Positions 1-64,000 of a stretch of 64,000 nucleotides of DNA are shown here, in pieces. The stretch lies in NCBI GenBank assembly GCA_030638825.1, contig DAOWDU010000031.1, positions 4,206-68,205 on the forward strand. The letters are read 5' to 3'. This DNA comes from a bacterium (GTDB taxonomy: Bacteria > Patescibacteriota > Minisyncoccia > JAHIHE01 > JAGLIN01). Numbering within the stretch: the stretch's first letter is position 1; each line of letters begins with the position of its first letter. The position numbers and the translations under genes were made by a program. A model generated the notes under the pieces. It had not been told where the DNA came from. It saw only the letters and a list, made by a program, of their open reading frames with translations, and searched no databases.

Positions 1-1
1 T

Positions 2-1069
2 TCAGCGCCAAATCCAGGAGAGGCAGACACAGGACAAAGCGTGGAAGTAAATCAATTAAGTTCAGGAACGATTTATCATTTTGCGATGAAAGTGTCAGAT
101 GAAGTTCCAAATGAATCTGGAATTTCAAATGTTGTTTCAGCGACTACTAAAACTCCTCAAAATACTGGCGGCGGCGGAGGTGGAAGTTACACTCCCCCTT
201 CAAGCCAAACGGCTAATAATGTTCCCTTAAAAATCTCATCCTCTCAAAAAGGAACTCTAAACCAAAACCTAAACAAGAAAAATAAAGTAAAACTAGAAGT
301 TCCAAAAGGCAGTATAAAATCTACAACAACTTTTACGGCGAGCGAGGGAAGTTTAGAAGAGGAAAATATTCCAAAAGATAAGATAGGCGCGTTCTTGTTT
401 AATGGATTAGTTTTTAATGTTGAAGCGGTTGATTCAAGCAACAAAGCAGTGAGAGAATTCTCAGAAGATTTGACGATTACTTTAACTGTTCCAGATCTGC
501 CAGATGATACAACAGATTTAGAACTCTATTATTATGACGATGAAAAAGAAGAATGGATAATAATTACAGATATTGAATTTGGCGATGGCACGATTTCGTT
601 CAAAGTAAATCACCTCACGCAGTTTGCGGTTTTTGCAACGAAGACAGGAGAAGTTAAAGGTGAAACTAATGTAAATATTCTTGACGGCGACATTATCCAA
701 TGCAAATCTTCAGAAAACCCATTCGCTGTTTATATTGTTAAAGAAGTCGGCGAGACAAAATATATCAGACATATCGTCAGTTTAGAAATCTTTAACTATT
801 ACGGACATCTCAAATGGGAAAATTTGAAACAAGTTGATTCTCTAGATGGCTATTCTCTCTCTAGCTGGGTAAGAGTGAACACCGGACCAAACGGAACAGC
901 TGGACCAACCGACAAAGTTTATGAAATCAATGGCGATCAAACAAAGCACTGGATCAATATGACCGCGGAAGATTTTCTTTCCCACGGTGGATCTGAACTA
1001 GCGATTTATAGCGTTAATCAGGGAGAATTGGATTTGTATAAAACGGGGGCGGATGTGATGATGCTGTAA
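2..1069 (+). CDS. 3' fragment of a cell-surface protein. It has an Fn3-like terminal domain and a Gly-rich linker.
   Basis: The reading frame is open from the window edge, so the N-terminus is missing. The motif LSSGTIYHFAMKVSDEVPNESG resembles the C-terminal strand pattern of fibronectin type III domains. A poly-Gly linker follows. Confidence 0.45.
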   Translation, partial: SAPNPGEADTGQSVEVNQLSSGTIYHFAMKVSDEVPNESGISNVVSATTKTPQNTGGGGGGSYTPPSSQTANNVPLKISSSQKGTLNQNLNKKNKVKLEVPKGSIKSTTTFTASEGSLEEENIPKDKIGAFLFNGLVFNVEAVDSSNKAVREFSEDLTITLTVPDLPDDTTDLELYYYDDEKEEWIIITDIEFGDGTISFKVNHLTQFAVFATKTGEVKGETNVNILDGDIIQCKSSENPFAVYIVKEVGETKYIRHIVSLEIFNYYGHLKWENLKQVDSLDGYSLSSWVRVNTGPNGTAGPTDKVYEINGDQTKHWINMTAEDFLSHGGSELAIYSVNQGELDLYKTGADVMML

Positions 1070-1141
1070 AATATTAAAATTTTAATTCCTGAAATCTAAA
1101 AATCTGCCATAACCAAAACAGATTTTAAGAGCGAAATAAAA

Positions 1142-1179
1142 AACAGCGGTATGCTTTAAAAAAATACTGCTGTTTTTTA
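1142..1179. terminator. Putative bidirectional rho-independent terminator
   Basis: An imperfect hairpin (aacagcggtat ... atactgctgtt) is flanked by an A-run and a T-run. It lies between convergent genes, the surface protein on + and galT on -. Confidence 0.4.
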
Positions 1180-1191
1180 TTATGAAGAAAT

Positions 1192-2205
1192 TTATTCTCT
1201 CAACATCTCTGCCCCTCTCTCTGGAATTACAGAACAAACTTCTATCCCCGTACTAAGCTCAAGACCAGCCCATATATTTGTCTTTGGAAATATTTCAAAA
1301 TGCCAGTGGTAATGATCATAAGCCTGTCCATTGCAGGGCGCCGTGTGTAAAAATAGATTATAAGCTGGATCATTTAAATTCTTCTTCAATTTTGACAAGC
1401 AAAATTTCATCGCTTCCGCTAATTTTATTTTTTGTTCATCCGTAATCCTTTCAAAATATGACAAATGCCTTTTCGGATAAATTCTCATCTCAAAAGGAAC
1501 TCTAGAAACAAAGGGACAAACAGCGACAAATTCTTCATTTTCAAATATTATTCTTTTACCGCTTTCTTTTTCCCATTCAATCATCACGCAATGCACGCAT
1601 TCCAAATGAGATTTATAATAATTTTCGCTTCCGCTTAAACTCCTAAAAACATCGGGGTCTATTACAGGCATTGCCATTATCTGACTGTGTGGATGCTTAA
1701 GAGAAGCTCCTGCCTCGCATCCGTAATTTTTAAAGATAGAAATATATTTGATATGCCTCTTATTCATTAACGCTAAATACCGATCTTGATAAGCGTCTAT
1801 TACTTCGGCGACGCGCTCAATTTCCATTTCGGGAATATCTTTCTGGTGATCCTCGGTAACCAAAACTTCGTGATGTCCAACTCCGTCTATTACCTCAAAA
1901 GGTCCGTGCTCTCTATTGTTTATATTTTTATAATTCGCGCAAAGCGCTGGAAATTTATTTGGAAAAACTTTTAAGCTCCAATCTTTGTTCTTTTTTAAAT
2001 ATACCAAAAGATCTTTTTCCTGATCCAAAATATTCTCTTTACAAAATGGGCATTTTTTCAAATCTTCTGCGCTTTCTTTTTTTGCTGCTTTTTCCTTCGA
2101 AAAATCAGGTCTCTTTTTTCTTTCCGTTGAATAAATAACCCAAGTCCCGCTCACCAAATCTTTTCTAAGCTGAGAAAATATCTTTTCTTTTTTATTGTTA
2201 CTCAT
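1192..2205 (-). CDS. galT: Galactose-1-phosphate uridylyltransferase-like protein of the HIT superfamily
   Basis: A CPFC zinc motif, an HPHSQ motif (HxHxQ) and a second half-domain motif HYHWHFEIFP are present. The length is about 337 aa. Confidence 0.6.
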   Translation of the reverse strand: MSNNKKEKIFSQLRKDLVSGTWVIYSTERKKRPDFSKEKAAKKESAEDLKKCPFCKENILDQEKDLLVYLKKNKDWSLKVFPNKFPALCANYKNINNREHGPFEVIDGVGHHEVLVTEDHQKDIPEMEIERVAEVIDAYQDRYLALMNKRHIKYISIFKNYGCEAGASLKHPHSQIMAMPVIDPDVFRSLSGSENYYKSHLECVHCVMIEWEKESGKRIIFENEEFVAVCPFVSRVPFEMRIYPKRHLSYFERITDEQKIKLAEAMKFCLSKLKKNLNDPAYNLFLHTAPCNGQAYDHYHWHFEIFPKTNIWAGLELSTGIEVCSVIPERGAEMLRE

Positions 2206-2249
2206 ACATTTTATTTAGAAAATAGCTTAACTATATTTTATCACAATGA

Positions 2250-2355
2250 GCTAAATTTGTCATAGTGAGCAATGTCATCCTGAGTTTATCGAAGGATTGT
2301 CGAATTATGATAAATTTAGCGTGTTTGCCACCCTTCGACAAGCTCAGGGTGACAG
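2250..2355. repeat. Palindromic repeat, family C (gtcatcctgag...tcgaagg...cttcgacaagctcagggtgaca)
   Basis: An inverted-repeat structure is visible. Related copies occur at 8631-8702 and a partial copy at 36648-36705. Confidence 0.6.
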
Positions 2356-2356
2356 A

Positions 2357-2761
2357 TTACTTTTTATTAAGATAATCCTGCAAAATAATCCTCGCCGCCT
2401 CCTGATCTATAATTTTTTTTATCTGTTCACTTTTCACTCCCGCTTTTCTTAAATTTTCTTCAGCCATTTTGGAGGTAAAAATTTCGTTTATTTCTATAAT
2501 CGGTATCTCAATATTATCGCTTAGTTTAGCGGAAAATCCTTTTATATTCTGAGTTTGCGCGCTTTCGCCTTTAAATCCAATTGGAATGCCAAGAATTATT
2601 TTTGAGATATTTTTTTCTAAAATAATCTTTTTTATTTCTTTTATTAAATTATCCGAAGATTTATTTTTAACTGTCAAAAAACGGCTGGCTAATTTTTCGT
2701 TTTTGTCTGAAATAGCCAAGCCTGTTTTTTTGTCACCGTGATCAATGCTTAGTATTTTCAT
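2357..2761 (-). CDS. ruvX: Holliday junction resolvase-like protein RuvX/YqgF
   Basis: The N-terminus MKILSIDHGDKKTGLAISD is typical of YqgF RNase H-like proteins. The length is 134 aa. Confidence 0.75.
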   Translation of the reverse strand: MKILSIDHGDKKTGLAISDKNEKLASRFLTVKNKSSDNLIKEIKKIILEKNISKIILGIPIGFKGESAQTQNIKGFSAKLSDNIEIPIIEINEIFTSKMAEENLRKAGVKSEQIKKIIDQEAARIILQDYLNKK

Positions 2762-2771
2762 AAATTTAATT

Positions 2772-3554
2772 TTACCTCGTCAAAATCTCACATCCATCTT
2801 CCATCACCGCTACCGTGTGTTCAAAATGCGCCGATAATTTCCCGTCAGTTGTTCTGATTGTCCAGCCATCTTGATCGCATTTAATATCATAACTGCCTTC
2901 ATTCAACATCGGCTCTATCGCAAAAGTCATTCCTGGACATAATTTTAAACCAGTTCTTTTCTTACCAAAATTCGGCACTTCTGGCGGTTCGTGAATTGAT
3001 CGTCCGACGCCATGTCCGATTAGATTCCTAACAACAGAGAAATTATTTTCTTCAGCATATTTCTGCACAGCAAATCCAATATCGCCTATTTTATTTCCTG
3101 GCTTTACTTGCTCTATCCCTTTAAATAAAGATTCTCTCGTAACATCAATCAACTTCTGCGCTTTCTCGCTTATTTTCCCAGCGCCAATTGTCACAGCGCT
3201 GTCGCTGTGAAATCCTTTATATTTTACACCCATATCAATGCTCACAAGATCGCCCTCTTTTATTATTTTCTTAAACGGAAAACCATGCACAATTTCATCA
3301 TTTATAGAAAGACAGATTATAGACGGAAACGGAATTATACTGCTACATATTTTGTAATTTTTAAAAGATGGAATTACTCTATATCTCTGAACTTCTTTCT
3401 CCGCAATTTTTTCTAACTCATCTCCCGAAATTCCTGGTTTTATTTTAGAAGATAACAACTCCAAAATCCCCGCGAGTATTTTCCCGCTTTCTCTCATTGT
3501 TTTTATTTCGGATTTGGATTTTAGGTTTATTTTTCGTTTCATTATTTTATTCAT
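2772..3554 (-). CDS. map: Methionine aminopeptidase type I
   Basis: The motif HGVGRSIHEPPEVPNFG and other metal-ligand region motifs are present. The ORF start was trimmed to MNKIMKRK because the upstream 27 codons run into a family-A repeat. Confidence 0.85.
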   Translation of the reverse strand: MNKIMKRKINLKSKSEIKTMRESGKILAGILELLSSKIKPGISGDELEKIAEKEVQRYRVIPSFKNYKICSSIIPFPSIICLSINDEIVHGFPFKKIIKEGDLVSIDMGVKYKGFHSDSAVTIGAGKISEKAQKLIDVTRESLFKGIEQVKPGNKIGDIGFAVQKYAEENNFSVVRNLIGHGVGRSIHEPPEVPNFGKKRTGLKLCPGMTFAIEPMLNEGSYDIKCDQDGWTIRTTDGKLSAHFEHTVAVMEDGCEILTR

Positions 3555-3566
3555 TGTATTATAAAC

Positions 3567-3735
3567 TGTCATTGCGAGGAGCCCGAATGAACGCAGTGAG
3601 TGAAATGGCGACGAAGCAATCCCGTAACTATGCACAGAGAACTACCGACGGTGCCATAGTCTCCGCAGAGCTGTGGCACCGCATCTGCAAATCTTGCATT
3701 CTGGGTTCCACAGCCCTACGGGACTATGGAACCCT
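3567..3735. repeat. A truncated family-A element (left half) fused to a second repeat type (ggttccatagtctccgcagagctgtgg...)
   Basis: It opens with ctgtcattgcgaggagcc...gacgaagcaatcccgtaactatgcac. The second part is shared with 36440-36560. Confidence 0.55.
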
Positions 3736-3740
3736 CGGCT

Positions 3741-4400
3741 TTACTTCACATAACCAACAATCTCCCCAAACACATCCTCTACTCCCTGCTCCCCATCAAT
3801 CTTTATCAACATATTTTTCCCCTCATAATATTCCAGCACTGGACTAAGCAATTTTTTACTCCACTCCAAACGCTTCAAAATCTTCTCTGGCGTGTCGTCT
3901 TCCCTCCGATAAACTTCACTCCCGCAAATTGGACATTTTGTATCTTCTTCACCTAAATCTTTTCCGATAATTAAGGGATGTCCATTTTTTTTGCATAATT
4001 TCCGAACAGAAAGTCTTTTCACCGATTCTTCTTTAGATATATCCACATAAAAAATATAATTAATTTTTCTATTCACTTCTTTCAATTTCTTCTCCCAAAA
4101 TTCCGCTTCTTCCAAAATCCGCGGTGTGCCGTCAAATATGATTCCCTTATTTTCATCAAGCTCACTTAATTTTTGTCCCAATATTTTCTCCTTCATAAAA
4201 TCCCAAGGAACAATATTTCCTTTGACATTAATAATCTCATTTATCTTCCTGCCAATTTCCGTATCTTGCTTAGCGATATTCCTCAAAACATCCCCCGTCT
4301 CAAAAATCTGCAAATCAAATTTTTTTGCCAACATTCTTGCTTGCGTTCCTTTTCCCGAACCTTGCGGTCCCATTATTATGATGTTGATATTTTGTTTCAT
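3741..4400 (-). CDS. adk: Adenylate kinase with a zinc-binding lid
   Basis: A GPQGSGKGTQ P-loop and a CxxC...CxxC lid (CKKNGHPL...CPICGSE) are present. Confidence 0.9.
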   Translation of the reverse strand: MKQNINIIIMGPQGSGKGTQARMLAKKFDLQIFETGDVLRNIAKQDTEIGRKINEIINVKGNIVPWDFMKEKILGQKLSELDENKGIIFDGTPRILEEAEFWEKKLKEVNRKINYIFYVDISKEESVKRLSVRKLCKKNGHPLIIGKDLGEEDTKCPICGSEVYRREDDTPEKILKRLEWSKKLLSPVLEYYEGKNMLIKIDGEQGVEDVFGEIVGYVK

Positions 4401-4408
4401 TTTGGTTT

Positions 4409-4981
4409 TTAATAATTATTACATTCTTTTAAAATAATCCCTTTTACCTCTTCCACCGCTTCTCCTAATTTCCCTTCATAATTAACAACTTCATAATCAT
4501 AAATATCTTTATGCTTCAACCACTCTTTCGTGTAAATCATTCTTTCCTTAACAAATTCCTCACTCGCCCCGCGGTTTAGAATTCTTTGTTTTAATATTTC
4601 AAGCGTTGGCGTCATTATAAAAATAGCGACAACTTCAGGCATTAATTTTTTGACTGTTATCACGCCTTTATATTCAATCTTCCAAATTCCTATTTTACCG
4701 CTCTTAATAACTCTTTTAATTTCCTTATTAGTCACGCCATAAAACTGATTATTATATTCCCGCGCATATTCAAAAAATCTATTCTCCGCAATTCCCTTTT
4801 TAAATTCTTCCTTAGAAATAAAATAATAAGGATCCTCCCCAAAAACATCCGACCGCTTTTCTCTCGTCGTTGTTGTCACCACTCTCTCAATCGGCAAAAA
4901 CTTTTTCAGCCCCTCAATAATACTATCCTCGCCTGCGCCAGATGGTCCAGAGATTATGAATAGGTTGTTTTTAGTTGGCAT
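4409..4981 (-). CDS. gmk: Guanylate kinase
   Basis: The motifs ISGPSGAG, TTTREKR, and FEYAREYNNQFYGV align to Gmk. Confidence 0.8.
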   Translation of the reverse strand: MPTKNNLFIISGPSGAGEDSIIEGLKKFLPIERVVTTTTREKRSDVFGEDPYYFISKEEFKKGIAENRFFEYAREYNNQFYGVTNKEIKRVIKSGKIGIWKIEYKGVITVKKLMPEVVAIFIMTPTLEILKQRILNRGASEEFVKERMIYTKEWLKHKDIYDYEVVNYEGKLGEAVEEVKGIILKECNNY

Positions 4982-5071
4982 TGTTTATTTATGAAAAAGT
5001 AAATTCAATTCGTCATTCCTGCGGAGGCAGGAATCCATTTTATCTCAATGACTGATATTTTTCGCAATTTT

Positions 5072-5980
5072 TTATTCAATCAGATTTTGCGGACATCCCT
5101 TTATCCACGCTTCAATATTATCAATAACCATTTCATTTCCATTAAAAATAGAACTATCAGCGCTCCACGCAATATGCGGAGTTACAAGAACTTTTTTATG
5201 TTTTAATAATTTTTGATAATAATTATTATAAATATCTCCCACTATTTCACTTGCGCAATCGTCAGCAACTCCGCTTAAGATATTTTTATCTAAAGTTTCT
5301 ATCATTGCATCGGAATTATAGATTTCTTTTTTTGTAAAAGTTATAAAATAAGAATTCTTTTTTAAAGAAAAAAAGAAATTTTTATTTAGCAAATTAACCG
5401 TGCCTTCGTTTGGACTCAAACAATTAATTACTACATCCGCACTTTTAATCTTTTTTAACAAATTATCTCCTCTGTCAAAAAATACAACATTCATTCCAAA
5501 AGCTTCGCATAATTTACCCACTCTTGACCCAATATTTCCTTTTCCTAAAATAGTTACATTTTTGTTTTTAATACTCTGTGTTATTTCTGGCATCTCGCCT
5601 TTTGGTAAATTATTATTTTTGATAAACTGCGAGAATTTTCTAAATAAATTTAAAATCATAGACATAACCCATTCTGACACAGCGTCTTTATTACAACCAG
5701 GGCTGTTTGCCAATGTAATATTATTTTTTTTCAATTGTTCAATATCAATACTATCAAGAGCAACAAACGGATATGTTATAAAAACATTCTTTAATTTATT
5801 TAAATTATCTTTTAAACCAAATTCTTCGCTACAAATAATGTCTGCGTCTTTTGCCCTGCTTAACCATTCCTCTTCAGTTGCAGGAGAATCATCATAAAAT
5901 TTAACATCGCCTAATTTTTTTAAGCGTTTTGTTTGCTCTGATGTAAAACCAAAATTTTGTGTTATTATTATTTTTTTCAT
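5072..5980 (-). CDS. D-isomer-specific 2-hydroxyacid dehydrogenase family protein
   Basis: An NAD-binding motif GKGNIGSRVG is present and the length is 302 aa. It sits between secY and gmk. Confidence 0.65.
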   Translation of the reverse strand: MKKIIITQNFGFTSEQTKRLKKLGDVKFYDDSPATEEEWLSRAKDADIICSEEFGLKDNLNKLKNVFITYPFVALDSIDIEQLKKNNITLANSPGCNKDAVSEWVMSMILNLFRKFSQFIKNNNLPKGEMPEITQSIKNKNVTILGKGNIGSRVGKLCEAFGMNVVFFDRGDNLLKKIKSADVVINCLSPNEGTVNLLNKNFFFSLKKNSYFITFTKKEIYNSDAMIETLDKNILSGVADDCASEIVGDIYNNYYQKLLKHKKVLVTPHIAWSADSSIFNGNEMVIDNIEAWIKGCPQNLIE

Positions 5981-6126
5981 AGTGTTTGTTAAAAATATTA
6001 TTTCTGCATAGCATTGTTCTTAGATTTCTCGCCTTAAAGGGTTCGAAATGACACAAAATAAGGAATGACAATTTATAAAAACAAAACCCGAAATAAATTC
6101 AGGTCGTCAGCAAAGATGCGCAAAAA

Positions 6127-6206
6127 CTGGAGTTCACACTTTAGTGTGTAAATTTTAATTTAAATGAAATAAATTCTTACAGGTTAAAACCTGAACTCCA
6201 GAATTT
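6127..6206. repeat. Palindromic repeat family E (ctggagttcacactttagtgtgtaaa...tacaggttaaaacctgaactccag)
   Basis: Terminal inverted repeats ctggagttca/tgaactccag. A near-identical copy lies at 38035-38115 inside prmC. Confidence 0.7.
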
Positions 6207-6211
6207 AATTT

Positions 6212-7483
6212 TTACAATTCATCATAATCCCTCATCGTCAACTGCGAATCAATTTGCCTGATAGAATCAAGAACAACTCCCACAACAATCAAAACAGCTG
6301 CGCCCCCGATAGCCATTGTGGTAACATTCGTCATCGCCTGACCGATAAATGGAAGAACGGCAATTAAACCAAGAAAAACCGCGCCGAGGAAAGTTATTCT
6401 GTTTAAAACCCTTCCTAAAAATTCTGCAGTATTGCCGCCAGGTCTAATCCCTGGCACAAACCCACCATGTTTTTGTAAATTTTCTGCGACATTTTTTGGA
6501 TCAAAAACGATAGAAGTATAAAAATAAGTGAAGAAGAAAACTGTTAAGAAATATAAAATCCCGTAGAATAATTGATCCTGAAAAAGATTATTAATAAAAA
6601 TTGCCACGCCAGCAATAGTCTCATTTGGATTTTCCACAAAAAACGAAGCGACAATTCCTGGAAAAAGCATAATTGACATTGCGAAAATAAGTGGAATCAT
6701 TCCCGCAGAATTCACTTTGAGAGGCAAGAAAGTAGAAACTCCTCCCGAAGTTTTTCCTCCTCTAACTCGCCTCGCGTAAGAAACTGGAATATTTCTCTGC
6801 GCCTCCGCGATAGCGACTACCGCTAAAACTACAATTAGAGACATAATTAACAAGCCAATAATAGAAGGGACTTTATCGGGAGTCATTGTTGAGATAGTTT
6901 GTTGCGCTCCCATCGGCAACCCAGCTACAATTCCCGCGAAAATAATTAGAGAAATTCCGTTGCCGATTTTCTTTTCGGAGATAAGTTCTCCAAGCCACAT
7001 CAGAAATACAGTTCCAGCTGTAATCAATGAAATAGCGACCGCTATATCAAAATTATCAACATTACCAATAATTCCCTGATTTCGCAAAAGAGTAATCATC
7101 GCGAAACTTTGCAAAATAGCAAGTGGCACTGTCGCCATTCTCGTGAACTGATTAAATTTCTGCCGTCCCTGCTCTCCAGATTCCTGATACATTTCCTTGA
7201 TCTGCGGAAAAATCATCGTCAATAATTGCATTATAATTGAAGCGGTAATATACGGTCCAACTCCAAGCAAAACTAAGGAGAATTTTTCCATTCCCCCGCC
7301 AGTGAACATACTCAACATTCCGAGCAACTGATTGCTATGAAAAAAATCACTAAGTCTCTCAGAATCAACAATCGGGATAGGAATATGCGCCGCAATTCTA
7401 AAAACAATCAGCATTGCGCCGACAAAAAATATTTTATTTCGAAGTTCACGATCTTTAAAAACTCGGATTAGTTTTTTGAACAT
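6212..7483 (-). CDS. secY: Preprotein translocase subunit SecY
   Basis: It is a 423-aa polytopic membrane protein located after rplO, in the conserved spc position. Confidence 0.9.
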   Translation of the reverse strand: MFKKLIRVFKDRELRNKIFFVGAMLIVFRIAAHIPIPIVDSERLSDFFHSNQLLGMLSMFTGGGMEKFSLVLLGVGPYITASIIMQLLTMIFPQIKEMYQESGEQGRQKFNQFTRMATVPLAILQSFAMITLLRNQGIIGNVDNFDIAVAISLITAGTVFLMWLGELISEKKIGNGISLIIFAGIVAGLPMGAQQTISTMTPDKVPSIIGLLIMSLIVVLAVVAIAEAQRNIPVSYARRVRGGKTSGGVSTFLPLKVNSAGMIPLIFAMSIMLFPGIVASFFVENPNETIAGVAIFINNLFQDQLFYGILYFLTVFFFTYFYTSIVFDPKNVAENLQKHGGFVPGIRPGGNTAEFLGRVLNRITFLGAVFLGLIAVLPFIGQAMTNVTTMAIGGAAVLIVVGVVLDSIRQIDSQLTMRDYDEL

Positions 7484-7487
7484 AAAA

Positions 7488-7916
7488 TTATGTTAATATT
7501 TTTCCGCCCGTCTTCTTAATCTTCTCCTCCGCACTCTTAGAAACTATACAGCCCTCAATAATAAACTTTTTACTCAACTCCCCATTCCCAAGGATTTTAA
7601 CTCTTGGTTTTATCTTGCTGATCAATCCTTTTTTCAATAATATTCCTGGATTGATAATATCTCCACTCTCAAAACTCGCTTCTAATGAAGAAACATTTGT
7701 GATATTATTTTTGGCGTATAAACTTTTAAACCCTCTCAACTTCGGAGTTCTTCTAAATAAAGGAGTCTTATCTCCCGCAAAACTTCTTCCTTTCCCACCC
7801 CCAGATCTTGATTTCTGCCCTTTCATTCCCCGCGTAGAATAAGTCCCATGAGTCCCGCCACGACCGACTACCTTCTTCCTCTTTTTCTTTGTTGGTTTCA
7901 AATTATGTAATTGCAT
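7488..7916 (-). CDS. rplO: 50S ribosomal protein L15
   Basis: The Gly/Lys/Arg-rich N-terminus and the rpsE-rplO-secY order support the call. Confidence 0.9.
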   Translation of the reverse strand: MQLHNLKPTKKKRKKVVGRGGTHGTYSTRGMKGQKSRSGGGKGRSFAGDKTPLFRRTPKLRGFKSLYAKNNITNVSSLEASFESGDIINPGILLKKGLISKIKPRVKILGNGELSKKFIIEGCIVSKSAEEKIKKTGGKILT

Positions 7917-7985
7917 AAAATCATTTTAATATTAAAACATTTAAACAAAATCTAGACTTAATATTTAATATCCAATATTTAATAT

Positions 7986-8576
7986 TTATTTTTCTTTCTT
8001 AACTTCCTCTTTAACATCCTTCTTCACATCTTTTTTAACCTCATCCTTCTTAACACCCTCTTTTAACTTCTTAATCTCAAACTGTTCCAGAAGTTTAATC
8101 GTTGCTCTGGCGTTATTTAATTTACTTTTAGATCCAAGCATTTTTCCTGAAATATCGCTAATTCCAGCCAAACTAACAACTGTTCTAACTGCGCCTCCAG
8201 CTACAATTCCGTTTCCTTTTCGGGCTGGTTTTAGAAGAATTTTTGCGCTACCAAGTTTTCCGTGAACTTCGTAAGGAATGGTATTGCCAGTAAAACTCAA
8301 CTCAATCATATTTTTCTTAGCGTCAGCGTATGATTTTTCCGTAGAAATTTTCATATCTTTTCCTTTGGACACGCCCACTCCTACCTTGCCTCTTTTGTTT
8401 CCAATCACAACAACAGTCCGAAAGCTAAATCTTTTTCCACCTTTAACAACACGCGTCACGCGCGCAATGTCAATCACCTTTTGCTCATATTCTTTCTTCT
8501 CTCTTTCTCTCCGCTTCTTCTTAAAAGGCTTTTTCTTAAATGTCTGCTTTTGATCCGAATTTTCTTGTTTAAACAT
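7986..8576 (-). CDS. rpsE: 30S ribosomal protein S5 with Lys/Glu-rich N- and C-terminal extensions
   Basis: The S5 dsRBD/S5 core (VTRVVKGGKRFSFR...GIVAGGAVR) is present. Confidence 0.9.
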   Translation of the reverse strand: MFKQENSDQKQTFKKKPFKKKRREREKKEYEQKVIDIARVTRVVKGGKRFSFRTVVVIGNKRGKVGVGVSKGKDMKISTEKSYADAKKNMIELSFTGNTIPYEVHGKLGSAKILLKPARKGNGIVAGGAVRTVVSLAGISDISGKMLGSKSKLNNARATIKLLEQFEIKKLKEGVKKDEVKKDVKKDVKEEVKKEK

Positions 8577-8630
8577 AAATTTAAATTGTTATATAATCAT
8601 ATCCTCTTTAAATTGCAATTAGCTAAATTT

Positions 8631-8702
8631 GTCACCCTGAGCTTGTCGAAGGGTGATAAATTTAGCGAGCCTGCCCATCCTTCGACAAGCTCAGGATGAC
8701 AA
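8631..8702. repeat. Palindromic repeat family C copy
   Basis: The sequence gtcaccctgagcttgtcgaagggtg ... ccttcgacaagctcaggatgac forms an inverted repeat. Confidence 0.6.
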
Positions 8703-8796
8703 TGCTGTTATATTTCTTAATTCAAAATAGTTTATTCTAAATAAAATGCTTTTAAAAAGAAAAGAGTAAAGTGAAATAAAATTAAACATCACTACT

Positions 8797-8979
8797 TTAC
8801 TCAATTTTAGAGATTTTAATTCTTACTATTTTTTCTTCTGGATAATCTCCAAATTCATGATGAAGATTACCCTCAGAGTAAAAGGTTAGGGATCCTATTC
8901 CATTTACTCCCAGTAAATACCCTTTTTCTATTTTATCCCAATCTCCCTTTGAAATTATAGCTTCTATTTCCTTGCTCAT
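8797..8979 (-). CDS. Hypothetical 60-aa protein inserted between rplR and rpsE
   Basis: Only the ORF supports it; there is no recognisable domain. Confidence 0.3.
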   Translation of the reverse strand: MSKEIEAIISKGDWDKIEKGYLLGVNGIGSLTFYSEGNLHHEFGDYPEEKIVRIKISKIE

Positions 8980-9052
8980 TATTGCCTGCCTCCTTTATTT
9001 ATATTGAAGAAATTTTCCTTCTAAAAACATTTTATTATTAAAGAACAATAAT

Positions 9053-9409
9053 TTAGAATTTCAATCCTCCCTCTCTCGCCCCATCAGCCACCGCTTTAAT
9101 TCTTCCGTGATATTTACATCCGCCTCTGTCAAAAACAACTTCAGTTATTTTCTTCTCTTCAGCTTTCTTCGCAATCAACTTCCCCGCTTCCGTTGCTTTT
9201 TCTGTTTTAGTCTTTCCTGATTTAACTTCCTGATCATTGATACTCGCCAAAGTAACGCCAGTTTGATCATCAATTAACTGGATAAATAAACCCTTGTTGC
9301 TTCTATAAACATTCAACCGTGGAATTTTCGCGCTCCCAAAAATCTTAGAGCGAACCTTATTATGTCTCCTTGCTTTATTCTCTTTTTTTATCTTCTCTAG
9401 ATTTTTCAT
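9053..9409 (-). CDS. rplR: 50S ribosomal protein L18
   Basis: The L18 core and its position after rplF support the call. Confidence 0.9.
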
Positions 9410-9436
9410 ATCTATTCTTAAATTTTAATTTATATA

Positions 9437-9577
9437 CTGTCATTGCGAGGAATGAAGTTGAGCGATAGCGAAACGGAATGACGAAGCAATCCCGTAACTA
9501 TGCACGATGAATTTAATCACGAGATTGCTTCGTCGCCATCTCTTCACTACGCTCAATCGGGCTTCTCGCAATGACAG
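9437..9577. mobile_element. Family-A TIR element (about 130-140 bp), MITE-like
   Basis: Termini ctgtcattgcgagga / tc(t/c)cgcaatgacag enclose an internal palindrome gacgaagcaatcccg...cgggattgcttcgtc. Confidence 0.75.
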
Positions 9578-9585
9578 GTAATATT

Positions 9586-10137
9586 TTATTCAGTTGTTCC
9601 CGCCACCTTCTTCCCCACTTTTCTTCTCACCTGTTCCCCAACATATCTAATCCCCTTTCCTTTATACGGCTCTGGTTTCTTCTTGCTTCTAATATCCGCG
9701 GCGATTTGTCCAACTAATTGCTTATCTATACCTGAAATGGTAATCACATTTTTTTCAACTTTTAATTCTATTCCTTCTGGCGCTTCAAAAACAACGGGAT
9801 GGGAAAAACCAAGATTTAAAGTTATATTCTTTCCAGTTTGAGTCGCTTTATGTCCAACTCCGTGAAGTTCCAATTGCTTTTCATATCCTTTCTCAACTCC
9901 TAAAACCATATTAGCAATCAAAGCTCTTGAAAGTCCCCAAAGAGCAAGACTTTTTTTCGTTTCTTTTTTAACAGATAAAATAATTTGATTGTCTCTAATT
10001 TCAACCTGCACATTAAAATCAACCTCAAAATAAAGTTCTCCCTTTGAACCCTTAACAGAAATTCCATTCTTCTTCTCATCAAAAGAAACCGTAATCCCCG
10101 TTGGTATTTCAATTGGTTTTTTTCCTATTTTACTCAT
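9586..10137 (-). CDS. rplF: 50S ribosomal protein L6
   Basis: L6 two-domain sequence and conserved position. Confidence 0.9.
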   Translation of the reverse strand: MSKIGKKPIEIPTGITVSFDEKKNGISVKGSKGELYFEVDFNVQVEIRDNQIILSVKKETKKSLALWGLSRALIANMVLGVEKGYEKQLELHGVGHKATQTGKNITLNLGFSHPVVFEAPEGIELKVEKNVITISGIDKQLVGQIAADIRSKKKPEPYKGKGIRYVGEQVRRKVGKKVAGTTE

Positions 10138-10232
10138 AGATCATTTAAACATATAAGCATTTAAACATTTAAACAAAGTTTTGAAATCTCAACTTGTTTA
10201 TATGTTTATATGCTTAAATGCTTATATGCTAA

Positions 10233-10622
10233 TTACCATACCTCGCAAATAACTTCTCCGCCAACTCCGATTTTCTTCGCTTCTATATTCGTCATCACTC
10301 CTTTTGGCGTTGAAATAATCGCAATTCCGTAACTATTTAAAACTCTTGGGATTTTATCTTTGCCGACATAACTTCTTTGTCCTGGCTTGCTGACTCTTTG
10401 AATTTCAGAAATAGCGTAATGATTATCAACTTTTCTCAAGATAATTTCCAAAGTTATTTTCACACCTTTCTTATGCTGAAGGACATCACCAATATAACCC
10501 TCTTTTTTAAGGATCTTCGCCAGCGCCAATTTAAATTTTGACGACGGCATTTCCACGCTCAAATGATTAGCTCTCTGAGCATTTCTTATTCTCGTTAACA
10601 TATCTGCGATTGGATCTGTCAT
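10233..10622 (-). CDS. rpsH: 30S ribosomal protein S8
   Basis: MTDPIADMLTRIRNA is the canonical S8 N-terminus. Confidence 0.9.
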   Translation of the reverse strand: MTDPIADMLTRIRNAQRANHLSVEMPSSKFKLALAKILKKEGYIGDVLQHKKGVKITLEIILRKVDNHYAISEIQRVSKPGQRSYVGKDKIPRVLNSYGIAIISTPKGVMTNIEAKKIGVGGEVICEVW

Positions 10623-10736
10623 AAGCTACGAAGTTAAAAGTTTATAAAGTTATGAAGTTCTAAAGTTTATAAAGTTCTAAAGTTGAAAGTAAAGGACCTT
10701 ATGAACTTTCTACTTTATAAACTTTAGAACTTCGTC

Positions 10737-10922
10737 TTACCAGCTACTCTTCTTAATCCCTGGCAACTCGCCATTACTCGCTAGTTCTCGAAAACAAATA
10801 CGACATAAATCAAACTTTCTCATATACCCATGCTTTCTTCCGCACTTCCAACACCTTCTCACAATCCGAGTTGAGAATTTTGGTTTTTTAAGAGATTTTG
10901 CTATGAGGGCTGTTCTTGCCAT
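10737..10922 (-). CDS. rpsZ: 30S ribosomal protein S14 type Z (zinc-binding)
   Basis: It is 61 aa with a C4 motif [23 protein letters not shown]. Confidence 0.9.
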
Positions 10923-10942
10923 ATGGTTGTTTAATATGTTTA

Positions 10943-11497
10943 TTATTCTATTTTATCCACTATCGGAAATCCTAAAAGTTTTAATAATTTATATCCTTCT
11001 TCGTCCGTCTTCGCCGTTGTTGTGATATTAACTTCAAATCCGATAATATTTTTTATTGTTTCTCTGTTCACTTCTGAAAAAATGAGATGCTCTTTGATGC
11101 CAATATTAAAATTTCCATTTCTGTCAAACGCTTTCTTGCTTAATCCTCTGAAATCTCTAACCTGCGGCAAAGCGATATTAATTAATCTGTCTATAAATTC
11201 ATACATTTTCGCTCCTCTCAAAATCGCTGTCAATCCAACTGGCATTCCTTCTCTGATCTTAAATCCAGCAATCGCTTTTTTCGCTTTTGTGACAACTGGT
11301 TTCTGCCCTAAAATATTTGCCATATCTTCCTCTATTTTCTTGAAATCATCTTTGCTATCTCTCAAAATATTTCCCAAGCCAGCGTTGACAACAACTTTAG
11401 TTATCGCAGGAACAGCCATATTATTTTTATAGCCAAATTCCTTCCTCATCTCAGGAACAACTTCTTTTTTATATTTTTCTTTTAAGCGTGTTGTCAT
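10943..11497 (-). CDS. rplE: 50S ribosomal protein L5
   Basis: L5 core and operon position. Confidence 0.9.
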
Positions 11498-11520
11498 TTT
11501 AAGGTTTTAATATTATTTTA

Positions 11521-11644
11521 CTGTCATTGCGAGGAGCTCCGCAGAGCGACGAAGCAATCCCGCAACTATGTCCAATGAATTTAATCACGGGATTGCTTCG
11601 TCGCCATCTCTTCGCTACGCTCAATCGGGCTTCTCGCAATGACA
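11521..11644. mobile_element. Family-A TIR element copy
   Basis: It starts with ctgtcattgcgaggagc, contains gacgaagcaatcccgcaact...cgggattgcttcgtc, and ends with tctcgcaatgacat. Confidence 0.75.
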
Positions 11645-11670
11645 TTTCGCAATCCTAAATTATATGTCAT

Positions 11671-11997
11671 CTATTTCTCCACCTGCACATCAATATTCTC
11701 TTTGCACTTCCGACAAATCCTGTGCTTTTCTTTATTTTCCAATATCAAATATCCAACTCTTGTCTGCTTCGTGCATTTTGGACAAATCAAGGCAACATTA
11801 GAAATATTAATCGGCGCGGGAACGGTTATCTTCTGTCCTTTCTCTCCTTGCTTTCTCGCTTTAATATGCTTTTTTATAAAATTCGCGCCCTCAACAACAA
11901 CCCTGTTTTTCTCAGAAATTACTTTGATAACCTTGCCTTTTTTGCCTTTATCTTTCCCAGCAGTTATTATTACTTTGTCGTTAGTTTTGATTTTCAT
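11671..11997 (-). CDS. rplX: 50S ribosomal protein L24 with an embedded C4 zinc-ribbon
   Basis: The KOW motif KVIITAGKDKGKKGKV is present. The start was trimmed to MKIKTNDKV. The motif CPKC...x19...CRKC replaces the usual C-terminal region. Confidence 0.85.
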   Translation of the reverse strand: MKIKTNDKVIITAGKDKGKKGKVIKVISEKNRVVVEGANFIKKHIKARKQGEKGQKITVPAPINISNVALICPKCTKQTRVGYLILENKEKHRICRKCKENIDVQVEK

Positions 11998-12011
11998 AAA
12001 TGTTTTTATTT

Positions 12012-12081
12012 GGAGCAAGGGCTTTAGCCCGAAAGTGTATTAAATTAATCTATCTGACTATCGGGCTAAAGCCCTCGCTCC
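12012..12081. repeat. Family-B hairpin element (ggagcaagggctttagcccgaaag...cgggctaaagccctcgctcc)
   Basis: It is a near-perfect 25-bp inverted repeat. Other copies are at 29337-29399 and 61198-61267. Confidence 0.75.
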
Positions 12082-12083
12082 GT

Positions 12084-12458
12084 CTATAAAACCTCCGGAG
12101 CCAGCGAAACTATCTTCATAAATCCCTTATCTCTCAACTCTCTTCCAACAGGTCCGAAAATTCGAGTTGCTTTTGGCGTTATTCTGTCTTTGCTTTCAAC
12201 TACAACAGCGGCGTTATCATCAAAACGAATATACGATCCGTCTTTTCTTCTCAACGCTTTTCTTTGTCGGACAATTACTGCCTTAATAACTTCTTTCTTC
12301 TTAACCTGCCCTCTCGGTTCTGATAATTTCACAGAAGCGACAATTACATCTCCAATATAAGCATAGCGCCTTCTCGTTCCGCCAAGAACTTTAATGCACT
12401 TTATCAATTTCGCCCCCGAATTGTCCGCAATCATAAGTTTGCTTCCTTGTTGAATCAT
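12084..12458 (-). CDS. rplN: 50S ribosomal protein L14
   Basis: [17 protein letters not shown] is the canonical L14 N-terminus. Confidence 0.9.
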
Positions 12459-12540
12459 GATTTTTTAAATTTGAATTTAGTGTTTTTTATAAATAACTAT
12501 AAATTAACGACTCTTTTATTTTCTAAAATGAAATTTCTAT

Positions 12541-12813
12541 CTATTTCTCAATACTTTTCGCCACCCACTTCTTATCTTTACTAATCGGCTTAGTTTCCAT
12601 AATCATCACCTTATCCCCAATCTTAAATTCATTCCCCTCATCATGCGCTTTGTATTTCTTGCTTACTTTATACTTCTTCTTATATTTAGCATGCATCTTC
12701 AACCGATCAATTTTAACAACAACCGTCTTATCCATTTTATCACTCACAACAATGCCAACCTTGCCTTTTTTGGCGCTCTTTTTTTCTTTATTTTTTTCGT
12801 TGTCTTTATTCAT
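12541..12813 (-). CDS. rpsQ: 30S ribosomal protein S17
   Basis: The S17 OB-fold core ([16 protein letters not shown]...HDE.NE..IGD.V.I.E.KP.SK.K.W) is present. Confidence 0.85.
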
Positions 12814-12840
12814 AAATAATCTTATAGATATTGAAATAAC

Positions 12841-13041
12841 TTATTTCTTTTCCTTTAAATACCTTTCCCTTAAAATCGTCTTCGCAACCGCAATTATTTT
12901 CTTCGCTTTCTTAATCTCATTATAATCCTTCAACTGCTTATTAGTCAAAGCAAACCTAAACTCTCTCAGCTTTTCTTTATTTTCCTTAATCAAACTTTGC
13001 AATTGATTATCAGATTGTTCTCTATATTCTTTTGCCTGCAT
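12841..13041 (-). CDS. rpmC: 50S ribosomal protein L29
   Basis: It is a 66-aa helical protein beginning LREFRFAL, located between rplP and rpsQ. Confidence 0.85.
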   Translation of the reverse strand: MQAKEYREQSDNQLQSLIKENKEKLREFRFALTNKQLKDYNEIKKAKKIIAVAKTILRERYLKEKK

Positions 13042-13050
13042 ATAATTAAA

Positions 13051-13458
13051 TTATTCTTTAACAATAAACCTCGTCTTAATCGGCAACTTATGACTCGCCA
13101 GACGCATTGCCTCTTTCGCCACATCTTCTTCAATCCCTTCCATTTCAAATATAATCCTGCCTGGTTTTACAACTGCTGAGAAATGATCCAAACTTCCTTT
13201 TCCACTACCCATCGGAACTTCTGCCGCTTTTTTCGTAATTGGTTTATCAGGAAAAATTCTAATCCAGATCTTGCCGCCTCTTTGCACATATCTCGTCATC
13301 GCCCGCCTCGCCGCTTCAATTTGCCTGCTCGTAATCAAAGAAGTCGCCATCGCTTTCAAACCAAAAGACCCAAAAGCAATTTTATTGCCGCGCTGCGCCT
13401 TCCCACGCATTCTTCCCTTCATCATCTTCCTGTGTTTTACTTTTTTGGGCATCAACAT
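13051..13458 (-). CDS. rplP: 50S ribosomal protein L16
   Basis: [11 protein letters not shown]...GRMRG is the canonical L16 N-terminus. Confidence 0.9.
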
Positions 13459-13504
13459 AATCGTGCATTAAAATTAAAGCGAATTATAGATAATAATTAT
13501 TGAA

Positions 13505-13670
13505 ATATTTAAACCAACCTATTTTTTAAAGCTGTAATTTTCAATTTCTAATTTCTAATTTTTATTGAATTTCTAATTCTTTAATTTCTAATCTTAAAAC
13601 TTCAAAATTGAAAATTAATTATTGAAAATTTAATAGAAATTAGAAATTAGAAATTAGAAATTTTTTACAG
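13505..13670. repeat. AT-rich palindromic array (agaaatt / aatttct units) in the rpsC-rplP intergenic region
   Basis: Inverted arrays of aatttctaatttctaat are mirrored by attagaaattagaaatt. A similar block lies at 37501-37655. Confidence 0.6.
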
Positions 13671-14315
13671 CTATTTCTTCTCCTCAAATACCTCTCCCTT
13701 ATAAATCCAAACCTTTATCCCCACAACTCCATAAGTAGTATTAGCAACATATTTCGCAAAACTAATATCGGCTCGGATTGTTTGCAAAGGAATTTTTCCT
13801 TCGCTCAACCATTCTGTTCTTGCCATTTCTGCGCCGTCTAATCTTCCCGCTACTTCAACTTTAATCCCTTTCGCTTGTTTATTTTGCATTGTTCTTTCAA
13901 TCGCTTGTTTCAAAGTTCTTCTGAATGGAAATCTTTTTTCTAACTGTTCCGCAATTGTTTGGGCAACGAGTTTTGCGCTCAATTCGTAATTCCTGATTTC
14001 AATAATATTTATTTTAATATCCAACTTTTCATTGACCATTTTCGTCACTTCCGCTTTCAATTCTTCCACGCCAGTTCCGCCTCTGCCTATTATTATTCCC
14101 GGCCGCGCGGAATGAATATTGACCGTCAAACTATTAGACGATCTTTCAATAATAATATCTTCCACTGAAGCGCTTCTTAATTTCTTTTCCAAAAAAGTTC
14201 GCAGTTCTATGTCATTCCTTAAATACTGTTTATATTTATCCGCGTTAAACCATCTTGACTTCCAGTCATTTATAATTCCCAGTCTATGTAAAAATGGATT
14301 CACTTTTCGCGCCAT
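13671..14315 (-). CDS. rpsC: 30S ribosomal protein S3
   Basis: The KH domain and the S3 C-terminal domain are present. Confidence 0.9.
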   Translation of the reverse strand: MARKVNPFLHRLGIINDWKSRWFNADKYKQYLRNDIELRTFLEKKLRSASVEDIIIERSSNSLTVNIHSARPGIIIGRGGTGVEELKAEVTKMVNEKLDIKINIIEIRNYELSAKLVAQTIAEQLEKRFPFRRTLKQAIERTMQNKQAKGIKVEVAGRLDGAEMARTEWLSEGKIPLQTIRADISFAKYVANTTYGVVGIKVWIYKGEVFEEKK

Positions 14316-14327
14316 GTGTTTTTTAAA

Positions 14328-14660
14328 TTATTTCTTATCTAAAATTATCGTCACATTACTCGTCCTTTTATTTATCCTCGCTGATCTTCCCATTGCTCTC
14401 GGTCGCCACCTTTTCATAATTTTCCCGTCATTAACTACTATTTTTGAAATATATAAATTTTTCTCATCTAAATTAAAATTATTCTTAGCATTAGCGACAG
14501 CGGAATTTAACAACTTCAATAATAATTCTGACGATTTTTTATTAATGAATTTCAACTGCGTTTGCGCTTCTTTAATTTCCATCTTCCTAATCAAATCAAC
14601 AACCAACCTCACTTTTCGTGAAGAAACTCTCAAATGATTTAAATGTGCCTTAATTTCCAT
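14328..14660 (-). CDS. rplV: 50S ribosomal protein L22
   Basis: The L22 core and operon position support the call. Confidence 0.9.
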   Translation of the reverse strand: MEIKAHLNHLRVSSRKVRLVVDLIRKMEIKEAQTQLKFINKKSSELLLKLLNSAVANAKNNFNLDEKNLYISKIVVNDGKIMKRWRPRAMGRSARINKRTSNVTIILDKK

Positions 14661-14688
14661 GGTTGTTGTTTAAATTATTTTCTACTAC

Positions 14689-14830
14689 CTGTCATTGCGA
14701 GGAGCCCGATTGAGCATAGCGAAGAGATGGCGACGAAGCAATCCCGTGATTAAATTCATCTTGCATAGTCACGGGATTGCTTCGTCGACATTTCTCTCAC
14801 TTCGTTCGTTCAGCCTCCTCGCAATGACAG
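14689..14830. mobile_element. Family-A TIR element copy, between rpsS and rplV
   Basis: It runs from ctgtcattgcgaggagcc to cctcctcgcaatgacag and includes the internal gacgaagcaatcccgtg...acgggattgcttcgtcg palindrome. Confidence 0.75.
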
Positions 14831-15124
14831 CTACTTCTCTCCCGCTTTCTTTTCCTGATCTTTCTGCATCTTTCCGCCGTGTTTAATAAATTTCTTCGTT
14901 GGAGAAAATTCTCCCAGTTTATGTCCGACCATATCTTCTGATATAAAAACTTCAATATGTTTTTTGCCGTTGTGAACTCCAAAAGTAAAACCAACCATCT
15001 CCGGAGAAATCGTAGAATTTCTCGCCCAAGTCTTGATAACGGATTTATCTCCCGCTTTCAGCTTCTTGATTTTCTCTAATAATTTTTCGTCCACATAAGG
15101 ACCTTTTTTGAGTGATCTAGACAT
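14831..15124 (-). CDS. rpsS: 30S ribosomal protein S19
   Basis: [16 protein letters not shown] and GHKLGEF are the S19 signature. Confidence 0.9.
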
Positions 15125-15133
15125 AAATTAATT

Positions 15134-15427
15134 TTAAATGGTAGCAGAATTTGCTATTAAAAATATTAAAACAAAAATAAAACCTTGAATCAAAGACACA
15201 ACTCCTATAAATTTCATAATACGCGGTGCTTTTTTTTCGTCGTAAATATATTCAATTGTTTTAGTTTCAAGAAAATTAATTTTTTTATTATTATACTTAA
15301 GACTAAAAATAGATTTTCCCATTTTACAAAAATTTATTCCGATAAATCTATTAAAAATAATTAACAAAACACCTATTAGAATAAAGTAGCAACCTACAAA
15401 AAATAGATTATATATTATTTCATTCAT
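15134..15427 (-). CDS. Hypothetical small membrane protein (2 predicted TM helices) inserted between rplB and rpsS
   Basis: There are two hydrophobic stretches and no ribosomal homology. Confidence 0.4.
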   Translation of the reverse strand: MNEIIYNLFFVGCYFILIGVLLIIFNRFIGINFCKMGKSIFSLKYNNKKINFLETKTIEYIYDEKKAPRIMKFIGVVSLIQGFIFVLIFLIANSATI

Positions 15428-15457
15428 TAGACTATTGAAACTTATAAATAATAAATT

Positions 15458-16291
15458 TTATTCCTCATCTTTCTTCTTAATCCTAAACCTCGTCTTCGGC
15501 TTATTCTTCTTTCTTGTTTTAAATCCAAGCGCTGGTTTTCCCCATGGGGTTTTCGGATGTTTCAGTCCAATCGGCTGTCTTCCTTCTCCTCCTCCGTGCG
15601 GATGATCTACTGGATTCATCGCGCTTCCTCTAACTTGCGGTCGTTTGCCCATCCATCTTGATCTACCCGCTTTTCCGATGACGATTTTATTATGATCAAT
15701 ATTGCTAATCTGTCCGATCGTCGCAAAAGCGTCTTCAGGAATTAGTTCAACTTTTTTGGATGAAAAACTGACATAAGCAAACCCGCTTTCCAAAGCCATC
15801 ATTTTAGCGGAAGATCCAGCAGATCTTGCGATTTGGCTTCCTTTACCGGGAGTTAATTCAACATTACAGATCATCGTCCCTGCAGGGATTTTTTTCAAAG
15901 GCATTCTGTTACCAACTTTTACGGGCGCATTTTCAGAAACAATAATTTTGTCATTCTTCTTCAATCCTTCCTGCGCGACAATATATCTTTTTTCTCCATC
16001 AGCATAAGCAAGTAAAGCGATAAACGCGGTTCTATTCGGATCATATTCAATCGCCTGAACTTTTGCTGGAACATCAAGCTTGTTCATCTTAAAATCAATC
16101 AGCCTAAATCTTTTCTTCGCTCCTCCGCCTCTATGTCTGGTCGTAATTTTCCCAGCGCTCCCTCGCCCGCTTCCTCTTTTTTTCCCTTCCAGCAAACTTT
16201 TTTCTGGTTTCTTTTTATCAAGCATAGAAAAATCAGTTCCGATCATTCCTCTTCTCCCTGGCGATGTTGGTTTATATTTTTTTACTGGCAT
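15458..16291 (-). CDS. rplB: 50S ribosomal protein L2
   Basis: The motif GRNxxGxITxRHRGGG and other L2 motifs are present. Confidence 0.9.
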   Translation of the reverse strand: MPVKKYKPTSPGRRGMIGTDFSMLDKKKPEKSLLEGKKRGSGRGSAGKITTRHRGGGAKKRFRLIDFKMNKLDVPAKVQAIEYDPNRTAFIALLAYADGEKRYIVAQEGLKKNDKIIVSENAPVKVGNRMPLKKIPAGTMICNVELTPGKGSQIARSAGSSAKMMALESGFAYVSFSSKKVELIPEDAFATIGQISNIDHNKIVIGKAGRSRWMGKRPQVRGSAMNPVDHPHGGGEGRQPIGLKHPKTPWGKPALGFKTRKKNKPKTRFRIKKKDEE

Positions 16292-16301
16292 AATATTAAA
16301 T

Positions 16302-16781
16302 TTATTTCTTCTCCTTCATCACATCAATTTTATTCCCTTTCGCCAAAGTAACAATTGCTTTCTTATATCCGCTTTTCATTCCGGGCACTCCTTTGAATTT
16401 TTTTGGCTTGGAAGGAACCTTTGTAATATTGACACTTTTGACAACTACTCCGTATAAACTGGCAACCGCTTTTTTCACTTCTGATTTATTCGCTGTTGAT
16501 GAAATTACAAAAACATATTTATCCTCATTATTAAATCGCAGAGCCTTTTCTGAAATATGCGGTTTTTTTATCAACTCAAAATAATGAACAGGCATTTTCT
16601 CCCTACTAACCTTTTTCGCCTTCCCACTTTTTCCAGATGATTTGCCTTTCTTTTTCTTATCTGCTTCCTTCGCTTCTTTCTCTACTTTCTTTTCTTCTTT
16701 AACTTCTTTCTTGTCTCTCTGATCTTCTTTAACATCCTCCTTATCATCTTTCTTTTTTCTAATTTTATCTAAAATACTCAT
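16302..16781 (-). CDS. rplW: 50S ribosomal protein L23 with a roughly 60-aa Lys/Glu-rich N-terminal extension
   Basis: The C-terminal 95 aa match the L23 core (HYFELIKKPHISEKA...). Confidence 0.85.
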   Translation of the reverse strand: MSILDKIRKKKDDKEDVKEDQRDKKEVKEEKKVEKEAKEADKKKKGKSSGKSGKAKKVSREKMPVHYFELIKKPHISEKALRFNNEDKYVFVISSTANKSEVKKAVASLYGVVVKSVNITKVPSKPKKFKGVPGMKSGYKKAIVTLAKGNKIDVMKEKK

Positions 16782-16800
16782 CTTCTTTAATATTATTCTA

Positions 16801-16985
16801 CGGCACTTTAGTGCACGGTCGGTGAGGTTTTAACCTCACGCAATTTAGCTCAACACATTTCGGAACTTGGTTCTGGGTACCCAGAACCAAGTTCCGAAAT
16901 GTTGTGATATTTTAAAATTGCTTCTTTTCTCGGGAGGTTAAAACCTCACGGACCCTCGGCTAAAGCCGGGTAGAAATCATCCGAC
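16801..16985. mobile_element. Family-D TIR element (gaggttttaacctc core; ...ggctaaagccgggtagaaat terminus)
   Basis: Inverted termini enclose an internal palindrome. A larger copy lies at 29708-30068. Confidence 0.65.
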
Positions 16986-16990
16986 TAAAC

Positions 16991-17617
16991 TTACTTATAA
17001 ATCTCCCCTATCATCTCAACCCCTTTCTTATTAATAACCAAGAATTTATTCTTCAACAAATCCACCACATTCAACGAATCACTTGCCAATACCGAAACAC
17101 TAGGAATATTCTTAACTGAGTTTAAAATATTTTCATTATTCTTATCTAAAGATAATAACACTTTTCCTTTAATTGGCAAGCTCTTGAAAATATCTTTCAT
17201 TACTTTCGTAGAAGTTTTATTTATTTTTAAATCATCTACAACTATTATTTCTTCATCTTTCAGCTTTCCTGACAAAACCATAAACAACGCTTTCGTCTTC
17301 ATTTTCTTATTTACTCTCTTGCTAAAATTCCGATCAGTAGTCGGTCCAAATGTCACCCCCCCGCCTTTCCAAATCGGAGATCTGCTTGACCCATGCCTCG
17401 CTCTCCCCGTCCCTTTCTGCTTCCAAGGTTTTCTTCCCCCGCCTCTCACCTCACCCTTATCTTTCGTATCCGCCAAAACCTGCCTCGCATTCGCCATCTG
17501 CGCCACAACAACCTGATGCACCAAATCATCATTTAATTCCACACCAAAAACACTCTCCAGCAATTCCATCTCGCCACTTTCTTTCCCTTCTTGATTGTAG
17601 ATTTTAGTTTTTAGCAT
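16991..17617 (-). CDS. rplD: 50S ribosomal protein L4
   Basis: The L4 core with the GTGRAR motif (KGTGRARHGS) is present. Confidence 0.9.
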   Translation of the reverse strand: MLKTKIYNQEGKESGEMELLESVFGVELNDDLVHQVVVAQMANARQVLADTKDKGEVRGGGRKPWKQKGTGRARHGSSRSPIWKGGGVTFGPTTDRNFSKRVNKKMKTKALFMVLSGKLKDEEIIVVDDLKINKTSTKVMKDIFKSLPIKGKVLLSLDKNNENILNSVKNIPSVSVLASDSLNVVDLLKNKFLVINKKGVEMIGEIYK

Positions 17618-17654
17618 AATATTTATGAAATATTTTTACTGATTTACTTTTTTA

Positions 17655-18098
17655 CTAAATTGCATTCCATATTTCCCAACATGGAGCAAGATAGAATTCG
17701 TCTCCTATAAATAAGGGAGTATAAGCAAAAATAAAGGCAGACAAGAATACAACAAGAGTAGCAATTTTTAAATACTTCCAATCATTAGGAGAAAATAAAA
17801 TTATTTTTGATTTTACTAACACAAGTTTTACAAAAACAATTGCTAATGATATTATTATAGCTATAAATGACCAAGTAGTAAGTTTTTTGTGAACTAAATT
17901 TTCTTCAGTCGGAATCTGGACATTTTGACAAGCTTCTTTTAATTTCATACTATCGTTACCAGCATTACTGAGAAGAGTTTTATTATATTTGTTATATGTA
18001 TTCTGATAATTTACTACAAAAACTGAATTTACTATATTTAAAAATAAAGTGAAAACTACGAATAACAGAATTAAAATTTTTGTTATTTTAATTATCAT
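17655..18098 (-). CDS. Hypothetical integral membrane protein (about 4 TM)
   Basis: Hydrophobic segments. It is inserted between rplC and rplD. Confidence 0.4.
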   Translation of the reverse strand: MIIKITKILILLFVVFTLFLNIVNSVFVVNYQNTYNKYNKTLLSNAGNDSMKLKEACQNVQIPTEENLVHKKLTTWSFIAIIISLAIVFVKLVLVKSKIILFSPNDWKYLKIATLVVFLSAFIFAYTPLFIGDEFYLAPCWEIWNAI

Positions 18099-18198
18099 AA
18101 AAACAAATTGATTTAATTTGGAATGTTTAGTTTAAATATAAAAATTATGAAAAAATTGCGGAGCTTTAGCTATTCTATTAACCAAAGCCCCTATTGTC

Positions 18199-18531
18199 TT
18201 ATTTGCGAAGCCAGTTGTCATGGTCTATGTATATATCATTTTTATAATTAAAATTATACACACAATAGACATACCTCTTCGGAATCAACACTGCTGATTT
18301 ACCATTATGCGGAACCCAAAGCCAATTTTGTGGGTTCGCATCAGGATCCCCAGGAATGAAAAACAGGAAATTTAAAGGTCCTCCTGTTCCCCTTACTTCG
18401 GGATGCCAATCTGGATTATAGTCTGCGTTAAACGCTAAAGCAAAATGATCCCTATCGTCATGGAACATAAAACCATATTCTGCATATCTTGCATCGCGTG
18501 CCGATGCTGGCGCTATCATTACGCAAAACAC
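18199..18531 (-). CDS. Hypothetical protein that may be secreted; the 5' end is uncertain
   Basis: The ORF follows a signal-peptide-like stretch that an in-frame TGA interrupts; see the findings. Confidence 0.3.
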   Translation of the reverse strand: MFCVMIAPASARDARYAEYGFMFHDDRDHFALAFNADYNPDWHPEVRGTGGPLNFLFFIPGDPDANPQNWLWVPHNGKSAVLIPKRYVYCVYNFNYKNDIYIDHDNWLRK

Positions 18532-18764
18532 AGCAATCAGTAGTGTTGCTACTGCTATTGTCCTAAATCTTATTTTCTCACCTCTTTTTGTTCTTATGTC
18601 CCCAAGTCATCAAGAATAAAGCATTGTTTCATTCTTATTCTCTCTTCAGAAACAGTGAAAATTTTCTAAACTAAAATTTAAAAAACTCAACACTGTCTCT
18701 AAAAAAGTTCAAGAAGCGTATTTTTTGTTTTTTAAAAGAACATTTTTTATTTCCTTAAGATTAT

Positions 18765-19268
18765 TTAAACTCCCGATAGACAATCTCCCATCATTATCAT
18801 TCCAAACGGTTTTCCAAGAAGATCATACTGCTTACTCATTATCATAATATTTTTGTCTCTAAAAAGAGTAAAGACATTAATATTACCAAAACCAGTTTCC
18901 TCAATCAAATAAACAGTTGATCCATTGTCAATTTTTATCAAAGAGACTTCATCGCCTAAATTACCTACTATAGAAGGAACATCAGTGTCAATATCTACAA
19001 AAGTGAGCGTTGTAGATTTTTCATCAATATTAATCTCACCGCTAATATGATCTTTTTCAAAATCTGTCGTCGCTGATATTTTTAATGTGCATACAACACT
19101 ATCAGAATATGGCAACCTTGACTCTTTCCAATTTTCATTAAGAGAAATTGTCTTTTTATTATTACTAACAGGAAAATTATTTGTATGTCTATCCAAAAAT
19201 ATAACTGTGAATAAAAATGTAACTGCAATGACTACAAAAATAATTACTATTAAAAATATTTTTTTCAT
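18765..19268 (-). CDS. Hypothetical membrane-anchored protein (N-terminal TM plus an extracytoplasmic domain)
   Basis: N-terminus is MKKIFLIVIIFVVIAVTFLFTVIFL. It is inserted between rplC and rplD. Confidence 0.4.
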   Translation of the reverse strand: MKKIFLIVIIFVVIAVTFLFTVIFLDRHTNNFPVSNNKKTISLNENWKESRLPYSDSVVCTLKISATTDFEKDHISGEINIDEKSTTLTFVDIDTDVPSIVGNLGDEVSLIKIDNGSTVYLIEETGFGNINVFTLFRDKNIMIMSKQYDLLGKPFGMIMMGDCLSGV

Positions 19269-19305
19269 ATTTATAGAACTAACAAATAATATTTAATATT
19301 CACTC

Positions 19306-19944
19306 CTATTTCCCAACCACTCTAACCAACACCCCATTATTCCCTGGCACTGCCCCTTTAATTATCAACAAATTTTTCTCTTTGTCAACCTCCACAACTT
19401 CCAATCCCAACTGAGTAGACTGAACTCCGCCCATTCTGCCTGCCATCTTTCTTCCTTTGATGACATGCTCGGGATAAGCGCTCCCAATTGAGCCTGGTTT
19501 TCTGTTGCTGTGTTTTTGTCCATGCGATGCTTGCCCGCATTTGAAACCATGTCTTTTCATCACACCCTGAAATCCTTTCGCTTTTGAAACGCCTGAAATT
19601 TTTATTTTATCACCCGTCTCAAAAACAGAAGCATCTATTTTATCGCCTATTTTATATTCTACTTTTTCTTCTTTATCTTTTCCAACGCCATTTTTGTCTA
19701 ATCTAAATTCTCTCAAATGTCTAAACTTGCCAAGTTCTTTCAAATGTCCAGCTAATGGCTTATTAATTTTCTTCTTTTCTAAAAATCCAATTTGCACCGC
19801 TTTGTAGCCGTCTTTTTTTTCTGCTCTAACTTGGGTCACAACGCACGGTCCAACTTCAATCAAAGTAACAGGCACAACTTTTTTGGCGTCTTCGTTGTCA
19901 ATAAACACTTGACTCATTCCAATTTTCTTCCCAAGAATAAATTT
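19306..19944 (-). CDS. rplC: 50S ribosomal protein L3
   Basis: MKFILGKKIGMSQVF matches the L3 N-terminus, so the start was trimmed. The FQGVMKRHGF region is also present. Confidence 0.9.
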   Translation of the reverse strand, partial: KFILGKKIGMSQVFIDNEDAKKVVPVTLIEVGPCVVTQVRAEKKDGYKAVQIGFLEKKKINKPLAGHLKELGKFRHLREFRLDKNGVGKDKEEKVEYKIGDKIDASVFETGDKIKISGVSKAKGFQGVMKRHGFKCGQASHGQKHSNRKPGSIGSAYPEHVIKGRKMAGRMGGVQSTQLGLEVVEVDKEKNLLIIKGAVPGNNGVLVRVVGK

Positions 19945-20106
19945 CATTTTTTTGATTTTACAAACAAAAAACCGGACATTCAACCAATCACAACCGTTTT
20001 TATCCGATTTATAAATTGGCTAATTCAGTATACTTATTAGCATTTATTACTAGAAATTCTTGTTTTAGAAACCCAGTAATAAGCACTTAAATTAGCGTGA
20101 ATTTTC

Positions 20107-20247
20107 CTGTCATTGCGAGAAGCCCGAATGAGCGTAGCGAAGAGATGGCGACGAAGCAATCCCGTGACTATGCACAAATGGCTTAGTCACAGGATTGCTT
20201 CGTCGGCATTTCTCTCACTTCGTTCGTTTAGCCTCCTCGCAATGACA
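20107..20247. mobile_element. Family-A TIR element copy, between rpsJ and rplC
   Basis: It starts with ctgtcattgcgagaagcc and ends with cctcctcgcaatgaca. Confidence 0.75.
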
Positions 20248-20254
20248 ATTTAAT

Positions 20255-20596
20255 TTACATTTTAATCTCAACAAACACCCCAGCTGGCAGATTCAGATTT
20301 GACATGGCGTCAATTATTTTTGGATTTGGTTCAAGGATATCAATCAATCTCTTATGAACTCTCATTTCATACTGGTCCCGAGAATCTTTATGAACAAAAG
20401 TTGATTTATTGACTGTAAATTTGCTAATCTCTGTCGGCAATGGGACTGGTCCTCTAACTTCAGCGCCACTCCGAAGAGCAGTCTCTACTATTTGCTTAGC
20501 AGACTGGTCAATCACCTTATGATCATACGCCTTAATTTTTATCCGAATCTTCGGTTTAGATTCGTTTTCTTCTTCCTGCTTCTTTACTTCAGTCAT
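20255..20596 (-). CDS. rpsJ: 30S ribosomal protein S10
   Basis: The S10 core [18 protein letters not shown] follows a short acidic N-terminal extension. Confidence 0.9.
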
Positions 20597-20631
20597 TTAA
20601 GTTTGTATTTGAAATTAAAATTTTATTGTTA

Positions 20632-21171
20632 TTACATCTTCTTAAGACCCTTTAAACTTACTAATCTTACCGAACCTTCAAAATCGACAGAAGCCATATC
20701 ACCAGACACAGTACTGATTTCTCCTCTACCATGTGCAAAACCAGCTAATTTTTCTCCCAGTTCTTCCATTTTTTCATCAGTTAATTCTACACTATCGCCC
20801 TTTGCAAATTCTTCCTTTATATTTTCTACTTTATCAGATGCAAGTTCTATCTCAACTTCCTCATCAATTTCTCTAGTCGGCCAAAACCCCCCTACAATTT
20901 CTTTATTATCCTTAACTATTTCATCAAATATTTGCTTTGTTTTTATTCCCTGCGTATATAAAACTAACAAAGATCGATCTGGACTCTTTTTATAATTATA
21001 AATTTCATATACTATATCATTCTTTTTCAAATAATCCTCATAAATAGTTAGGTCATCTTTTCCAATTTGCACCATATTTCTACCTTCTAATTCTTTTCCT
21101 GTTATCATATTTTCTCTTTCTTGTTGTTCTTCTACATTATTTAATTTCTCAGGTTGTTCTCCGATTTTCAT
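20632..21171 (-). CDS. Hypothetical acidic protein between tuf and rpsJ
   Basis: Only the ORF supports it. It is 179 aa with no recognised domain. Confidence 0.35.
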   Translation of the reverse strand: MKIGEQPEKLNNVEEQQERENMITGKELEGRNMVQIGKDDLTIYEDYLKKNDIVYEIYNYKKSPDRSLLVLYTQGIKTKQIFDEIVKDNKEIVGGFWPTREIDEEVEIELASDKVENIKEEFAKGDSVELTDEKMEELGEKLAGFAHGRGEISTVSGDMASVDFEGSVRLVSLKGLKKM

Positions 21172-21221
21172 AATTTTTTCTTAAGCAATTTAAAACAAAA
21201 AATAAGAAGAAATAAATCTCC

Positions 21222-22421
21222 TTATTTTATGATCTTCGTCACAACTCCCGCTCCTACTGTTCTGCCGCCTTCTCGGATCGCGAATTTCATACCATCTTCC
21301 ATCGCCACTGACGAAATTAATTTAATTGTTAGTTTTACAGTATCTCCAGGCATAACCATTTCTGTTCCCTCTGGCAAAGCCGCTTCACCAGTTACATCGG
21401 TTGTTCTGATATAAAATTGCGGTTTATAACCTGTGAAAAATGGAGTGTGTCGTCCGCCTTCTTCTTTGGTTAGGATATAAACTTCACCTTCAAATTCGGA
21501 ATGAGGAGTGATAGATCCAGTCGCTGCCAAAACTTGCCCTCTTTCTATTTCTTCTTTTTTAATACCTCTCAACAAAACTCCCGCATTATCTCCCGCTTGC
21601 CCTCTGTCTAACTGTTTGTTGAACATTTCAATTCCAGTGATAACCACTTTTCTAGTATCTTTAATTCCAACTAATTCCACCTCATCATTAAGATTGATAA
21701 TTCCTCTTTCAATTCTTCCAGTCACAACAGTTCCTCTTCCTTCAATTGAAAAAATATCTTCAAGAGGCATCAAAAATGGTTTGTCTACATCTCTCTTCGG
21801 CTCTGGAATTTTTTCATCTAATTTTTTCACTATTTCTAAAACTGGTTTACAAGTTTCACACTCTTCTTTTCCACAACCGCATTCTACAGCCTTAAGAGCA
21901 GAACCTCTCACAATAGCAGTGTTTGCTCCGTCAAATTCGTATTTTGTTAATAGTTCTCTAATTTCCTCCTCAACAAGATCAATTAATTCAGGATCGTCAA
22001 CTTGATCAATTTTATTTATGAAAACAACAATTTCAGGAACACCAACTTGTCTCGCCAATAAAATATGTTCTCTTGTTTGAGGCATAGGACCATCTGTTGC
22101 CGCAACAACTAAAATAGCGCCGTCCATCTGAGCCGCGCCCGTAATCATATTTTTAATATAATCAGCATGTCCAGGACAATCAACATGAGCGTAATGTCTG
22201 TTGTCTGATTCATATTCCTGATGGGAAGTAGCGATTGTAATTCCTCGCTCTTTTTCTTCGGGAGCGTTATCAATATCAGCAACTCCTTTTTTAGAAGCCG
22301 CTTTTCCTGATGCTGCCAAGCACGCCAAAATCGCTGCGGTTAAAGTTGTTTTTCCATGATCAACATGTCCAATTGTTCCGACATTGACATGCGGTTTTGA
22401 TCTGTCAAATAGTTCTGCCAT
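21222..22421 (-). CDS. tuf: Elongation factor Tu
   Basis: The motifs [14 protein letters not shown], and NKID are present. A Cys4 cluster insertion is unusual. Confidence 0.95.
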
Positions 22422-22541
22422 TTTATTTTTCTCCTTTTTTATTAGAACATATAAATTTATTGCTCTAAATAAAATTAATTTTTTAAATTATATACTCAAA
22501 TTTCATTATAATACACTATCATCATTCTTGTCAAATAATTT

Positions 22542-22886
22542 TTACAATTTCTCTATCACTATCTCATCGTCATCAATAGTATCGTCACTATCTTTATCTT
22601 CTAAATCATTCTCTTCTCTAAATTTATTCTCAACCTCAAACTGTCTCACCATTCTCTCGCCCTGTTTATTTTTCCAAACATTAATATCTTTATTCACTCC
22701 CTCTACTCTTGCGGGCAATTCTTTTTTGCTGGGATTATTAATAGTCTTATCTTTCGCATCTTCAAAATCAAGATACTCATCAACATTAATAATTACCATC
22801 GTTGGCTTTCCGTCTTCCACAATAATAACTTTGCCTCCAACGATTTTTATTAATTTCTTAATCTTATCAAAACTGTTTTCTGTCAT
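22542..22886 (-). CDS. Hypothetical acidic protein. Its N-terminus weakly resembles the Phd/YefM antitoxin fold.
   Basis: GGKVIIVEDGKPTMVIINVDEY resembles antitoxin beta-strands, but the support is weak. Confidence 0.3.
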   Translation of the reverse strand: MTENSFDKIKKLIKIVGGKVIIVEDGKPTMVIINVDEYLDFEDAKDKTINNPSKKELPARVEGVNKDINVWKNKQGERMVRQFEVENKFREENDLEDKDSDDTIDDDEIVIEKL

Positions 22887-23062
22887 AGGAATTATTATTT
22901 ATACTATTTTATTTATGTGTGTAGATTAGCATAGATATTTTTTTTGTCAAATAAAAGAGTTGAAACTTATTGAAACTCGTAGAAATTAGTAGAAATTTAT
23001 TGTAGTAATTTACAATTAATTTCCACAAATTTCGCATAGCGAGTTTCCATTAATTTCCTTTT

Positions 23063-23488
23063 TTACAATTTACCCGTACTTCCAAATCCCCCATCCTCTC
23101 GTTCTGTTTTGTTTAAATCTTCCACTTCTTCAATTTCAACTCGTTCTATTTTCTGAATTAAGATCTGCGCTATTTTGGTATTTTTTTCAACTAAATAATC
23201 TTCGTCTCCCAAATTGATTAGAACAATAATTATTTCTCCCCTATAACTTGAGTCAATAACACCAGCCATCGTTTTCATTCCGTGTTTAGTTGCCAAACCG
23301 CTTTTATCCCAGATAAGCCCGACATAACCGCTTGGAATTTCCATTTTTATACCAGTTAAAAATCCTTTTCGTTCTCCTGATTTCAAATTATAACCTTCCT
23401 CCGCTGAATAAATATCAAGTCCTGCGTCGCCTTCGTGCGCATAATTCGGAGTTTTTACTTCTTTAATTTTCTGGATTTTTATTTTCAT
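23063..23488 (-). CDS. dut: dUTP diphosphatase
   Basis: The dUTPase motifs AGLDIY, IPSGYVGLIWDKSGLA, and GVIDSSYRGEI are present. Confidence 0.85.
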   Translation of the reverse strand: MKIKIQKIKEVKTPNYAHEGDAGLDIYSAEEGYNLKSGERKGFLTGIKMEIPSGYVGLIWDKSGLATKHGMKTMAGVIDSSYRGEIIIVLINLGDEDYLVEKNTKIAQILIQKIERVEIEEVEDLNKTEREDGGFGSTGKL

Positions 23489-23498
23489 ACATATAAAT

Positions 23499-23638
23499 TG
23501 TCATTGCGAGGAATGAAGTTGAGCGATAGCGAAACGGAATGACGAAGCAATCCCGTAACTATGTCTAGTGAATTTAATCACGGGATTGCTTCGTCGCCTT
23601 CTCTTCGCTACGCTCATTCGGGCTCCTCGCAATGACAG
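23499..23638. mobile_element. Family-A TIR element copy, between fusA and dut
   Basis: It runs from ttgtcattgcgaggaatgaagttgagcg to ggctcctcgcaatgacag. Confidence 0.75.
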
Positions 23639-23645
23639 TAATAAT

Positions 23646-25721
23646 TTATTTCTTCTCCCTCTCTCCAATAATCCCTTCCGCCACATTCTTTGGAATTTCC
23701 TGATAGTGATCAAATTCCATTGAATAATTTCCACGACCTTGAGTCATAGATCTTAATTGTGTTGCGTAACCGAACATAGAAGAGAGAGGCACTAAAGCGC
23801 TCACGACTTTTGCTTGTCCGCGTTCGCTCATATTTTCAATCTGACCGCGTTTAGAGCTTAGATCACCGACGACATCTCCCATAAATTGTTCAGGGGTTAT
23901 GGTCTCCACTTTCATAATCGGTTCCAGTAAAACAGGCTCTGATTTTTTGAAAGCGTCTTGAAAAGCGAGCGATCCCGCAATCTTGAAAGCGGATTCTGAG
24001 GAGTCAACATCGTGATACGAACCATCATAAAGCGTGACTTTAACATCAACAACGGGATAGCCAGCGATGACGCCTTTCGCCATTGCTTCTTCAACTCCTT
24101 TTTGGGTAGGCTTGATATATTCCTGAGGAACAGCGCCGCCTTTGATTTCGTTCACAAATTCAAATTCGCTTCCGCGTTCCTGCGGTTCAATTCTCAACCA
24201 AACATGCCCATATTGTCCGCGTCCTCCCGATTGGCGGATATATTTTCCTTCCGCCTGCGCCGAGTCTTTGATTGTTTCTCGATACGCTACTCTCGGTTTT
24301 CCAATATTCGCTTCCACTTTCATTTCGCGAACCATTCTGTCTATTAAAACTTCCAAGTGAAGTTCTCCCATTCCTGAAATAATTGTCTGTCCTGTTTCTT
24401 CGTCTGTTCTAATTTGGAAAGTCGGATCTTCGTCAGAAAGTTTTTTGAGAGCCATTCCCATTTTTTCCTGATCCGCTTTTGTCTTTGGTTCAATAGCGAT
24501 AGAAATAACTGGCTCCGGAAAAGTAATCTGCTCTAAAATAATCGGATGTTTTTCATCGCACAAAGTATTTCCTGTTGTTGTATTTTTCAATCCAACCGTT
24601 GCTGCGATATCGCCAGCATAAATCACATCAACATCCTCGCGATGATTAGCATGCATTCTTAAAATCCTCCCAATTCTTTCTTTCTTGCCTGTAATGGAAT
24701 TAAGAACGTAAGAACCAGCTTTTAATGTTCCAGAATAAACTCTAAAAAACGCTAACTGTCCAACAAAAGGATCAGCGGCGATTTTAAAAGCCAAAACCGC
24801 TAACGGTTCTTCGTCATCTGTTTTTCTCGTTACTTCCTCTTCGGTATTTGGATTAATTCCGACAATTGACGGAACATCTAATGGTGAAGGAAGATAATCT
24901 ATCACCGCGTCTAAAACTATTTGGACGCCTTTATTTTTCAAAGCTGTTCCCGTCATTACGGGAAAAATTTTATTCTCCGCAGTCGCTTTTCTAATTCCCT
25001 CTTTTAATTCTTCTTGAGTTATTTCCTCGCTCGCTAAATATTTTTCCATCAACTCGTCATCATTCTCCACAATTTTTTCCACCATTTCGCTTCTCCATTC
25101 TTCAACTTTTTCTTTCATCTCTTCGGGAACATCTTTTTCAACAACCTTCTCTCCATGTTCGCCTTCAAAATAATACGCTTTCTTGCTAACGAGATTTATC
25201 ACTCCTTCAAAATTTTCTTCCGCGCCGATTGGCAACTGAATTGCCACAGCGTTTTTATTGAGACGATCAATAATAGATCGGAAGCTTTTATAAAAATCAG
25301 CGCCCATTCGGTCCATCTTATTGATAAAACAAATTCGCGGCACTTTATATTTATCCGCCTGATGCCAAACAGTTTCGCTCTGTGATTCCACTCCAGCGAC
25401 GCCGTCAAAAACAACAACGCCTCCGTCTAAAACTCGCAAACTTCTTTCCACTTCCGCGGTAAAATCAACATGTCCAGGGGTGTCAATTATATTAATCTGA
25501 TAATCTTTCCAAATACAAGTCGTCGCAGCGGAGGTAATTGTAATCCCTCTTTCCTGTTCCTGTTCCATCCAATCCATCGTCGCTTCACCGTCATGAACTT
25601 CGCCGATTTTATGGCTAATTCCCGTATAAAACAAAATTCGCTCGGTGACTGTTGTCTTCCCGGCGTCTATATGCGCAATAATTCCAATATTGCGGATCTT
25701 TTCTATGGGGTATTTTCTCAT
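23646..25721 (-). CDS. fusA: Elongation factor G
   Basis: The GTPase motifs AHIDAGKTT and DTPGHVDF are present and the length is 691 aa. Confidence 0.95.
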
Positions 25722-25812
25722 AAGAGTTCGTTATAGTTAAAAGTTTGTAAAGTTATAAAGTTATTTTATTTTTGGAGTTCAGGTTTTAACCTGCAAGAAA
25801 TTTCTTTCACTT

Positions 25813-25843
25813 CCCTTATACTAATACAAATCAAAAAAATGTC
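25813..25843 (-). promoter_or_regulatory. Putative sigma70-like promoter for fusA (TTGACA-19-TATAAG on the minus strand)
   Basis: Seen by eye in the reverse complement. The 19-nt spacing is slightly long. Confidence 0.3.
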
Positions 25844-25865
25844 AATCAATTATTCCCGCAAATAA

Positions 25866-25900
25866 TTGACAAGAATGAATTTGTTATTTAGGATGAAAAA
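25866..25900 (+). promoter_or_regulatory. Putative promoter for the small Cys-rich ORF (TTGACA-17-TAGGAT)
   Basis: The -35 hexamer TTGACA lies at 25866-25871, followed by a 17-nt spacer and a TANNNT -10 hexamer. Confidence 0.4.
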
Positions 25901-25930
25901 GCTTTTAAAATTAAAAGTAGGTGTTTATTA

Positions 25931-26107
25931 GTGAAAAATATAAAAGAAGCAGAAGCGATTGGATGCAATGATACCGAGTTGTGCATAAAAGGAAAAGGAT
26001 ATCCAGGAATGGAATCAAAAGGAGAAAATAATATCGGGGAATGGTGCCATAAGGGGAAAAGAAGCTGCGGTTTCTTAGTCTGGAAACGAAATACTTCTAA
26101 AAGATAA
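25931..26107 (+). CDS. Small basic Cys-containing protein (58 aa; GTG start); function unknown
   Basis: An AGGTG RBS lies 7 nt upstream of the GTG. Four Cys fall in two C-x5-C pairs. A terminator hairpin follows. The ORF is below the size cutoff of the ORF track. Confidence 0.4.
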   Translation: MKNIKEAEAIGCNDTELCIKGKGYPGMESKGENNIGEWCHKGKRSCGFLVWKRNTSKR

Positions 26108-26118
26108 ACAAACAGTAT

Positions 26119-26147
26119 GTCAGCTAAACAGAGCTGACTCTTTTTTT
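26119..26147 (+). terminator. Rho-independent terminator (gtcagct-aaacag-agctgac followed by a T-run)
   Basis: A perfect 7-bp stem is followed by TCTTTTTTT. Confidence 0.6.
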
Positions 26148-28440
26148 ATTCCAAAACCGCCTTAATCCTTCTTACACCAGAACTTGAAGACTGCTCTTTT
26201 TTAATTCTAAACTTCCCCAGTTCAGAAGTATTCTTGATATGCGGACCCCCGCAAATTTCTTTACTGAAAATATTATCGCCTTTTCCAATTGTATAAACTT
26301 TCACTTTCTCCCCATATTTATTTTCAAAAACCCCCATCGCGTTTATTTTCTTCGCTTCTTTTAGGCTCATCTCCTCGCAATTTACTGCGAGCTTTTTTTG
26401 AATTTGTTTATTAACTAAATCTTCAACTTTTTGTTTTTCTTCATCCGTCAATTTTTCCGAATGCGAAAAATCAAACCTCAATCTTTCGGCATTGATATTA
26501 CTCCCTTTTTGAAAAATATGATCGCCCAAAACTCGCCGTAAAGATTCTAATAATAGATGCGCTACAGTGTGTAATTTAACTGTCTCTTCTCCTGTATCCG
26601 CTAATCCTCCTTTGAATTTTCCAGCGGAAGCGGTGCGAGAGAGTTGTTGGTGTTTTTTAAGTTCTTCATTAAATCCTTCTTCATCAACGGACCATCCTTT
26701 TTCTTTAGTTAATTCTTCTATCATTTCAATTGGAAAACCATAGCTTTGATATAAATTAAAAACGGTTTTTCCATTTACTGTAATACTCTTTAATGCCATC
26801 TTTGATTTACTTTTAATAAAATCAACAAATTTATCGTCTGTTTTTATTTCTGAATGATCTTGTTTATTTATTGGCACTATTGGACTAATTTTTGATTTTA
26901 AATTTATATCGTAATATTTAAAAATTTCCTTAAGAGAATCTGTAATTACTAAATACTGCTCTATAGAATATCTAAATTCTAATAAATGCATATTTTCTTT
27001 AGATGGGTTTCTCAATAAAAATTCTATATTTTTAATATCTTCTTCAATATCATTAAATATTTTTAGTCCTCTTTTTAATGCTTTAACAAATCTTTCTTCT
27101 TCTTTTACCATCTCTTCTTGAATTAATTCGTTATTCTCTTTTAGTGTAGGATATCTATCTTTATAAATATCTATTATTTCTTTCGCAATTAAAAAAGTAA
27201 AATGAGATTCTTTTATTTTAATCATTTTAGCATAGCGAATCGCCCGCCTAATTAAACGCCTTAGAACATAACCTCTTTCAAGATTAGACGGTATTACTCC
27301 ATCAGAAATCATAAACACAGATGTTCTTATATGATCGGCTATTATCCTAAAAGCTTTTGGATTATTTTCGTAATTAGTCCCGCTATTTAAAAATTCTTCT
27401 TCTGTTTCGGAAGGCTTTAGTGTTAATCTTTCAATTTTTTCTATAATCGGCGCCAACACATCCGTTTCATAAACATTATCAAACCCATTCAAAACTGCTA
27501 AGGTCCTCTCCAGCCCCATCCCCGTATCAACATTCTTGTTTGGTAAACTTTCTAATATTTTTATATTATTACCTAAAAATTCATATTTTTCCCTCTCTTC
27601 GTCCTCAAAAAAATCGTATTCTCTTTTTGGCAACTCTATAATTTTTCCTGTTGATTTTTCTTTCAACTCTACAATTCTTAATCCTTTCTTATCCATAAAA
27701 ACATTGTTCCAAATTTCAACATATCTTCCACAACTACATCCTGGTTTACAATTACTATTACTTGGACATTTTTCAAAATTTACTGGCTTTTCTAAATCAA
27801 TAAAAATTTCCGTATCTGATCCACAAGCTCCTTCATCTCCTGCAGGACCCCACCAATTATCTTTTTTCGGCAAAGGAAAAATTCTCGCGGTTTCATTATT
27901 CTTTTTTTGTTTATCATAAACTTCAACAGAAATTCCTGATTTTTCAAAACACTTTTGCCAAACTTTAATTGACTCTTTATCTCTTGGCGCGTCATTATCT
28001 CCCTCAAAAACCGTCACTTTTATTTTTTCCGGATCAATCCCTAGCCATTTTTTATCCGTCAAAAACTCCCAGCTCCATTTAATTGAATCTTCTTTGAAAT
28101 AATCTCCCAGCGACCAATTGCCCAGCATTTCAAAAAAAGTATTATGCGTGCTATCGCCGACATCGTCTATATCTCCTGTCCTCACGCATTTTTGAATATT
28201 AACAATTCGTTTCCCCGCTGGATGATTTTCGCCCATTAAATATGGCACCAACGGATGCATTCCCGCAGTCGTAAAAAGAACAGTTGAATCATTCTCTGGC
28301 ACCAACGAAGCCGAAGGAATTTCTTTGTGTCCTTTTGATTTAAAAAACTCTATATATTTTTCGCGTAGTTCTTTAGAAATCATAAATTGGATTATTTTCT
28401 CATAAAAAGACATTATAGCAAATTCTTTGAATTTAATCAA
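26146..28440 (-). CDS. alaS: Alanyl-tRNA synthetase (short form lacking the C-Ala domain)
   Basis: The class II AlaRS motifs FTTAGMHPLVPY and the editing-domain region are present. The length is 764 aa. Confidence 0.9.
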   Translation of the reverse strand: MIKFKEFAIMSFYEKIIQFMISKELREKYIEFFKSKGHKEIPSASLVPENDSTVLFTTAGMHPLVPYLMGENHPAGKRIVNIQKCVRTGDIDDVGDSTHNTFFEMLGNWSLGDYFKEDSIKWSWEFLTDKKWLGIDPEKIKVTVFEGDNDAPRDKESIKVWQKCFEKSGISVEVYDKQKKNNETARIFPLPKKDNWWGPAGDEGACGSDTEIFIDLEKPVNFEKCPSNSNCKPGCSCGRYVEIWNNVFMDKKGLRIVELKEKSTGKIIELPKREYDFFEDEEREKYEFLGNNIKILESLPNKNVDTGMGLERTLAVLNGFDNVYETDVLAPIIEKIERLTLKPSETEEEFLNSGTNYENNPKAFRIIADHIRTSVFMISDGVIPSNLERGYVLRRLIRRAIRYAKMIKIKESHFTFLIAKEIIDIYKDRYPTLKENNELIQEEMVKEEERFVKALKRGLKIFNDIEEDIKNIEFLLRNPSKENMHLLEFRYSIEQYLVITDSLKEIFKYYDINLKSKISPIVPINKQDHSEIKTDDKFVDFIKSKSKMALKSITVNGKTVFNLYQSYGFPIEMIEELTKEKGWSVDEEGFNEELKKHQQLSRTASAGKFKGGLADTGEETVKLHTVAHLLLESLRRVLGDHIFQKGSNINAERLRFDFSHSEKLTDEEKQKVEDLVNKQIQKKLAVNCEEMSLKEAKKINAMGVFENKYGEKVKVYTIGKGDNIFSKEICGGPHIKNTSELGKFRIKKEQSSSSGVRRIKAVLE

Positions 28441-28499
28441 AATTTATTTTAAAATTTGTTTAAATGTTTATATGTTTTAATGGTTAAATGAAACTCCTC

Positions 28500-28528
28500 T
28501 TGACATTTTTAAAATAATAGCATAGAAT
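28500..28528 (+). promoter_or_regulatory. Putative sigma70 promoter of the atp operon (TTGACA-17-TAGAAT)
   Basis: There is a perfect -35 hexamer, a 17-nt spacer and a good -10 hexamer, about 55 nt upstream of atpB. Confidence 0.55.
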
Positions 28529-28585
28529 TGCGTTGTTGAAGGAGGATTAACAATAAGAGGCTAATCTCAGTTTTATTTTACGCTA

Positions 28586-29326
28586 ATGCATGTTTCAATA
28601 AGTCCCGAAATTATTACGACCGTTTTTGGAATTCCAATTACAAATACACTCATAACTTCAGTAATAGCAACCGCGGTTTTGTTGATAATCGCCTATTTTG
28701 CGACAAAAAGAATGAGAGAAGTTCCAAGCGGATTGCAAAATTTATTTGAAGCGATTATTGAAGCGCTTTTCAAAATGATAGATGGCGTTACGAGAGACAG
28801 AAAACAAACTTACCAATTTTTTCCTCTTGTCACAACAATTTTTATTTTCATAATTCTTTCCAATTGGCTCGGACTCGTCCCTGGATTCGGCTCAATTGGT
28901 TTTTTTGAAACAGCGCGCGAGGGCGGACATTCTTCATTTGTTCCTTTACTCAGATCTGCGAATAGCGATTTAAATACAACTTTAGCATTGGCAATTGTTT
29001 CAGTTTTTGCCACCCAAGTTTTTGGAATTGCCGCCCTGGGAATTTGGAAATATGGAAAGAAATTTATAAATTTCAGTTCGCCGATAACTTTTTTTGTCGG
29101 CATACTGGAACTTGTAAGCGAGGTCGCAAAAATGATTTCTTTCTCGTTCAGGCTTTTTGGAAATGTTTTCGCGGGAGAAGTTTTACTCATTGTAATAATG
29201 ACGCTTGTGCCATTTATCGCTCCCCTGCCATTCTTTGCTTTAGAATTATTTGTTGGGTTTGTGCAAGCATTAGTATTTGCAATGCTGACAACAGTCTTTT
29301 TAAAAATGGCAGTCACGGCGCATTAG
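28586..29326 (+). CDS. atpB: F0F1 ATP synthase subunit a
   Basis: The conserved Arg helix motif FRLFGNVFAGE is present. Confidence 0.9.
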   Translation: MHVSISPEIITTVFGIPITNTLITSVIATAVLLIIAYFATKRMREVPSGLQNLFEAIIEALFKMIDGVTRDRKQTYQFFPLVTTIFIFIILSNWLGLVPGFGSIGFFETAREGGHSSFVPLLRSANSDLNTTLALAIVSVFATQVFGIAALGIWKYGKKFINFSSPITFFVGILELVSEVAKMISFSFRLFGNVFAGEVLLIVIMTLVPFIAPLPFFALELFVGFVQALVFAMLTTVFLKMAVTAH

Positions 29327-29336
29327 CATGTGTTTT

Positions 29337-29399
29337 GGAGCGAGGGCTTCAGCCCGATAGTTTAAAATTTTTAGACTTTCGGGCTGAAGCCCTTGCTCC
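29337..29399. repeat. Family-B hairpin element copy (ggagcgagggcttcagcccgatag...cgggctgaagcccttgctcc)
   Basis: It is an inverted repeat lying between atpB and atpE. Confidence 0.75.
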
Positions 29400-29435
29400 A
29401 AAAAACATATAACTTTTAATTTCTAACAAAAAACT

Positions 29436-29669
29436 ATGCTCCTAGAAAAAGATTCAGTCCAGCTTCTTGCCGCAGCGTTAGCTATTGGAGTTGGTTCTAT
29501 CGGACCAGCGATCGCGATTGGAATGCTTGGCGGAAAAGCAATGGAAGCTATCGGGAGAAATCCTGAAGCAGCCAGCAAAATCCAAAGCGCGATGATCCTG
29601 GCAATCGCCTTCGCCGAAGCAATCGCGATTTACGCATTGGTAGTTGCTTTGATTATTAAATTTGTGTAA
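29436..29669 (+). CDS. atpE: F0F1 ATP synthase subunit c
   Basis: It is a 77-aa hairpin proteolipid containing the acidic residue motif AFAEA. Confidence 0.9.
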
Positions 29670-29707
29670 GTAAAATTTAAGGGGAGATTTTTGTCTCCCC
29701 TTTTTGA

Positions 29708-30068
29708 AAATTTCTACCCAGTTTTAGCTGAGGGTCAGTGAAGTTTTAACCTCACGAGAAAAAGTTTGTTCTTTAAAATTGGAAATTAAGTTCTGGAAAA
29801 AGCCAGAAGGAGGTGATATAAATGGGAGAAAACCCCGAAAATAAATCCAATTTTCTGTGCCAACCGATTAGAAGAGAAGTTTAATTTTTAACTTCCTTTC
29901 CAAAACTTAGTTTCTAAATTTCTACCCGGCTTTAGCCGAGGGTTCAGGTGGCTTTAGCCACGCGAAACTTAGCTCACTAAAATTAATTTCTAAATTGAAG
30001 CATATCAACCTCCACTTTTCTCGCGAGGTTAAAACCTCTACGACCCTCAGCTAAAGCTGGGTAGAAAT
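29708..30068. mobile_element. Family-D MITE-like element, about 360 bp with roughly 50-bp TIRs
   Basis: The left terminus atttctacccagttttagctgagggtcagtgaagttttaacctcacgag is the inverse of the right terminus ctcgcgaggttaaaacctctacgaccctcagctaaagctgggtagaaat. Confidence 0.7.
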
Positions 30069-30103
30069 ATTCAAAAAACTTTATAACTTTTAACTCCACC
30101 TCT

Positions 30104-30598
30104 ATGCCAGAAATATTTTCAAAATTAGGATTAGATTATAAACTAATCATCGCGCAAATAGTAAATTTTGTTTTGCTTTTAATAATTTTACAGCGACTTG
30201 CCTATAAGCCAGTTTTAAAAATGCTTAAAAACAGAACTGACAAAATTGACAAAAGCTTAAAGCAAGCAAAAAAAATTGAAGAAGAACTGAAAAATACAGA
30301 AGAAACAAAACTCGCAGAAATTAAAAAAGCGAAATTAGAAGCGCAGGAGATAATCAAAGAAGCTTATGATACTTCAGAGAAAAAGTCACAGGAGTCTTTA
30401 GAAAAAACTAGATCCAAAACGCAGGAAATTGTAGAAAAAGCGAAGCAAGAAATCAAAGCAGAAAAAGAAAATTCCGTTCAGGAAGCCAAAAAAGAAATAG
30501 CCGATATTTCAATTTTAATCGCCAAAAAGATTATCGGAAAAAATATTGACGAGAATAAAGAGAAGGATTTGGTGGATGATGTTTTGAGGAAAGTTTAA
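30104..30598 (+). CDS. atpF: F0F1 ATP synthase subunit b
   Basis: An N-terminal TM is followed by a long charged helix. Confidence 0.85.
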   Translation: MPEIFSKLGLDYKLIIAQIVNFVLLLIILQRLAYKPVLKMLKNRTDKIDKSLKQAKKIEEELKNTEETKLAEIKKAKLEAQEIIKEAYDTSEKKSQESLEKTRSKTQEIVEKAKQEIKAEKENSVQEAKKEIADISILIAKKIIGKNIDENKEKDLVDDVLRKV

Positions 30599-30607
30599 TT
30601 TAACAAT

Positions 30608-30994
30608 ATGAAAATAACCCCTAAACAATACGCAATCAGCCTTTATGAAACAACAAAAAATGTTGACGAATTTAAAATGGAAAAAAGAATAAAAAACTTT
30701 GTGAGTATTTTAAAAAAGAATAATGATTTGTCGCTGGCGGACAAAATAAAGGATGAATATAATAAACATCACAGAAATCAAAAGAATATTTCCAAGATTG
30801 AAATTATTAGCAGTAATAAATTAGACTCTGAAATATTAAATAGAATTATCCAAAAATTTGAAAATCAAATTGAAGTTGAAGAAAAAATTGATGAATCTTT
30901 GATTAACGGAATAGTGATTAAGATTAATGATGATGTTTTGATTGATGGGAGTGTGAAAAGGAAGTTGGAGGATTTGAGAAAAGAGTTGGTGTAG
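30608..30994 (+). CDS. atpH: F0F1 ATP synthase subunit delta (short, 128 aa)
   Basis: It lies between atpF and atpA. The OSCP-like N-terminus is weakly recognisable. Confidence 0.6.
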   Translation: MKITPKQYAISLYETTKNVDEFKMEKRIKNFVSILKKNNDLSLADKIKDEYNKHHRNQKNISKIEIISSNKLDSEILNRIIQKFENQIEVEEKIDESLINGIVIKINDDVLIDGSVKRKLEDLRKELV

Positions 30995-31000
30995 AATTTA

Positions 31001-31140
31001 CTGTCATTTTTCACTGTCATTGCGAGGAAGCCTGAGCGAGCGTAGCGAGCGAGATGGCGACGAAGCAATCCCAGTATTAAATTCCTCGTGCATAGTTACG
31101 GGATTGCTTCGTCGCTCTGCGGAGCTCCTCGCAATGACAT
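31001..31140. mobile_element. Family-A TIR element copy, between atpH and atpA
   Basis: It runs from ctgtcatttttcactgtcattgcgaggaagcc to gagctcctcgcaatgacat. Confidence 0.75.
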
Positions 31141-31162
31141 TTAACAATATAACAATATATTT

Positions 31163-32656
31163 ATGAACAGCCATATAATCGAAACACTAAAACAACAAAT
31201 CACCCAAGCTAAAATTGAGACGGAAGTTGAGAAAGTGGGACAGGTCGTCAAAATCGCCGATGGAGTCGCGACTCTGAGCGGGCTGACGAATGTCATGAGC
31301 GGAGAATTGATAGAATTTCCAAACCAAATTTTTGGCGTCGCGCTTAATCTTGAAGAAGACAGCATTGGCGCGATGATTTTGGGAGATTATCTGCAAATCA
31401 AAGAAGGCGATACCGTAAAAAGTTCTGGGAAAATTTTAGAAGTTCCCGTCGGCGAAGAGATGGTTGGACGAGTTGTCAATACTTTAGGACATCCAATAGA
31501 CGGCAAGGGCGAAATTAAAACCGACAAGTTTTATCCTGTGGAAAAAATCGCGCCAGGCGTGATTACCAGAAAATCAGTAAACAGTCCCCTTCAAACAGGA
31601 ATTAAAGCGATTGATTCAATGATTCCAATCGGACGCGGACAAAGAGAATTAATTATTGGAGACAGACAGACAGGAAAAACCGCCATTGCTATTGATACAA
31701 TTATTAACCAAAAAGACAAAGATGTTATTTGCATTTATGTCGCAATCGGACAGAAAGAATCCAAAGTCGCCAGAATTGTCGCCAAGCTGGAAGAAAGCGG
31801 CGCGATGGAACACACAATTGTCGTCCTTGCTGGCGCTTCTGATCCGGCTTCTATGTCCTACATTGCTCCCTACGCTGGTTGCGCAATGGGAGAATATTTT
31901 ATGGATCAAGGCAAAGACGCTTTAATTATTTACGATGACTTAAGCAAACACGCCTGGGCGTATCGGCAAGTTTCTTTGATTTTAAGACGACCACCAGGAA
32001 GAGAAGCTTATCCGGGAGATATTTTTTATTTACATTCTAGATTATTAGAAAGAGCGGCAAAGCTGAGTAAAAAATACGGTAGCGGATCTTTGACCGCCTT
32101 GCCAATTATTGAAACGCAAGCAGGCGATGTCTCGGCTTACATTCCGACTAATGTTATTTCTATTACAGACGGACAGATATTTTTGGAAACTGATTTATTT
32201 TATCAAGGAATTAGACCAGCGGTAAATCCGGGTATTTCCGTTTCCCGTGTCGGCTCTTCCGCTCAAACAAAAGCAATGAAAAAAGTCGCTGGAAAGTTAA
32301 GATTAGAACTGGCCCAATTCAGAGAACTCGCCGCTTTCGCGCAATTCAGTTCTGATTTGGATAAAGAAACAAAGCAACGAATTGAACGAGGAAAAAGATT
32401 AACAGAAGTTTTAAAGCAAGATCAATATGTCCCAATGTCAACCGAATCGCAAGTAACAATAATCTTCGCCACAGTTAATGGATTTTTGGATGATATTGAA
32501 ATTGAAAAAGTAAAGGATTTTGAAAAAGGGTTATTAGAATATATGGAAGAAAAACATAAGGATGTTTTAGATGGGATTAGGGAAGATGGGGATATTTCGG
32601 ACGAGGGGAAATTGAAAGAGATTGTTGAGAAGTTTAAGAAGAGGTTTGTGAACTAA
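31163..32656 (+). CDS. atpA: F0F1 ATP synthase subunit alpha
   Basis: [10 protein letters not shown]-loop is present and the length is 497 aa. Confidence 0.95.
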
Positions 32657-32875
32657 TCAAAAAACCCTGCTTTACACAGAGTTTCTTGATGTAATTCTGA
32701 TTGCTATCCAAAGTTGACTATTACCAGTATAGCAGATTTAAAGATCCTATCAATAGCACTAATATTTTTCTGCTCGTTGAAATTTAATTTCCCTTTTTTC
32801 ATTTCACAATATTGTTGTGAAGTGAAAAAAAAGAAAAAAGAGAGAAAAAATTGTGCGGTCTGTGGTCTTTGTTTT

Positions 32876-33397
32876 CTACTCCAACTTAAACATGGCAGTA
32901 GAATTAACAAACTTCACGAAAGTTAAAGTTTGTCCAGACGAAAGCGTGATACTCTCATTCTTTTGAAGATCAGCAGTCCATCTAATAAAGATGGAATTCC
33001 TTTTCAAATCTTTATAAGAAACATAAAAATCTGTTCCTGGAATCTCGACTGCCGGTTCTCTCAGCACCACAAACTCCTCATGATGGCAAGCCCTGTCAAT
33101 AGACAGATTAATCTCTCCTGAATCGGAGAAATTAAGGAACTTTATTACAGTTCCCTTGTCTGTTATATAAGACTCGCCCAGTCTTATAAGATGAGGACCA
33201 TGGCTGATCCTCACTGAGTCCACTTTACCAAAATTTTCAAAGTAATCTTCAGTTCTTATCTGAAGAATATATCCTTCGGGCAACTCATCCTCTGTGATGA
33301 ATTCGGTCTCAGTGGCCTTCTCGTAATATGTCGTGGCAAGCACGAACGCTATTATGAAAAACATAGCGGTAAAAAATATTGCATTGTACTTGTTCAT
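32876..33397 (-). CDS. Hypothetical membrane-anchored protein (N-terminal TM), antisense-oriented inside the atp operon
   Basis: It is 173 aa. An AGGTGA RBS sits 7 nt upstream. Its flanks are duplicated around 36733-36909. Confidence 0.5.
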   Translation of the reverse strand: MNKYNAIFFTAMFFIIAFVLATTYYEKATETEFITEDELPEGYILQIRTEDYFENFGKVDSVRISHGPHLIRLGESYITDKGTVIKFLNFSDSGEINLSIDRACHHEEFVVLREPAVEIPGTDFYVSYKDLKRNSIFIRWTADLQKNESITLSSGQTLTFVKFVNSTAMFKLE

Positions 33398-33651
33398 AAA
33401 TAATCACCTATCTATATTCCTAATCAGAAGTTCGGCTAAGCCATTGAATCTTCTTCATTTTTAGGACAGTAAGCTAATCGTAATTTTATTATAATCAACT
33501 TACTGCCCTGAAGAATAATTTTTCTCTCTTTTTTCAAAGAACTCGGCGTTAATTCTATCCCTTATAATAAACAACAGAATTAAACGCACTGATTACGCTA
33601 TGTTTAGCATAACGGGAAATTGTATCATAAATTCATAAACCTGTCAAGACT

Positions 33652-34569
33652 ATGCAATCCACCCAGCAAATTAGAAGACAAATCCAGTCAACAAAAAATA
33701 CCTCCCAAATTACAAAGGCAATGGAGATGGTTTCGGCTGCGAAGATGAGAAAAAGTCAGGAGGCCGCTTTGATGGCGAGACCTTACGCCGAAGGAGCGTT
33801 GCATATTTTGGAAAATGTGAGTGAGTCAATTGAACCGAGGAAGCATATTTTGTTGGAAAGAAGAGAAACGAAAAATGTCTGCCTTTTTGTTGTTACTTCT
33901 GACAAAGGATTGTGTGGCGGACTAAACAGCGGCGTTATTAAAGAAGCATCAAAGATAATCAAAGAAAATGAAGCGAGAAATATAAAAGTAAGCATCGTCG
34001 CCATCGGCAAAAAAGCGGAAAGTTATTTTAAGAAAACAAAAAATGATGTCATCGCAATTTTCAACGGCATTGGCGATTCAGTGGAACTGAAAGAAACTTT
34101 GCCCATTTCAAAATTACTGATAACCGATTTTAGAGATAAAAAATTTGACAAAGTGATGGCGATTTACACTAATTTCGTTTCCACTTTAAAGCAGGACACA
34201 AGAGTCAAAACTATTCTGCCAATTACAAGAAGAAGCTTGGAAGAAACGATAGAAGAAATAGAAGATATTATTCCGAAAGACAGTAAAGACGGAAATGGCA
34301 ATAATAATTTAGAATACAAATTTGAACCATCTTCCAGCGAGGTTTTATGCAAACTGCTCCCAAACCTAATTGAAATCCAGTCTTATCACATTATCTTAGA
34401 ATCCAACGCCTCCGAACATAGCGCCAGAATGGTCGCAATGAAAACTGCCACAGACAGCGCGCGGGATATGCTGGAAGATTTGAATTTGTCGTATAATTAT
34501 ATTAGACAACAGAAGATCACACAGGAGATTAGCGAGATTTCAGCGGGGGTAGCGGCGCAGGAGGGATAG
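33652..34569 (+). CDS. atpG: F0F1 ATP synthase subunit gamma
   Basis: The conserved gamma C-terminus ITQEISEI..GA.A is present. Confidence 0.9.
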   Translation: MQSTQQIRRQIQSTKNTSQITKAMEMVSAAKMRKSQEAALMARPYAEGALHILENVSESIEPRKHILLERRETKNVCLFVVTSDKGLCGGLNSGVIKEASKIIKENEARNIKVSIVAIGKKAESYFKKTKNDVIAIFNGIGDSVELKETLPISKLLITDFRDKKFDKVMAIYTNFVSTLKQDTRVKTILPITRRSLEETIEEIEDIIPKDSKDGNGNNNLEYKFEPSSSEVLCKLLPNLIEIQSYHIILESNASEHSARMVAMKTATDSARDMLEDLNLSYNYIRQQKITQEISEISAGVAAQEG

Positions 34570-34731
34570 TTAAAAGTTCATAAAGTTATAAAGTTCATAA
34601 AGTTGACGAATTAATTACTTTTTACTTTATAAACTTTATAACTTTCTACTAATCCTGTACTTTGAAAATCTAAAAATTGAGTTTTGGAAAAGCATTTGAA
34701 ATGCTTTAAAAAAACATAAGGAGGGTATTAA

Positions 34732-34977
34732 TTGAGAATAAAAAATAATGCAGAAAGAATAATAGAAAGAATGGGACTAACACTAATAGGCAATATTAGT
34801 ATTAAAGGAATAGAAATAACAGAAAAAGAAATAGGGTCTTTAATATTCAAATATGGTAACTATTCTTTTTTTATGGATTCAAGCACATATATGGTTTATG
34901 GAATTAGACCAGGAAAAATGAAAAGAATAGGAAAGCTTGTTGTTTCGGAAAGCAATCATCTAGGAATAGAAAGATAA
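34732..34977 (+). CDS. Hypothetical 81-aa protein (TTG start) inserted between atpG and atpD
   Basis: GGAGGG lies 7 nt upstream of TTG. There is no recognised domain. Confidence 0.35.
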   Translation: MRIKNNAERIIERMGLTLIGNISIKGIEITEKEIGSLIFKYGNYSFFMDSSTYMVYGIRPGKMKRIGKLVVSESNHLGIER

Positions 34978-35042
34978 AAATTTCTATTTCTTATTTTTCC
35001 AAACCCCAATTTTAAAAACTTGTTAAAATGTTTAAATGTTAA

Positions 35043-36434
<1,392 letters not shown>

Positions 36435-36732
36435 AAACAACGAGGGTTCCATAGTCTCCGCAGAGCTGTGGAACCCAGAATGCAAGGATTGCAAATGCGG
36501 TGCCACAGCCTAACTCCGCTACGGCTCCGTTTCGGACTACGGCACCGTCATTCCGTCACCTCACCTCAAACCAACAAAAAACAGCTCTTTTAAAAAAACT
36601 GTTCTTCTGAACTTTGAAATTTAATTTCCCTTTTTTCATTTCACAATTCTGTCATCTTGAGCAATGTCGTCCTAAACCTGTCGAAGAATTGTCAAAGGAT
36701 TGTGGAGTGAAAAAAAGAAAAAAGAAAAAAAT

Positions 36733-36909
36733 TTACTTAAGATCTGGCATGCTCATAATGCAATAAGCACATCCGCATTTAGAGCAATTGCCACCCCATG
36801 TTTGTTCTCCATTTAGGATGGATTCGTATATTCTCACTTCAAACATCTCGCTTGCCTCGCAATAAGGACAAGTAGTCTTTGCATCAATAATAACTGGCAT
36901 AAAATCCAT
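36733..36909 (-). CDS. Small zinc-ribbon protein (58 aa; CPYC ... CSKCGCAYC), antisense-oriented inside the atp operon
   Basis: A GGAGGTGA RBS lies 5 nt upstream of the ATG. The track ORF was trimmed because its alternative start falls inside the SD. Flanks are shared with 32876-33397. Confidence 0.5.
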   Translation of the reverse strand: MDFMPVIIDAKTTCPYCEASEMFEVRIYESILNGEQTWGGNCSKCGCAYCIMSMPDLK

Positions 36910-37077
36910 TTTATTCACCTCCTACTAATATAAATTATTACGATTAACATAAAAAGTAATTCTTTTCCTTTTTTCAAAGAACCCCGCAATCAATCTTATT
37001 TCTTTTTTAAATAAAACCAATCACATCGTTTACGCTATTTTTAGCATAACACCGCATTCTATCATAACTTTAAACTT

Positions 37078-37500
37078 ATGTCAACCCCAAAAATAAACCT
37101 CCAAATAATCACCCCTGAAAAAATCGCTTATAAAGATAAAGCGGATCAGATTACTTTGCCGACGGGAGATGGGGAGATAACCATTATGGCAAATCATATC
37201 CCGCTGATTAGCACGATGAAGCACGGGGAATTAGTTATTAAAAACGACGGGAAAGAAATTCCAATGGCAGTTTGCAATGGGTTTATTGAAGTGAAAAGAA
37301 ACTGCATAATTATTATGACCGATATCGCCGAACGAGTGGAAGAAATTGATGAGCAAAAAGCGGAAGAAGCAAAGAAAAAAGCGAAAGATTTATTAAAAGA
37401 AAAAGACAGAATATCTGATGTTGCGTTTGCGGATGCGACAGCGTTGTTGGAAAAATCGCTGGCGAGGATTAGAGTGGCGAGGAGAAGGAAACGAAGGTAA
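37078..37500 (+). CDS. atpC: F0F1 ATP synthase subunit epsilon
   Basis: An N-terminal beta-sandwich is followed by C-terminal helices, in the atpC position. Confidence 0.85.
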   Translation: MSTPKINLQIITPEKIAYKDKADQITLPTGDGEITIMANHIPLISTMKHGELVIKNDGKEIPMAVCNGFIEVKRNCIIIMTDIAERVEEIDEQKAEEAKKKAKDLLKEKDRISDVAFADATALLEKSLARIRVARRRKRR

Positions 37501-37655
37501 ACAAATTTCTAATTTTCAATTTCTAATTTCTATTGAATTTCTAATTCTTTAATTTCTAAATTTTTTATTATTTAAAATGTTGTTTGAAAATTTAGTTATT
37601 GAAAATTTAGTTATTGAAAATTTAATAGAAATTGAAAATTAGAAATTAGAAATTA
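37501..37655. repeat. AT-rich palindromic array (aatttctaat / attagaaatt) after atpC
   Basis: It mirrors the block at 13505-13670. Confidence 0.6.
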
Positions 37656-37658
37656 ATT

Positions 37659-38672
37659 ATGAATGTTCAACAAGCTCTCAAAGCTTCCGCTAATAAATTG
37701 AAATTACAAAACATCTCCTCTTTCGTTCTTGATGTAGAAGTTTTATTGTTGGAAGCGTTGAATAGAAATAACAACGCCCCTCACCCCAGCCCTCTCCCGC
37801 GGGGAGAGGGAGCTAAAAATAAAAGTTGGTTGTATTTGAATAATGAATATATTTTAAATAAAAAAGAAGAAGAATTATTTAATGATTTTATAAAGCAGAG
37901 GTTAGAAAATAAACCAGTTGCTTATATCATCAATAAAAAAGAATTTTACGGGTATGACTTTTATGTTGATAAAAATGTTTTAATCCCCCGCCCCGAAACG
38001 GAATTAATGATTGAAGAAGTTTTGAAAATTTTATCTGGAGTTCACACTTTAGTGTGTAAAAATTCAGACACAAATAAAATAAATTCCTACAGGTTAAAAC
38101 CTGAACTCCAGAATTTTAATTTAATAGACATCGGCACAGGATCAGGATGTATCATTATAAGTATTTTAAATGAATTAACAAAAAATAAAATTAATAAAAT
38201 TATTTACAACGCTTACGCAAACGATATTTCTTTAGAAGCGATTAATGTAGCAAAAATAAATGCGAAAAAATATAATCTAAATAAAAAAATAAGATTTATT
38301 AAAGATGATTTTGAAAAGTTTTTAGATAAAGAAGATATTTATACTTCTGATAAAATTATTATCACCGCCAATTTGCCCTACATAAAAAATGGCGACTATA
38401 AAAATCTTTCTGAAAATGTAAGAAAATACGAACCTAAAATCGCGCTCACAGCGGGAAAAAACGGCTTAGATTATATAGGAAAATTAATTAATTTAATATC
38501 TAAAAAACAACTAAAATCAAATCAGAAAATATACTTATTTCTTGAAGCCGATCCAGATCAGATGAGTGAAATAACGGCTATTTTAAGGGAAAGGTTAGCT
38601 AATGTAGATGTTGAAATTATTAGAGATTTGAGTGGTAAAGAAAGGATTGTTAAATTATTATTTGGAAATTAA
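37659..38672 (+). CDS. prmC: HemK/PrmC-family protein-(glutamine-N5) methyltransferase, carrying two in-frame palindromic-repeat insertions
   Basis: The motifs IDIGTGSG (motif I) and NLPY (an NPPY variant) are present. Inserts lie at 37779-37812 and 38035-38115. Confidence 0.7.
   Translation: MNVQQALKASANKLKLQNISSFVLDVEVLLLEALNRNNNAPHPSPLPRGEGAKNKSWLYLNNEYILNKKEEELFNDFIKQRLENKPVAYIINKKEFYGYDFYVDKNVLIPRPETELMIEEVLKILSGVHTLVCKNSDTNKINSYRLKPELQNFNLIDIGTGSGCIIISILNELTKNKINKIIYNAYANDISLEAINVAKINAKKYNLNKKIRFIKDDFEKFLDKEDIYTSDKIIITANLPYIKNGDYKNLSENVRKYEPKIALTAGKNGLDYIGKLINLISKKQLKSNQKIYLFLEADPDQMSEITAILRERLANVDVEIIRDLSGKERIVKLLFGN
38035..38115. repeat. Family-E palindromic element inserted in-frame within prmC
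   Basis: It is near-identical to 6127-6206 and encodes SGVHTLVCKNSDTNKINSYRLKPELQNFN. Confidence 0.7.
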
Positions 38673-38829
38673 TTGAAACTCGTAGAAATTTGTTGAAATT
38701 AATTGTTGTTTAAAAAATACAATTGAATTTCTATAAATTTCTACGAGTTTCTACAAATTTCTATATGCGCAGCAATTTAGACAAATCTAAAACACGGCTA
38801 TCATAAACCGTGCTTAGATTTGCAAAAAA

Positions 38830-39069
38830 TTATTTTCTTTTTTTAACAGTTTTTCTTTTGGCTGGTTTTCTTTTAGCTGGTTTCTTCGCAACTTTTTTCT
38901 TCGCTGGTTTTCTTTTAGCAGTTTTTTTAACAACTCTTTTCTTCGCTGGTTTTTTCACAACTTTTCTTTTAGCTGGTTTCTTCGCAACTTTTTTCTTCGC
39001 TGGTTTTCTTTTTGTAACCACAGCGCTCACCTCCTTTCTTTTTAAATGTTTTTCGAAAATAAATCCCAA
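38830..39069 (-). CDS. Histone H1-like Lys/Ala/Pro-rich tandem-repeat DNA-binding protein
   Basis: There are 7 repeats of a KKPAKRKVV-type unit, encoded by a 27-nt tandem repeat. The antisense ORF 38810-39082 is a shadow. Confidence 0.55.
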   Translation of the reverse strand: MGFIFEKHLKRKEVSAVVTKRKPAKKKVAKKPAKRKVVKKPAKKRVVKKTAKRKPAKKKVAKKPAKRKPAKRKTVKKRK

Positions 39070-39208
39070 AAAATATTTTTAAAATTACTTTTTATTTTTT
39101 TCTAACTTAATTATAACAATAAAAAAATATTTAGCAATAGCAGTTTAAATAAAATGGAAAATTTTAATAACTTAATCTAAAATAAGAAAGGGGGTGGATA
39201 AAAAATAA

Positions 39209-39886
39209 ATGGAAAGTGAAATTGAAACAACAGACTTTAATAAAAAAGGATGGATTGGAAAAATAAAAGACTGGAGCTATGAAAATTGGCAAACAATATT
39301 AGTTGTCTTGATCGTCTTGATTGTTGGAATGAGCGCGTATAATTATAACCAGCAAAATAATCTTTCTGGCAAAAATTCTAGTTCTGTAGCTATAGTAGAT
39401 AATGATGAAACAGAAGTTGAAAATATTGACGAAGAAAAAACAAGTGAAGAAAATAATATAGATCAGGAAAAAATAGCAGAAGCTGATATTGAAAGTAAGG
39501 ATCAAGCAGAAGCCGCTAAAGAAGACAATGAAATGGAAACAAACGCAAATGAGGAAAAAAATACAGAAGAAGAAAATAACCCAGTGATTTCCACTTCAAA
39601 TGATTCTGGAAAAATCTACACGGTTTACGCAAATCGCGGAGAAGGAATAACTCACTTAGCAAGACGGGCTCTAAATGAATATTTGCAAGAAATTGGAGAA
39701 GAATCTGAATTAACCAAAGAACATAAAATTTATATAGAAGATTATCTTCAAAACAGAACAGGAACCGAAAGCATAGAAGTAAGCTATCAAGGAACTTTTT
39801 CAGAAAATTTGATAGAGGAAGCGGTTTCAAGCGCAAAACAATTGACACCGAATTCAATAAATAATCTTAGCAAATATATTAAATAA
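39209..39886 (+). CDS. Hypothetical membrane-anchored acidic protein
   Basis: An N-terminal TM (ILVVLIVLIVGMSAY) is followed by an Glu/Asn-rich region. Confidence 0.4.
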   Translation: MESEIETTDFNKKGWIGKIKDWSYENWQTILVVLIVLIVGMSAYNYNQQNNLSGKNSSSVAIVDNDETEVENIDEEKTSEENNIDQEKIAEADIESKDQAEAAKEDNEMETNANEEKNTEEENNPVISTSNDSGKIYTVYANRGEGITHLARRALNEYLQEIGEESELTKEHKIYIEDYLQNRTGTESIEVSYQGTFSENLIEEAVSSAKQLTPNSINNLSKYIK

Positions 39887-39991
39887 AATAAAAAATTTAT
39901 AACGCTCTAAATATATAAACGCTTTTAAATTCAAATAAAAAAACTTGGATGAATTATCCAAGTTTTTTTGATATTTATTTTTTCAAATTTT

Positions 39992-40405
39992 CTAATCCGC
40001 TTTCTTAAGTTTATTTTCAATAAATTCTGTTATTTTTTCAGCAATTTCTATACAACCTCTCGCCTCGTTTTTGGAAAAAACTTTTATGTGACTCTCGGCA
40101 GGATAACGAGCAGGAATATATGATTGAGTTAACATTCTCAATTCTTTTTCAAATTGTGATAGATCAAGAAAGGATTTAGCTTTGTTAGCTAAAATATTAA
40201 GATTATGGATTTTATCTTTTTTGCTAAGTTTTCCCTTACTCGCTAATATCGTCGCCTTTATATATTTTTCAACCGCCTGTTGACACAAACAACAAATTTG
40301 ACTATAAAATTCTGTTTCTTTAAAAGAGGCTTTTGCAAACAACAAATCGTCTTTTCCTTTATATATCCAAGCACCTACTAATTCTTCATTTATATTTCTT
40401 TTCAT
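39992..40405 (-). CDS. HEPN-domain protein (toxin-like component)
   Basis: It has an alpha-helical HEPN profile with ARYP. It overlaps the upstream nucleotidyltransferase gene by 20 nt. Confidence 0.6.
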   Translation of the reverse strand: MKRNINEELVGAWIYKGKDDLLFAKASFKETEFYSQICCLCQQAVEKYIKATILASKGKLSKKDKIHNLNILANKAKSFLDLSQFEKELRMLTQSYIPARYPAESHIKVFSKNEARGCIEIAEKITEFIENKLKKAD

Positions 40406-40715
40406 AAATTAATTTTCCTTTATTATTTATCTCCTTAAAAAAGTAATATTTTTTTTTCAGCCCGCTTTCCCATTCTTTTGGCGTGTAAACTAAAATATCT
40501 GTTCCCATTTCCGAACTAATAACTTTAGCAACATCGAAAAGGCGAGAGCCAAATCTTCTTCTAGTTTTTTTAATTACCAATAAATCTACATCACTAGATA
40601 AATTGGGTTTTCCATAAGCATAACTACCAAAAAGAATAATTCTTTCTGGTTCGTAATTTTCAACAATCTGTTTGGTGATTTTTTTTATCTCTTGATTGGC
40701 TCTTGTTTTAGTCAT
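40386..40715 (-). CDS. Minimal nucleotidyltransferase (MNT) domain protein
   Basis: The motif LFGSYAYGKPNLSSDVDLLV (GS...DxD) is present. Confidence 0.7.
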   Translation of the reverse strand: MTKTRANQEIKKITKQIVENYEPERIILFGSYAYGKPNLSSDVDLLVIKKTRRRFGSRLFDVAKVISSEMGTDILVYTPKEWESGLKKKYYFFKEINNKGKLIYEKKYK

Positions 40716-40720
40716 AAGAT

Positions 40721-42070
40721 TTATTTAAGTTCTTCGACATATAAACTTGTGTAAAGCATAACTTTGTCTGGATAGAATAAAAATCGTTGCCAGTTGCTTC
40801 CCGCAAAATACATTCCCGCCGCTTTATATTCAGCATTATAATCCCCTTGTGTCACTCCTGGAACTTTAGCAAGTTTCACGGCCATAGACGCAATGGCATC
40901 TGTTAAATCCCACGGATCAGGAGGGTGGTTGCCTGTAACTTCCGAAACTTGCACTTTATATGCCATCCAAGTTTTCGGCATCATTTGTGCTGGTCCCATC
41001 GCCCCACCCCAGCCAGGATATTTTGATGGTTTTCTGCTTACGGGCATTGCGTTGGGATCATATCCAAGTTCCGCTGTAATCGCTTCAAAAGTAGCCCGAT
41101 TGCTCGGACGCATATCAACTAAATAAGTTCCGCCTCCAACATTTGTTCCTAAACTTGATTCAACTCTCAATATTCCCAATAAAAACTCTGGGCGAACTCC
41201 CGTTAATGAAGAAATATATTTAGCAGCTGAAAAAGCATCAGTAAATTCTATCTTTTGTCCTAAACTTTGTAAATCATGCAACTGAGCTCTAAGCGATGGT
41301 AAAATATTTTTATTCTCCTCCAATAATTTCTGAAATTTATTTTCTTCTCCCTCCGTGATTTCTAAAAGTTCATTTTTCTGATTTTTTAAATCGTCCAAAG
41401 AATTATTTTGATCAATTCGCAATTGAACTAACTGATGGCGTTCTTCATTTTGTTTTTCAAGTTCTTCTTTCTGTAATTTTGCTTCCTCTTTTTCATTTTT
41501 AAGATTAATTATTGTTTCAAATATCTCATCTTTCACAGATTCTACGGCGTCAACTTCGTTAAAAAAAGCAGAAAAGCTTTTTCTAGTTACTAATATTTCA
41601 AACCTGGAATCTTGTTCATAAGAATAAAGAAGCTGAACAAAATCTTTTAGAAGCGCTCTGTCTTTTTCAATTCTTATTCCGCTTTCATCTATTTTATTCT
41701 CGGTCTCTTCTATCTCAAACTCTGTTTCTTCAGTTATTAATTTTGTTTCCTTAACTTCTAATTCGTTTTTGTAGATTCTGCTTTTATAGATAGAAACTTC
41801 ACTTTTTAGCGTCCTCGTTTCTTTCTGTTTAGCTTTTATTTCTAAAACTTGCTGATCAACTTCGCTTTCCAATTTCCTAATTTTTTCTCTTAATTCATCC
41901 ATTTTTTTCTGATTTTCTTCCGCCTCTTCTGCGCTAATCTCTTTATTATCATTTTCTGAAGATATTATTTTATTCAGAGGAAACGCGAAAAATAAAATAA
42001 CCAAAAACAAACCGCTCAACAAAATTGCTTTGCGGTTGTTTAAGAAAATATTGTTATATATTTGTCGCAT
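40721..42070 (-). CDS. Secreted coiled-coil protein with a C-terminal MltB-like lytic transglycosylase domain
   Basis: An N-terminal TM or signal is followed by a long coiled coil. The C-terminal GAMGPAQMMPKTW matches the SLT_2/MltB motif. Confidence 0.6.
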   Translation of the reverse strand: MRQIYNNIFLNNRKAILLSGLFLVILFFAFPLNKIISSENDNKEISAEEAEENQKKMDELREKIRKLESEVDQQVLEIKAKQKETRTLKSEVSIYKSRIYKNELEVKETKLITEETEFEIEETENKIDESGIRIEKDRALLKDFVQLLYSYEQDSRFEILVTRKSFSAFFNEVDAVESVKDEIFETIINLKNEKEEAKLQKEELEKQNEERHQLVQLRIDQNNSLDDLKNQKNELLEITEGEENKFQKLLEENKNILPSLRAQLHDLQSLGQKIEFTDAFSAAKYISSLTGVRPEFLLGILRVESSLGTNVGGGTYLVDMRPSNRATFEAITAELGYDPNAMPVSRKPSKYPGWGGAMGPAQMMPKTWMAYKVQVSEVTGNHPPDPWDLTDAIASMAVKLAKVPGVTQGDYNAEYKAAGMYFAGSNWQRFLFYPDKVMLYTSLYVEELK

Positions 42071-42085
42071 AAATAATGTAACAAT

Positions 42086-42817
42086 TTATTTTTTATTTTT
42101 CTTATCTTCTTTCTTATTTTCTTTTTTATCTCCCTCTTTAATTTCTTCTTTCTTGTCTCCTTCCTCAGAAGATTCTTCATCTTCTTTCTTCTCTTTCGCG
42201 CTTTCTACTCCTTCAACTTTTTCTTCAACTCTTTCTTCAAGTTCTTTCATTTCTTTTTCAGTCCTTGGAGGAGTAACATTTACAACCGCTTCTTCCACAT
42301 CCGCCACAATTTCTATCTCATCAGAAATTTTTAAATCTTTAATTCTTATAATATCATCTATATGTTCTAAAACGGAAAGATCGACTTCAATGTCATGAAT
42401 GAGATTCTTTGGCAAACACTTAATTTCAAGCATATCGTGACTTTTTACAAGAATTCCACTTTCGTTTTTAATCGCTGGAGATTCTCCGGTAAATTTGATA
42501 GAAACTTTGGTTGTGATTTTTTTATCCATTCTCACCTGATATAAATCAAAATGAATTATATTATCGTTCACAGGATCAGTTTGATAATTGTTGATAATCA
42601 CTTTTCCTATTTCCTTGTCGTCAATTTTAAGATCAATTAGAGTGCTCTCTCCAGCCTTGCTAAATACATCTTTAAAATCTTTTTCATTGATTTTTATTGA
42701 CACATTTTTACTTTTTGGCCCATAAACAATCCCAGGAACACAACCTTCTTTCCTAAGTTTGTTTGTTTTTCTCCCTGTCAATTTTCTCGTTTGCGTGGAT
42801 ATTGATAGTGCTTCCAT
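42086..42817 (-). CDS. rplY: 50S ribosomal protein L25/Ctc with a Lys/Glu-rich C-terminal tail
   Basis: The L25 N-domain motif LRKEGCVPGIVYG and related sequence are present. Confidence 0.75.
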   Translation of the reverse strand: MEALSISTQTRKLTGRKTNKLRKEGCVPGIVYGPKSKNVSIKINEKDFKDVFSKAGESTLIDLKIDDKEIGKVIINNYQTDPVNDNIIHFDLYQVRMDKKITTKVSIKFTGESPAIKNESGILVKSHDMLEIKCLPKNLIHDIEVDLSVLEHIDDIIRIKDLKISDEIEIVADVEEAVVNVTPPRTEKEMKELEERVEEKVEGVESAKEKKEDEESSEEGDKKEEIKEGDKKENKKEDKKNKK

Positions 42818-42849
42818 AGTTATTATTTTAAATTATAAAATCAAATCAT

Positions 42850-43149
42850 CTATCTTCTCTCTAAAAATTGATGCATTTCTAAAACATCATCGTATTCAAT
42901 ATAACTACTTTTTATATTTTTCAAATCACTTTCTGTAATGTCGGTCATCATGCTGACAGAAGTTATTCCTAGAATTCCAGTCATAATTACCATCATCATA
43001 GAACTCCTACATTTCTGACAGCTAAGATAAACGGTTATCATCCCGTCTTTTTTATCAATCATTTTTACATTCTTTTTGTCATATTTGAAATCACACATTG
43101 GACAATTTGTTATTATCTGCAAACTGGCCATTGAATTTGATTTTTTCAT
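42850..43149 (-). CDS. Hypothetical zinc-ribbon protein with a hydrophobic segment
   Basis: The motif CPMC...CQKC is present. Confidence 0.35.
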   Translation of the reverse strand: MKKSNSMASLQIITNCPMCDFKYDKKNVKMIDKKDGMITVYLSCQKCRSSMMMVIMTGILGITSVSMMTDITESDLKNIKSSYIEYDDVLEMHQFLERR

Positions 43150-43250
43150 AATTTTTATTTTTAGGTTATTTTAATCTAAATTTTGCCGTCTTTTTCTACT
43201 TTTCAAAATACCGCCAATATAGCTAATACTAATACAGAACAGAGGCAATG

Positions 43251-44549
43251 TCAAGATAAATTTCGTTGTTTAATCGCTTTTCTCGCAACTTCCCGATCAT
43301 CCCAAGGAACCTTCTTCTCGCCGCAAATTATAAACTGCTCCGCGCCTTTTCCAGTTATCATAACCAAATCATCTTTTTCAGCTATCTTAACCGCTTTTTC
43401 TATTGCCTCTTTTCTGTCTAATATTCTGAATAAATTTTTATCTAAATCTTTATTTTTAATTCCCGACATAACCTGATCCATAATTTTTTCTGGATTTTCA
43501 CTATAAGGATCTTCATTTGTTACAATTACAATATCAGCAAACTCATCAGCAATAGCGCCCGCTTTTGATCTGTAAGTCTTATCTCTGTCTCCCGTTCCTC
43601 CCAAAACCGCAATCATTTTATTTTTTAGATGCGGCTTAACCGCTTCATAAACTTTTTTCAAAGAATCTGGCGAATGAGCATAATCAACGATAACTTCAAA
43701 ATCTTGTCCCTCATCAATTTTTTCTAACCTGCCTGGGATATTCCTTATAAATTCTAACGCTTTTTTAATTTTAACTGGCTTTATATTTTCCGCTAAGCCG
43801 ACTGCTGTTGCCGCTAGAGAGTTATAAATATTAAATTCGCCAATCAGCGACAATTTTACAGCCACTTGTCCTTTGTCAGTTTTAATATTAAATTCTGTTT
43901 CTTTTTCTTTTAAAGTTATGTCTGTCGCTTTAATTAATTTTACATTATTTACTTCTTTATATCCCTTTAAGCTAAAAGCGTATTTGTCTACTTTTTCAAA
44001 ATTTAAGAAACTTTTTAAATCTTCATCATCATAATTTATGATTAAATTTTCCAAGTTTTTCGTAAGCAAAGCGTTATGAGAATTTTTGTAATTCGCGTAA
44101 GTCTTGTGATAATCAAGATGGTCGCTCATCATATTCGTCAAAACAACTGTTTTATATGGAACCCCCCAATGCCGATATTGAACAAGTCCGTGCGAAGAAA
44201 TTTCCACAATGACATAATCACATTTTTCTTTTACTGCTTTCGCCAAAAACTTTTGAAAATAAAATGGCGAGGTTGTTGTCAGCTTCACATCATTAAGCCA
44301 TTTTTTCCCGCCGATCTGAAAATTAGCGGTAGAAAGCATTGCGACTTTATATCCCCCTTCTTCCAAAATCTTTGCGATCATATTAACAGTTGTCGTTTTC
44401 CCTTTTGTTCCCGCAACGCCGATCGCCCTTATTTTCTTTCCAGGAAAACCATAAACAATTACCGCCAAAATCGCTCTCATTTTGTGGGTAAATAAAATAA
44501 ATTTATAAGGAATTATTTTTCTTAGGATTTGTTTTAATTTGTATAACAT
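43251..44549 (-). CDS. murE: Mur ligase family protein, MurE-like
   Basis: A GVAGTKGKTTT P-loop and DYAHSPDSL are present. Confidence 0.6.
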   Translation of the reverse strand: MLYKLKQILRKIIPYKFILFTHKMRAILAVIVYGFPGKKIRAIGVAGTKGKTTTVNMIAKILEEGGYKVAMLSTANFQIGGKKWLNDVKLTTTSPFYFQKFLAKAVKEKCDYVIVEISSHGLVQYRHWGVPYKTVVLTNMMSDHLDYHKTYANYKNSHNALLTKNLENLIINYDDEDLKSFLNFEKVDKYAFSLKGYKEVNNVKLIKATDITLKEKETEFNIKTDKGQVAVKLSLIGEFNIYNSLAATAVGLAENIKPVKIKKALEFIRNIPGRLEKIDEGQDFEVIVDYAHSPDSLKKVYEAVKPHLKNKMIAVLGGTGDRDKTYRSKAGAIADEFADIVIVTNEDPYSENPEKIMDQVMSGIKNKDLDKNLFRILDRKEAIEKAVKIAEKDDLVMITGKGAEQFIICGEKKVPWDDREVARKAIKQRNLS

Positions 44550-44581
44550 CTAAATAGTTTAAGCAAATTTAGTAAAGTATA

Positions 44582-45376
44582 TCAGATTAACGCGCTTTTA
44601 TCAAATTTTGCAATTGCTTTATGAATACCGCTTCCGTATTGAAGCGCTTTTTTATTTTGCGTTAATATTTCTTCTGGCAAATAATTTTTGAACGCTTCAC
44701 GCAAAATGTATTTATTGATGCTATTTTTTATTTTCAATTCTGGACTGATTTTGATCGCCAATTCCACAACTTCTTTTTCCAAAAAAGGACAAACTATATT
44801 AACACCAAAATAATTAAAAACTTGTTCATTATACTTCAAATTCGTTTCAGCTATATTTTTTATATCTTGAAATAAATCCTCTTCCAAATTGTTCGTTTTT
44901 TTATATCTATTATAACCAGCAAAAAGTTCGTCAGCGCCTTGTCCTAAAATAATATTTGTATAATTTCTTTTTTGCAGTTCCTCGGAAAGAATTACAAAAG
45001 GCGTATTTAAATCAAGCACCATTCTATTCTTTGTTTCCAAAATATCAATTGTCTTTTTTAAATACTTTTTCAAATCAAGTTCGTCAAAATAAATAATATT
45101 TAATTTCAAATTTAAAAGTCCAGCATTTTTTTTAGCATTTTTAACATCATAAGAATTCTTAAAACCAAAACAAAACAAAACTGGTCTATTATATTTAGAA
45201 ACTAAATAAGTTAAGACAGAAGAATCAATCCCGCCTGAAAAAGCGACAGGGATTTCTTGATAGCCTTTAACTAATTTTTTTACTGAATCATCCAAAACCT
45301 CAAAGAGCCGATATTTTATATTTTCATCATAAAATAAACTTTTTGGTTTTTGAAGTTTTTTGAAATTTACGAGCAT
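44582..45376 (-). CDS. Asparagine synthase-like PP-loop ATP pyrophosphatase; it has no glutaminase domain
   Basis: The SGGIDSS PP-loop and DELFAGYNRY are present. Confidence 0.6.
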   Translation of the reverse strand: MLVNFKKLQKPKSLFYDENIKYRLFEVLDDSVKKLVKGYQEIPVAFSGGIDSSVLTYLVSKYNRPVLFCFGFKNSYDVKNAKKNAGLLNLKLNIIYFDELDLKKYLKKTIDILETKNRMVLDLNTPFVILSEELQKRNYTNIILGQGADELFAGYNRYKKTNNLEEDLFQDIKNIAETNLKYNEQVFNYFGVNIVCPFLEKEVVELAIKISPELKIKNSINKYILREAFKNYLPEEILTQNKKALQYGSGIHKAIAKFDKSALI

Positions 45377-45454
45377 AATTTTATTAAAATAGATTTTATA
45401 AAATTCACTATAGTTCCATACCCTAGGGTATGGAACTATAGCAAATAAATAGAT

Positions 45455-45922
45455 TTATTTACCTCTCCCAATCCAATAAGCGACAATCCCGAAAGCAACT
45501 GAAACATTCAATGATTCTTTTTGCCCGCGCATTGGGATGTCAATAATTTTGTCCGATCTGTTTAATAAAGATTTTCTGATACCGCTGCTTTCGTTTCCGA
45601 TAATTAAAGCAAGGGGAAATTTTGGCTTAAAATCAGTATAATTTACACTTTTTGAAGTTTGTTCTAGAGACACGATCTGATACCCTTCTTTTTTTAATCT
45701 TTCAACTAATCGCCAAGATTGTTTTGCATATTCCCATTCAACATATTTCTGCGCGCCAAGAGCTACTTTAGAAATTTTTCTTTCCGCTTTTTCAGTGTCA
45801 GGTTTTCCTGTGATTCCGCATAAATACACCTTTTCAATTCCAACTCCATCCGCCGTTCTAAAAACGGAGCCTACATTAAACAGGCTCCTTAGACTATCAC
45901 AAATTACTACAAAGTTTTTCAT
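45455..45922 (-). CDS. SpoU/TrmH-family RNA 2'-O-methyltransferase (TrmL-like)
   Basis: The 155-aa SPOUT fold signature (GNESSGI ... Q) is present. Confidence 0.65.
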   Translation of the reverse strand: MKNFVVICDSLRSLFNVGSVFRTADGVGIEKVYLCGITGKPDTEKAERKISKVALGAQKYVEWEYAKQSWRLVERLKKEGYQIVSLEQTSKSVNYTDFKPKFPLALIIGNESSGIRKSLLNRSDKIIDIPMRGQKESLNVSVAFGIVAYWIGRGK

Positions 45923-45969
45923 TTAATAAAATTCAGGTTATAAGTTATTCGTTATCAGTTGTCGGTTAA

Positions 45970-46302
45970 TTACATTCCCATCATTTTCCTCGCTAATTCT
46001 TCGTATTCTTTTCTTTCCTGCGAAGACATTTTTCTTAATCTTTCCATCATTTCCAACTGGCTTGGATTTTCTTTTCCGCCCATTAATTTTTTCATCTTCT
46101 CCGCCATTTCCTGCTGTTCGTCATAGCTCATATTTTGCATATTCTCCATCGCTTTCATCGCCATCTCTTTTTGCGCGCCCTCTGGCATATCTTTTAATTG
46201 CTTCTCCATTGCTTTGTCCATCACTTTTTTCCCTACTTTAGTTTTGGCAAATTTCATCGCGCCCTTGCCAACGACTTTTTTGATTGAGTCTTTGATTCCC
46301 AT
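45970..46302 (-). CDS. Hypothetical methionine-rich charged protein
   Basis: About 20% of residues are Met, in MxxM/MM patterns. Confidence 0.4.
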   Translation of the reverse strand: MGIKDSIKKVVGKGAMKFAKTKVGKKVMDKAMEKQLKDMPEGAQKEMAMKAMENMQNMSYDEQQEMAEKMKKLMGGKENPSQLEMMERLRKMSSQERKEYEELARKMMGM

Positions 46303-46336
46303 AGTTTTAATTTAGTGGATTAATTAATATTTACTC

Positions 46337-46876
46337 TTATTTACATTTTAACATAAACAGACAAAACGCTGACAGTGTATCAAGATCTTTTATTTTTCCT
46401 GATTTGATTAATTTCTTAACTTCTGAAATTTTAAGCTTTTTTCTCTTTATTCCACCCGCCTTTTCTATCTCGTCAGGTTTTTGTTCGCCAAGCTTTAAAT
46501 CTTCTGCCAAAAAAACATGCGCTTTTTGATTAGAACATCCATAATTAGCGTAAAACCAGCCCAGCTTTCTAAATTTTTTTGCTGTTATTCCCGCTTCTTC
46601 TTTTAATTCTTTTTTTGCAGCCTGCAATAATGTTTCTTTTTTCTCTACTGCTCCCGCGACAACTTGAAGTAACTTTGATTTAGTTGTATATCTATACTGT
46701 TCTATTAAATAAAAACAGTCACCCTCTTTTGCAATTACAACAACATAATAATCACTTCTCTTTAAAATATAATATTTATGTTTTTTTCCATCTGATGTTA
46801 TAAAATCTTCGTCAAGAATTTTCAAATACTTGCATTTATAAGCAACTTTTGATTTTATTGTTTTCCAGTTTTTCAT
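46337..46876 (-). CDS. Nudix hydrolase
   Basis: The Nudix box GAVEKKETLLQAAKKELKEEAGI is present. Confidence 0.7.
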   Translation of the reverse strand: MKNWKTIKSKVAYKCKYLKILDEDFITSDGKKHKYYILKRSDYYVVVIAKEGDCFYLIEQYRYTTKSKLLQVVAGAVEKKETLLQAAKKELKEEAGITAKKFRKLGWFYANYGCSNQKAHVFLAEDLKLGEQKPDEIEKAGGIKRKKLKISEVKKLIKSGKIKDLDTLSAFCLFMLKCK

Positions 46877-46882
46877 AAATTA

Positions 46883-48016
46883 CTATGAGTTACTTAATTT
46901 CTTCCCCTCTCCAACGCCAACATTCTCCCCATCAATCTGATCAATTATTTTACTTAACTGCCTCGTCCTTACCCCAGATACTTTATCATACTGCAAAGAT
47001 AAAGATTTCAGTTTATTTCCAAGATGATCAAACTCATTGTTATACTTATTAAATTCCTCTTTAAACTTGCCAATTAAATTCACGACCCGATGCAAGTCTT
47101 CTTGGATTTTGAAATTATCATACGACTGATGAATTATTCTCAAGAAAGTGATAAAAGAAACAGGACCGACAATCGCTACTTTTTTGTTATTCGCTTCTTC
47201 AACGACATCATATAATTTATCGTTAATAACGCTGAAAATCATTTCGTTGGGAACAAATAAAATCACAAAGTCCAAAGTTTTTTCTTCAGGATTAATATAG
47301 TCTCTATTTGTAATCTGCTTGATTTTTTGCTTGACATCCGTTTTGAATTTCGCAAAATATTCTCTTTTTTCTTTCTCACTTTCTACTTCCTGATATTTCT
47401 GCAAATTGCTGTACGGAAATTTAACATCAATATTTACTTTAGTTTTGTCAGGCAAATAAATCGTAAAATCAGGACGATTAGCGTTTGTTTCCTGACTGAG
47501 ATTGCTGTCGTAATTTATACCTTTCACAAACCCAGCAATTTTTAATAAATTCTCCGCCACTTCTTCGCCATATTTTCCACGAAGCTGATTGTTAGATAAA
47601 ATATTTTTCAAATTCTCTGTTGAATCTTTCAACTTCCCCGTGATCATTTTATGTTCCGCGATGACCGTTTTTAAATTTGAAAATTCACTGATTCTCGCTT
47701 TCTCTGTATTTTCTATTTTCCTCTGACTATTGCTTAATCCACGATCTATTTTTTCAATCAACTCTTTAATCGCGTCTTTCTTACTATTAAAATACTGCTC
47801 GTTCCTTTTCATCTTCTCGTCACTCAATTCTTTAAATCTTTCCCTCTCTTCTTTTAATGTTTCCTTATTTCTTTCTTCCAACATTTTCAAATTCCTCTCC
47901 GCCATTTTCTCGCTAAAATTAGCTAAGTAGTTAACAATTGGTTTTTTGAATAACAAAAATAGAACAGCTAAAACTGTGACTAATGCTATAATTGTTATTA
48001 ATATTTGTTCAAGCAT
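46883..48016 (-). CDS. rmuC: DNA recombination protein RmuC
   Basis: An N-terminal TM is followed by a coiled coil and the RmuC C-terminal core (DFVILFVPNE). Confidence 0.7.
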   Translation of the reverse strand: MLEQILITIIALVTVLAVLFLLFKKPIVNYLANFSEKMAERNLKMLEERNKETLKEERERFKELSDEKMKRNEQYFNSKKDAIKELIEKIDRGLSNSQRKIENTEKARISEFSNLKTVIAEHKMITGKLKDSTENLKNILSNNQLRGKYGEEVAENLLKIAGFVKGINYDSNLSQETNANRPDFTIYLPDKTKVNIDVKFPYSNLQKYQEVESEKEKREYFAKFKTDVKQKIKQITNRDYINPEEKTLDFVILFVPNEMIFSVINDKLYDVVEEANNKKVAIVGPVSFITFLRIIHQSYDNFKIQEDLHRVVNLIGKFKEEFNKYNNEFDHLGNKLKSLSLQYDKVSGVRTRQLSKIIDQIDGENVGVGEGKKLSNS

Positions 48017-48095
48017 AGTTTATTTTTAACTTCTTCATTCTATCATAAGTTTCAACTTATATCAAAAAAAATAATCAGTCTCATTCTGAAACTGA

Positions 48096-49577
48096 TTAAT
48101 GTTTATTTTTTCTCCTCACGGCAATTGCTATTATTAATGTAGCGATTGCCGCCAAACCAAATCCCATTCCTGGTGTTTCGGGAGTGGGGATTATTTGACT
48201 TTCGGGAAGATAAAAACATGTTGGAGCGCAAGTTGGCTGCGCTTTTGGCGGTATTGACACCAATGTTGATGTCGGTGCTGGCGTGCTAATTGTTATAGCC
48301 TCTTCTATAACATTCACCACAATAACATCCTTATCAGAAAGACTTTCTGAATCTTCTGAAAATCCAGTATCAATAACAGTCAGTTCAATCTCATGTAGTC
48401 CAGTCCTGTTAAACATCACATTAAAAGTCGGACTATTTGAACTTCCTAGATATTCACCATAAGTTAGATCGTACCACAAATAACTGCTTATTACCTCCCT
48501 TAAAATATTACCATCAGGATCCCATGATCTACTACCGTCTAAAGTAAACTCCTTGCCATAGATAGCAATTTTTTCAGTAGCAGAAGCATCAGCAATTGGC
48601 GGATCAGGTTCAACTTCTTTGGCATGAAAGTTTTGCCAAGCTATTCCTTTTTCCCCAAAACGATCCGTAACTTCAAGAGAGACATTATATAACTCCCCAG
48701 AATTCTCAACAGTAAAGGATATATATTTCCTTGAGGAGGTAGTTATTTCTTCTTCTCCCCGATTAGTTATCTTACTTATCTTCCAATTCCAGCTAACAAT
48801 TTCATCATCTTCTTCATCGCCTCTTTGTCCTGTTGTTGAACCAGATTTAATCTGAAATCTTTTCCCCTCATAAATTTGAACGGGTAAAATTATTTCAGAC
48901 TTTGGAGGTGAATTAGAACTGGACGATTTTATCTTTACTTCAATTTCTTTGCGATTACTTTCGTCACCACATAAATTTGAAGCAATAACACCTATCTCGT
49001 GATTACTTTTCGCTTTAGAAGAAATAACTTTGAAAGTTATTTTTCCTTTATCTCCAGTTTTCCGAAATATTTCGGAATCATAATCCCAATTGTAGGTTAT
49101 CGTCCCATAGTCCTTATCACTTAAAATAACTTCCACTGAGATCTTATCTCCTATAACGAGATAATCATAATTACTATTTGTTCTATTCTTCAATTTTTCT
49201 ATGTACGGGACAGGATTGTTCTTAACATAAAATACAACCTCCTCCGTATCACTCATCCCACCATTATCAATTATTTTTAAAGTAATTTTATAAGTATCAG
49301 GATTTGTGATAAACGGTTTTCCTAAAGTAGCTCTAATACCTTCAGCTACAAGTTGATCGCCATAATACCATTCATATTTTACAACCTGACCATCTGGATC
49401 ATAAGATCCAGAAGCATCAAGTGTTATGCTTTGACATTCACAAGCAAAGCACAAATTAGGATTAACACTCGCTTTAGCAACAGGCTGATCATTAACTGCC
49501 ATCGCAGTTGGCAAAAACAGTAATAATAATAGCACTGACAGTGTCAACTTCATACTTAATTTCCTCTTCATTTTCAC
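48096..49577 (-). CDS. Secreted PKD-like repeat protein with a C-terminal TM and basic tail
   Basis: A signal peptide and repeated Ig-like (PKD) segments are present. The C-terminus is PETPGMGFGLAAIATLIIAIAVRRKNKH. Confidence 0.5.
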   Translation of the reverse strand: MKMKRKLSMKLTLSVLLLLLFLPTAMAVNDQPVAKASVNPNLCFACECQSITLDASGSYDPDGQVVKYEWYYGDQLVAEGIRATLGKPFITNPDTYKITLKIIDNGGMSDTEEVVFYVKNNPVPYIEKLKNRTNSNYDYLVIGDKISVEVILSDKDYGTITYNWDYDSEIFRKTGDKGKITFKVISSKAKSNHEIGVIASNLCGDESNRKEIEVKIKSSSSNSPPKSEIILPVQIYEGKRFQIKSGSTTGQRGDEEDDEIVSWNWKISKITNRGEEEITTSSRKYISFTVENSGELYNVSLEVTDRFGEKGIAWQNFHAKEVEPDPPIADASATEKIAIYGKEFTLDGSRSWDPDGNILREVISSYLWYDLTYGEYLGSSNSPTFNVMFNRTGLHEIELTVIDTGFSEDSESLSDKDVIVVNVIEEAITISTPAPTSTLVSIPPKAQPTCAPTCFYLPESQIIPTPETPGMGFGLAAIATLIIAIAVRRKNKH

Positions 49578-49807
49578 TAAAAACCACTTCCTTTTGTTTT
49601 ATTCAATTATATAAAGACCATCATCTTTTATTTCAAAGACTTTTCATTATAACTCAAATCTCATATTTGTCAATGGTTGCGCATTAAAAATATCAAAAAA
49701 AACCGACTCAATAAAAGCCAGCGTTTTTATAATTAAATCCATACACTTTCAAACCATCCAATCGCCATGCCATGCATAACAATTTAATAATACAACAATC
49801 TAACAAT

Positions 49808-51352
49808 TTATTTTCTCTTTCTCTTCATAATCCTAAAAACTCCATAAACATCAATCAAAATAGCGCCGGCAAAAATAGCGACGAACTTCCAGTAATTTTT
49901 TTCCGATTCATCAAGATCTTTGATTGGACGATCAACAATATTTTTTGACCGAATAGACGCCAAGTTCGCGGAATTAGAAACGGAGTCAATAAGATTGACA
50001 AAGAAAATTTCATTGTCAGGAACTTGTCTGATGAAAGTTGAGGAGACAAAATCAGAATCACCAAGGACAAATAATGTACCGCTTTCTGAATCTTCGTTTT
50101 TAGATTGAGAAACGGCAGCAACTGTTTTTTTAGATCCACTAACAAAAGACAAGTAACTATCTGGGAGAAGATTATAATTTTCTGACACTGTTTCGCCTTG
50201 GTTAGTTGAACTTAAAATAGGTCTGGCAAAATAATCATTATTTTCAGAAAGGGTCAGTGATGACGACCAAGGAAACATTATTGACTGGATATTTGACAGC
50301 GCTGGATGATCGCCGAAATTTTCACTTACTAATTTTAGCCAGAAAGGATACGGCTTGCTTACTGAGAAAAATCCTTGCTGATAAGTTATATTAAAATTTG
50401 ATTTGTCATAAACCAAGTTATCATTAATTTCAATCCCGTATTTTTTTGTTAGTTCGTTTAAATTATTTTTCACAGGCTGGGCTTCCAAATTGCCTTGCAA
50501 ATTCGGACTTATTGTTTCTGTCAAAACAATTAAGTTCCCACCGTTTTTTATAAAATCATCAAGAACAGAAATCTCTTCAGCTGTTATTTCCATCATCGGT
50601 CCAGCAATGATTAAAGTTATCGGTTCAATAAATTCTTTTATTTCTTCTTCCGCATCTTCTGCGCTGCTCATAGTTTTTTCAACATAAAATCCTTTTTGTT
50701 CTTCTGCGCTTTCTATTTTAACTTCCAAAACATCATACGATTTTACTAAATCTGGAATTTGCAAAATCTTCTCGCCATGTCCTTGTAAAAAAGCAACTAA
50801 TTCTTTTTTCTCTTGAGAAACAGAAAAAACAGCGGAGATAAAATCATACTCCCAACTATCAATAGACTGAATCATCGGAATCGCTTCCCTTTTTGTTCCC
50901 TCTTCATTTTCGGAAATTATCTCTACGCCAAAGAAACCCTGTTTTACTTCATATTTATCTTTCTCAATAACATTGAACTGAATCTGCGGAATTCCCTTTT
51001 CAGCAAGCTCTCTTACTTTCTCTGTTGTATTTTCTGGCTCATAATAAGAAACTTTCAATTTTGATCCTGCGATATCCTGATACTGATTCATAAAATCTAT
51101 CAGCTGTGTTTTGACACCAGCTACATCTTGCGGCAGATCTTTTGAAATATAAAAATTAACTTCAACTTCTTCCTCTAAATTTTTCAAAATATCTCTTGTC
51201 GCCTCTGAGGTCGTGTAAATTTTTTCTTCCGTTAGGTCAAAATAAAATGATTTTTGAGATGCTAAAAAATTGATAGCGATAAGGAACGCTAAAAAGATTA
51301 AGACGGAACTTAGGGAAGAATTTAATAGGTTTTTGATTTTTGGTAGTTTCAT
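49808..51352 (-). CDS. GldG-like ABC-transporter auxiliary component
   Basis: N- and C-terminal TM segments flank a large periplasmic-type domain. It is adjacent to an ABC-2 permease and ATPase. Confidence 0.5.
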   Translation of the reverse strand: MKLPKIKNLLNSSLSSVLIFLAFLIAINFLASQKSFYFDLTEEKIYTTSEATRDILKNLEEEVEVNFYISKDLPQDVAGVKTQLIDFMNQYQDIAGSKLKVSYYEPENTTEKVRELAEKGIPQIQFNVIEKDKYEVKQGFFGVEIISENEEGTKREAIPMIQSIDSWEYDFISAVFSVSQEKKELVAFLQGHGEKILQIPDLVKSYDVLEVKIESAEEQKGFYVEKTMSSAEDAEEEIKEFIEPITLIIAGPMMEITAEEISVLDDFIKNGGNLIVLTETISPNLQGNLEAQPVKNNLNELTKKYGIEINDNLVYDKSNFNITYQQGFFSVSKPYPFWLKLVSENFGDHPALSNIQSIMFPWSSSLTLSENNDYFARPILSSTNQGETVSENYNLLPDSYLSFVSGSKKTVAAVSQSKNEDSESGTLFVLGDSDFVSSTFIRQVPDNEIFFVNLIDSVSNSANLASIRSKNIVDRPIKDLDESEKNYWKFVAIFAGAILIDVYGVFRIMKRKRK

Positions 51353-51512
51353 TTTGATTATTGTGAAATAAATTTATATCGCTATTCTTATTCTATCTGT
51401 GTTCTTCTGTGCCTTTAGTCAGTGTTTATCAGTGTCCTATTTTAAAGCATTCTAATAGCACACAGAAGAACACTGACCTTTCGGGCACTGACAAACACAG
51501 ATACGCACTACG

Positions 51513-52229
51513 CTATTTCCACTTCTTCATCCCCACCACTCTCGCATTCAAAAATAAAAAAAATATAACTATTGATAAATAATAAACAATATCAGATAAA
51601 GAAATGACTCCTCTTAAAATTGAATTGAAGTGAGTTGAAAAGCTTAGAAATTTACCGATAAAGGCGATTGAATTTGGCAGTTGATCAAGAATAAGCGAAT
51701 TGCCGATGATGTAAAATATAAAAATAATCGTCACTGTCAAAACAAAAGAAATAATTTGATTTTTCGTAATAGAAGAAATCCAGAGGCCGATGGCGATATA
51801 AGATGAGCCAAGAAGCAAAGCGCCAACATAACCAGCAATGATGATGCCCCGATCAGGATTGCCTATTTCTGTAACCATAATCGGAATAGTGATTGTCAGC
51901 AAAAGCATTATCGCTAAGAAAACAAAACTGGAAAGAAATTTGGCAAGAACAACTTCCGCTGTCTTCACTGGAAAAGTCATTAGAACTTCAACTGTGCCAC
52001 TGCGTTTTTCTTCCGCCCAGGAAAACATTGTAATCGCCGGCAAAATAAACATAAAAATAATCGGCAGGAAATTAAAAAGGGATCTCGCAGACGCTTGTCC
52101 AACGATAAAAAACGACTGCATAAAAATCCACCCGCTCATCAGCAAAAAAACAGACACAACAATATAGCCCAGTGGGGAATTGAAATGGGAGTTTAGCTCT
52201 TTTTTTGTGATGGTGAGGATTTTGTTCAT
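51513..52229 (-). CDS. ABC-2 family transporter permease
   Basis: It has 6 TM segments and is located between the GldG-like gene and the ATPase. Confidence 0.65.
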   Translation of the reverse strand: MNKILTITKKELNSHFNSPLGYIVVSVFLLMSGWIFMQSFFIVGQASARSLFNFLPIIFMFILPAITMFSWAEEKRSGTVEVLMTFPVKTAEVVLAKFLSSFVFLAIMLLLTITIPIMVTEIGNPDRGIIIAGYVGALLLGSSYIAIGLWISSITKNQIISFVLTVTIIFIFYIIGNSLILDQLPNSIAFIGKFLSFSTHFNSILRGVISLSDIVYYLSIVIFFLFLNARVVGMKKWK

Positions 52230-52238
52230 TTGGTTTTA

Positions 52239-53156
52239 TTACTTCGTCAATTCTATAAACACATCTTCCAAATTCGCCTGCTGCCTTGTCAGTTCCAAAA
52301 GCCCGCTGTTTTCTTCAACAATAATTTTGGCAATATCTTTTCTAAGATCAAATTCCAAAGTAGTAGTAATTGTAATTCTATTGCCGTTGATTTCAACTTC
52401 TCTAATCCCTTCAATTAATTTTAATCTTGGAACTATATTAGTTCCCAACTCATCAACTTCAGCATTAATCATTGCTTGACTTCTATTTTTATTCTCCAAT
52501 CTTTCTGGCGTATCGTCCGCGACAATCTTGCCTCTGTTAATAATCAAAATTCTTGAACAAGTTGCCTGCACTTCGGACAAAACATGGCTAGATAAAATAA
52601 CCGTCTTTGATTTGCCAATTTCTTTAATCAAGTCCCTGATTTCAATTCTTTGATTCGGATCAAGTCCCGTTGTCGGCTCGTCTAAAATTACAATTCTAGG
52701 ATCGTGGATAAGCGCCTGCGCGATTCCCACTCTCTGCCGATAGCCTTTTGACAAAATTGAAATTTCCGTATTTTGCTTATCTTCTAGTCCACACTTTTTT
52801 AAAACATTTAATATTTTTTCATTCAAATTATCTTTCTTAATTCCCTGCATTTTACCGACAAAACTTAAATACTCCCAAACGGTCATATCTTCATACAAAG
52901 GAGCGTTCTCCGGCAGATAGCCGATTTTGCTTTTAATCTCCTGCTGATAAAGCGGATTGCCAAGATCAAGTCCATCAATTTCAACTTTTCCCGAGGTTGG
53001 CTCAAGAAACATAACTAATATCCTAAGGAGCGTTGTCTTTCCCGCTCCATTCGGACCTAACACGCCGATTACCTCACCTTCCTGCATTTCAAAAGACACC
53101 CCGTCCAACGCGATAAGCTCCCCATATTTTTTTGTCAGATTCTCAACCTTTATCAT
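52239..53156 (-). CDS. ABC transporter ATP-binding protein
   Basis: A Walker A motif (GPNGAGKTT), the LSKGYRQR signature and a Walker B motif (ILDEPT) are present. Confidence 0.9.
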   Translation of the reverse strand: MIKVENLTKKYGELIALDGVSFEMQEGEVIGVLGPNGAGKTTLLRILVMFLEPTSGKVEIDGLDLGNPLYQQEIKSKIGYLPENAPLYEDMTVWEYLSFVGKMQGIKKDNLNEKILNVLKKCGLEDKQNTEISILSKGYRQRVGIAQALIHDPRIVILDEPTTGLDPNQRIEIRDLIKEIGKSKTVILSSHVLSEVQATCSRILIINRGKIVADDTPERLENKNRSQAMINAEVDELGTNIVPRLKLIEGIREVEINGNRITITTTLEFDLRKDIAKIIVEENSGLLELTRQQANLEDVFIELTK

Positions 53157-53224
53157 TTTAGATAATATTTATTTTTTTCAATAATTTTATTCTATAACAA
53201 AATTTTAGATAATGCAAGGAAAAT

Positions 53225-53752
53225 CTAGTTTTTTCGTTTTTTATTTCTCCTAATAATAAAATGCGTTATAAATCCAAATCCGAGCGCGACAACAATTAAA
53301 ATCGCATAAAACAGTCTGGGAGAAATTACTTTATTGGATTCGTTTTCTATTATAGTAGGTTCCATAGAAATAGACAATGGGATTTTTACTCCTGCATTTG
53401 CCTGCAATCGCGTTTCTATAAGCGGCTTACTAACTACGGAAAGATTGGTCTTTAAAATTTGAGAAGTATTTTCTATACTAGCAGGATAAGCTGTAACGGT
53501 TACCCTCTTTCTCCCTCCTGCCTCCAAGGTAAAACTAGCAGGATTTGCTTTTATAGTTTCTATAAATTCATCTAGATATACTTCAAAAATCTGAACATCA
53601 GCAGTTGGATTAACAACGATCAATTCTTGAGACACAGATTTATTTGCTTCTATTACGAAATCTATTTTAGAAGGACTGACTTGAATGCCAGCTGCTTGCG
53701 ATAAGGTTGGGAATGAGATAAAGATAAAGATAAGAATAAGAAAATTTTTCAT
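53225..53752 (-). CDS. Hypothetical secreted protein with a C-terminal TM anchor
   Basis: A signal peptide and a C-terminal hydrophobic segment plus RRNKKRKN are present. Confidence 0.4.
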   Translation of the reverse strand: MKNFLILIFIFISFPTLSQAAGIQVSPSKIDFVIEANKSVSQELIVVNPTADVQIFEVYLDEFIETIKANPASFTLEAGGRKRVTVTAYPASIENTSQILKTNLSVVSKPLIETRLQANAGVKIPLSISMEPTIIENESNKVISPRLFYAILIVVALGFGFITHFIIRRNKKRKN

Positions 53753-53771
53753 AAATAGAAGATTATTTTAT

Positions 53772-55574
53772 TTATTGCGCTATTGCCCAAAAAGTCAATT
53801 GCGCCGATTTTGCGCCATTTCCATCTGAGTAGCCAGCGGGAATAGAAAGTTCTACGGCTACATTTTGATTGCCATCTTGAGCAATATCAGTTTCAAAATT
53901 TTTCCAGGACACGCTATTCAAATCTAAATTTTCGGTAAAGAGGGAATCTCCGCTAACTAAAGCCTCTATGTGTATATCAGAAGTTCCATTGTTATTAAGC
54001 GTAATATTTTTGGTAGCAGAAGATCCAGAATTTAAATTACCAAAATCAAGATTGCTTGTATCAACAACAAAAGAAATTGTATCTTCGTTAGTGCTATCTC
54101 CTTCAACATCTCCATTTTCTATAGTTACGGTCAAATCAACGGAAGAACTTGCCCCCTGCCCAACTTTTAATAAAATAGAATTACTTCTAACATATCCTTC
54201 TTTTTGCGCGTGAATTTTATAAAATCCGTCCTGCAAAGAAATGCCCACTTGTCCGTTAGTATTAGTAGTAATCGTATCCACGCCAAAATAAACAGAAGCG
54301 CCAACAAGAGGAGACCAAGAATTATCACTGAAAAATTCCACCGTAGCTGTAACGGATTGATTGGCATCTGCTTGCTCAGCTGATAAAACTAATCTTGTCG
54401 GCTGCCAGTCAAAACCGCCGTAATACCATAAAACAGAATCGCCAGTTTGCATTTCATAATCCGCCGCTCCCACAAAAAGAGATATATTATTAATTAAATA
54501 CAGCCAACCTAATTCTCCTTTTGCTTCGTCGTTATTAATTCTTTTTAGGTAAGGACCCCAGTCAGTATCTTTAACTTCATAAGTAAAATCGCAAATACTT
54601 TTTGCGTTTTTGACAATATCCAAAGCAGTTGGTCCAGTTACTTCACCTAAACAAATTGTTTCCTCTAATCCCTCAATACGAAAAGGAAATTTTTGGGCAA
54701 GGGCATCATTTTCCACAATATTAAGAGGAAGTTTTTTACCCTGTAGAGCGATAACCGCGTAAGCCGTGGTCATTGCCGAAAAAGAATCTTCTCCAGAGGA
54801 ACTATTTTGATATTTAAAAAAGCCTTGCTCACTTTGATTTAATTCAAGATATGAAATGGGAGTGTTGTCGGATTTGATCAAACCGCTTGGATCAATATCC
54901 AAAGCGTTAAGCGCCCAAATTACCCATGCCGTGGATGAAGAATCGGAATTAGAATCGGAATAATAAGGAAAACCGCCATCGTTATTTTGTGATGTTTGCA
55001 AAAAAGATAGGGCGTTTTGAATGCGAGAATCAGAGTTGTCAATTCCAGCAGATACAAGCGCTAAAATAGCGGCCGCAGTCATATTCGTATCAGAATTAGC
55101 TGTTACAGAAAAACCCCATCCGCCATCATCGTTTTGATGAGAAAAAATAAAGTTTTTTGAATCAACAATAATCACATCATCAAGAGATTCACCAGCGGAG
55201 ATAAGAGCCAAAATTCCAAAACAGTCATCATTAAGCATCGTAATATCTCCTATCTGATTTTCAGTATAATAGCTTTTAAGCGCGGCGACATAATCAGTTG
55301 ACGAAAAAACACGCGGATTTTCTCCTATAGCCGTTATCGCTAGAATTGGCGCGGCGTGATCAATGGCGTTTGTTCCATTGATAGAAATAAGATGATCTAT
55401 GGGAATAGAAGAATTTCCAAGCGCAGACAAAGCCATTGTGCTCCACGGATTAGCGCTATTTGCGGTTAAATAGTCCTGCGCGCTATTTGTGTTATAGGTT
55501 GCGTTTATTTCTGAAGAAGGAAACATGGAAAACAACAACACAACAATTAACATTACGGATAATAACTTTTTCAT
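53772..55574 (-). CDS. Secreted protein with prenyltransferase/terpenoid-cyclase-like repeats and a carboxypeptidase-regulatory-like domain
   Basis: It has a signal peptide. The repeats QNDDGGW and NDGGFPY are present. Confidence 0.45.
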   Translation of the reverse strand: MKKLLSVMLIVVLLFSMFPSSEINATYNTNSAQDYLTANSANPWSTMALSALGNSSIPIDHLISINGTNAIDHAAPILAITAIGENPRVFSSTDYVAALKSYYTENQIGDITMLNDDCFGILALISAGESLDDVIIVDSKNFIFSHQNDDGGWGFSVTANSDTNMTAAAILALVSAGIDNSDSRIQNALSFLQTSQNNDGGFPYYSDSNSDSSSTAWVIWALNALDIDPSGLIKSDNTPISYLELNQSEQGFFKYQNSSSGEDSFSAMTTAYAVIALQGKKLPLNIVENDALAQKFPFRIEGLEETICLGEVTGPTALDIVKNAKSICDFTYEVKDTDWGPYLKRINNDEAKGELGWLYLINNISLFVGAADYEMQTGDSVLWYYGGFDWQPTRLVLSAEQADANQSVTATVEFFSDNSWSPLVGASVYFGVDTITTNTNGQVGISLQDGFYKIHAQKEGYVRSNSILLKVGQGASSSVDLTVTIENGDVEGDSTNEDTISFVVDTSNLDFGNLNSGSSATKNITLNNNGTSDIHIEALVSGDSLFTENLDLNSVSWKNFETDIAQDGNQNVAVELSIPAGYSDGNGAKSAQLTFWAIAQ

Positions 55575-55869
55575 AATTTTCTTTCTAGATAAAATAAAAA
55601 CATCTCCGCCTCAGAGAAGATGTTCATTTTATCACAACAAAAACAAAACGAAGCCCCTCTTTAGCTCGAAGATAGGATCTTATCTTTTTATAAGTAGTTG
55701 GTTAGCATTCTGGCTTACTTCATCTTTCTGCAGAAGACAAAGATCACAGTTGCGGCACAGCACCAGATTTTTTCCAAATTACGGAAATCACTGGATTTTC
55801 CTAACCGACCTCTTTATATATTTAAAGAGGAACTATCTTATTAATTAATTTGTTAAAAGTAAAATAATT

Positions 55870-56835
55870 CTAACTCTTGCTTTTAATTCTGTCAAATTTT
55901 TTAGTTTCTATTTCAATAATCCTTCTCGCCTCCCTAAAATCATACTTCTCAAAAACCTCGTCTAACTTCTGCCTAACAACCTTTTTCCTCTCCAAAGAAG
56001 CGTGAATTAAATGGACACTTTTATTTTTTTCCACAATTCCAACATGCTTATGCTCATTTGATTTTTTAATCAAAAATATTAAATCGCCTGTTTCTACATT
56101 TTTTAGATTTATTTTCTTACCCGCCTCTTTCTGATCCCAGGAATGCTTTGGCAGAATTATATTAAAAGCGTTTTTATAAACCACCTGCGTCAAACCCGAA
56201 CAATCAATTCCTTTTTTAGATTTCCCTCCTAAAAGGTACGGAACATCAAAGTATTTCTCCGCTTCTTTAATAGTCTTATCTTTATCAATATTCATCATAC
56301 CCACTGTTGTAATTTCATCTTTAATTCCATACCCTAGGGTATGGAATTGTTGTATCCATTCTCCGTATAAATCTTTGTATAAACTCTCTCTTTTCAAAAT
56401 TATTTCCTTTCTATTCACCCAGCCCAAGGTTAAATCGTTTTGCTGAACTAATAATTGATCGTCTTTTTTAAATAAGACTCGCAATACTTCGCCTTGAAAA
56501 GCCTGCGAACATCTAATTCTTTTTAAGATTTTATTATTTAAGATTTTATTAGAAATAAATCTTGATTTTAAATCTGCTATTTTTATCTTTACAATCGCCC
56601 AGCCGATTTCATTTCTTTCGCTCGCATCACTTAGAATTTTCAGATTTACTTTTTTTATTTTTATTCTCTTTTTTTTAAAAACATTTAAAATACCATCTCT
56701 TTGACTTTCCGTTAAAACCTCTCCGCTTATTTTAATTCCTCCTTTTAAATTTTTTACCTCAACATCAAAAACAGCAACTCCATATTTTTGCTGGTATGTT
56801 TTTTCTAAGTTTTTTAAAATATTTTCTGCTAACAT
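55870..56835 (-). CDS. NlpC/P60 family peptidoglycan peptidase
   Basis: The C-terminal motifs GIDCSGL ... HVGIV are present. Confidence 0.7.
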   Translation of the reverse strand: MLAENILKNLEKTYQQKYGVAVFDVEVKNLKGGIKISGEVLTESQRDGILNVFKKKRIKIKKVNLKILSDASERNEIGWAIVKIKIADLKSRFISNKILNNKILKRIRCSQAFQGEVLRVLFKKDDQLLVQQNDLTLGWVNRKEIILKRESLYKDLYGEWIQQFHTLGYGIKDEITTVGMMNIDKDKTIKEAEKYFDVPYLLGGKSKKGIDCSGLTQVVYKNAFNIILPKHSWDQKEAGKKINLKNVETGDLIFLIKKSNEHKHVGIVEKNKSVHLIHASLERKKVVRQKLDEVFEKYDFREARRIIEIETKKFDRIKSKS

Positions 56836-58896
56836 TTATTGTATTTCAGAATTCTCTATAATAATTCCCTCTTCCGCTCCGATGCTATCATCATCAGGCA
56901 GTTCTGTCGTCAACTCGCTTTCAAGAGTCATAACTTCTTCATTTGTAAATTCATCAAACCCAACAGCTTCAACTTCATTCATAATTCTGATCGTTTTTCC
57001 AACATCTGAATCTTCTGGAGTAATGCTAACCTGATAAACAATTTCTTTTGACGGAGAAATTAGTCCAGTATTAGCGCTGAGTTCTGGCATCTCCCAAACA
57101 ATCTCTCTGGTAATGGTATTGTAATAAAATTTCTCTTCTGTTATTTGATATTCTTCCGCTTCAGATTCTGTTTCAGATTCTGAATCCTCCGAGGATTCGG
57201 AATCTTCGGAATCTTCCTCACTGGAATCTTCCTCAATTTCTGGCGTATAAGCTCCATTGTTTTCATCCCCCAAAGATATGTCTCCATTTGAATTGATATA
57301 ATTCCCTGTCCATTTTACATTATCAGGCAGAACAGAAGCGATTTTTACATTTTTAAGATCCCCAAGAAGATTATTTAAATTCCAGTGAATTGTATAAGTC
57401 GTCTCTTTCTCAACTTCAGGAGGAATGTCTCCGCTATTTTTAATCCTGCCGTCATCATTAAAATATCCTTTTGTTTTCATAAATAAAAACGCATTTATTT
57501 TTATAATCATTTCATTTGAAACAATTTTCTTTTCAATTTTTACCTCATCATTATTAAAATTGAAACTGCTTATTGTCACTTTATTTTTAATAACAAAATT
57601 TTTATCTTCTGGCGACTGAACCTCAAAATAGTCTATCGCTCTAATTTTAAAACTAACTTCGCCCTCATCTCCTGGCTTAAAAATCGCTAACTTAGGAACA
57701 TTAAAAGCGCTCCAAATTATTTTATTTGACTCTTTGTTATAAGAACCGTTAACCACTTCAATGGAATCTGGATTAACATTACCCGTCAGCTCGTTATTTA
57801 TTACCAGCCCCTTAAGTTCTCGATCGCCTATATTTTTAAATTTAATTCTATATTCTATTTCTTCTCCTTTATTAATAGCGATATTTTCCAATCCGTTGAC
57901 CGTTTGCTTTAAAAGTATCGGGGTATCCTGAACTTTTATAATCGCTTTCTTGCTAATATATTCCAGAGCGTCCTCTTCATCCCCAAAAATATCTATCGTG
58001 ATTTTTATTTCTTTTTCTTCGTTTTTCTCTCCCGCTAAACTTCCTTTTATAGCCAGCTCGCCTCTCGCTTTTGTTTTTATTTCCTTTATGCTCCAGCTTA
58101 AATTATTTCCTATTTCCTCATCAATCTCTGGTTCAGCAGAAATAAATGTAAACCCTTCAGGAAAATCAACCTTGATATTTATCTTTTTAAAATCATTATC
58201 ACTGGTATTTTCATACGCAATCAAACAATCGATTTCGTTTCCCGTAATTATTTCTTCTGGACACTTCAAAGAAAGCTCAAAGGAAACGGATGTTATTTTT
58301 ATTTTTACTTTGCTTAAGTTATCTGCTGATTGAAATTCATAATTGAAATTGCTCGGGACATAAGAAATTTTTGAATTAAATTCATGCTCGCTATCTTTAT
58401 TTCCCGTAATTCTCCCAAACAATTTTATCTTTCCATGCTCGCCAGCTGATAAATCGTCAAGATTCCAGTTTAATACCAGCCCTTCTTTGGTGTATTTTTT
58501 ATCACTTGAGATGAAAACAAATTTTTCCGGAGTAAATAAAATTATTTTTGGATTTTTCAATTTCACTCCTGTGTTATTTTTATATTCTATCGTGAAAGCT
58601 ATTTCTTCCCCGCTCGCTATTTCATCAGAAACTTTAATTTCAATTTTAACTTCTTTGCCATCAAAAGATTGTTGTCCCCTTAGATACATAAAATAAGCGG
58701 CCGCTGAAATAATCGCTATAACTAAAAACAAAACTGCCAAAATCAGTTTTTTGTTTTTCTTAGAATTATTCTTATTTTCATTACCGCCCAAAACATCGGA
58801 CCATTTATCATTTTCTTTCTTATTTTCCCCTTCATCTTCCGCCAGATAATTCCTAATATTCTCATCCGTATTTTCATTGATCATATTTTGAGACAT
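56836..58896 (-). CDS. Large membrane-anchored surface protein with repeat domains and an acidic Ser/Glu/Asp tract
   Basis: An N-terminal TM is followed by repeated beta-rich segments. Confidence 0.45.
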   Translation of the reverse strand: MSQNMINENTDENIRNYLAEDEGENKKENDKWSDVLGGNENKNNSKKNKKLILAVLFLVIAIISAAAYFMYLRGQQSFDGKEVKIEIKVSDEIASGEEIAFTIEYKNNTGVKLKNPKIILFTPEKFVFISSDKKYTKEGLVLNWNLDDLSAGEHGKIKLFGRITGNKDSEHEFNSKISYVPSNFNYEFQSADNLSKVKIKITSVSFELSLKCPEEIITGNEIDCLIAYENTSDNDFKKINIKVDFPEGFTFISAEPEIDEEIGNNLSWSIKEIKTKARGELAIKGSLAGEKNEEKEIKITIDIFGDEEDALEYISKKAIIKVQDTPILLKQTVNGLENIAINKGEEIEYRIKFKNIGDRELKGLVINNELTGNVNPDSIEVVNGSYNKESNKIIWSAFNVPKLAIFKPGDEGEVSFKIRAIDYFEVQSPEDKNFVIKNKVTISSFNFNNDEVKIEKKIVSNEMIIKINAFLFMKTKGYFNDDGRIKNSGDIPPEVEKETTYTIHWNLNNLLGDLKNVKIASVLPDNVKWTGNYINSNGDISLGDENNGAYTPEIEEDSSEEDSEDSESSEDSESETESEAEEYQITEEKFYYNTITREIVWEMPELSANTGLISPSKEIVYQVSITPEDSDVGKTIRIMNEVEAVGFDEFTNEEVMTLESELTTELPDDDSIGAEEGIIIENSEIQ

Positions 58897-59077
58897 ATTT
58901 TTAGTTTATGTTTTTATGCTTGTATTATATAATGGTTGTTGGTTTTGGTCAAAATTATTTTCTATCGAAACATCCTTGTTTGTTGTCATCCCAGAATTTT
59001 TTCTAAAAAGCTTTAGCTTTAGAAAAAAATGTCTGGGATCCAGTTAATATCACTTAATAGAATTATTACGATAATTA

Positions 59078-60328
59078 TTATCCATTGAGATTAACTGGAT
59101 TCCCGCCTCCGCGGGAATGACAGAAAACAAGCTTCTTTATTTTCTCTCTAAAAACATCCTCTGAAAACTTCTCCGCCTGTTTCTTAATTTTTTCAGCATC
59201 ATAGTTATTATAATTATTTTTCATTCTCCTCACGCCGTCCGCTAAGATTTCGGGGATTGGATCGTCAAAAAATTCTCCTGTTTTTCCTTCAATTACTGTT
59301 TCTAAAACGCCTCCTTTTCTATACGCCAAAACTGGTTTGCCAAAAGACATTGCTTCAATTGGCGTTATTCCAAAATCATCTTCTCCCGGAAAAATAAACG
59401 CGTAACAATTTTCATAATATTGCGCGAGTTTTTCTTCTGGTTGAAATCCAAGAAATTTAATGTTCTTATTCGCTATTTTCTCAAGTCTTTTTTTATCTTC
59501 GCCCTCCCCAATGATCACAAGCGGCAATTCCAGTTTATTAAACGCTTCAATCGCAATATCTATTTTTTTATAAGGACTAAGACGAGAGACTACCAGGAAA
59601 TAACTATTATTATCTGTCATTGCGAGAAAGCCCGATTGAGCGTAGCGAAGAGAAGGCGACGAAGCAATCCCATGATTAAATTCATCGCGCGTAGTTGCGG
59701 GATTGCTTCGTCGCTCTGCGGAGCTCCTCGCAATGACAGTGTTCGTCGGCGGATAAATCACTTCACTCTCTCTTCCATAAAACTTCTTAATCCTCTTCGC
59801 GGTATGCTCTGAATTGGCGATGAAATAATCAACTCGCTCTGAAGCTGATTTGTCCCACATTCTTAAATAATGTAAAAACGGCAAAATAATTATTTTTTTA
59901 ATTCCGTTGATTTTATTTTCCTCAAGATAATTATAATACCAATCCCAAAGAAATCTGGTCGGAGTGTGGCAATAGCAAATGTGAACCGCTTTTGGTTTGG
60001 TAATTACTCCTTTCACAAATGAACTTGAAATGGAAATAACAACATCAAAATCCCTCAAATCAAAAGTCTCCGCCGCAGTCGGCATAAATGGCAATAGATA
60101 CTTTTTTCGCTTTTTTATAAACTTAGGCAACCTATTTAAAAACGAACTTCTTATTTTCGCACCAGGAAAATACTTCTTCATTTTTTTCTCATCATACAAC
60201 AAAGTATAAATCGGCGCGTCTGGATATAATTTATGCAACGACATCAAAACCCTTTCGGCTCCACCGAAGTAAGTTAAAAAGTCGTGAACAATCGCTATTT
60301 TTGGTTTTTGGGATGAGGGGGTTGACAT
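59078..60328 (-). CDS. GT4-family glycosyltransferase with an in-frame family-A repeat insertion
   Basis: The GT4 N- and C-domain sequences (EX7E region, GEFFDDP) are present. The insert lies at 59614-59739 in the interdomain linker. Confidence 0.7.
   Translation of the reverse strand: MSTPSSQKPKIAIVHDFLTYFGGAERVLMSLHKLYPDAPIYTLLYDEKKMKKYFPGAKIRSSFLNRLPKFIKKRKKYLLPFMPTAAETFDLRDFDVVISISSSFVKGVITKPKAVHICYCHTPTRFLWDWYYNYLEENKINGIKKIIILPFLHYLRMWDKSASERVDYFIANSEHTAKRIKKFYGRESEVIYPPTNTVIARSSAERRSNPATTRDEFNHGIASSPSLRYAQSGFLAMTDNNSYFLVVSRLSPYKKIDIAIEAFNKLELPLVIIGEGEDKKRLEKIANKNIKFLGFQPEEKLAQYYENCYAFIFPGEDDFGITPIEAMSFGKPVLAYRKGGVLETVIEGKTGEFFDDPIPEILADGVRRMKNNYNNYDAEKIKKQAEKFSEDVFREKIKKLVFCHSRGGGNPVNLNG
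59614..59739. mobile_element. Family-A TIR element inserted in-frame in the GT4 gene
   Basis: It runs from ctgtcattgcgagaaagcc through gacgaagcaatcccatg...cgggattgcttcgtc to gagctcctcgcaatgacag. It encodes about 42 aa without a stop. Confidence 0.75.
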
Positions 60329-60641
60329 AGTTTAAATTTATACTAAACTGGTAATATTGTAGGCAGAAATATTAATTACAGGAGATGAGAATATTAGTGG
60401 TGGAGATACTAAGGAAGTAAAGATAGAAGTAGCAGGTGTTGTAAGTCCGCATAGATATGCAGATAAGATGAGGGCTTTTCATCAATTAGAGGCACAAATG
60501 CGAAAAGATCTGCAAAAAAAGAAATAATTTAGGCGTCAATTTTAACAGAAGTTGAGATTGCTCTGCCTATTTTTTTTATTTATTTTCTTTTTAGATTGAT
60601 GAAATTGTAGGGGCGGATCACGACCCGCCCCTGCAATTTCA

Positions 60642-61778
60642 TCAATTCAACAACACTCCCATCGTCTCCCGCGCGCACTTCTCCCAACTAAATCTCCCAA
60701 CATTCTCAAATCCCCTTTCAATCATTTTATTTCTCAAATCATCATCATTAAAAACTTTACTCATCGCCTCAGAAATTTCTTGAATATTATTTGGATCAAT
60801 TAATAAAGCAGCACCCCCTGCCACTTCTGGCAAAGATGAAGTATTAGAACAAACCACAGGAACGCCATAACTCATCGCTTCTAAAACTGGCAAACCAAAT
60901 CCTTCGTAAAAAGATGGTAAAATAAATAAATCAGCATTTTGATATAACTCTTCTTTTTCTGATTCGGAAATATAATCTTTTAAAATAATATCTTTTTTAA
61001 ACTGCGATTCCTGAATTGTAGTTTTTATTTCCTCAAAACCAAATCCAGCTTTTCCAACTAAAATCAATTGCGAAGGCGACATTCCGGAATGTCGCCTTCG
61101 CAATTGATTTTTAAACAATTCAAACGCTTTGACTAAATTTACAATATTCTTCCTCTTCTCTAACCTTCCTAAAAATAAAACATTAAATTCTATTTTTGGA
61201 GTAAGGGCTTCAGCCCGAATTTGTACTAAATTATTTTGTTTCACTTTCGGGCTGAAGCCCTTACTCCAATTACTGTTTACCCCATGATAAACAACATTTA
61301 TTTTCCCCTCCTCAACTCCATAAAACTTAATCAAATCTTTTTTAGTATTCTCCGATGGGACAATAATTTTGCTTGCTAATTTTATTGAAAGTTTAGTATT
61401 AATTTCTAAAATCATTCTCTCTTTAAGAGAATAGCATTCGGGAAAATATTTATATTCCAAACCGTGGATTGTTACGACAGTTTTGGACGGATGGACTTGA
61501 GGAACAGCGTAAGCTGGAACAAACAAAACATCTGGTTTATTTTTCATCATTTCAGACGCCAACCCAATCTGCGTCCAGAATTTATTTGGAGAAATAATTT
61601 TCAATTTAAAATTACTTGGTAAATCAAAATCTATGACCAGATTTTTTCTTGCATATAAAAAAATCTGATGGCTTTTTAAATCCATCATCGCTAAATTCTT
61701 AATCAACTGATAAGAATATTCTTCTATCCCAGTTTTTTCTTTTTCAAACGCTCGTGAAGCGTCAATACCGATGTTCAT
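60642..61778 (-). CDS. GT4-family glycosyltransferase with an in-frame family-B hairpin insertion
   Basis: GT4 motifs are present. The insert at 61198-61267 lies in the interdomain linker. Confidence 0.7.
   Translation of the reverse strand: MNIGIDASRAFEKEKTGIEEYSYQLIKNLAMMDLKSHQIFLYARKNLVIDFDLPSNFKLKIISPNKFWTQIGLASEMMKNKPDVLFVPAYAVPQVHPSKTVVTIHGLEYKYFPECYSLKERMILEINTKLSIKLASKIIVPSENTKKDLIKFYGVEEGKINVVYHGVNSNWSKGFSPKVKQNNLVQIRAEALTPKIEFNVLFLGRLEKRKNIVNLVKAFELFKNQLRRRHSGMSPSQLILVGKAGFGFEEIKTTIQESQFKKDIILKDYISESEKEELYQNADLFILPSFYEGFGLPVLEAMSYGVPVVCSNTSSLPEVAGGAALLIDPNNIQEISEAMSKVFNDDDLRNKMIERGFENVGRFSWEKCARETMGVLLN
61198..61267. repeat. Family-B hairpin element inserted in-frame in the GT4 gene
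   Basis: The sequence ggagtaagggcttcagcccgaat...ttcgggctgaagcccttactcc encodes SKGFSPKVKQNNLVQIRAEALTPK. Confidence 0.75.
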
Positions 61779-61796
61779 TTTAGTTGGAATTAAAGA

Positions 61797-61939
61797 TTGT
61801 CATTGCGAGGAGCCTGAGTGAGCGTAGCGAACGAGAAGGCGACGAAGCAATCCCGCAACTATGCACAACGAATTTAATCACGGGATTGCTTCGTCGCCAT
61901 TTCACTCACTGCGTTCGTTCAGGCTTCTCGCAATGACAG
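61797..61939. mobile_element. Family-A TIR element copy, between GT4 and mreB
   Basis: It runs from ttgtcattgcgaggagcc to gcttctcgcaatgacag. Confidence 0.75.
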
Positions 61940-61947
61940 TGAAATAC

Positions 61948-62955
61948 TCACTTTCCTGAAATAACGCTCCTCTTATACAAATCTAAATCATCCAAAACTT
62001 TACCGGTTCCTTTCGCAACACATAGCAATGGATCGTCCGCGACATAGCACGGAACACCCGTCGCTTGCGACAATAGTTTGTCTAAATTTTTCAAAAGCGC
62101 GCCGCCGCCGCTTAAAACCATTCCGCGATCAATAACATCCGAAGATAATTCTGGCGGTGTATTTTGCAGGACATTTTTTACGGCTTTGATTATTTCCTGA
62201 AGCTCATCTTGAATCGCCTCAGTGATTTCGTTTGCAGTTATCTTTATCGTCTTCGGCAATCCCGAAACCAAATCTCTCCCCCTTACTTCCATAAAATTAT
62301 CTTCATCTGAAATAATCGCGCTGCCAATTTTTATTTTTATTTCTTCCGCGTTTCTATCTCCGATAATTATTCCATGTTTTTTTCTAACAAATTCAGAAAT
62401 CGCTTTATCTAATTTATCTCCGCCAACTCTAACTGAAGAAAAAGACACAATTCCTCCCAAAGAAATAACAGCGACTTCTGAAGTTCCTCCTCCAATATCT
62501 ATAATCATATTGCCAAAAGGCGTATTTATCGGAATTCCAGCCCCAATCGCAGCCAAAATTGGCTCTTTGACAACATAGGCGTTTTTTGCGCCAGCTTGTA
62601 TGGTAGCGTCAATTACTGCCCTTCTTTCTGTTGAGGTAATTCCAGCAGGAACAGAAACTATAACTTCAGGTTTAAAGAATCGGATTTTTCCACTCACTTT
62701 GTTTATAAAATATCTCATCATTGCTTCCGTAACTTTATAATCAGCAATGACACCATCTTTCACGGGACGGCTCGCGGAGATGCTTTCTGGAGTTTTTCCC
62801 AACATTTCTTTTGCTTTATTTCCAACCGCCAAAATTTTATTATCTTCAATAGATACCGCAATAACAGATGGTTCATTTATGACAACACCTTTTTGGGGCA
62901 AAAAAACCAAGATATTAGCAGTTCCAAGATCTATTCCTATTTTTCTTACAAACAT
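61948..62955 (-). CDS. mreB: Rod shape-determining protein MreB
   Basis: An actin-fold ATPase with motifs GIDLGTANILVF and DIGGGTSE. Confidence 0.9.
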   Translation of the reverse strand: MFVRKIGIDLGTANILVFLPQKGVVINEPSVIAVSIEDNKILAVGNKAKEMLGKTPESISASRPVKDGVIADYKVTEAMMRYFINKVSGKIRFFKPEVIVSVPAGITSTERRAVIDATIQAGAKNAYVVKEPILAAIGAGIPINTPFGNMIIDIGGGTSEVAVISLGGIVSFSSVRVGGDKLDKAISEFVRKKHGIIIGDRNAEEIKIKIGSAIISDEDNFMEVRGRDLVSGLPKTIKITANEITEAIQDELQEIIKAVKNVLQNTPPELSSDVIDRGMVLSGGGALLKNLDKLLSQATGVPCYVADDPLLCVAKGTGKVLDDLDLYKRSVISGK

Positions 62956-63026
62956 AAATTTTGATTAATAACTTACTTTATTCTATCTTATTTGCATTAA
63001 TTGTCAATTTAAATTATGATGATTAT

Positions 63027-64000
63027 ATGATAAATAAAAAATTCAAAATCTATTTATATCTTTGCATAGCAATATTTTTTATTCTGCTCGTCGTTGTTTT
63101 ATTTTATAGTTTTGGCTATAGATATGATATAAAAGAAAGAGAGACAATCCAAACAGGAGCGATTGTAATAAAATCTACTCCAGAAGATGCTGATATTTAT
63201 CTTGACGATAATCTTTTTGAGAATAATAATACTTTAAATAATTTACTTACTGGTTATATTAAAATTGAAAATCTAAACAGCGGCGAATATAATATTAAAA
63301 TAAAAAAAGATGGACATTTTAACTGGGAAAAAAATATAACTGTCAACGGCGGATATATAACTGAACTTAAAAATATTGTTCTTTTAAAAAATGCCTACAA
63401 GAAAAATATTTTGCTGGATAATTTAATAACGGATTTAGATAAAAAAACTATTTGGGTTAGCAATGGGAAAAATAAAATTATTTATAAAGATGAAAATAAT
63501 CTAAATTTATTTGATATTAATTCAAAATCAAAAGATGACGAAATAAAAATAATCGCAAATTTTGACAATGCAATAAACGAGATTATCTGGTCAAATGATG
63601 ATCTAAAAATAATCGCGAAGATAAGCGAAAATAATGAGTTTAGCTGGTATCTAATTGACCTTGAAAATAAAAATAAAATATCTGAGATTAGTTTTATTTT
63701 TAATGAGATTTCAGAAGTTAAGAATAAATACAACTTTGATTTTAATAAATCTTTGTTTTATTTAAAAAACAACACGCTCTACGAATTTGATTACAAGAAA
63801 TTAGTTTCGAAAAGAGTGCTTCAGAATATGTCTAGCTTTTTAGTTCACGGGGATTATTTGTATTATTTTAAAAAAGATGATTCTATTTTATATGTTAGCG
63901 ATTTAGATAATTTATCAAAAGCAAAAACTGTTTCAACAATGCCAGACGATTTTGACACGCAGTCGCCAGCGAGAATAATAAAATCAAGTGACAACGCTTT
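63027..64000 (+). CDS. PEGA-domain membrane-anchored protein; 5' portion only, the ORF runs off the window
   Basis: An N-terminal TM is followed by a PEGA-like motif, STPEDADIYLDD. Confidence 0.45.
   Translation, partial: MINKKFKIYLYLCIAIFFILLVVVLFYSFGYRYDIKERETIQTGAIVIKSTPEDADIYLDDNLFENNNTLNNLLTGYIKIENLNSGEYNIKIKKDGHFNWEKNITVNGGYITELKNIVLLKNAYKKNILLDNLITDLDKKTIWVSNGKNKIIYKDENNLNLFDINSKSKDDEIKIIANFDNAINEIIWSNDDLKIIAKISENNEFSWYLIDLENKNKISEISFIFNEISEVKNKYNFDFNKSLFYLKNNTLYEFDYKKLVSKRVLQNMSSFLVHGDYLYYFKKDDSILYVSDLDNLSKAKTVSTMPDDFDTQSPARIIKSSDNA

Follow-up and report, generated by a model that had tools for sequence, protein, structure and literature searches.

A dense palindromic repeat family in a Patescibacteria genome, probably a composite-stem branch of the CGTC-tagged REP superfamily

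What kind of element recurs nine times in a 64,000-nt stretch of a Patescibacteria genome (the window), mostly in short gene spacers, and how did it get there? The original prediction held this repeat, here called Family A, to be an element with terminal inverted repeats (TIRs). Searching both strands for CTGTCATTGCGAGGAGCC with up to 3 mismatches gave 16 matches compared to a mean of 0.01 in shuffles, and GACGAAGCAATCCCG gave 21 matches against 0.91 expected, 17 of which lie inside Family A elements. An exact 9-mer census of the window resolved 17 units, arranged as 8 doublets and 1 singlet, and the only chance matches elsewhere were two, at 29615 and 34434. The nine copies are therefore real and 8 of them are full, but the copy listed at 3567 is the left half only, and the one listed at 31001 starts at 31014, as a decoy, ACTGTCAT, is located 13 nt upstream of its true start. 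The copies are as follows:

3566..3645 (end approximate), + strand: half copy in the adk/map spacer, one unit (head CTGTC, ATTGCGAG..CGAAGCAAT, tail CCCG) and a portion of the loop
9437..9577, unstranded: full doublet, 141 nt, 8 nt past the L6 stop and 27 nt ahead of the L18 start, genes on the - strand; dG -73.5, z -10.6
11521..11645, unstranded: full doublet, short class, 125 nt, 25 nt past the L24 stop and 23 nt ahead of the L5 start; one arm is GAGCTCCGCAGAGC
14689..14830, unstranded: full doublet, 142 nt, abutting the S19 stop (0 nt), 28 nt ahead of the L22 start; dG -85 and -87, z -13.6 and -13.8
20107..20248, unstranded: full doublet, 142 nt, 6 nt past the S10 stop; L3 start 123 nt downstream, with uncertain start position
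23499..23638, unstranded: full doublet, 140 nt, 7 nt past the EF-G stop and 10 nt ahead of the dut start
31014..31140, unstranded: full doublet, short class, 127 nt, 19 nt past the atpH stop and 22 nt ahead of the atpA start, genes on the + strand; dG -65.3, z -7.6
59614..59739, - strand: full doublet, short class, 126 nt or 42 codons, in frame in the GT4 glycosyltransferase ORF 59078-60328(-)
61797..61939, unstranded: full doublet, 143 nt, 8 nt past the mreB stop and 18 nt ahead of the start of the glycosyltransferase 60642-61778

The full copies are near-perfect palindromes of 125-143 bp, with termini that vary by 0-3 bases and pairwise identities of 72-94%, and they fall into two length classes, one of ~142 nt and one of ~126 nt in which one arm is shortened. 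The copy at 11521 is 95% complementary to 59628-59740, and the central loop of the 20107 copy is partly inverted compared to that of the 14689 copy. The half copy has no right arm, and hence neither the right terminus nor the second inner arm, and a palindromic repeat of another, unrelated kind directly adjoins it at 3646-3740. The same region is 99.87-100% identical in 5 contigs from 4 other samples or assemblies, confirming that the copies are no assembly artefacts, and two of these five contigs end inside the 14689 element. The view that one copy every 7 kb or so is extremely dense for a bacterium was overstated, since REP-rich bacterial genomes reach similar repeat densities, but in a small Patescibacteria genome such a density remains notable.

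The Family A unit is 36-54 nt long and is composed of (C/T)GTC, ATTGC, GAG, a variable hairpin, CGAA, GCAAT and CC(C/A), in this order. Each full copy is an inverted pair of such units, with the heads pointing outward, the tails inward, and a 25 nt loop between them; thus, the whole element is a dimer of a REP-like unit, and the TIR element with a unique interior had to be abandoned. The head contains TGTC in all 17 units of the window, mostly as CTGTC, and is CGTC or TGTC in other phyla. The outer stem ATTGC/GCAAT is found in every unit and comprises 5 Watson-Crick pairs, followed by the GAG/CGAA internal loop and then by a separate inner helix. Between GAG and CGAA, the units of the window have an interior of 16 or 32-34 nt, compared to 6-42 nt for units elsewhere, and its innermost loop is frequently a GNA triloop. 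Units of the window end in a CCC(G) tail, those of other phyla in CCA, CCC or CTC. Each full copy tested folds into one long hairpin, with dG values of -62 to -87 kcal/mol and z-scores of -6.9 to -13.8, and Family A can still be described as a non-coding, hairpin-forming repeat family that is dispersed in the manner of mobile elements.

The unit is not confined to this organism. It was found at at least 120 genome loci, in ~14 phyla among the matches listed (~0.1 chance matches estimated), and in at least 120 viral contigs. The hosts among the matches listed are Alpha-, Gamma- and Deltaproteobacteria, Chloroflexota, Bacteroidota, Ignavibacteriota, Verrucomicrobiota, Acidobacteriota, Nitrospirota, Nitrospinota, Zixibacteria, Bdellovibrionota, Clostridia and Patescibacteria, and Family A units are also present in a Rickettsia endosymbiont, in Tisiphia and in an uncultured Rickettsiales genome. 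Since the search pattern used across phyla prescribed the outer stem and the flanking motifs, their invariance between phyla is partly by construction. In the inner hairpin, the sequence changes and the pairing is kept: covariation scores were 0.276 and 0.256, whereas shuffling gave 0.083 and 0.073 (none of 500 shuffles reached the observed value) and sliding the partners at most 0.076. In Tisiphia, the arms of one doublet carry different self-complementary inner hairpins. Among the matches listed, the genome loci contain 77 units in dimers and 114 singlets, direct arrays occur as well, and in the window 8 of the 9 copies are dimers. Neighbouring singlets in viral contigs lie on a common strand in 29 of 33 pairs among the matches listed (p = 1e-5); in genome loci the corresponding ratio, 8 versus 4 among the matches listed, was not significant. 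The viral units are sense to genes in some contigs and antisense in others, and the GAG/CGAA loop is invariant in both. This strand coherence irrespective of gene direction favours a strand-specific process at the DNA level, and the conservation of the internal loop in either sense speaks for DNA, not RNA, as the form that is recognised, although local duplication or contig-specific functional contexts could be an alternative source of the coherence.

The composition of the element bears on the possibility that Family A is a conventional MITE, i.e., a deletion derivative of a DDE-transposase IS that is moved in trans via its terminal inverted repeats, here the CTGTCATTGCGAG termini. Its size of 125-143 bp, its terminal inverted repeats and its dispersed copies would fit, and in-frame insertion and hairpins are known for MITEs. 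However, instead of a unique interior there is a palindrome of two autonomous units, which elsewhere occur single or in direct arrays, and the arms of a dimer may carry unrelated inner hairpins, unlike TIRs. Moreover, a check for target-site duplications revealed no direct repeats in the flanks of any of the 8 full copies. A cognate transposase had also been proposed as a check, but the 64-kb window contains no RAYT/IS200-like gene or other transposase, tblastn found no RAYT in 2.58 Mb of other loci with the unit, and the 114 nearest-neighbour ORFs in other genomes include no transposase family, nor was any family enriched beside the units. Neither the window nor these 114 ORFs contain a parent IS with Family A terminal inverted repeats, and no ORF lies between the paired termini. 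A MITE origin is therefore highly improbable.

Seven of the 8 full copies are located in co-directional operons, 0-25 nt past a stop codon, and the next start follows 10-28 nt (in one case 123 nt) after the copy. Together with the half copy, they occupy the L6/L18, L24/L5, S19/L22, S10/L3, EF-G/dut, adk/map, atpH/atpA and mreB/GT spacers, as had been described, except that one copy inside a glycosyltransferase ORF had been missed. This placement and the extreme stability of the RNA hairpins would suit a selected cis-acting RNA element, such as an mRNA stabiliser, an RNase III-type processing site or a tuner of cistron expression in operons, whose repetition would reflect recruitment. Most of the related CGTC-tagged REPs discussed below are likewise flanked by ORFs that run in one direction or converge, and their transcription is plausible (PMC3733652). 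The mreB/GT copy at 61797 has an orthologous copy in the relative L127, which carries a further copy in its L17/L13 spacer, and such orthologous retention with a consistent post-stop placement could alternatively reflect selection for an RNA function. However, the mreB/GT copy is absent in the relatives L126 and L128, the S19/L22 junction of L131 has no element either, and no substitute is visible at these equivalent junctions. In 14 kb of L127 there are 2 full copies plus 1 remnant, in 12 kb of L126 none. Judged by the loop and the arm asymmetry, the copies also run either way with respect to transcription (6 versus 3), one copy is located in coding sequence and decays by deletion in relatives, and the viral units, sense or antisense, keep the same internal loop. 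An Rfam scan of the window matched only a cobalamin riboswitch, with nothing but sub-threshold generic miRNA-hairpin matches over the Family A element, and 15 loci from other phyla gave no Rfam match. The copies were rejected as intrinsic terminators, since the G+C-rich hairpins have no T-run in the flanks of any copy, and there is no Family A copy among the terminator-like sites in 9000-24000. Finally, purifying selection on tolerated insertion sites would equally be expected to result in post-stop placement. We therefore consider a primary role as an RNA element unlikely. Of note, no transposition event, empty site with a clean junction, or polymorphism was seen, the contigs of this population being 99.87-100% identical and the spacers of the relatives too diverged to define junctions.

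The copy at 59614-59739 encodes residues ~197-238 of the GT4 glycosyltransferase (TVIARSSAERRSNPATTRDEFNHGIASSPSLRYAQSGFLAMTD). In the AlphaFold2 model, residues 198-239 have a pLDDT below 50 and are positioned between the two Rossmann domains, which puts the copy, read in frame, at a surface position in the interdomain linker of the enzyme. Alignment of homologues and the DNA of relatives revealed deletion derivatives at this site, located at ATTGC and GCAAT microhomologies, all of which keep the frame. Family A thus decays by deletion between these internal microhomologies, and the glycosyltransferase gene that keeps the in-frame copy is under selection. The series of a full copy, two microhomology deletions and an absent copy forms a natural record of the decay of an insertion with the frame preserved. 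The open frames of the other copies were thought to create spurious ORFs, and those at 14695-14886 and 23501-23734 indeed exist, but the glycosyltransferase copy is truly in frame in a conserved gene. Otherwise, open frames of this kind result incidentally from G+C-rich palindromes lying in an A+T-rich genome. None of the Family A peptides matched a Pfam family.

How does Family A relate to known repeats? The closest class consists of the CGTC-tagged REPs, described as families CGTC-1 to CGTC-4 (Di Nocera, De Gregorio & Rocco 2013, PMC3733652). These are defined by a CGTC head (TGTC and CCTC are allowed), an 8-9 bp stem starting from A-T/T-A, a 4-5 nt loop and a CCA tail, have been reported in 5 phyla, occur mostly as inverted dimers, include intragenic copies and have no associated transposase (PMC3733652). 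Their copy number varies 50-fold between species, which the authors took to argue against a general housekeeping role, and REP families with thousands of units are on record (PMC3733652). RPE-4 of Rickettsia corresponds to CGTC-4, and RPE-6 and the Neisseria dRS3 repeat to CGTC-1 (PMC3733652). Family A shares the head, a stem beginning with A-T, the CC(A) tail, the inverted dimers with outward heads (peptide pairs VIPAKAGIQ...DSRLRGND in the CGTC REPs and VIARS..RRSNP...GIASS..LLAMT in Family A), the post-stop placement between co-directional genes, the in-frame intragenic copies and the lack of a transposase. In contrast to the continuous stem and short loop of this class, Family A has a 5 bp outer stem, an asymmetric internal loop and a variable inner hairpin; with this composite stem and long interior it fits none of the four described families. 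None of the REP-encoded peptides listed for these four families matches Family A. Compared to the 5 phyla of the class, the Family A unit occurs in ~14 among the matches listed, with Patescibacteria, and in viral contigs. The window also contains two canonical units:

5012..5038, + strand: canonical CGTC-1-type REP singlet, CGTCATTCCTGCGGAGGCAGGAATCCA, with an 8 bp stem, 4 nt loop and CCA tail
59099..59125, - strand: canonical CGTC-1-type REP singlet, TGTCATTCCCGCGGAGGCGGGAATCCA, encoding the aberrant C-terminal tail (..CHSRGGGNPV..) of the GT4 glycosyltransferase

Both have the continuous 8-9 bp stem, and they belong to the superfamily of Family A but to a different family. Residues 408-416 of the glycosyltransferase, in its C-terminal tail, have a pLDDT below 50 in the AlphaFold2 model.

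Like the Rickettsia palindromic elements (RPEs), Family A comprises palindromes 100-150 bp in length that populate a reduced genome and are found in frame in conserved genes at solvent-exposed sites, with orthologues that carry the insertion at a common site in different states. Unlike in RPEs, the host is a Parcubacterium and not a member of the Rickettsiales, and the glycosyltransferase and six Family A-encoded peptides matched no NCBIfam/TIGRFAM RPE model even at E-values up to 10. RPE-7 measures 99-123 bp and has ~200 copies in R. conorii. RPE-4, -6 and -7 have a common motif, ATGAC (PMC3767692), which is the reverse complement of the GTCAT head of Family A; a possible identity with RPE-7 is a lead drawn from this motif. 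Like REPINs or BIMEs with their RAYT (TnpA-REP), Family A consists of two inverted units and a short spacer that form one long hairpin, has singlets as dimer remnants and leaves no target-site duplication, and for the REPIN/BIME system a tetranucleotide head plus hairpin on single-stranded DNA has been proposed as recognition module. The analogy with palindromic elements of the IS200/IS605 type, already put forward in the original prediction, is the closest mechanistic precedent. Unlike in REPIN-RAYT systems, the head is (C/T)GTC instead of GTAG, and neither the window nor the 2.58 Mb yielded a RAYT-like gene. Moreover, a REPIN sequence is as a rule confined to one lineage, in which it co-evolves with its RAYT, whereas the flanks of the Family A unit are near-identical across phyla. 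As with the Neisseria dRS3 and Correia repeats and with MITEs, the hairpins are dense, intergenic and co-transcribed, and repeats of this type are able to alter the expression of neighbouring genes. Correia elements and MITEs have TIRs, a TA or longer target duplication and IS relatives, none of which was seen for Family A in the window.

Taken together, Family A probably consists of REPIN/BIME-like inverted pairs that form a distinct, composite-stem branch of the CGTC/TGTC-tagged REP superfamily and are mobilised as DNA. This branch would extend over many phyla and phage contigs, with Rickettsia RPE-4 and -6 and Neisseria dRS3 among its relatives. By analogy with RAYT/TnpA-REP acting on GTAG REPs, the units would be copied elsewhere, now or formerly, by an enzyme that acts in trans and recognises their folded single-stranded DNA form (head and hairpin), so that no target duplication would be left. 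Such an enzyme would be no recognisable RAYT and would not be encoded next to the repeats; this mobilisation step is pure analogy, because no candidate enzyme was identified. Copies would persist where they are least harmful, in short post-stop spacers and surface linkers of proteins, and would be co-transcribed as very stable RNA hairpins that are not terminators but may have an incidental effect on mRNA processing or stability.

A bolder and rather doubtful proposal sees the unit as a structured DNA motif common to bacteria at large, with a constant head and GAG/CGAA loop and a freely covarying hairpin. Its strand-specific copying would be due to an enzyme that is neither a RAYT nor encoded beside it, possibly an unrecognised HUH-like or other single-stranded DNA-processing enzyme, and possibly one with a conserved function in host or phage. 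Such copying would account for the near-identical flanks in ~14 phyla and phage contigs (among the matches listed), the absence of a transposase and the strand coherence of singlets. The same conservation of flanks and internal loop across phyla, with the hairpin alone free to vary, the strand-coherent viral units and the lack of a dedicated transposase (in PMC3733652, the 2.58 Mb and the 114 ORFs) might point to a conserved DNA site for a host factor, e.g., a nucleoid, topology, replication or repair protein, that is spread by recombination or gene conversion rather than transposition. E. coli BIMEs, for example, bind gyrase and IHF. However, copy number differs greatly between close relatives, as it does within the published class with its 50-fold variation (PMC3733652), copies decay, and no candidate protein is known, which makes a host-factor site quite improbable.

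Mobilised REPIN-like pairs thus remain the preferred explanation. CGTC-type REPs, including the protein-invading Rickettsia palindromic elements, are a long-known class for which, to our knowledge, no way of spreading is known; new is Family A as a branch of this class. Patescibacteria genomes are usually regarded as streamlined, yet a CGTC-related but architecturally distinct family thrives here, both between the genes of the most highly expressed operons and, in frame, within a conserved enzyme. For MAG annotation this matters as well, as these repeats break assemblies and create spurious ORFs and odd protein tails. The unit, with its near-identical flanks and covarying hairpin, is common to ~14 phyla and many viral contigs among the matches listed, and the strand coherence in the latter, not tied to gene direction, suggests a DNA-strand-specific process with phages as possible vehicles. 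That the CGTC class comes with no transposase of its own has been noted since 2013 (PMC3733652), and strand-specific copying by a non-RAYT enzyme, if true, would be a new mobilisation mechanism for this whole class of repeats.

The terminal 18-mer of Family A (CTGTCATTGCGAGGAGCC, up to three mismatches, both strands) matched the window 16 times, against a mean of 0.01 in dinucleotide-preserving shuffles, and the inner 15-mer GACGAAGCAATCCCG matched 21 times against 0.91 expected, with 17 of these 21 matches lying inside Family A elements. A census of exact 9-mers in the window gave 17 units, and elsewhere two chance matches only. The repeated element family of the original prediction is thus confirmed, and eight of its nine copies are full. 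The entry at 3567 is a half copy without a right arm, and the coordinate 31001 belongs to a decoy, ACTGTCAT, 13 nt ahead of position 31014, where the copy truly starts; the other coordinates stand.

Family A in the window
9437-9577, full copy
11521-11645, full copy
14689-14830, full copy
20107-20248, full copy
23499-23638, full copy
31014-31140, full copy
59614-59739, full copy
61797-61939, full copy
3566-~3645, half copy, right arm lost; adjoins a different palindromic repeat

The copies are 72-94% identical, share the core ATTGCGAG...CGAAGCAAT, and come in two length classes, ~142 nt and ~126 nt, the latter with one arm shortened to GAGCTCCGCAGAGC. Every tested full copy folded into a single long imperfect hairpin (ΔG -62 to -87 kcal/mol, z -6.9 to -13.8). 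Five contigs, drawn from four other samples or assemblies (GCA_023138945.1 among them), matched the region at 99.87-100% identity. Two of these five contigs terminate inside the 14689 copy, as repeats typically break assemblies. The repeat is therefore real, and the copies are not assembly artefacts, as had been anticipated.

The window has ~35% G+C, and the names of homologues of its glycosyltransferase assign the organism to Patescibacteria/Parcubacteria (Paceibacterota). The genes flanking Family A were named by NCBIfam and Pfam matches. The spacers that carry it are adk / map, L6 / L18, L24 / L5, S19 / L22, S10 / L3, EF-G / dut, atpH / atpA, and mreB / GT4 glycosyltransferase. Seven of the eight full copies begin 0-25 nt past the stop codon of the upstream gene and leave 10-28 nt to the next start codon (123 nt in the case of the uncertain L3 start), all within co-directional operons. 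No T-run or terminator-like score was found after any copy. The S10 ribosomal-protein operon is broken up by ORFs without a Pfam match on record, which are called as genes also in two independent assemblies (L121, L122), dut directly follows EF-G, and the alanine-tRNA ligase is matched by family models in three separate stretches, suggesting insertions relative to the short-form model (~595 aa). A gene pair encoding HEPN and nucleotidyltransferase (Polbeta/NTP_transf_2) proteins is typical of a toxin-antitoxin-like module.

Other genes and elements in the window
15134-15427(-), ORF between L2 and S19
17655-18098(-), 18199-18531(-) and 18765-19268(-), three ORFs between L3 and L4
26146-28440(-), alanine-tRNA ligase, 764 aa
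39992-40715(-), HEPN and nucleotidyltransferase gene pair
55683-55852(-), cobalamin riboswitch RF00174 (33.2 bits, gathering score 31.5), upstream of ORF 53772-55574(-)

The window also contains several other repeats. Copies of the third family listed below jointly fold as a ~375 nt super-hairpin (ΔG -146), located upstream of ORF 30104-30598 in the region of the atp operon. The A+T-rich tandem repeats are found in spacers immediately upstream of genes, including the ribosomal-protein cluster, and might be promoter, UP-element or leader sequences. The GTCAYCCTGAG..CGAAGGRT unit has the same GTCA-stem-GAG...CGA(A)-stem grammar as Family A, of whose superfamily it may be a member.

Other repeats in the window
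61198-61272 (in ORF 60642-61778, - strand), 12007-12081 and 29368-29401, second palindromic family, TTGGAG.AAGGGCTT.AGCCCGAA...TTCGGGCT.AAGCCCT..CTCC, ΔG -42 to -50
29701-30077 and 16787-16841, third family, TTTCTACCC.G.TTTAGC.GAGGGT...GTGA.GTTTTAACCTCACG; direct copies at 29703 and 29911, inverted copy at 30016-30077
3646-3740 and 36441-36545, small family with a GGTGCCATAGTC..TGTGGCACC palindrome, adjoining the Family A half copy
6144-6212 and 38054-38122, 69 nt direct repeat
2253-2304, 8610-8661 and 36645-36696, GTCAYCCTGAG..CGAAGGRT unit
10183-10236, 10632-10685, 13597-13667, 25735-25780, 28453-28490, 34560-34613, 35017-35062 and 37603-37659, A+T-rich tandem repeats with a 7-8 nt period (AGTT.TAAAGTT.., TTTATATG.., AAATTAGAAATTAG..)

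As read from loci in other genomes, the repeated entity is a unit of the form 5'-(C/T)GTC / ATTGC / GAG / hairpin / CGAA / GCAAT / CC(A/C)-3', which for Family A, written as single-stranded DNA, is d(GTCATTGCGAG-GAGCGAAGCGA-CGAAGCAATCC). Some units are singlets and a few form direct arrays (Chloroflexus, Rikenellaceae), and most form inverted pairs, as in the window, with the heads outward and the tails toward a short loop. Here the inner part is either long (32-34 nt), with a GAGCGTAGCGA mini-hairpin nested within a GCC/GGC stem, or short (16 nt). Family A, originally called a TIR element, is therefore best seen as an inverted dimer whose REP-type unit has a TGTC/CGTC head, and the reading of its copies as extremely dense likewise needs correcting.

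The hairpin between GAG and CGAA measures 6-42 nt and varies in sequence while its pairing is kept (GGCC/GGCC, GACC/GGTC, TCCCGC/GCGGGA, GCTAC/GTAGC), and other lineages have Watson-Crick pairs in place of the common GA...GA flank, which could form a tandem G·A pair. Covariation was scored by counting pairs on two gap-free alignments of 20 and 11 distinct units, giving 0.276 and 0.256. Column shuffles gave 0.083 and 0.073, and none of 500 reached the observed value; sliding the 3' partners by 1-3 columns reduced the score to 0.076 or less. Invariance of the outer stem and flanks carries no weight here, because the search pattern fixed them (ATTGC), and in loci collected in this way the outer stem could not vary, which also applies to its covariation across families. 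A doublet in Tisiphia bears a different self-complementary hairpin on each arm, so it is the local fold of each unit that is conserved, beyond arm-to-arm complementarity. On inspection, the GAG/CGAA loop was judged to be neither hammerhead-like nor a kink-turn, as the core positions misfit and the unit is antisense to genes as often as sense, and CRISPR-like arrays were excluded by the irregular spacing in direct arrays (loci L034, L047 and L068).

A coding copy was missed in the original description, which is accurate apart from this, the half copy and the one coordinate. The copy at 59614-59739 spans 126 nt, exactly 42 codons, and lies inside the GT4 glycosyltransferase ORF 59078-60328(-), where it is translated as TVIARSSAERRSNPATTRDEFNHGIASSPSLRYAQSGFLAMTD. 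In relatives that are 83-88% identical, the element is found at this same site, behind a conserved YPP motif, in several states.

State of the linker in GT4 homologues
P0002 and P0003, full element, same frame
P0005, different frame through the middle
P0006 (locus L128), deletion joining GACGAA / GCAATGACAG, single unit left
P0007 (locus L127), deletion joining TGTCATTGC / TTCGTC
P0008, P0009 (locus L126), P0012 and P0014, KSPPPPLRKGEQ linker instead

Both deletions occurred at ATTGC/GCAAT microhomologies, a product of the unit design. The reading frame is kept in every state, which argues that the gene is under selection and that the insertion is old. The KSPPPPLRKGEQ linker of the 'empty' relatives is itself encoded by a different small palindrome, so these provide no empty site with a clean junction. 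In an AlphaFold2 model of the protein (mean pLDDT 72.8), pLDDT falls below 50 at residues 198-239 and 408-416, and since the former stretch is flanked by confident Rossmann domains, the Family A insert is predicted to occupy the interdomain linker. The neighbouring GT4 has an in-frame insert in its interdomain linker as well, the second-family copy at 61198-61272, read as WSKGFSPKV..IRAEALTPK; it is absent in L126, L127 and L128, and L127 has another palindrome-encoded insert there.

Rfam, at gathering and permissive thresholds, returned only generic hairpin matches and no matching family for Family A, and a full-text literature search for its sequence motifs returned unrelated primers only. 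The closest published description is that of a superfamily of CGTC-tagged REPs (Di Nocera, De Gregorio and Rocco, BMC Genomics 2013, PMC3733652). These REPs have a short tail fitting CCA, are mainly inverted dimers, occur in intragenic in-frame copies and, in contrast to GTAG REPs, are without an associated transposase; CGTC-1 corresponds to Neisseria dRS3 and Rickettsia RPE-6, and CGTC-4 to RPE-4 (PMC3733652). Family A resembles them in head, AT-start stem, tail, dimer layout, placement and lack of a transposase, but its stem and loop lengths fall outside the superfamily criteria. Its translations (VIAR..KQS / ..LLAMT) did not match the REP-encoded peptides of the four CGTC families. A scan for GTCA-headed hairpins across the window counted 19, against 5-17 in shuffles, which we judged not above expectation, and brought out two canonical units.

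Canonical CGTC-1 units in the window
5012-5038, perfect
59099-59125, perfect

The genome thus carries both kinds of repeat, and the odd C-terminal tail of the GT4 protein is a translated CGTC-1 unit. We class Family A as a new branch of the CGTC/TGTC superfamily, with a composite stem. It also resembles the Rickettsia palindromic elements (RPEs) in lying between genes, past stop codons, and occasionally within protein linkers, in frame, and the in-frame GT4 copy is the Rickettsia RPE phenomenon in another phylum. Family A may be the counterpart of RPE-7, since its GTCAT head is complementary to ATGAC, a motif common to RPE-4, -6 and -7 (PMC3767692), and RPE-7 is 99-123 bp long with ~200 copies in R. 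conorii (PMC2267715). Family A peptides matched none of the NCBIfam RPE models or Pfam.

Scanning one genome per GTDB species with the terminal 11-mer and inner 13-mer (GTCATTGCGAG N10-40 GACGAAGCAATCC) gave at least 120 loci, against ~0.1 chance matches by our own estimate. Among the matches listed, these cover about 14 phyla: Alphaproteobacteria (Bradyrhizobium and others, including a Rickettsia endosymbiont, Tisiphia and Rickettsiales), Gamma- and Deltaproteobacteria, Chloroflexota, Bacteroidota, Ignavibacteriota, Verrucomicrobiota, Acidobacteriota, Nitrospirota, Nitrospinota, Zixibacteria, Bdellovibrionota, Clostridia, and three Patescibacteria. At least 120 IMG/VR viral contigs, some of which may be host DNA, carried the unit as well, and those listed contained 169 singlets versus 12 units in doublets. 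A BLAST search of plasmid and phage collections with one Family A copy found nothing at E up to 1e-3; the conserved words are probably too short for it. In viral contig L253 (singlets at 2397, 4758, 10173, 10251 and others), every single unit is nested in a larger conserved palindrome (CCGCCCTCCGT / unit / ..TCAATGTAAGGGCGGAG), which recalls that some CGTC dimers are reported inside longer palindromic 'targets'. In viral contig L191, at 5482 and 12740, the ATG in the reverse-complemented head (CGCAATGACAG) is the first ATG of downstream ORFs, with a conserved GGGCTAAAGAA after the head, and units may contribute start regions to some phage genes.

With regard to the mobility of the element, copy number differs among close relatives: the 14 kb of locus L127 hold two full copies and a remnant, located past stop codons in the L17 / L13 and mreB / GT spacers, whereas the 12 kb of L126 are free of copies, as is the S19 / L22 spacer of L131. 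These provided no empty sites or target-site duplications, as contigs from the same population are identical, and the spacers of L126, L128 and L131 without copies are too diverged for junctions. A conventional MITE is unlikely; none of the copies in the window is flanked by direct repeats. The original prediction had proposed a search for a cognate transposase, for example of the IS200/IS605 type. No transposase of any kind was found among the window ORFs with NCBIfam and Pfam, and seven RAYT/TIRYT proteins from PMC3733652 had no tblastn match to the window or to 2.58 Mb of unit-carrying loci. In other genomes, the 114 ORFs closest to a unit matched 135 Pfam families, none of them enriched, and no transposase was among the 25 listed.

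In the viral contigs listed, 29 of 33 pairs of adjacent singlets agreed in strand (binomial p = 1e-5); at genome loci the ratio was 8 versus 4, which is not significant. The unit is antisense to genes in viral contigs L191, L253 and L297 and sense in L203, and co-directional contexts overall were 22 sense and 27 antisense, counts that depend on crude gene calls. A selected cis-RNA role is possible as a secondary effect, but the unit keeps its invariant loop whether sense or antisense to genes. Since the unit is asymmetric, keeps this loop whatever the direction of transcription, and agrees in strand within a replicon, we infer that recognition of one DNA strand explains the behaviour of the unit more easily than an RNA function. 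Strand-specific DNA recognition characterises the HUH/Y1 systems, IS200/IS605 and RAYT among them. It is possible that the unit is a host-factor binding site, and we favour a trans-acting, strand-specific single-stranded DNA mechanism by which Family A would spread without target duplication. The class to which Family A belongs is already known, and the breadth of the unit across about 14 phyla and phage contigs, its covarying composite structure, its abundance in a Patescibacteria genome and the clue of strand coherence now make the long-standing question of how CGTC repeats spread more testable.

Follow-up and report, generated by a model that had tools for sequence, protein, structure and literature searches.

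Probable accessory genes, mostly for predicted envelope proteins, at junctions of the S10 and spc ribosomal operons in an uncultured Paceibacteria bacterium

In well-studied bacteria it is unusual for the S10 or spc operon to contain insertions. The native non-ribosomal genes of the spc operon are secY, adk and map; of these, secY (Cerretti 1983, as cited in PMC9297842) is a membrane-protein gene co-oriented, and presumably co-transcribed, with the ribosomal protein genes. The nearest described parallel to the locus reported here is a set of insertions in the conserved ribosomal gene cluster. According to the available text of that study, a few unrelated genes lie between cluster genes, are lineage-specific and are not kept in all descendants, with duplication, transposition or horizontal transfer from close relatives as suspected causes (Brandis 2021, PMC8046335). 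These events fall mainly between the operons of the cluster (rpoBC-str and str-S10), in Gammaproteobacteria and Bacilli (PMC8046335, same text).

The window analysed here (the whole stretch of 64,000 nucleotides) comes from an uncultured Paceibacteria (CPR) bacterium and carries extra genes between its ribosomal protein genes. The original prediction placed five such ORFs inside the S10/spc cluster, and coordinates, strand and flanking genes are all confirmed. The five lie on the minus strand, in the same orientation as the genes for S10, L3, L4, L23, L2, S19 … L18, S5. A further ORF overlooked at that stage, orf179, belongs to the same insertion pattern.

20632-21171, minus strand: orf179, acidic soluble orphan between EF-Tu and S10; coding score 0.353 bits/codon
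19306-19947, minus strand: rplC (L3), bordering the three-gene insert upstream; the identical gene in L081 and L083 carries Pfam Ribosomal_L3
18765-19268, minus strand: orf167, N-terminally membrane-anchored, with an 8-stranded beta-barrel domain; Patescibacteria lipoprotein family
18199-18573, minus strand: orf110, small secreted protein, signal peptide ending VMIAPASA/RD; counted from an in-frame ATA at 18573
17655-18098, minus strand: orf147, membrane protein with three TM segments, partner of orf110
16991-17617, minus strand: rplD (L4), downstream flank of the three-gene insert; Pfam Ribosomal_L4
15458-16291, minus strand: rplB (L2), upstream flank of orf97; Pfam Ribosomal_L2_N/C
15134-15427, minus strand: orf97, protein with two TM segments, widespread uncharacterised family
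14831-15124, minus strand: rpsS (S19), downstream flank of orf97; Pfam Ribosomal_S19
8797-8979, minus strand: orf60, small soluble orphan between L18 and S5

Spacing at the borders is tight: 37 nt from L3 to orf167 and from orf147 to L4, 30 nt from L2 to orf97 and 9 nt from orf97 to S19. A dUTPase gene and orf114, also missed at first, lie between EF-G and EF-Tu. Three contigs match the window at 99.89-99.98% identity, one from an NCBI MAG and two from ENA metagenomes. An independent contig (L082, 99.9% identical) runs across all the S10-operon junctions in question, from L3 to S17, and its gene calls include Pfam Ribosomal_L4, L23, L2_N/C, S19, L22, S3_C, L16, L29 and S17; L081 and L083 contribute the S10, L3 and EF-Tu calls. 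At the S10-operon junctions from L3 to S17 the insertions are not an assembly artefact; the L18-S5 junction with orf60 lies outside the matching independent contigs.

Synteny comparison, proposed in the original prediction, finds the insertions lineage-specific, but the genes change position and elsewhere sit mostly outside ribosomal operons. In a close relative (L096), whose ribosomal proteins are 84-95% identical to those of the window, orf110 and orf147 lie together at the L18-S5 junction, and further small ORFs are found at S17-L14 and L15-SecY. In L095 the order is L3, orf82, an orf147 homologue, the hairpin element X described below and an Amidase_6 gene. In L098 and L001, the relatives next in distance (L4 66-68% identical), the operons are compact. 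Across 157 other S10/spc loci, mostly from Patescibacteria, HMM searches found no member of the orf167, orf147 or orf97 families, and tblastn none of orf110. The window ORFs are confined to one narrow lineage, shift position and have homologues elsewhere in other genomes, whereas secY is universal and fixed in position.

The expectation that such insertions are unusual, sound for well-studied bacteria, needs a caveat for Patescibacteria, where they recur. Gaps longer than 600 bp are found at L2-S19 in 19 of 117 loci, at S10-L3 in 8 of 129, at L5-S14 in 5 of 82 and at L3-L4 in 3 of 149. Unrelated cargo, toxin-antitoxin genes among it, appears repeatedly at the L2-S19, S10-L3 and L3-L4 junctions across the surveyed loci; junction cargo includes MNT/HepT, SocA, HicA, Fic, MazF, DgkA, an HD-domain protein and an rve transposase. 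The locus differs from the events in the available text of PMC8046335: a single genome has insertions at four or more junctions in and around the S10 and spc operons, the cargo consists of small uncharacterised envelope proteins, content varies between close relatives and the same junctions are filled repeatedly across Patescibacteria. A search of the insert borders in the window found no transposase, recombinase, target-site duplication or flanking repeat.

Topology prediction agrees with the original description, giving two hydrophobic segments for orf97, three for orf147 and one, N-terminal, for orf167. The orf167 family (36 homologues, dN/dS 0.14-0.18) has a lipobox and a conserved Cys pair; the lipobox Cys is lost in the window copy. 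Its fold recalls avidins, lipocalins/FABPs and the C-terminal barrels of neisserial NHBA, fHbp, TbpB and HpuA, also small 8-stranded beta-barrel (lipo)proteins, but sequence identity is only 2-15% and the window copy, unlike these, is TM-anchored and not lipidated. Searches of Pfam and NCBIfam gave no match for orf167, nor did a profile search of PDB sequences. In the handful of contexts inspected (most homologues are on short contigs), the surroundings of orf167 homologues are mutually unrelated and often island-like: after IleRS, an aldehyde dehydrogenase or TRCF, in methylase/HNH or KAP-NTPase/PIN/HicA islands, and between a TilS-type gene and a HigB-like toxin gene. The orf97 family comprises 52 cluster representatives at E<=1e-3 (7 at E<=1e-10), is conserved over its full length and shares the motifs G-x-x-F-C-[KR]-x-G-K and Y-D-E-x-x-A-P. 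Two of its homologues could be placed, both outside ribosomal operons and adjoining AIRS-family or NYN genes.

The orf110 and orf147 genes form, with two hairpins, a module of roughly 1.1 kb.

18642-18706, minus strand: element X, conserved sense-strand hairpin, about 65 nt, preceding orf110
18570-18610, minus strand: 5' leader of orf110 with a 10-codon uORF, ATG at 18610 to TGA at 18580-18578, read from sequence
18160-18191, minus strand: terminator-like hairpin between orf110 and orf147, 13 pairs and then GCAATTTTTT, from a terminator scan

The orf110 ORF, first delimited as 18199-18531, is real and coding, but its 5' end was misplaced: homologues have an N-terminal signal peptide (e.g. P0038, MKPNKTRTIVVAALLLTLLCVMIAPVSA, 74% identical over 99% of the extended query), and the frame extends upstream. 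The first canonical start is the GTG at 18531; upstream of it the frame stays open to 18606 but offers no start candidates other than in-frame ATA codons, of which that at 18573-18571 is better placed. The uORF stop overlaps, as GTGA, the ancestral orf110 start GTG (18581-18579), which in the window is out of frame with the body of the gene (GTG AGA AAA TAA). By alignment, relatives start at an in-frame TTG (L096 and L179, 82% and 74% identical) or at Met (P0038). The leader sequence is the same in three independent contigs. Three homologues of orf110 were found; its dN/dS is 0.16. An extracytoplasmic location is predicted for both orf167, from the lipobox and Cys pair of its family, and orf110, from the signal peptide of its homologues.

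Element X folds at -28.1 kcal/mol (z -5.5) in the sense direction against -8.5 (z -1.0) in the antisense; its 28 pairs include 2 compensatory ones, and several G-U pairs occur. It is single-copy per genome and gene-linked: in L096 and L179/L180 it precedes orf110 homologues and, in L095, a signal-peptide Amidase_6 gene. The terminator-like hairpin (-18 kcal/mol, z -4.3) has a counterpart followed by a T-run at the equivalent position in L179, and L096 has a matching hairpin; in the window it could interrupt read-through before L4. The orf147 family has 15 homologues (56-80% identical, except for one identical entry, a shorter NCBI call of the window gene), with dN/dS 0.38-0.52. It is paired with an orf110 homologue in L096, L179, L180 and L181, and has a tandem paralogue in L179. 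Gene callers differ on the starts of both orf110 and orf147. The module lies at L3-L4 in the window, at L18-S5 in L096 and outside the ribosomal cluster in L179 and L180, where the gene on one side is divergently oriented (in L180 it encodes an FAD oxidoreductase) and small ORFs lie on the other; an NYN gene and PriA follow beyond it in L179. Three related genomes (window, L095, L096) carry the orf147 family inside the ribosomal cluster, which may reflect a selected association with high or growth-coupled expression.

What would such a module do? It is possible, though unlikely, that element X, orf110, the terminator and orf147 make up a self-contained mobile effector module whose residence in a ribosomal operon is incidental. 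orf110 would then be a secreted antagonist or host-interaction protein, orf147 its cognate membrane immunity or receptor protein, and X a 5'-UTR element controlling stability or translation. The pair stays together in four or more genomic settings, which represent three kinds of site, X also precedes a secreted hydrolase of the cell-wall type in L095, its strand asymmetry and compensatory pairs fit an RNA element, the internal hairpin is conserved, and orf147 evolves fast and has been found in tandem. As in bacteriocin-immunity pairs, a small secreted-protein gene precedes a small polytopic membrane-protein gene, inherited as a unit at variable loci. The resemblance is in layout only: sequence and fold comparisons give no match to bacteriocin, toxin or immunity families, the signal is of Sec type and not a double-glycine leader, no transporter or processing gene adjoins, the structure model of orf110 failed (pLDDT 43), and the window copy has no in-frame canonical start at its homologous position.

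Large palindromic repeats, overlooked in the original prediction, fill most intergenic spacers of the ribosomal cluster.

20106-20247, no strand: family A copy in the S10-L3 spacer, -86 kcal/mol, z -12.9 (blastn self-comparison)
9438-9580, 11520-11644, 14688-14829, 23499-23638, 3566-3636, 31014-31139, 59608-59740, 61798-61939: other family A copies (blastn self-comparison)
16840-16985, no strand: palindromic element in the L4-L23 spacer, -63 kcal/mol, z -8.1; related copies at about 29710-30068
8629-8702, no strand: palindromic element between orf60 and S5, -46.8 kcal/mol, z -9.5; related copy 2308-2354

Like REP/BIME elements and MITEs such as Correia, RUP and BOX, they are palindromic, strictly intergenic and form very stable hairpins within operons. 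They are, however, 100-145 bp long with folding energies down to -86 kcal/mol, against 20-40 bp in classical REPs, and have no identified terminal inverted repeats, target-site duplications or cognate transposase. REPs modulate mRNA stability and termination, according to the available text of PMC3733652. Element X differs from all these repeats in being single-copy and tied to a gene.

Could the ORFs be decaying remnants, or spurious frames in the AT-rich spacers of a degenerating operon? The displaced start of orf110, the lost lipobox Cys of orf167, the discordant start calls, the crowding of the spacers with selfish-looking palindromes and the failure to find a homologue of orf60 or orf179 in any fetched locus would fit such a reading. 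Coding potential, which the original prediction had left in question, is nevertheless present. A codon-phase Markov model makes the annotated frame by far the best of six, and the only coding-like one, in all six inserted ORFs, orf179 included; four have conserved homologues (36 for orf167, 15 for orf147, 52 for orf97 and 3 for orf110), with full-length conservation; and dN/dS is 0.14-0.52 across the three with comparable coding sequence (orf167, orf110, orf147). Internal stops and frameshifts are absent, the orf110 5' end excepted, and, judging from composition, ORFs of this length free of AT-rich stop codons are improbable by chance at 21-31% GC. Even for orf60, a singleton cluster annotated as hypothetical, the annotated frame reaches 0.145 bits/codon, more than any of the 57 shadow ORFs, and the five alternative frames score about -0.6 to -1.2; the gene also has a canonical AAGGAGG Shine-Dalgarno 8 nt upstream of its ATG. 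That some or all of the ORFs are non-functional is thus quite improbable. GC3 is 0.14-0.21 in five of the six, below the 0.26-0.45 range of the ribosomal genes, and 0.32 in orf110; besides foreign origin, membrane-protein composition or low expression may account for it.

The original suggestion was that these proteins act as ribosome-associated or membrane-tethering factors specific to the lineage, for example anchoring translating ribosomes at the membrane near SecY. It is the least probable reading and a very improbable one. In its favour, the ORFs share the orientation of the ribosomal genes and are packed closely among them, the membrane proteins orf97 and orf147 have loops that could face the cytoplasm, orf147 recurs in three ribosomal clusters and secY is a precedent. 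Against it, homologues of orf167, orf97 and one orf110/orf147 lineage lie in non-ribosomal contexts, the four families are absent from the 157 other loci, position shifts between close relatives, the next relatives' operons are compact, no inserted protein is basic or RNA-binding-like, and orf167 and orf110, as predicted extracytoplasmic proteins, could therefore not contact ribosomes.

The likely reading is that these are accessory genes, mostly of the envelope, that turn over rapidly in a ribosomal super-operon tolerant of insertions. They look like movable genes and not ribosome parts because their relatives elsewhere are mostly outside ribosomal operons. The direction of insertion is inferred, as is any benefit: the genes would have moved into intergenic junctions of the str-S10-spc super-operon in the recent past, within a single narrow lineage of Paceibacteria, and would hitch-hike on read-through from strong constitutive ribosomal promoters. 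Such expression is probable since the genes are co-oriented and tightly spaced and most lack a terminator of their own; orientation and spacing likewise suggest co-transcription. The two-gene module, a putative Sec-type secreted protein of about 100 aa and a membrane protein with three TM segments, would arrive with its own RNA hairpin and internal terminator-like hairpin. Selection against operon interruption appears relaxed in this lineage and, more weakly, across Patescibacteria; the junctions gather and swap cargo and palindromic repeats.

The str-S10-spc cluster lies on the minus strand of the window (~6200 to 25700), in the DNA of a low-GC (about 0.35) bacterium. From the str to the S10 part the order is EF-G, dUTPase, orf114, EF-Tu, orf179, S10, L3, orf167, orf110, orf147, L4, L23 and L2, and it continues after L2 with orf97, S19, L22, S3, L16, L29, S17, L14, L24, L5, S14, S8, L6, L18, orf60, S5, L15 and SecY, the ribosomal genes being identified by Pfam hits on gene calls of contigs 99.9% identical to the window. 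All five inserted ORFs named in the original prediction are present, with orf179 as a sixth:

20632-21171, minus strand, orf179, between EF-Tu and S10
18765-19268, minus strand, orf167, after L3
18199-18573, minus strand, orf110, between orf167 and orf147
17655-18098, minus strand, orf147, before L4
15134-15427, minus strand, orf97, between L2 and S19
8797-8979, minus strand, orf60, between L18 and S5

The topology described earlier is borne out, with two hydrophobic segments in orf97, three in orf147 and a single N-terminal one in orf167. An ORF does exist at 18199-18531, where orf110 was first placed, but as listed it is truncated at the 5' end, its homologues carrying a signal peptide. In the MAG GCA_023138945.1 the exact proteins are annotated as "hypothetical protein [Candidatus Pacebacteria bacterium]".

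The str region is also interrupted (20632-25721), with EF-G, dUTPase (23063-23488), orf114 (22542-22886), EF-Tu, orf179 and S10 in succession. Directly upstream of EF-G are an AlaX-like gene and a 58-aa ORF, with no rpsL or rpsG there. The L30 gene is absent between S5 and L15 (gap of 69 nt), which is usual for CPR bacteria (PMC9297842). L23 (16302-16781) has a Lys/Glu-rich N-terminal extension of ~65 aa, and S5 (7986-8576) has Lys-rich tails at the N- and C-terminus. Elsewhere in the window, the minus strand holds a cobalamin riboswitch aptamer (55683-55852), just above threshold in Rfam (33.2 bits against a gathering value of 31.5).

The insertions into the S10 operon are not a product of mis-assembly, because the matching contig L082 reads through each junction concerned, from L3 through S17. 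Identity with the window is 99.89-99.98% for three contigs, one from an NCBI MAG and two from ENA metagenomes; the L18-S5 junction, where orf60 is found, lies beyond the reach of all three. Each of these independent contigs has 2-8 differences from the window, all of them outside the inserted ORFs, and SNPs within the population are therefore uninformative on selection.

Are the inserts genuine genes? When a codon-phase Markov model is trained on 34 long window ORFs, with 57 "shadow" ORFs as the null, the own frame of each inserted ORF scores far above the other five, and orf60 (0.145 bits per codon) lies above 57 of 57 shadow ORFs. Homologues number 36 for orf167 (41-87% identity) and 15 for orf147 (56-80%, not counting the window gene itself in an identical, shorter NCBI version), and those of orf110 are 74-82% identical. 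For orf97, 52 cluster representatives match at E<=1e-3 and keep the motifs G-x-x-F-C-K/R-x-G-K and Y-D-E-x-x-A-P. Pairwise dN/dS is 0.14-0.18 for orf167, 0.16 for orf110 and 0.38-0.52 for orf147, with 0.03-0.08 for the neighbouring ribosomal genes and SecY. Homologues of orf60 and orf179 were found in none of the searchable loci; coding periodicity is evident in both, and a Shine-Dalgarno sequence, AAGGAGG, precedes the ATG of orf60 by 8 nt (8980-9000). By contrast with this canonical site, the sequence upstream of L2, L3, L4 and S19, read by eye, contains no obvious Shine-Dalgarno. The original prediction hinged on coding potential, which own-frame scores support for all the inserts, homologues for four of them and dN/dS below 1 for three.

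What are such genes doing in a ribosomal cluster? We consider it probable that they are accessory genes, mostly for envelope proteins, that entered a ribosomal super-operon unusually permissive in this lineage; they would be co-transcribed with their neighbours and expressed by read-through. Searches of Pfam, NCBIfam, PADLOC and PHROGs with all inserted ORFs give no match above the curated threshold, and the sub-threshold matches (DUF998, 20.4 bits against a cut-off of 30; DUF5362; AbiH) are driven by hydrophobic stretches. The inserted ORFs have no match among type II toxin-antitoxin families, which are common as cargo at such junctions elsewhere in Patescibacteria. Viral contigs scanned for orf167, orf147 and the motif of the hairpin upstream of orf110 (element X) contain none of them, so there is no sign of a phage origin.

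Most members of the orf167 family open with a lipoprotein signal (MKKI…L-x-G-C), and two cysteines are kept in all of them (residues C60 and C163 of the window copy). The window protein reads ...VIFLDRHTNN at this point, without the lipobox Cys. Since …FLDRHTNN replaces the lipobox and the hydrophobic stretch is longer, the protein is predicted to be a TM-anchored derivative; lacking [LVI]-x-[GAS]-C, it was rejected as an SPase II-type lipoprotein, for which the family itself qualifies. The family profile has no match among PDB sequences. Homologues occur in the following settings:

Contexts of orf167 homologues in other contigs
L084: after IleRS
L086: after aldehyde dehydrogenase
L088: after TRCF
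L089-L092: amid hypotheticals with DNA methylases and an HNH protein
L093: adjoining KAP NTPase, PIN and HicA genes
L094 (81% identical): between a TilS-type gene and a HigB-like toxin gene

The homologues from L086 (P0017) and L088 (P0032), together with P0024, P0034 and P0036, carry W in place of the family's G, and when they are read with table 11 their frames are interrupted by TGA; genetic code 25 (Gracilibacteria type) is probably used by their hosts. Through such hosts the orf167 family probably spans several classes of Patescibacteria. Both orf97 homologues that could be placed are likewise in non-ribosomal contexts (L097; L178, 61% identity by tblastn).

Positional turnover is seen for orf110 and orf147, the former a W/Y/N/D-rich domain of ~100 aa predicted to be secreted (its structure model, built from three sequences only, has a pLDDT of 43 and is unusable). 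Around them, the following elements form a module:

18642-18706, minus strand, element X, a hairpin of ~65 nt with 28 predicted pairs
18199-18573, minus strand, orf110
18160-18191, minus strand, a 13-pair hairpin followed by GCAATTTTTT, predicted to be an intrinsic terminator
17655-18098, minus strand, orf147

With L4 as query, genome and metagenome collections yielded nothing closer than 66-68% identity; the close relatives L095 and L096 were reached through their orf147 homologues. In the JGI contig L096, which shares 84-95% identity with the window in its ribosomal proteins and SecY, homologues of orf110 (82%) and orf147 (60%) are adjacent between L18 and S5, where the window has orf60. Nucleotide homology extends over ~1.1 kb, starting 2-6 nt past the L18 stop in L096 and about 50 nt past the orf167 stop in the window, and ending about 35 nt past the orf147 stop. 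Neither remnants of the module at the L18-S5 spacer of the window nor target-site duplications at the module borders were recognised. L095 opens with the last 10 codons of L3 (NGVLVRVVGK; 27/29 nt identical), followed by an 82-aa membrane ORF, an orf147 homologue (77%), X, a signal-peptide Amidase_6 gene and another ORF. The window, L095 and L096 thus represent three related genomes with differing cargo in the ribosomal cluster, and further evidence of turnover comes from small ORFs of L096 that the window lacks, at S17-L14 (72 aa, 2274-2492) and L15-SecY (99 aa, 8142-8441). The orf110/orf147 pair also occurs outside any ribosomal cluster in L179 and L180, and in the short contig L181, which has no flanking genes; in L179 a distant tandem paralogue of orf147 (2062-2511; HMM E 4e-12) directly follows the pair. 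In the next closest relatives found, L098 and L001 (L4 at 66-68% identity), the operons are compact: L3 and L4 are 44-46 nt apart in each, and the L2-S19 spacer of L098 measures 121 nt.

Element X has a folding energy of -28.1 kcal/mol (z -5.5) on the gene strand, against -8.5 (z -1.0) on the opposite strand, an asymmetry shared by L096 and L179. Two of its pairs show compensatory changes and several are G-U, which together with the asymmetry points to an RNA-level structure in the transcript. Among 50 sources searched with a covariance model, X was found in five known places only. One of them precedes the Amidase_6 gene (a putative cell-wall amidase) downstream of L3 in L095 (1042-1617), so that X may be a leader common to genes for secreted proteins. 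A sigma-70 promoter (TTGAGT-N16-TAGAAA) fits the window and was rejected as the primary explanation because the spacer is 12 nt in L096. An integron attC site was rejected as well, X being a single copy 5' of orf110 only, paired via G-U on the sense RNA strand; downstream of orf147, the window, L096 and L179 all lack another copy of X. L096 and L179 have counterparts of the terminator-like hairpin between the two genes, at the matching position, and in the alignment or fold ACAATTTT(T) comes next.

It is conceivable, though unlikely, that orf110 and orf147 encode a mobile secreted effector and its membrane partner with an RNA leader of their own. What suggests it is the gene layout, the one respect in which they resemble bacteriocin and immunity pairs; the bacteriocin and immunity reading finds no homology in the family libraries.

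Partial decay of the inserts takes up the probability that is left, and orf110 is the clearest candidate. The homologue P0038 starts with the signal peptide MKPNKTRTIVVAALLLTLLCVMIAPVSA followed by TD, and a matching peptide, …RFRTIAVATLLIAVFCVMIAPASA followed by RD, is in frame in the window with no canonical start codon ahead of it. The start that opens this peptide is TTG in L096 and L179 and Met in P0038. The homologous GTG of the window (18581-18579) reads GTG AGA AAA TAA, out of frame with the gene body, as there is a net 1-nt shift relative to L096 immediately after the start codon. Translation could reach the body frame only by starting at the ATA codon 18573-18571 or by slipping -1 on A-AAA. 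The leader (18570-18610) also holds a uORF of 10 codons, whose TGA shares bases with the ancestral GTG start (GTGA). In this region all three independent contigs have the sequence of the window. The window orf110 may be a very recent pseudogene or use non-canonical initiation.

A survey covered 157 S10/spc loci collected with L4 as bait, mostly from Patescibacteria and some from Firmicutes:

Gaps of more than 600 bp at junctions of the surveyed loci
L2-S19: 19 of 117 loci, the most often occupied junction
S10-L3: 8 of 129
L5-S14: 5 of 82
L3-L4: 3 of 149 (8 with more than 300 bp)
EF-Tu-S10: 3 of 111
S8-L6: 1 of 74
L18-S5: 0 of 74

Among named genomes, the L2-S19 gaps are mostly in Nomura-, Vogel-, Campbell- and Paceibacteria-type MAGs. 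Pfam-checked cargo comprises MNT/HepT with an HD protein and SocA/Panacea at L3-L4, DgkA (twice), HicA, Fic and MazF at L2-S19, and an rve transposase at S10-L3. The two DgkA genes (diacylglycerol kinase, a small membrane enzyme; L020 4369-4770 and L034 4304-4720) belong to Paceibacteria-type genomes. Insertion into the S10 operon is therefore recurrent in the phylum, with heterogeneous cargo, and recurrent "soft" junctions may, to judge by the survey, be a feature of the Patescibacteria as a whole. In Gammaproteobacteria and Bacilli, documented insertion events are mostly between operons, according to PMC8046335. In the open-access literature no description of S10-operon insertions in CPR bacteria was found.

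No member of the orf167, orf147 and orf97 families (HMM) or of orf110 (tblastn) occurs in the 157 surveyed loci. Comparative synteny does not tie the families to ribosomal loci, their positions varying among relatives. The proposal that the inserts are lineage-specific ribosome-associated or membrane-tethering factors is highly improbable, since the absence from these loci and the mostly non-ribosomal contexts of homologues speak against a role dedicated to the ribosome, the operons of the closest outgroups are compact, and a lipobox or signal peptide with a conserved Cys pair predicts a non-cytoplasmic location for orf167 and orf110, away from ribosome contact. The inserts do not reveal a new ribosome component; the arrangement is a real, somewhat unusual one of conserved hypothetical genes.

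Nearly every long spacer of the cluster also holds a large palindrome:

Palindromes of the window
3566-3636, family A
9438-9580, family A
11520-11644, family A
14688-14829, family A
20106-20247, family A
23499-23638, family A
31014-31139, family A
59608-59740, family A
61798-61939, family A
8629-8702, orf60-S5, unrelated to family A
10150-10228, S8-L6, unrelated to family A
10654-10733, S14-S8, unrelated to family A
13535-13663, S3-L16, unrelated to family A
16840-16985, L4-L23, unrelated to family A

Copies of family A, of which the 64 kb contain nine, measure 100-145 bp and fold into hairpins at about -86 kcal/mol (z -11 to -13); they are dispersed, intergenic and palindromic, as in repeats of the REP/MITE type, X not included. 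Five of them lie in cluster spacers (EF-G-dut, S10-L3, S19-L22, L24-L5 and L6-L18). Some of the unrelated palindromes are copied elsewhere in the window (about 29710-30068, 37503-37655, 2308-2354 and 34568-34644). At gathering and permissive thresholds, Rfam gives only sub-threshold miRNA-like matches on the palindromes, and no known ribosomal leader or riboswitch in the ribosomal-cluster region. If transcribed, the palindromes would form strong double-stranded RNA segments in the polycistronic message.

More tentatively, the Paceibacteria-type CPR super-operon may be a permissive landing and expression platform, whose junctions (L2-S19, S10-L3 and L3-L4; in this lineage L18-S5 and EF-Tu-S10) capture and exchange cargo such as envelope proteins and toxin-antitoxin modules, along with giant palindromes. 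The 1.1-kb unit of X, orf110, terminator and orf147 might then move by a recombinase-independent route, and could encode an unrecognised secreted effector and membrane partner acting between episymbiont and host or between competitors.

The S10/spc order is treated as a near-universal constant in phylogenomic marker extraction, in binning checks and in textbook accounts of how selection shapes operon structure. A CPR lineage in which this cluster tolerates as many as six foreign ORFs, along with numerous highly stable hairpins, bears on how ribosomal protein stoichiometry is kept where regulation is reduced, and matters for annotation pipelines built on the assumption of contiguity. Insertions of this lineage-specific kind into the conserved ribosomal cluster are known; here they take the form of soft CPR junctions, a relocating hairpin-led module and giant palindromes. 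The conserved uncharacterised families concerned are the orf167 lipoproteins (a putative 8-stranded, calycin-like beta-barrel), orf97 with its FCKxGK and YDExxAP motifs, and orf110/orf147 with their RNA hairpin. As constitutively expressed envelope proteins of uncultured episymbionts, such products would be candidate host-interaction factors.

Follow-up and report, generated by a model that had tools for sequence, protein, structure and literature searches.

Archaeal one-domain zinc-finger micro-proteins, such as the C(P)XCG micro-proteins HVO_2753 and HVO_0758 of Haloferax volcanii and Brz of Halobacterium salinarum, are soluble proteins of less than 70 aa that carry four cysteines in two pairs (PMC11241148, PMC10716476, PMC6562870, PMC2253796). 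Their genes often stand alone between other genes, the proteins are presumed to bind partners, and the cysteines lie in two CxxC-type C(P)XCG knuckles. Five of the 14 Haloferax C(P)XCG micro-proteins that have been tested are zinc-free, and AlphaFold2 is reported to be unreliable for metal geometry (PMC11241148).

Rubredoxins (PF00301) are proteins of ~52–54 aa with four cysteines, an aromatic-rich mini-core, and the knuckles C-x2-C-G and C-P-x-C-G. They are found in anaerobes, and ~30 residues separate their two cysteine pairs. The Cys4 zinc-ribbon ribosomal proteins (bL36, bL33, bL32, bL31, and Z-type bS14) are also small and encoded near translation genes; they are often basic, and they are universal or widespread. 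Finally, the precursors of SCIFF/ranthipeptides and sactipeptides are short, cysteine-containing ribosomal products. To our knowledge, they always adjoin a radical-SAM maturase and consist of a leader followed by a C-terminal core that is rich in cysteine.

The window analyzed here is a 64,000-nucleotide stretch of contig DAOWDU010000031.1 from a Candidate Phyla Radiation (CPR) genome. Between fusA and alaS it contains a small gene for a 58-aa protein, which belongs with three homologues to a family hereinafter designated the Cys4 family. In its presumed way of working, the protein is most like the archaeal one-domain zinc-finger micro-proteins or a rubredoxin-sized Cys4 protein, and it is a member of neither. 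As in the archaeal micro-proteins, a short and soluble protein with its four cysteines in two pairs is encoded by a stand-alone intergenic gene and is presumed to bind a partner. Unlike theirs, the pairs of the Cys4 family are spaced C-x5-C and C-x5-7-C, with glycine after the second pair only. The family has no sequence similarity to the archaeal micro-proteins, and its host is a CPR bacterium. Specifically, all four members are shorter than 70 aa, and none has the two C(P)XCG motifs that define the archaeal class.

The other systems are further away. The Cys4 family resembles rubredoxin in size, in its four cysteines and putative aromatic-rich mini-core, and in a similarly placed W-x-C...C-G arrangement at the second pair. 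However, its cysteine spacings are not those of the rubredoxin knuckles, only 21 residues separate the two pairs of the small protein, and no member matches PF00301 at E ≤ 10; rubredoxin membership was therefore rejected. No profile of the zinc-ribbon ribosomal proteins matches the Cys4 family; moreover, a basic charge is not kept in the family, and the family is known from four closely related lineages only. Unlike the SCIFF/ranthipeptide precursors, the small gene has no adjoining maturase and its product has no leader-core split.

A small gene between fusA and alaS

The 58-aa translation quoted in the original prediction for a GTG-initiated ORF matches the DNA exactly. Of its two neighbors, both identified by Pfam, fusA points away from the ORF and alaS points toward it (Table 1). 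The ORF had been called unannotated; in fact, GenBank already has an identical protein under the name 'hypothetical protein KAQ87_00900 [Candidatus Pacebacteria bacterium]'. Along 6.2 kb, this region of the window matches JAGLOM010000010.1 at 100% identity; the latter belongs to the Candidatus Pacebacteria metagenome-assembled genome (MAG) GCA_023138945.1. The samples behind this MAG come from a cold seep of the South China Sea, Site-F (PMC9357000). Among 2000 shuffles of the 424-nt intergenic region, 324 (16%) yield an ORF of 58 codons or more, indicating that its length by itself does not set the ORF apart from chance.

The neighbors within ~10 kb are all housekeeping genes, namely fusA, dut, tuf, L3, alaS, and the ATP synthase operon (atpBEFHAGD). 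In the classical str operon, rpsL-rpsG precede fusA. In the window, fusA has no rpsL-rpsG ahead of it, and a dUTPase gene and an ORF of 114 aa, for which Pfam gave no match, lie between fusA and tuf. Translation of alaS probably begins a few codons downstream of the TTG that opens the ORF, because its relatives align only from residue 19 onwards. In the gene calls of the GenBank contig L001 (3216–4181, equivalent to 26146–27111 of the window), alaS is only 321 aa long, and no gene is called across the ~1.5 kb beyond it; the identical DNA of the window is an uninterrupted 764-codon ORF. The 321-aa call is probably a gene-calling artefact.

Table 1. Positions of the small gene, its signals, its neighbors, and other elements of the window
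Feature	Position	Strand	Details
Four-cysteine small protein, CDS	25931..26107	+	58 aa, GTG start, TAA stop; from ORF and homologues
Small-gene promoter	25866..25894	+	TTGACA-17-nt spacer-TAGGAT, sigma-70-type, 10/12 consensus positions
Shine-Dalgarno sequence	25919..25923	+	AGGTG, 7 nt before GTG
Intrinsic terminator	26119..26147	+	7-bp stem GTCAGCT/AGCTGAC, 6-nt loop, T-run
fusA-directed promoter	25818..25845	-	TTGACA-16-nt spacer-TAGTAT, back-to-back with small-gene promoter
25-nt block ACAAATCAAAAAAATGTCAATCAAT	25826..25850		identical in all four lineages
fusA	23646..25721	-	EF-G, 691 aa, divergent neighbor; Pfam
alaS	26146..28440	-	AlaRS, convergent neighbor; Pfam
dUTPase gene	23063-23488		between fusA and tuf
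114-aa ORF	22542-22886		between fusA and tuf
tuf	21222-22421	-	
Palindromic repeats	3558-3641, 9414-9591, 11482-11659, 14688-14829, 20106-20247, 23475-23652, 31051-31139, 59606-59755, 61789-61938		
20-mer CAGGTTAAAACCTGAACTCC	6180-6199	+	
20-mer CAGGTTAAAACCTGAACTCC	25774-25793	-	
20-mer CAGGTTAAAACCTGAACTCC	38090-38109	+	
Cobalamin riboswitch RF00174	55683-55852	-	33.2 bits, gathering score 31.5
Promoter upstream of riboswitch	55895-55867		TTGACA-17-TAGAAT
600-aa ORF downstream of riboswitch	53772-55574		

Conservation of the reading frame

Homologues were searched with exhaustive phmmer (HMMER) against 1.84 billion representatives. The search found two true homologues, P0002 (58 aa, E = 1.8e-22) and P0004 (52 aa, E = 2e-6), and a profile search found one further homologue, P0006. 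Two other phmmer matches (P0003 and P0005) are spurious, since they are long tandem-repeat proteins that match via short low-complexity stretches. The three homologues are 52–58 aa long with 47–70% identity, and all come from short marine metagenome contigs. On these contigs (L083/L084, L085, and L086), the gene is always convergent with the 3' end of alaS, which is 74–96% identical over the portions present, and in L085 and L086 fusA is divergent upstream of it. A promoter, a Shine-Dalgarno sequence, and a hairpin terminator were found at all homologue loci.

The four coding sequences are ~69% identical in DNA, and their starts, stops, and frame are aligned. Indels among them are of 3, 6, and 12 nt only, all in frame. 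The four Cys codons are retained and alternate between TGC and TGT. The dN/dS ratio is 0.13–0.43 across the four sequences; the ratio in the antisense frame that shares wobble positions is similar, so dN/dS alone cannot decide the strand. Instead, the plus strand is indicated by the conservative nature of the sense replacements (mean BLOSUM62 of -0.65 to +1.4, versus -1.1 to -1.6 in antisense), by a stop in the antisense frame of L086, by inconsistent antisense ORF extents (35, 47, 61, and 51 codons, with differing starts), and by the plus orientation of the Shine-Dalgarno sequence, promoter, and T-run. More generally, the other five frames have stops or inconsistent ORF extents.

The small ORF is therefore very probably a translated gene, and it is conservation across four lineages, not ORF length, that argues for this. 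Loss of the reading frame in related genomes was the outcome that the original prediction had set against itself; the frame, start, and stop are kept in four diverged lineages and under purifying selection, as is characteristic of coding genes. The prediction of a separate transcription unit also holds at the level of sequence, with Shine-Dalgarno sequence, promoter, and terminator conserved along with the frame. Predicted tryptic peptides of the 58-aa protein include NIKEAEAIGCNDTELCIK and SCGFLVWK.

Expression signals of the locus

The promoter, the AGGTG Shine-Dalgarno sequence ahead of GTG, and the perfect 7-bp-stem terminator had each been described in the original prediction, and each is present. 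Specifically, the stem-loop of the terminator occupies 26119–26138 and is followed by TCTTTTTTT. The transcription start site is predicted to be near 25901, which would give a transcript of ~245 nt. The −35 element of the small gene is invariant in the four loci, while the −10 element is TAGGAT, TAAGAT, or TAGTAT, always within TAnnAT. In the window, TTGACA-N16-18-TANNNT occurs 14 times versus 2.3 expected (6-fold enriched), and copies precede genes (e.g., tuf and atpB) and also the cobalamin riboswitch. This promoter motif is informative in this genome. The combination of AGGTG and GTG is found in the window and L083, and that of AAGGAG and ATG in L085 and L086.

The terminator hairpin has a folding energy of -10.6 kcal/mol (z = -2.9). 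A 7-bp stem, a 6-nt loop, and a T-run are found in all four loci, and the stem sequences differ between them, indicating that the structure of the terminator is conserved rather than its sequence. The hairpin lies 8 nt past the stop of alaS on the other strand and is also flagged as a terminator on the minus strand. Therefore, it probably terminates both convergent genes, the small gene and alaS.

The small-gene promoter stands back-to-back with a promoter directed at fusA. The −35 element and the entire spacer of the latter are 100% conserved in the four loci, and its −10 element is TAGTAT, TATACT, or TACAAT. The ACAAATCAAAAAAATGTCAATCAAT block comprises this −35 element and spacer, and it is the most conserved DNA of the locus. 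Because of its A-richness and its position at −40 to −60 relative to the small gene, the block may double as an A-tract UP-like element for the small-gene promoter. The gap between the two −35 boxes is 16, 20, 20, and 23 bp in the four loci; an operator spanning both boxes is unlikely, as their spacing differs. In L085, a 1.1 kb insert with two small ORFs separates fusA from the promoter block and leaves the block attached to the small gene. The inserted ORFs (540–1004, minus strand) encode 88 aa and 55 aa, with no Pfam hit on record.

Features of the Cys4 family

The residues invariant in the four members are E6, A7, A9, G11, C12, C18, G21, P25, N33, I35, G36, W38, C39, R44, C46, G47, F48, L49, and W51. 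The cysteines form the motifs G-C-x5-C and W-C-x5-7-C-G-F-L-[IV]-W. The original prediction described two C-x5-C pairs in a repeated G.C.....C.KGK unit. This is right for the spacing of the first pair (C12 and C18), while the second pair (C39 and C46) is C-x6-C in the window protein; KGK follows the first pair and lies inside the second, so there is no such repeat. The peptide had also been described as basic, which is true of the window protein (pI 9.2) and does not extend to the family (pI 8.8, 6.1, and 5.2 for the others).

The family proteins are hydrophilic (GRAVY -0.46 to -0.96), and none has a signal peptide or hydrophobic segment. Conservation extends over the full length of the peptide, with no split into leader and core. 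Comparison of the four members with Pfam, NCBIfam, PHROGs, and PADLOC at E ≤ 10 gave only a sub-threshold L7Ae match of P0002. There was no sequence-profile match and no fold match in the PDB, and no match to zinc-finger or rubredoxin profiles. Two AlphaFold2 runs gave models of low confidence (pLDDT 52.5 and 47.9), and in both models short beta-strands flank each Cys pair. The family is an orphan of a well-known type: its members are small, rich in cysteine, and presumably metal-binding.

Proposed function and alternative explanations

In the explanation that we consider best, with a probability of roughly 0.6, the locus would be a monocistronic gene for a lineage-restricted Cys4 metal-binding mini-protein. 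The product would be a soluble cytoplasmic protein of 52–58 aa. Transcription would start from the near-consensus sigma-70-type promoter, back-to-back with the fusA promoter, and would stop at the hairpin and T-run just past the convergent alaS stop. Translation would use the Shine-Dalgarno sequence and the GTG start (ATG in two relatives). At the protein level, the four invariant cysteines would be placed on two beta-hairpins and jointly bind one metal ion, most likely Zn2+ and possibly Fe, while a small core, or alternatively a binding face, would be made up of Trp38, Phe48, and Trp51; we put this structural picture at about even odds. The mini-domain would exert its effect through another macromolecule to which it binds; the nature of this partner is speculative.

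Three functions had been offered for the peptide in the original prediction. Among these, a small metal-binding protein is favored, because all four cysteines are kept in every member and the protein lacks both a signal peptide and a hydrophobic segment. A secreted peptide and a toxin-like peptide find no support, because the proteins are hydrophilic, have no signal or leader, and are not accompanied by a partner gene or, within ~10 kb, by modification or export genes. The spacing of the cysteines counts against a metal site, since x5 and x5-7 differ from the CxxC or C(P)XCG of known knuckles and ribbons.

This unusual spacing bears on an alternative in which the small protein is real and its cysteines are redox-active or purely structural, for example in a thiol switch or in an adaptor with a Trp/Phe face. 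Besides being non-canonical for zinc knuckles, the cysteines have a precedent in the zinc-free Haloferax C(P)XCG micro-proteins (5/14; PMC11241148), and the invariant aromatics suggest a binding surface. However, there is no thioredoxin-like CxxC motif, and where a cytoplasmic protein of 52 aa from an anaerobe keeps all four cysteines unchanged, together with the G-C and C-G around them, a tetrahedral metal site is the simplest reading. We regard redox-active or structural cysteines as possible but rather unlikely.

As to the partner, the fixed position of the gene beside fusA and alaS and the shared promoter block, taken on their own, suggest a relation to translation, which is speculative. 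In its most ambitious form, this suggestion would make the protein the first of a new class of metal-binding Cys4 mini-domain with widened knuckles (C-x5-C / C-x5-7-C-G), a lineage-specific translation accessory factor in one clade of Pacebacteria that binds the ribosome, EF-G, or AlaRS and is co-regulated with fusA via the 25-nt block. We consider so specific a role improbable.

It is also improbable that the gene encodes the precursor of a modified or disulfide-bonded secreted peptide, i.e., a bacteriocin or a sactipeptide/ranthipeptide-like or toxin-like product. The protein is short and Cys-containing, it has a strong promoter of its own, and its very narrow taxonomic range is typical of accessory peptides. 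However, the family has neither a signal peptide nor a double-glycine leader nor a hydrophobic segment, and its conservation covers the entire peptide instead of marking off a leader from a core. Neither is the locus equipped for such a peptide: no gene within ~10 kb codes for a radical-SAM enzyme, a protease, an ABC exporter, or immunity, hence no adjacent maturation or export genes of the kind that accompany precursors of ribosomally made modified peptides (RiPPs). The members gave no PADLOC or PHROGs match and are absent from phage and plasmid records.

That the ORF is incidental and the transcript works as RNA, be it small and non-coding, regulatory, or in an antisense or leader role for fusA or alaS, is very improbable. 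A stand-alone intergenic transcription unit of ~245 nt whose ORF is not significant by length, whose promoter block is better conserved than the ORF, and whose wobble-sharing antisense frame resembles the sense frame in dN/dS would fit such an RNA. Against this, a comparison with Rfam 15 gave no match at E ≤ 10 on 25000–27000 and, with the whole window scanned at the gathering score, none in the region, and a tRNA/tmRNA scan found none. The fold of the predicted transcript has z = -0.6, single-sequence folds of both strands are no better than those of shuffles, and RNAalifold on the four loci gives weak, scattered pairs, so that no convincing conserved RNA structure was found there except the terminator. 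The predicted transcript stays clear of the fusA mRNA and touches only the last few nucleotides of alaS. A non-coding RNA does not account for the in-frame indels, for the start, Shine-Dalgarno sequence, and stop retained in 4/4 lineages, or for invariant codons for four Cys and two Trp with synonymous TGC/TGT changes.

Finally, the small protein might have diverged from part of a YbxF-like RNA-binding protein of the L7Ae/L30e family, the gene for which lies upstream of rpsL-rpsG-fusA in Bacillus. This is highly improbable: the sub-threshold match of P0002 (residues 17–53 against PF01248 Ribosomal_L7Ae, E = 0.042, 14 bits, cutoff 22.1) is not found in the other three members and was rejected by profile-profile comparison (hhalign of the family against an L7Ae alignment, probability 0.1%, E = 0.52), and the small protein spans only half of the length of the L7Ae fold.

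Distribution of the Cys4 family

Among ~15 billion proteins, the Cys4 family was found in four lineages, all metagenomic. The peptide profile found no match on JGI metagenome contigs or among the viral contigs of IMG/VR, and neither did tblastn against phage and plasmid records. We also collected alaS loci of more distant relatives (80 GTDB-representative and 80 JGI loci) and searched them by tblastn, by hmmsearch on six-frame translations, and by nhmmer. No further copy was found within several kb of alaS in these 160 loci, the closest AlaRS among which has 71% identity. Specifically, the syntenic locus L004 (alaS 63% identity, fusA downstream) has a 457-nt intergenic region without the ORF, and in L003 and L087 (alaS 71%) other genes lie downstream of alaS. 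On these comparisons, the only carriers of the family are uncultured Pacebacteria from a very restricted group, and the Cys4 gene is a recent, clade-specific occupant of the slot downstream of alaS.

A promoter and leader like those of the small gene were detected in L017 (AlaRS 63%) at the same position convergent with alaS (8285–8366, minus strand; nhmmer E = 7.5e-5). There, they drive an unrelated ORF of 99 aa (7996–8295, minus strand), which is acidic and Cys-free, so the slot houses differing small genes by lineage.

The locus thus provides an ORF of less than 60 aa in a CPR genome that is very probably a genuine gene under selection, with no described family and with unusually clear expression signals (promoter, Shine-Dalgarno sequence, and a terminator that alaS probably shares). 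Since the genomes of CPR bacteria are tiny, an orphan gene that is strongly promoted and has been kept beside fusA and alaS is probably useful to its host. With it, the little-explored small proteome of bacteria gains one more member. The finding is sound but ordinary: the family is narrow, the four cysteines are its sole clue to function, and the protein was already a GenBank 'hypothetical protein', so it will hold no surprise for the specialist.

Other elements in the window

The window also contains families of dispersed intergenic repeats of ~90–180 nt, which are internally palindromic, have 62–94% identity, and share the core GTCATTGCGAGGAGC...GCGACGAAGCAATCCC...GGGATTGCTTCGTCGC. They look like MITE- or REP-like elements. 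One copy is located directly 3' of fusA. Sequence resembling the repeat is translated within the alaS ORFs of L004 and L017 ('CHCEGEAR.NPV').

The 20-mer CAGGTTAAAACCTGAACTCC, in which a 4-bp hairpin is followed by AACTCC, has three exact copies in the window versus 0 expected. One of these is in the 5' leader of fusA, 52 nt upstream of the ATG. The corresponding copy in the fusA leader of L085 is CAGGATAAATCCTGAACTCC, with a compensatory change in the extended stem.

The cobalamin riboswitch of the window scores just above its gathering threshold (Table 1). A TTGACA-17-TAGAAT promoter lies directly upstream of it, and a 600-aa ORF lies downstream.

Follow-up and report, generated by a model that had tools for sequence, protein, structure and literature searches.

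To our knowledge, "selfish" palindromes lying in frame within housekeeping proteins have been regarded as a peculiarity of Rickettsia, and for the BoxC/PIT/TM_ECO motif neither a function nor a means of mobility has become known since the 1990s. For the Rickettsia palindromic elements (RPEs), the accounts in PMC2229807 and PMC10969869 describe a Gmk protein in which the inserted element is translated and the protein is active. The TM_ECO motif is reported from 262 proteobacterial genomes, as a multi-copy element that in E. coli MG1655 is always intergenic, and CD and NMR have demonstrated the intrastrand triplex of E. coli variants in vitro (Holder et al. 2015, PMC4666352). In E. coli, PIT/TM_ECO was found to act neither as promoter nor as terminator and to leave expression unaffected (PMC4666352).

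We propose, with a good deal of confidence, that in the PrmC protein of a Patescibacteria genome two permissive surface loops have been colonised by two unrelated repeats that are read as peptide, in an enzyme that is most likely functional. The material consisted of 64 kb of this genome, referred to as the window (the whole stretch of DNA analysed), and fragments of the genomes of relatives. The window has a GC content of about 34%. It is most closely related to Patescibacteria MAGs that bear the labels Moraniibacteriota or Parcubacteria, the nearest DNA among that examined being contig L173 (97%), followed by L001 (84-89%).

The gene, the essential prmC (release-factor N5-glutamine methyltransferase, predicted to act on the GGQ glutamine of RF1/RF2; 37659..38672, plus strand), is an intact ORF of 337 aa that follows atpC (ATP synthase epsilon), a position it occupies in every ortholog fetched. 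Its product scores 205.2 bits against the equivalog model TIGR03534, narrowly above the curated cut-off of 199.1, and 40.2 against PrmC_N (PF17827; threshold 23.4), and it aligns with the HemK/PrmC structures of T. maritima and E. coli. An AlphaFold model built from 42 homologs (mean pLDDT 84.6, pTM 0.82) matches the HemK/PrmC structures 1nv8 and 2b3t_A in Foldseek with target-normalised TM scores of 0.85-0.91, and both the N-terminal helical PrmC_N domain and the class-I SAM methyltransferase fold are present. SAM-binding motif I (D/E-x-G-x-G-x-G) reads D157-I-G-T-G-S-G163 and is invariant in the 42 homologs. Motif IV, N238-L-P-Y241, differs from the canonical NPPY at position 2 in the alignment to T. 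maritima HemK, and is likewise invariant across the 42 members of the clade, insert-free homologs included; in all, 55 columns are invariant in this set. Judged by profile scores and modelled fold, ORF 37659-38672 is a true PrmC/HemK, which upholds the preliminary description of it as a PrmC-like methyltransferase. The same description had pointed to a frameshift or stop codon as the mark of a pseudogene; the reading frame is unbroken, and it is kept in L173, a separate metagenome contig 97% identical over 2.4 kb, in which both inserts are unchanged. Therefore, the inserts are not an assembly artefact. From the sequence we infer that the inserts are translated and that the insert-bearing PrmC is most likely still active.

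The shortest PrmCs of the clade, at 299-305 aa, have neither insert; the window protein exceeds them by about 38 aa, and the excess falls at two places. Site 1 separates helices 2 and 3 of the N-terminal domain, and site 2 follows helix 112-126 and precedes strand beta-1, with five residues left before motif I. The model falls below a pLDDT of 50 only at aa 39-50 and aa 128-149, that is, at the two inserts. At the codon level, filled and empty sites differ by the element only: the empty site 2 allele of P0012 reads "tta aac aat aat aag aaa ttt aat", and that of the window "tta t[ct gga gtt ... ctc cag] aat ttt aat". A multiple alignment with PrmC/HemK homologs, which had been suggested as the check on whether the segments are ancestral, answers that they are not, given that the homologs of 299-305 aa do without them and that their presence is patchy among PrmCs about 3% apart. 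That both inserts are derived, non-ancestral and in frame is supported by these alignments. Predicted junction peptides include INSYR, LKPELQNFNLIDIGTGSGCIIISILNELTK and peptides that span APHPSPLPR. In Rossmann-like methyltransferases, the loop before beta-1 is on the edge opposite the SAM pocket. From this general knowledge of the fold, the site 2 loop of PrmC would be placed away from the pocket.

Insert 1 occupies positions 37778..37810, is oriented on the minus strand, and encodes approximately A40 to A52. On the plus strand, it consists of three blocks (37778-37786, 37790-37798 and 37802-37810); read on the minus strand, from 37810 to 37778, it is CCCTCTCCC-CGC-GGGAGAGGG-CTG-GGGTGAGGG. 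The element had been described as a 34-bp perfect hairpin at 37779-37812, a reading that has to be abandoned. The perfect inverted repeat is limited to 9+9 bp with a 3-nt loop (CCCTCTCCC/GGGAGAGGG at 37790-37798/37802-37810), and the 5' part, CCCTCACCC (37778-37786), is the third block of a three-block motif. In fact, the minus strand is a strict regular-expression match to CCCTCNCCC-N3-6-GGGNGAGGG-N3-GGGNGAGGG, the BoxC/PIT/TM_ECO consensus (PMC4666352). The peptide PHPSPLPRGEG is encoded in frame as originally noted, within A40-PHPSPLPRGEG-A52, and the purine strand, the one that would engage in the triplex, is the template strand of prmC. In the 64 kb of the window, insert 1 is the sole 30-nt stretch with at least 25 G/C, and its sequence is present once (0 copies expected by chance). 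With a 38-nt query, 5407 of 5426 complete E. coli genomes yield relatives that are 92% identical across 97% of its length. Judged against the published consensus, insert 1 is an already described motif in surroundings that are new for it: the sequence is that of the motif, and the copy is neither intergenic nor, in the related DNA searched, one of many.

A metagenome scan with the 21-nt hairpin gave at least 133 copies, on contigs of 41-76% GC. Among the matches listed, the third block is on exactly one side in 96 of 133, always the C-rich side, and on both sides in none; this one-sidedness fits a three-block triplex architecture. We also considered the GC element as a simple long hairpin, with an outer stem formed by CCCTCACCC...GGGTGAGGG, and rejected this form, as 0 of the 133 listed copies has both outer boxes. 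In-frame relatives of the motif occur in other, higher-GC organisms, in an AlaRS, a PPDK_N enzyme, an Eco57I-type methylase and a GT4 glycosyltransferase; a Pfam check of these four hosts identifies them as bona fide proteins with the motif inside or between domains.

Among the PrmC homologs, the triplex motif is at site 1 in the window, P0001, P0009 and P0006, and is missing from most others. A search of 426 kb of related Patescibacteria DNA found none beyond PrmC site 1. The flanks are similar across the carriers (RAC RAC G before and AGM TAR after the motif). Such similarity of the flanks is more in keeping with a single old acquisition than with continuing mobility. The carriers fall into three lineages, between which the PrmC cores agree at 78% of all positions and at 68-70% of third codon positions; the triplex stems are nevertheless identical at 27 of 27 bases, and all differences are in the two loops. 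This invariance, in which the stems are kept at every base, points to a constraint on the nucleic acid and not on the peptide.

Insert 2 belongs to a different family, E, and to its 77-nt subfamily. It occupies positions 38035..38111 on the plus strand, its core running CTGGAGTTCA...TGAACTCCAG, and it encodes S126-Q151. The left arm (38035-38059, 25 nt) holds a hairpin at 38043-38056, CACAC-TTTA-GTGTG; the right arm (38087-38111, 25 nt) holds another at 38090-38103, CAGGT-TAAA-ACCTG; the spacer between them (38060-38086) is variable among E copies. The ends form 10-bp perfect terminal inverted repeats. An E element of 81 bp at 38035-38115 had been claimed; the element is real and in frame, with its core reduced to 77 nt. 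Its placement directly before motif I (IDIGTGSG) is confirmed, the E peptide ending 5 residues ahead of D157. The second full-length copy in the window (75 nt, 6127..6201, plus strand) lies 10 nt downstream of the stop codon of secY, in accordance with its earlier designation as intergenic. Near-identity between the insert and this copy, then placed at 6127-6206, holds for the 25-nt arms, which are identical or one base apart; it does not extend to the central spacer, which differs in length and sequence, and identity is 83% over 69 nt. The 6127 copy has stop codons in its spacer in the "coding" frame. In addition, a solo right arm (..GCAGGTTAAAACCTGAACTCCAA), without a left arm, lies at 25772..25797 on the minus strand, outside long ORFs. 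The two full copies compare with 0.00 expected. Folding z-scores of E range from -4.0 to -5.1, and as RNA the minus strand folds more stably than the plus strand (-28.7 vs -21.5 kcal/mol).

The distribution of E was established by an exact scan of 185,579 species genomes with a 20-mer of the right arm. It gave 42 copies in 40 loci, all on AT-rich Patescibacteria-type contigs, three of which carry other bin labels. As far as this census reaches, E is a Patescibacteria-specific palindromic repeat family, with forms of 53-57, 71 and 74-80 nt as well as solo arms. Hairpin 1 covaries strongly: in three of its five pairs both partners change, in 33 cells, and its stem occurs as CACAC/GTGTG, CACTC/GAGTG, CACGC/GCGTG, CAGAC/GTCTG, CAGGC/GCCTG and others. 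The covariation score is 0.556 vs 0.157 in shuffles, a value reached by 0 of 500 shuffles.

How, then, does E relate to coding sequences? In the exact-scan set, which is unbiased in this regard, 10 of the 42 copies are inside long ORFs. Genomes such as these are about 90% coding. Because only 10 of 42 copies are in long ORFs against this background, E is tolerated in coding DNA, not preferred there, and the proposal that palindromic families "tolerate or prefer" coding insertions stands for its first verb alone. These ten copies sit in genes for RecG, a radical-SAM protein resembling Elp3, a MurD-like ligase, ArgRS and membrane proteins; PrmC, at two sites, is a further host. All ten are read in one orientation and one frame, as G-V-H-S-L-E-C...Y-R-L-K-P-E-L-Q, although a frame is open in the minus orientation as well. 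Counted as about 8 independent host sites, the two PrmC sites included, all are in plus orientation (two-sided binomial p ~0.008). The coding cores are 53, 71, 74, 77 or 80 nt long, all 2 mod 3, and intergenic cores also measure 54, 57, 58, 75, 76, 78 or 79 nt. The single orientation and frame, together with the 2 mod 3 lengths and the stops in the intergenic 6127 copy, argue that coding E copies are translated and not removed. The right arm of E is identical in PrmC genes that are only 78-85% identical overall. Nor is E alone, since other repeat families of the window lie in frame, for example in two glycosyltransferases at 59078-60328 and 60642-61778, and the earlier impression that several unrelated families enter coding DNA is borne out.

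Neither a target-site duplication nor a common flank or target motif was seen in about 25 E copies. A search for a parent insertion sequence, with E ends 0.3-4 kb apart, returned only weak one-mismatch pairs in about 430 kb of related DNA, and two scans of viral contigs gave zero matches to the E arms. Because no duplication, target motif, matching transposase or viral copies were found, the mobility of E is inferred from its distribution only, and since the target-site-duplication test failed, we do not file E as a classical MITE. A scan of 37400-38800 against Rfam (E<=1) matched neither E nor the GC element; its sole matches were sub-threshold plant miRNA precursors, on an AT-rich palindrome after the stop codon of prmC. 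A scan for terminators and promoters returned nothing that resembles a terminator, and promoter-like sites no more often than by chance, so that the inserts are not intrinsic terminators. E is a new palindromic family of the same kind as the RPEs, a likeness of function. Sequence homology between E and the RPEs is not expected.

The two PrmC sites were followed through 120 homologs, retrieved as full-length proteins, a choice that hides frameshifted (dead) alleles. Site 1 may be empty, or it may hold the triplex motif, E (71- or 80-nt), one of two "...APRNDN" elements related to the TGTCATTGCGAGGAGC family of the window, or others. Site 2 may be empty, or it may hold E (77- or 71-nt), a truncated E (P0006, P0059), a GVQNF footprint consisting of fused E ends (P0034), or the peptides YPALAEG, GHxxCPSP, QACL, RRRH, SLGAGSYQ and KRRRTNVC; the QACL insert of P0009 is a 30-bp perfect palindrome. 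Each of the two loops has accepted at least six different repeat-derived peptides across the 120 homologs, and, among these full-length proteins, the insert-bearing alleles of many lineages are all in frame. On a neighbour-joining tree of this single gene (299 core columns), occupancy changes between PrmCs at distances of about 0.03: neither site is filled in P0028, P0025 carries a lone RNDN-type insert, at site 1, P0007 combines RNDN with E, and P0022 combines RNDN with GHxxCPSP. Since different E subfamilies are found at the same PrmC sites, there must have been at least four independent E insertions, and since occupancy differs between near-identical PrmCs, gain and loss are both recurrent and recent. 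The empty sites consist of A-rich Lys/Asn codons, which could favour targeting. The recurrence at the hot spots could reflect a selection filter (survivorship in tolerant loops), a target preference, or both.

It is tempting to propose that the inserts have been retained for a function, that is, domesticated, with mRNA or template-strand structures modulating translation, transcription or mRNA stability of prmC, or with the peptides adding a function of their own. The 27 of 27 stem bases kept by the triplex in three lineages, in the face of about 30% divergence at nearby synonymous sites, would agree with this, as would the identity of the E right arm among diverged PrmC genes, the covariation in hairpin 1, and the strict orientation of coding E, for which the minus-strand RNA is the more stable (-28.7 vs -21.5 kcal/mol). 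However, recent spread or gene conversion among copies could give the same conservation; many close relatives do without either insert, unrelated elements fill the same loops, truncated and footprint alleles exist, and the insert peptides are predicted to be disordered. Moreover, PIT/TM_ECO had no expression effect in E. coli (PMC4666352). We regard domestication as improbable, though the conserved stems and the orientation bias lend it some weight, and retain colonisation of permissive loops as the better account of the two inserts.

Two further explanations would deny that a working gene was colonised at all. Were prmC a decaying pseudogene or a non-functional paralog, the inserts would simply be damage; in favour, one might cite that a gene of 1 kb has taken two insertions, that its NLPY motif departs from the canonical form and that its NCBIfam score is barely over the cut-off. 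Against this, the ORF of 337 aa is intact, with its motifs conserved and 55 columns invariant in 42 clade members; NLPY is invariant in insert-free homologs too; the fold is predicted confidently outside the inserts; the position after atpC is constant in every relative fetched; and the 97%-identical relative as well as insert-bearing alleles of many lineages are in frame. Decay is accordingly very improbable. That the segments are ancestral variable loops of PrmC lost elsewhere, with their likeness to intergenic repeats being secondary, has in its favour only that both sites are naturally variable linker loops and that in T. maritima HemK, too, site 2 is occupied by a short linker. Yet identical E arms are present in intergenic DNA and in six or more unrelated host proteins, and the same element is found at either site in different PrmCs; the GC element shares about 92% identity with repeats that are intergenic in E. 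coli and is a compositional outlier in a 34% GC genome; and distant homologs are without both segments. We consider this explanation to have next to no chance of being right. In short, the readings as pseudogene, ancestral loop and artefact are contradicted, and colonisation of two permissive loops of a working PrmC stays as the proposal that we develop.

Accounting for both inserts by colonisation, we envisage E as a non-autonomous palindromic repeat of 53-80 nt that would spread within Patescibacteria genomes; its terminal inverted repeats measure 10 bp, and a spacer that varies lies between its two 5-bp hairpins. In the GC element we see a copy of the BoxC/PIT/TM_ECO triplex motif, which crosses phyla. 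Copies would land in A/T-rich DNA, including the Lys/Asn-rich codons of loops. Purifying selection would then clear coding insertions, sparing those that fall in disordered loops, keep the frame and are free of stops, and this is the pattern that the survivors show; for E, it leaves one frame per orientation and core lengths of 2 mod 3. The surviving copies are constrained as nucleic acid, as the covariation of the E stem and the invariant triplex stems show, and the cause may be structure-dependent selection or homogenisation among copies. Later decay would proceed by in-frame deletion, a pattern seen in the truncated E of P0006 and the GVQNF footprint of P0034. In sister lineages, several element families have hit the same two PrmC loops repeatedly. 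A broader and decidedly more tentative extension, which we hold to be possible though doubtful, is that Patescibacteria harbour a community of short structured elements, BoxC/TM_ECO included, that come to lie recurrently in frame in a small, recurring set of permissive loops of essential proteins, and that selection at the nucleic-acid level or structure-directed insertion, rather than chance and tolerance, explains the shared hot spots, the strict orientation and the conserved triplex stems. If true, this would be an RPE-like phenomenon at the scale of a phylum and its proteomes, with "expansion segments" of fast turnover.

RPE-like behaviour by new families, in another reduced-genome, host-dependent lineage, suggests that such insertions are a general outcome of weak selection and structured repeats, and in-frame repeats would be a route to new protein segments. 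The BoxC/PIT/TM_ECO motif is now placed in sequence that is predicted to be translated and outside the Proteobacteria, and prmC alleles that are filled, empty, truncated or replaced offer a clean comparative system for the function of the motif. There is also a practical side, as inserts of this sort inflate and fragment alignments and HMM scores in CPR genomes; the PrmC studied here barely passes its cut-off. In the open-access literature, where absence is no proof of novelty, we found no prior report of in-frame palindromic elements or MITEs in CPR/Patescibacteria, and no earlier one of TM_ECO or triplex motifs inside genes.

Set beside the described systems, the protein itself has the two-domain fold and motif I in common with PrmC/HemK of E. 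coli and T. maritima (2b3t, 1nv8), and differs from both by about 38 extra residues in two loops and by NLPY in place of NPPY. Insert 1 shares with BoxC/PIT/TM_ECO the consensus, with conserved stems and variable loops, and, as in the published case (PMC4666352), it is without known associated mobility genes; in contrast to the E. coli elements, it is, in the related DNA searched, a single copy, which lies in frame inside a CDS of a 34% GC Patescibacteria genome and would be translated, and its triplex is a predicted one. Bacterial MITEs such as Correia/NEMIS (107-bp) and ERIC (Delihas 2007, PMC2229807) resemble E in being small, A+T-rich, TIR-bearing and non-autonomous, and in that open-frame forms are fused into ORFs and stop-containing forms are intergenic (PMC2229807). 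Correia/NEMIS and ERIC have TA or other target-site duplications and candidate transposases, however, neither of which was found for E in the copies and the related DNA searched.

By analogy, the closest counterpart of the PrmC inserts is the RPEs (Ogata et al. 2000/2002, via PMC2229807 and PMC10969869). According to these sources, RPEs are, like E, short palindromic repeats with terminal inverted repeats, found between genes as well as in frame within housekeeping proteins that are conserved, at places that the fold can accommodate, in reduced-genome, host-dependent bacteria, and with no clear target-site duplication or transposase. Compared with the RPEs as they are described there, E is shorter (53-80 vs 105-150 nt), belongs to another phylum, and carries a spacer of variable make-up along with two mini-hairpins, of which hairpin 1 covaries; and the Patescibacteria PrmCs differ from the RPE hosts portrayed in those accounts in that several unrelated families occupy the same two loops, with the coding copies in one orientation.

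The catalytic motif IV of PrmC (residues 238–241, window positions 38370–38381) reads N-L-P-Y, where the canonical form is N-P-P-Y. The same four residues are found in every aligned member of the clade (42 of 42), and this invariance makes N-L-P-Y a trait of the lineage rather than damage to the gene.

On both sides, prmC is bordered by long AT-rich imperfect palindromes. The upstream one (37504–37647), with arms of 61 nt, occupies the whole spacer between atpC and prmC, and the downstream one (38660–38766), with arms of 52 nt, overlaps the end of the gene, with the prmC stop codon lying within the overlap. Relatives of these palindromes occur elsewhere in the window at 13522–13667 and 22944–23006, and sub-threshold Rfam matches to plant miRNA precursors come from the downstream palindrome. 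Convergent to prmC is a small minus-strand ORF (38830–39069) that encodes a Lys/Ala/Pro-rich protein of 79 residues, whose KKPAKRK repeats correspond to 27-nt tandem units; all the relatives carry a minus-strand small gene, of 70–88 residues, at the same place.

Family-E repeats, which consist of two arms around a variable spacer, have further copies. The PrmC homolog P0016 carries an identical 23-residue E peptide (EVHSLECKNAIPSSAYRLKPELR) at both of the PrmC insertion hot spots, site 1 and site 2, which suggests that a single active copy inserted twice or that one site was converted by the other. Downstream of secY, in the window (6085–6201) and in locus L030 of another genome (5447–5530), a small hairpin (ACCYGAAATAAATTCAGG) is followed by the right arm of E. 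The secY genes of the two are 81% identical; the complete E follows secY in the window only, L030 having the right arm, and the E arm appears to have kept its position beside the stop codon of secY in both. In the E copies of L013 (77–150), L016 and L038, the spacer holds a different, GC-richer module (CCTTCGACAAGCTCAGGATGACA), which gives the peptide LRQAQDDK. This shows that the repeats are mosaics built from exchangeable hairpin modules.

Another element family, the QACL type, is common to the homologs P0009, P0014 and P0033; in P0009 (contig L172, about 1055–1110), site 2 holds a perfect 30-bp palindrome, TGTAGTGGACAGGCATGCCTGTCCACTACA, which encodes CSGQACLSTT. In the window, in-frame repeat-derived segments also lie in the interdomain linkers of two minus-strand glycosyltransferase ORFs. 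In that at 59078–60328, the linker peptide (...VIARSSAERRSNP...HGIASSP...) comes from a 142-nt family at 59614–59755. That at 60642–61778 contains KGFSPK, from a hairpin at 61236–61269, and RRRHSGMSPSQ, which is similar to the RRRH element that other genomes carry at site 2 of PrmC.

Motifs of the BoxC/TM_ECO type also lie in frame within protein genes on four metagenome contigs of higher-GC organisms (L063, L167, L135 and L070), in both strand orientations. Their hosts are an alanyl-tRNA synthetase, an Eco57I-type methylase, a PPDK_N enzyme and a GT4 glycosyltransferase; in the methylase, the motif stands immediately ahead of the NPPY motif. A further metagenome contig (L149, 58% GC) carries seven exact copies of the BoxC/TM_ECO hairpin. 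Three same-strand copies form head-to-tail units that recur about every 40 nt (GCCCCTCACCCTAACCCTCTCCCGCGGGGAGAGGGAACAT...); here the triplex motif is arrayed in tandem, and the array is not a CRISPR.
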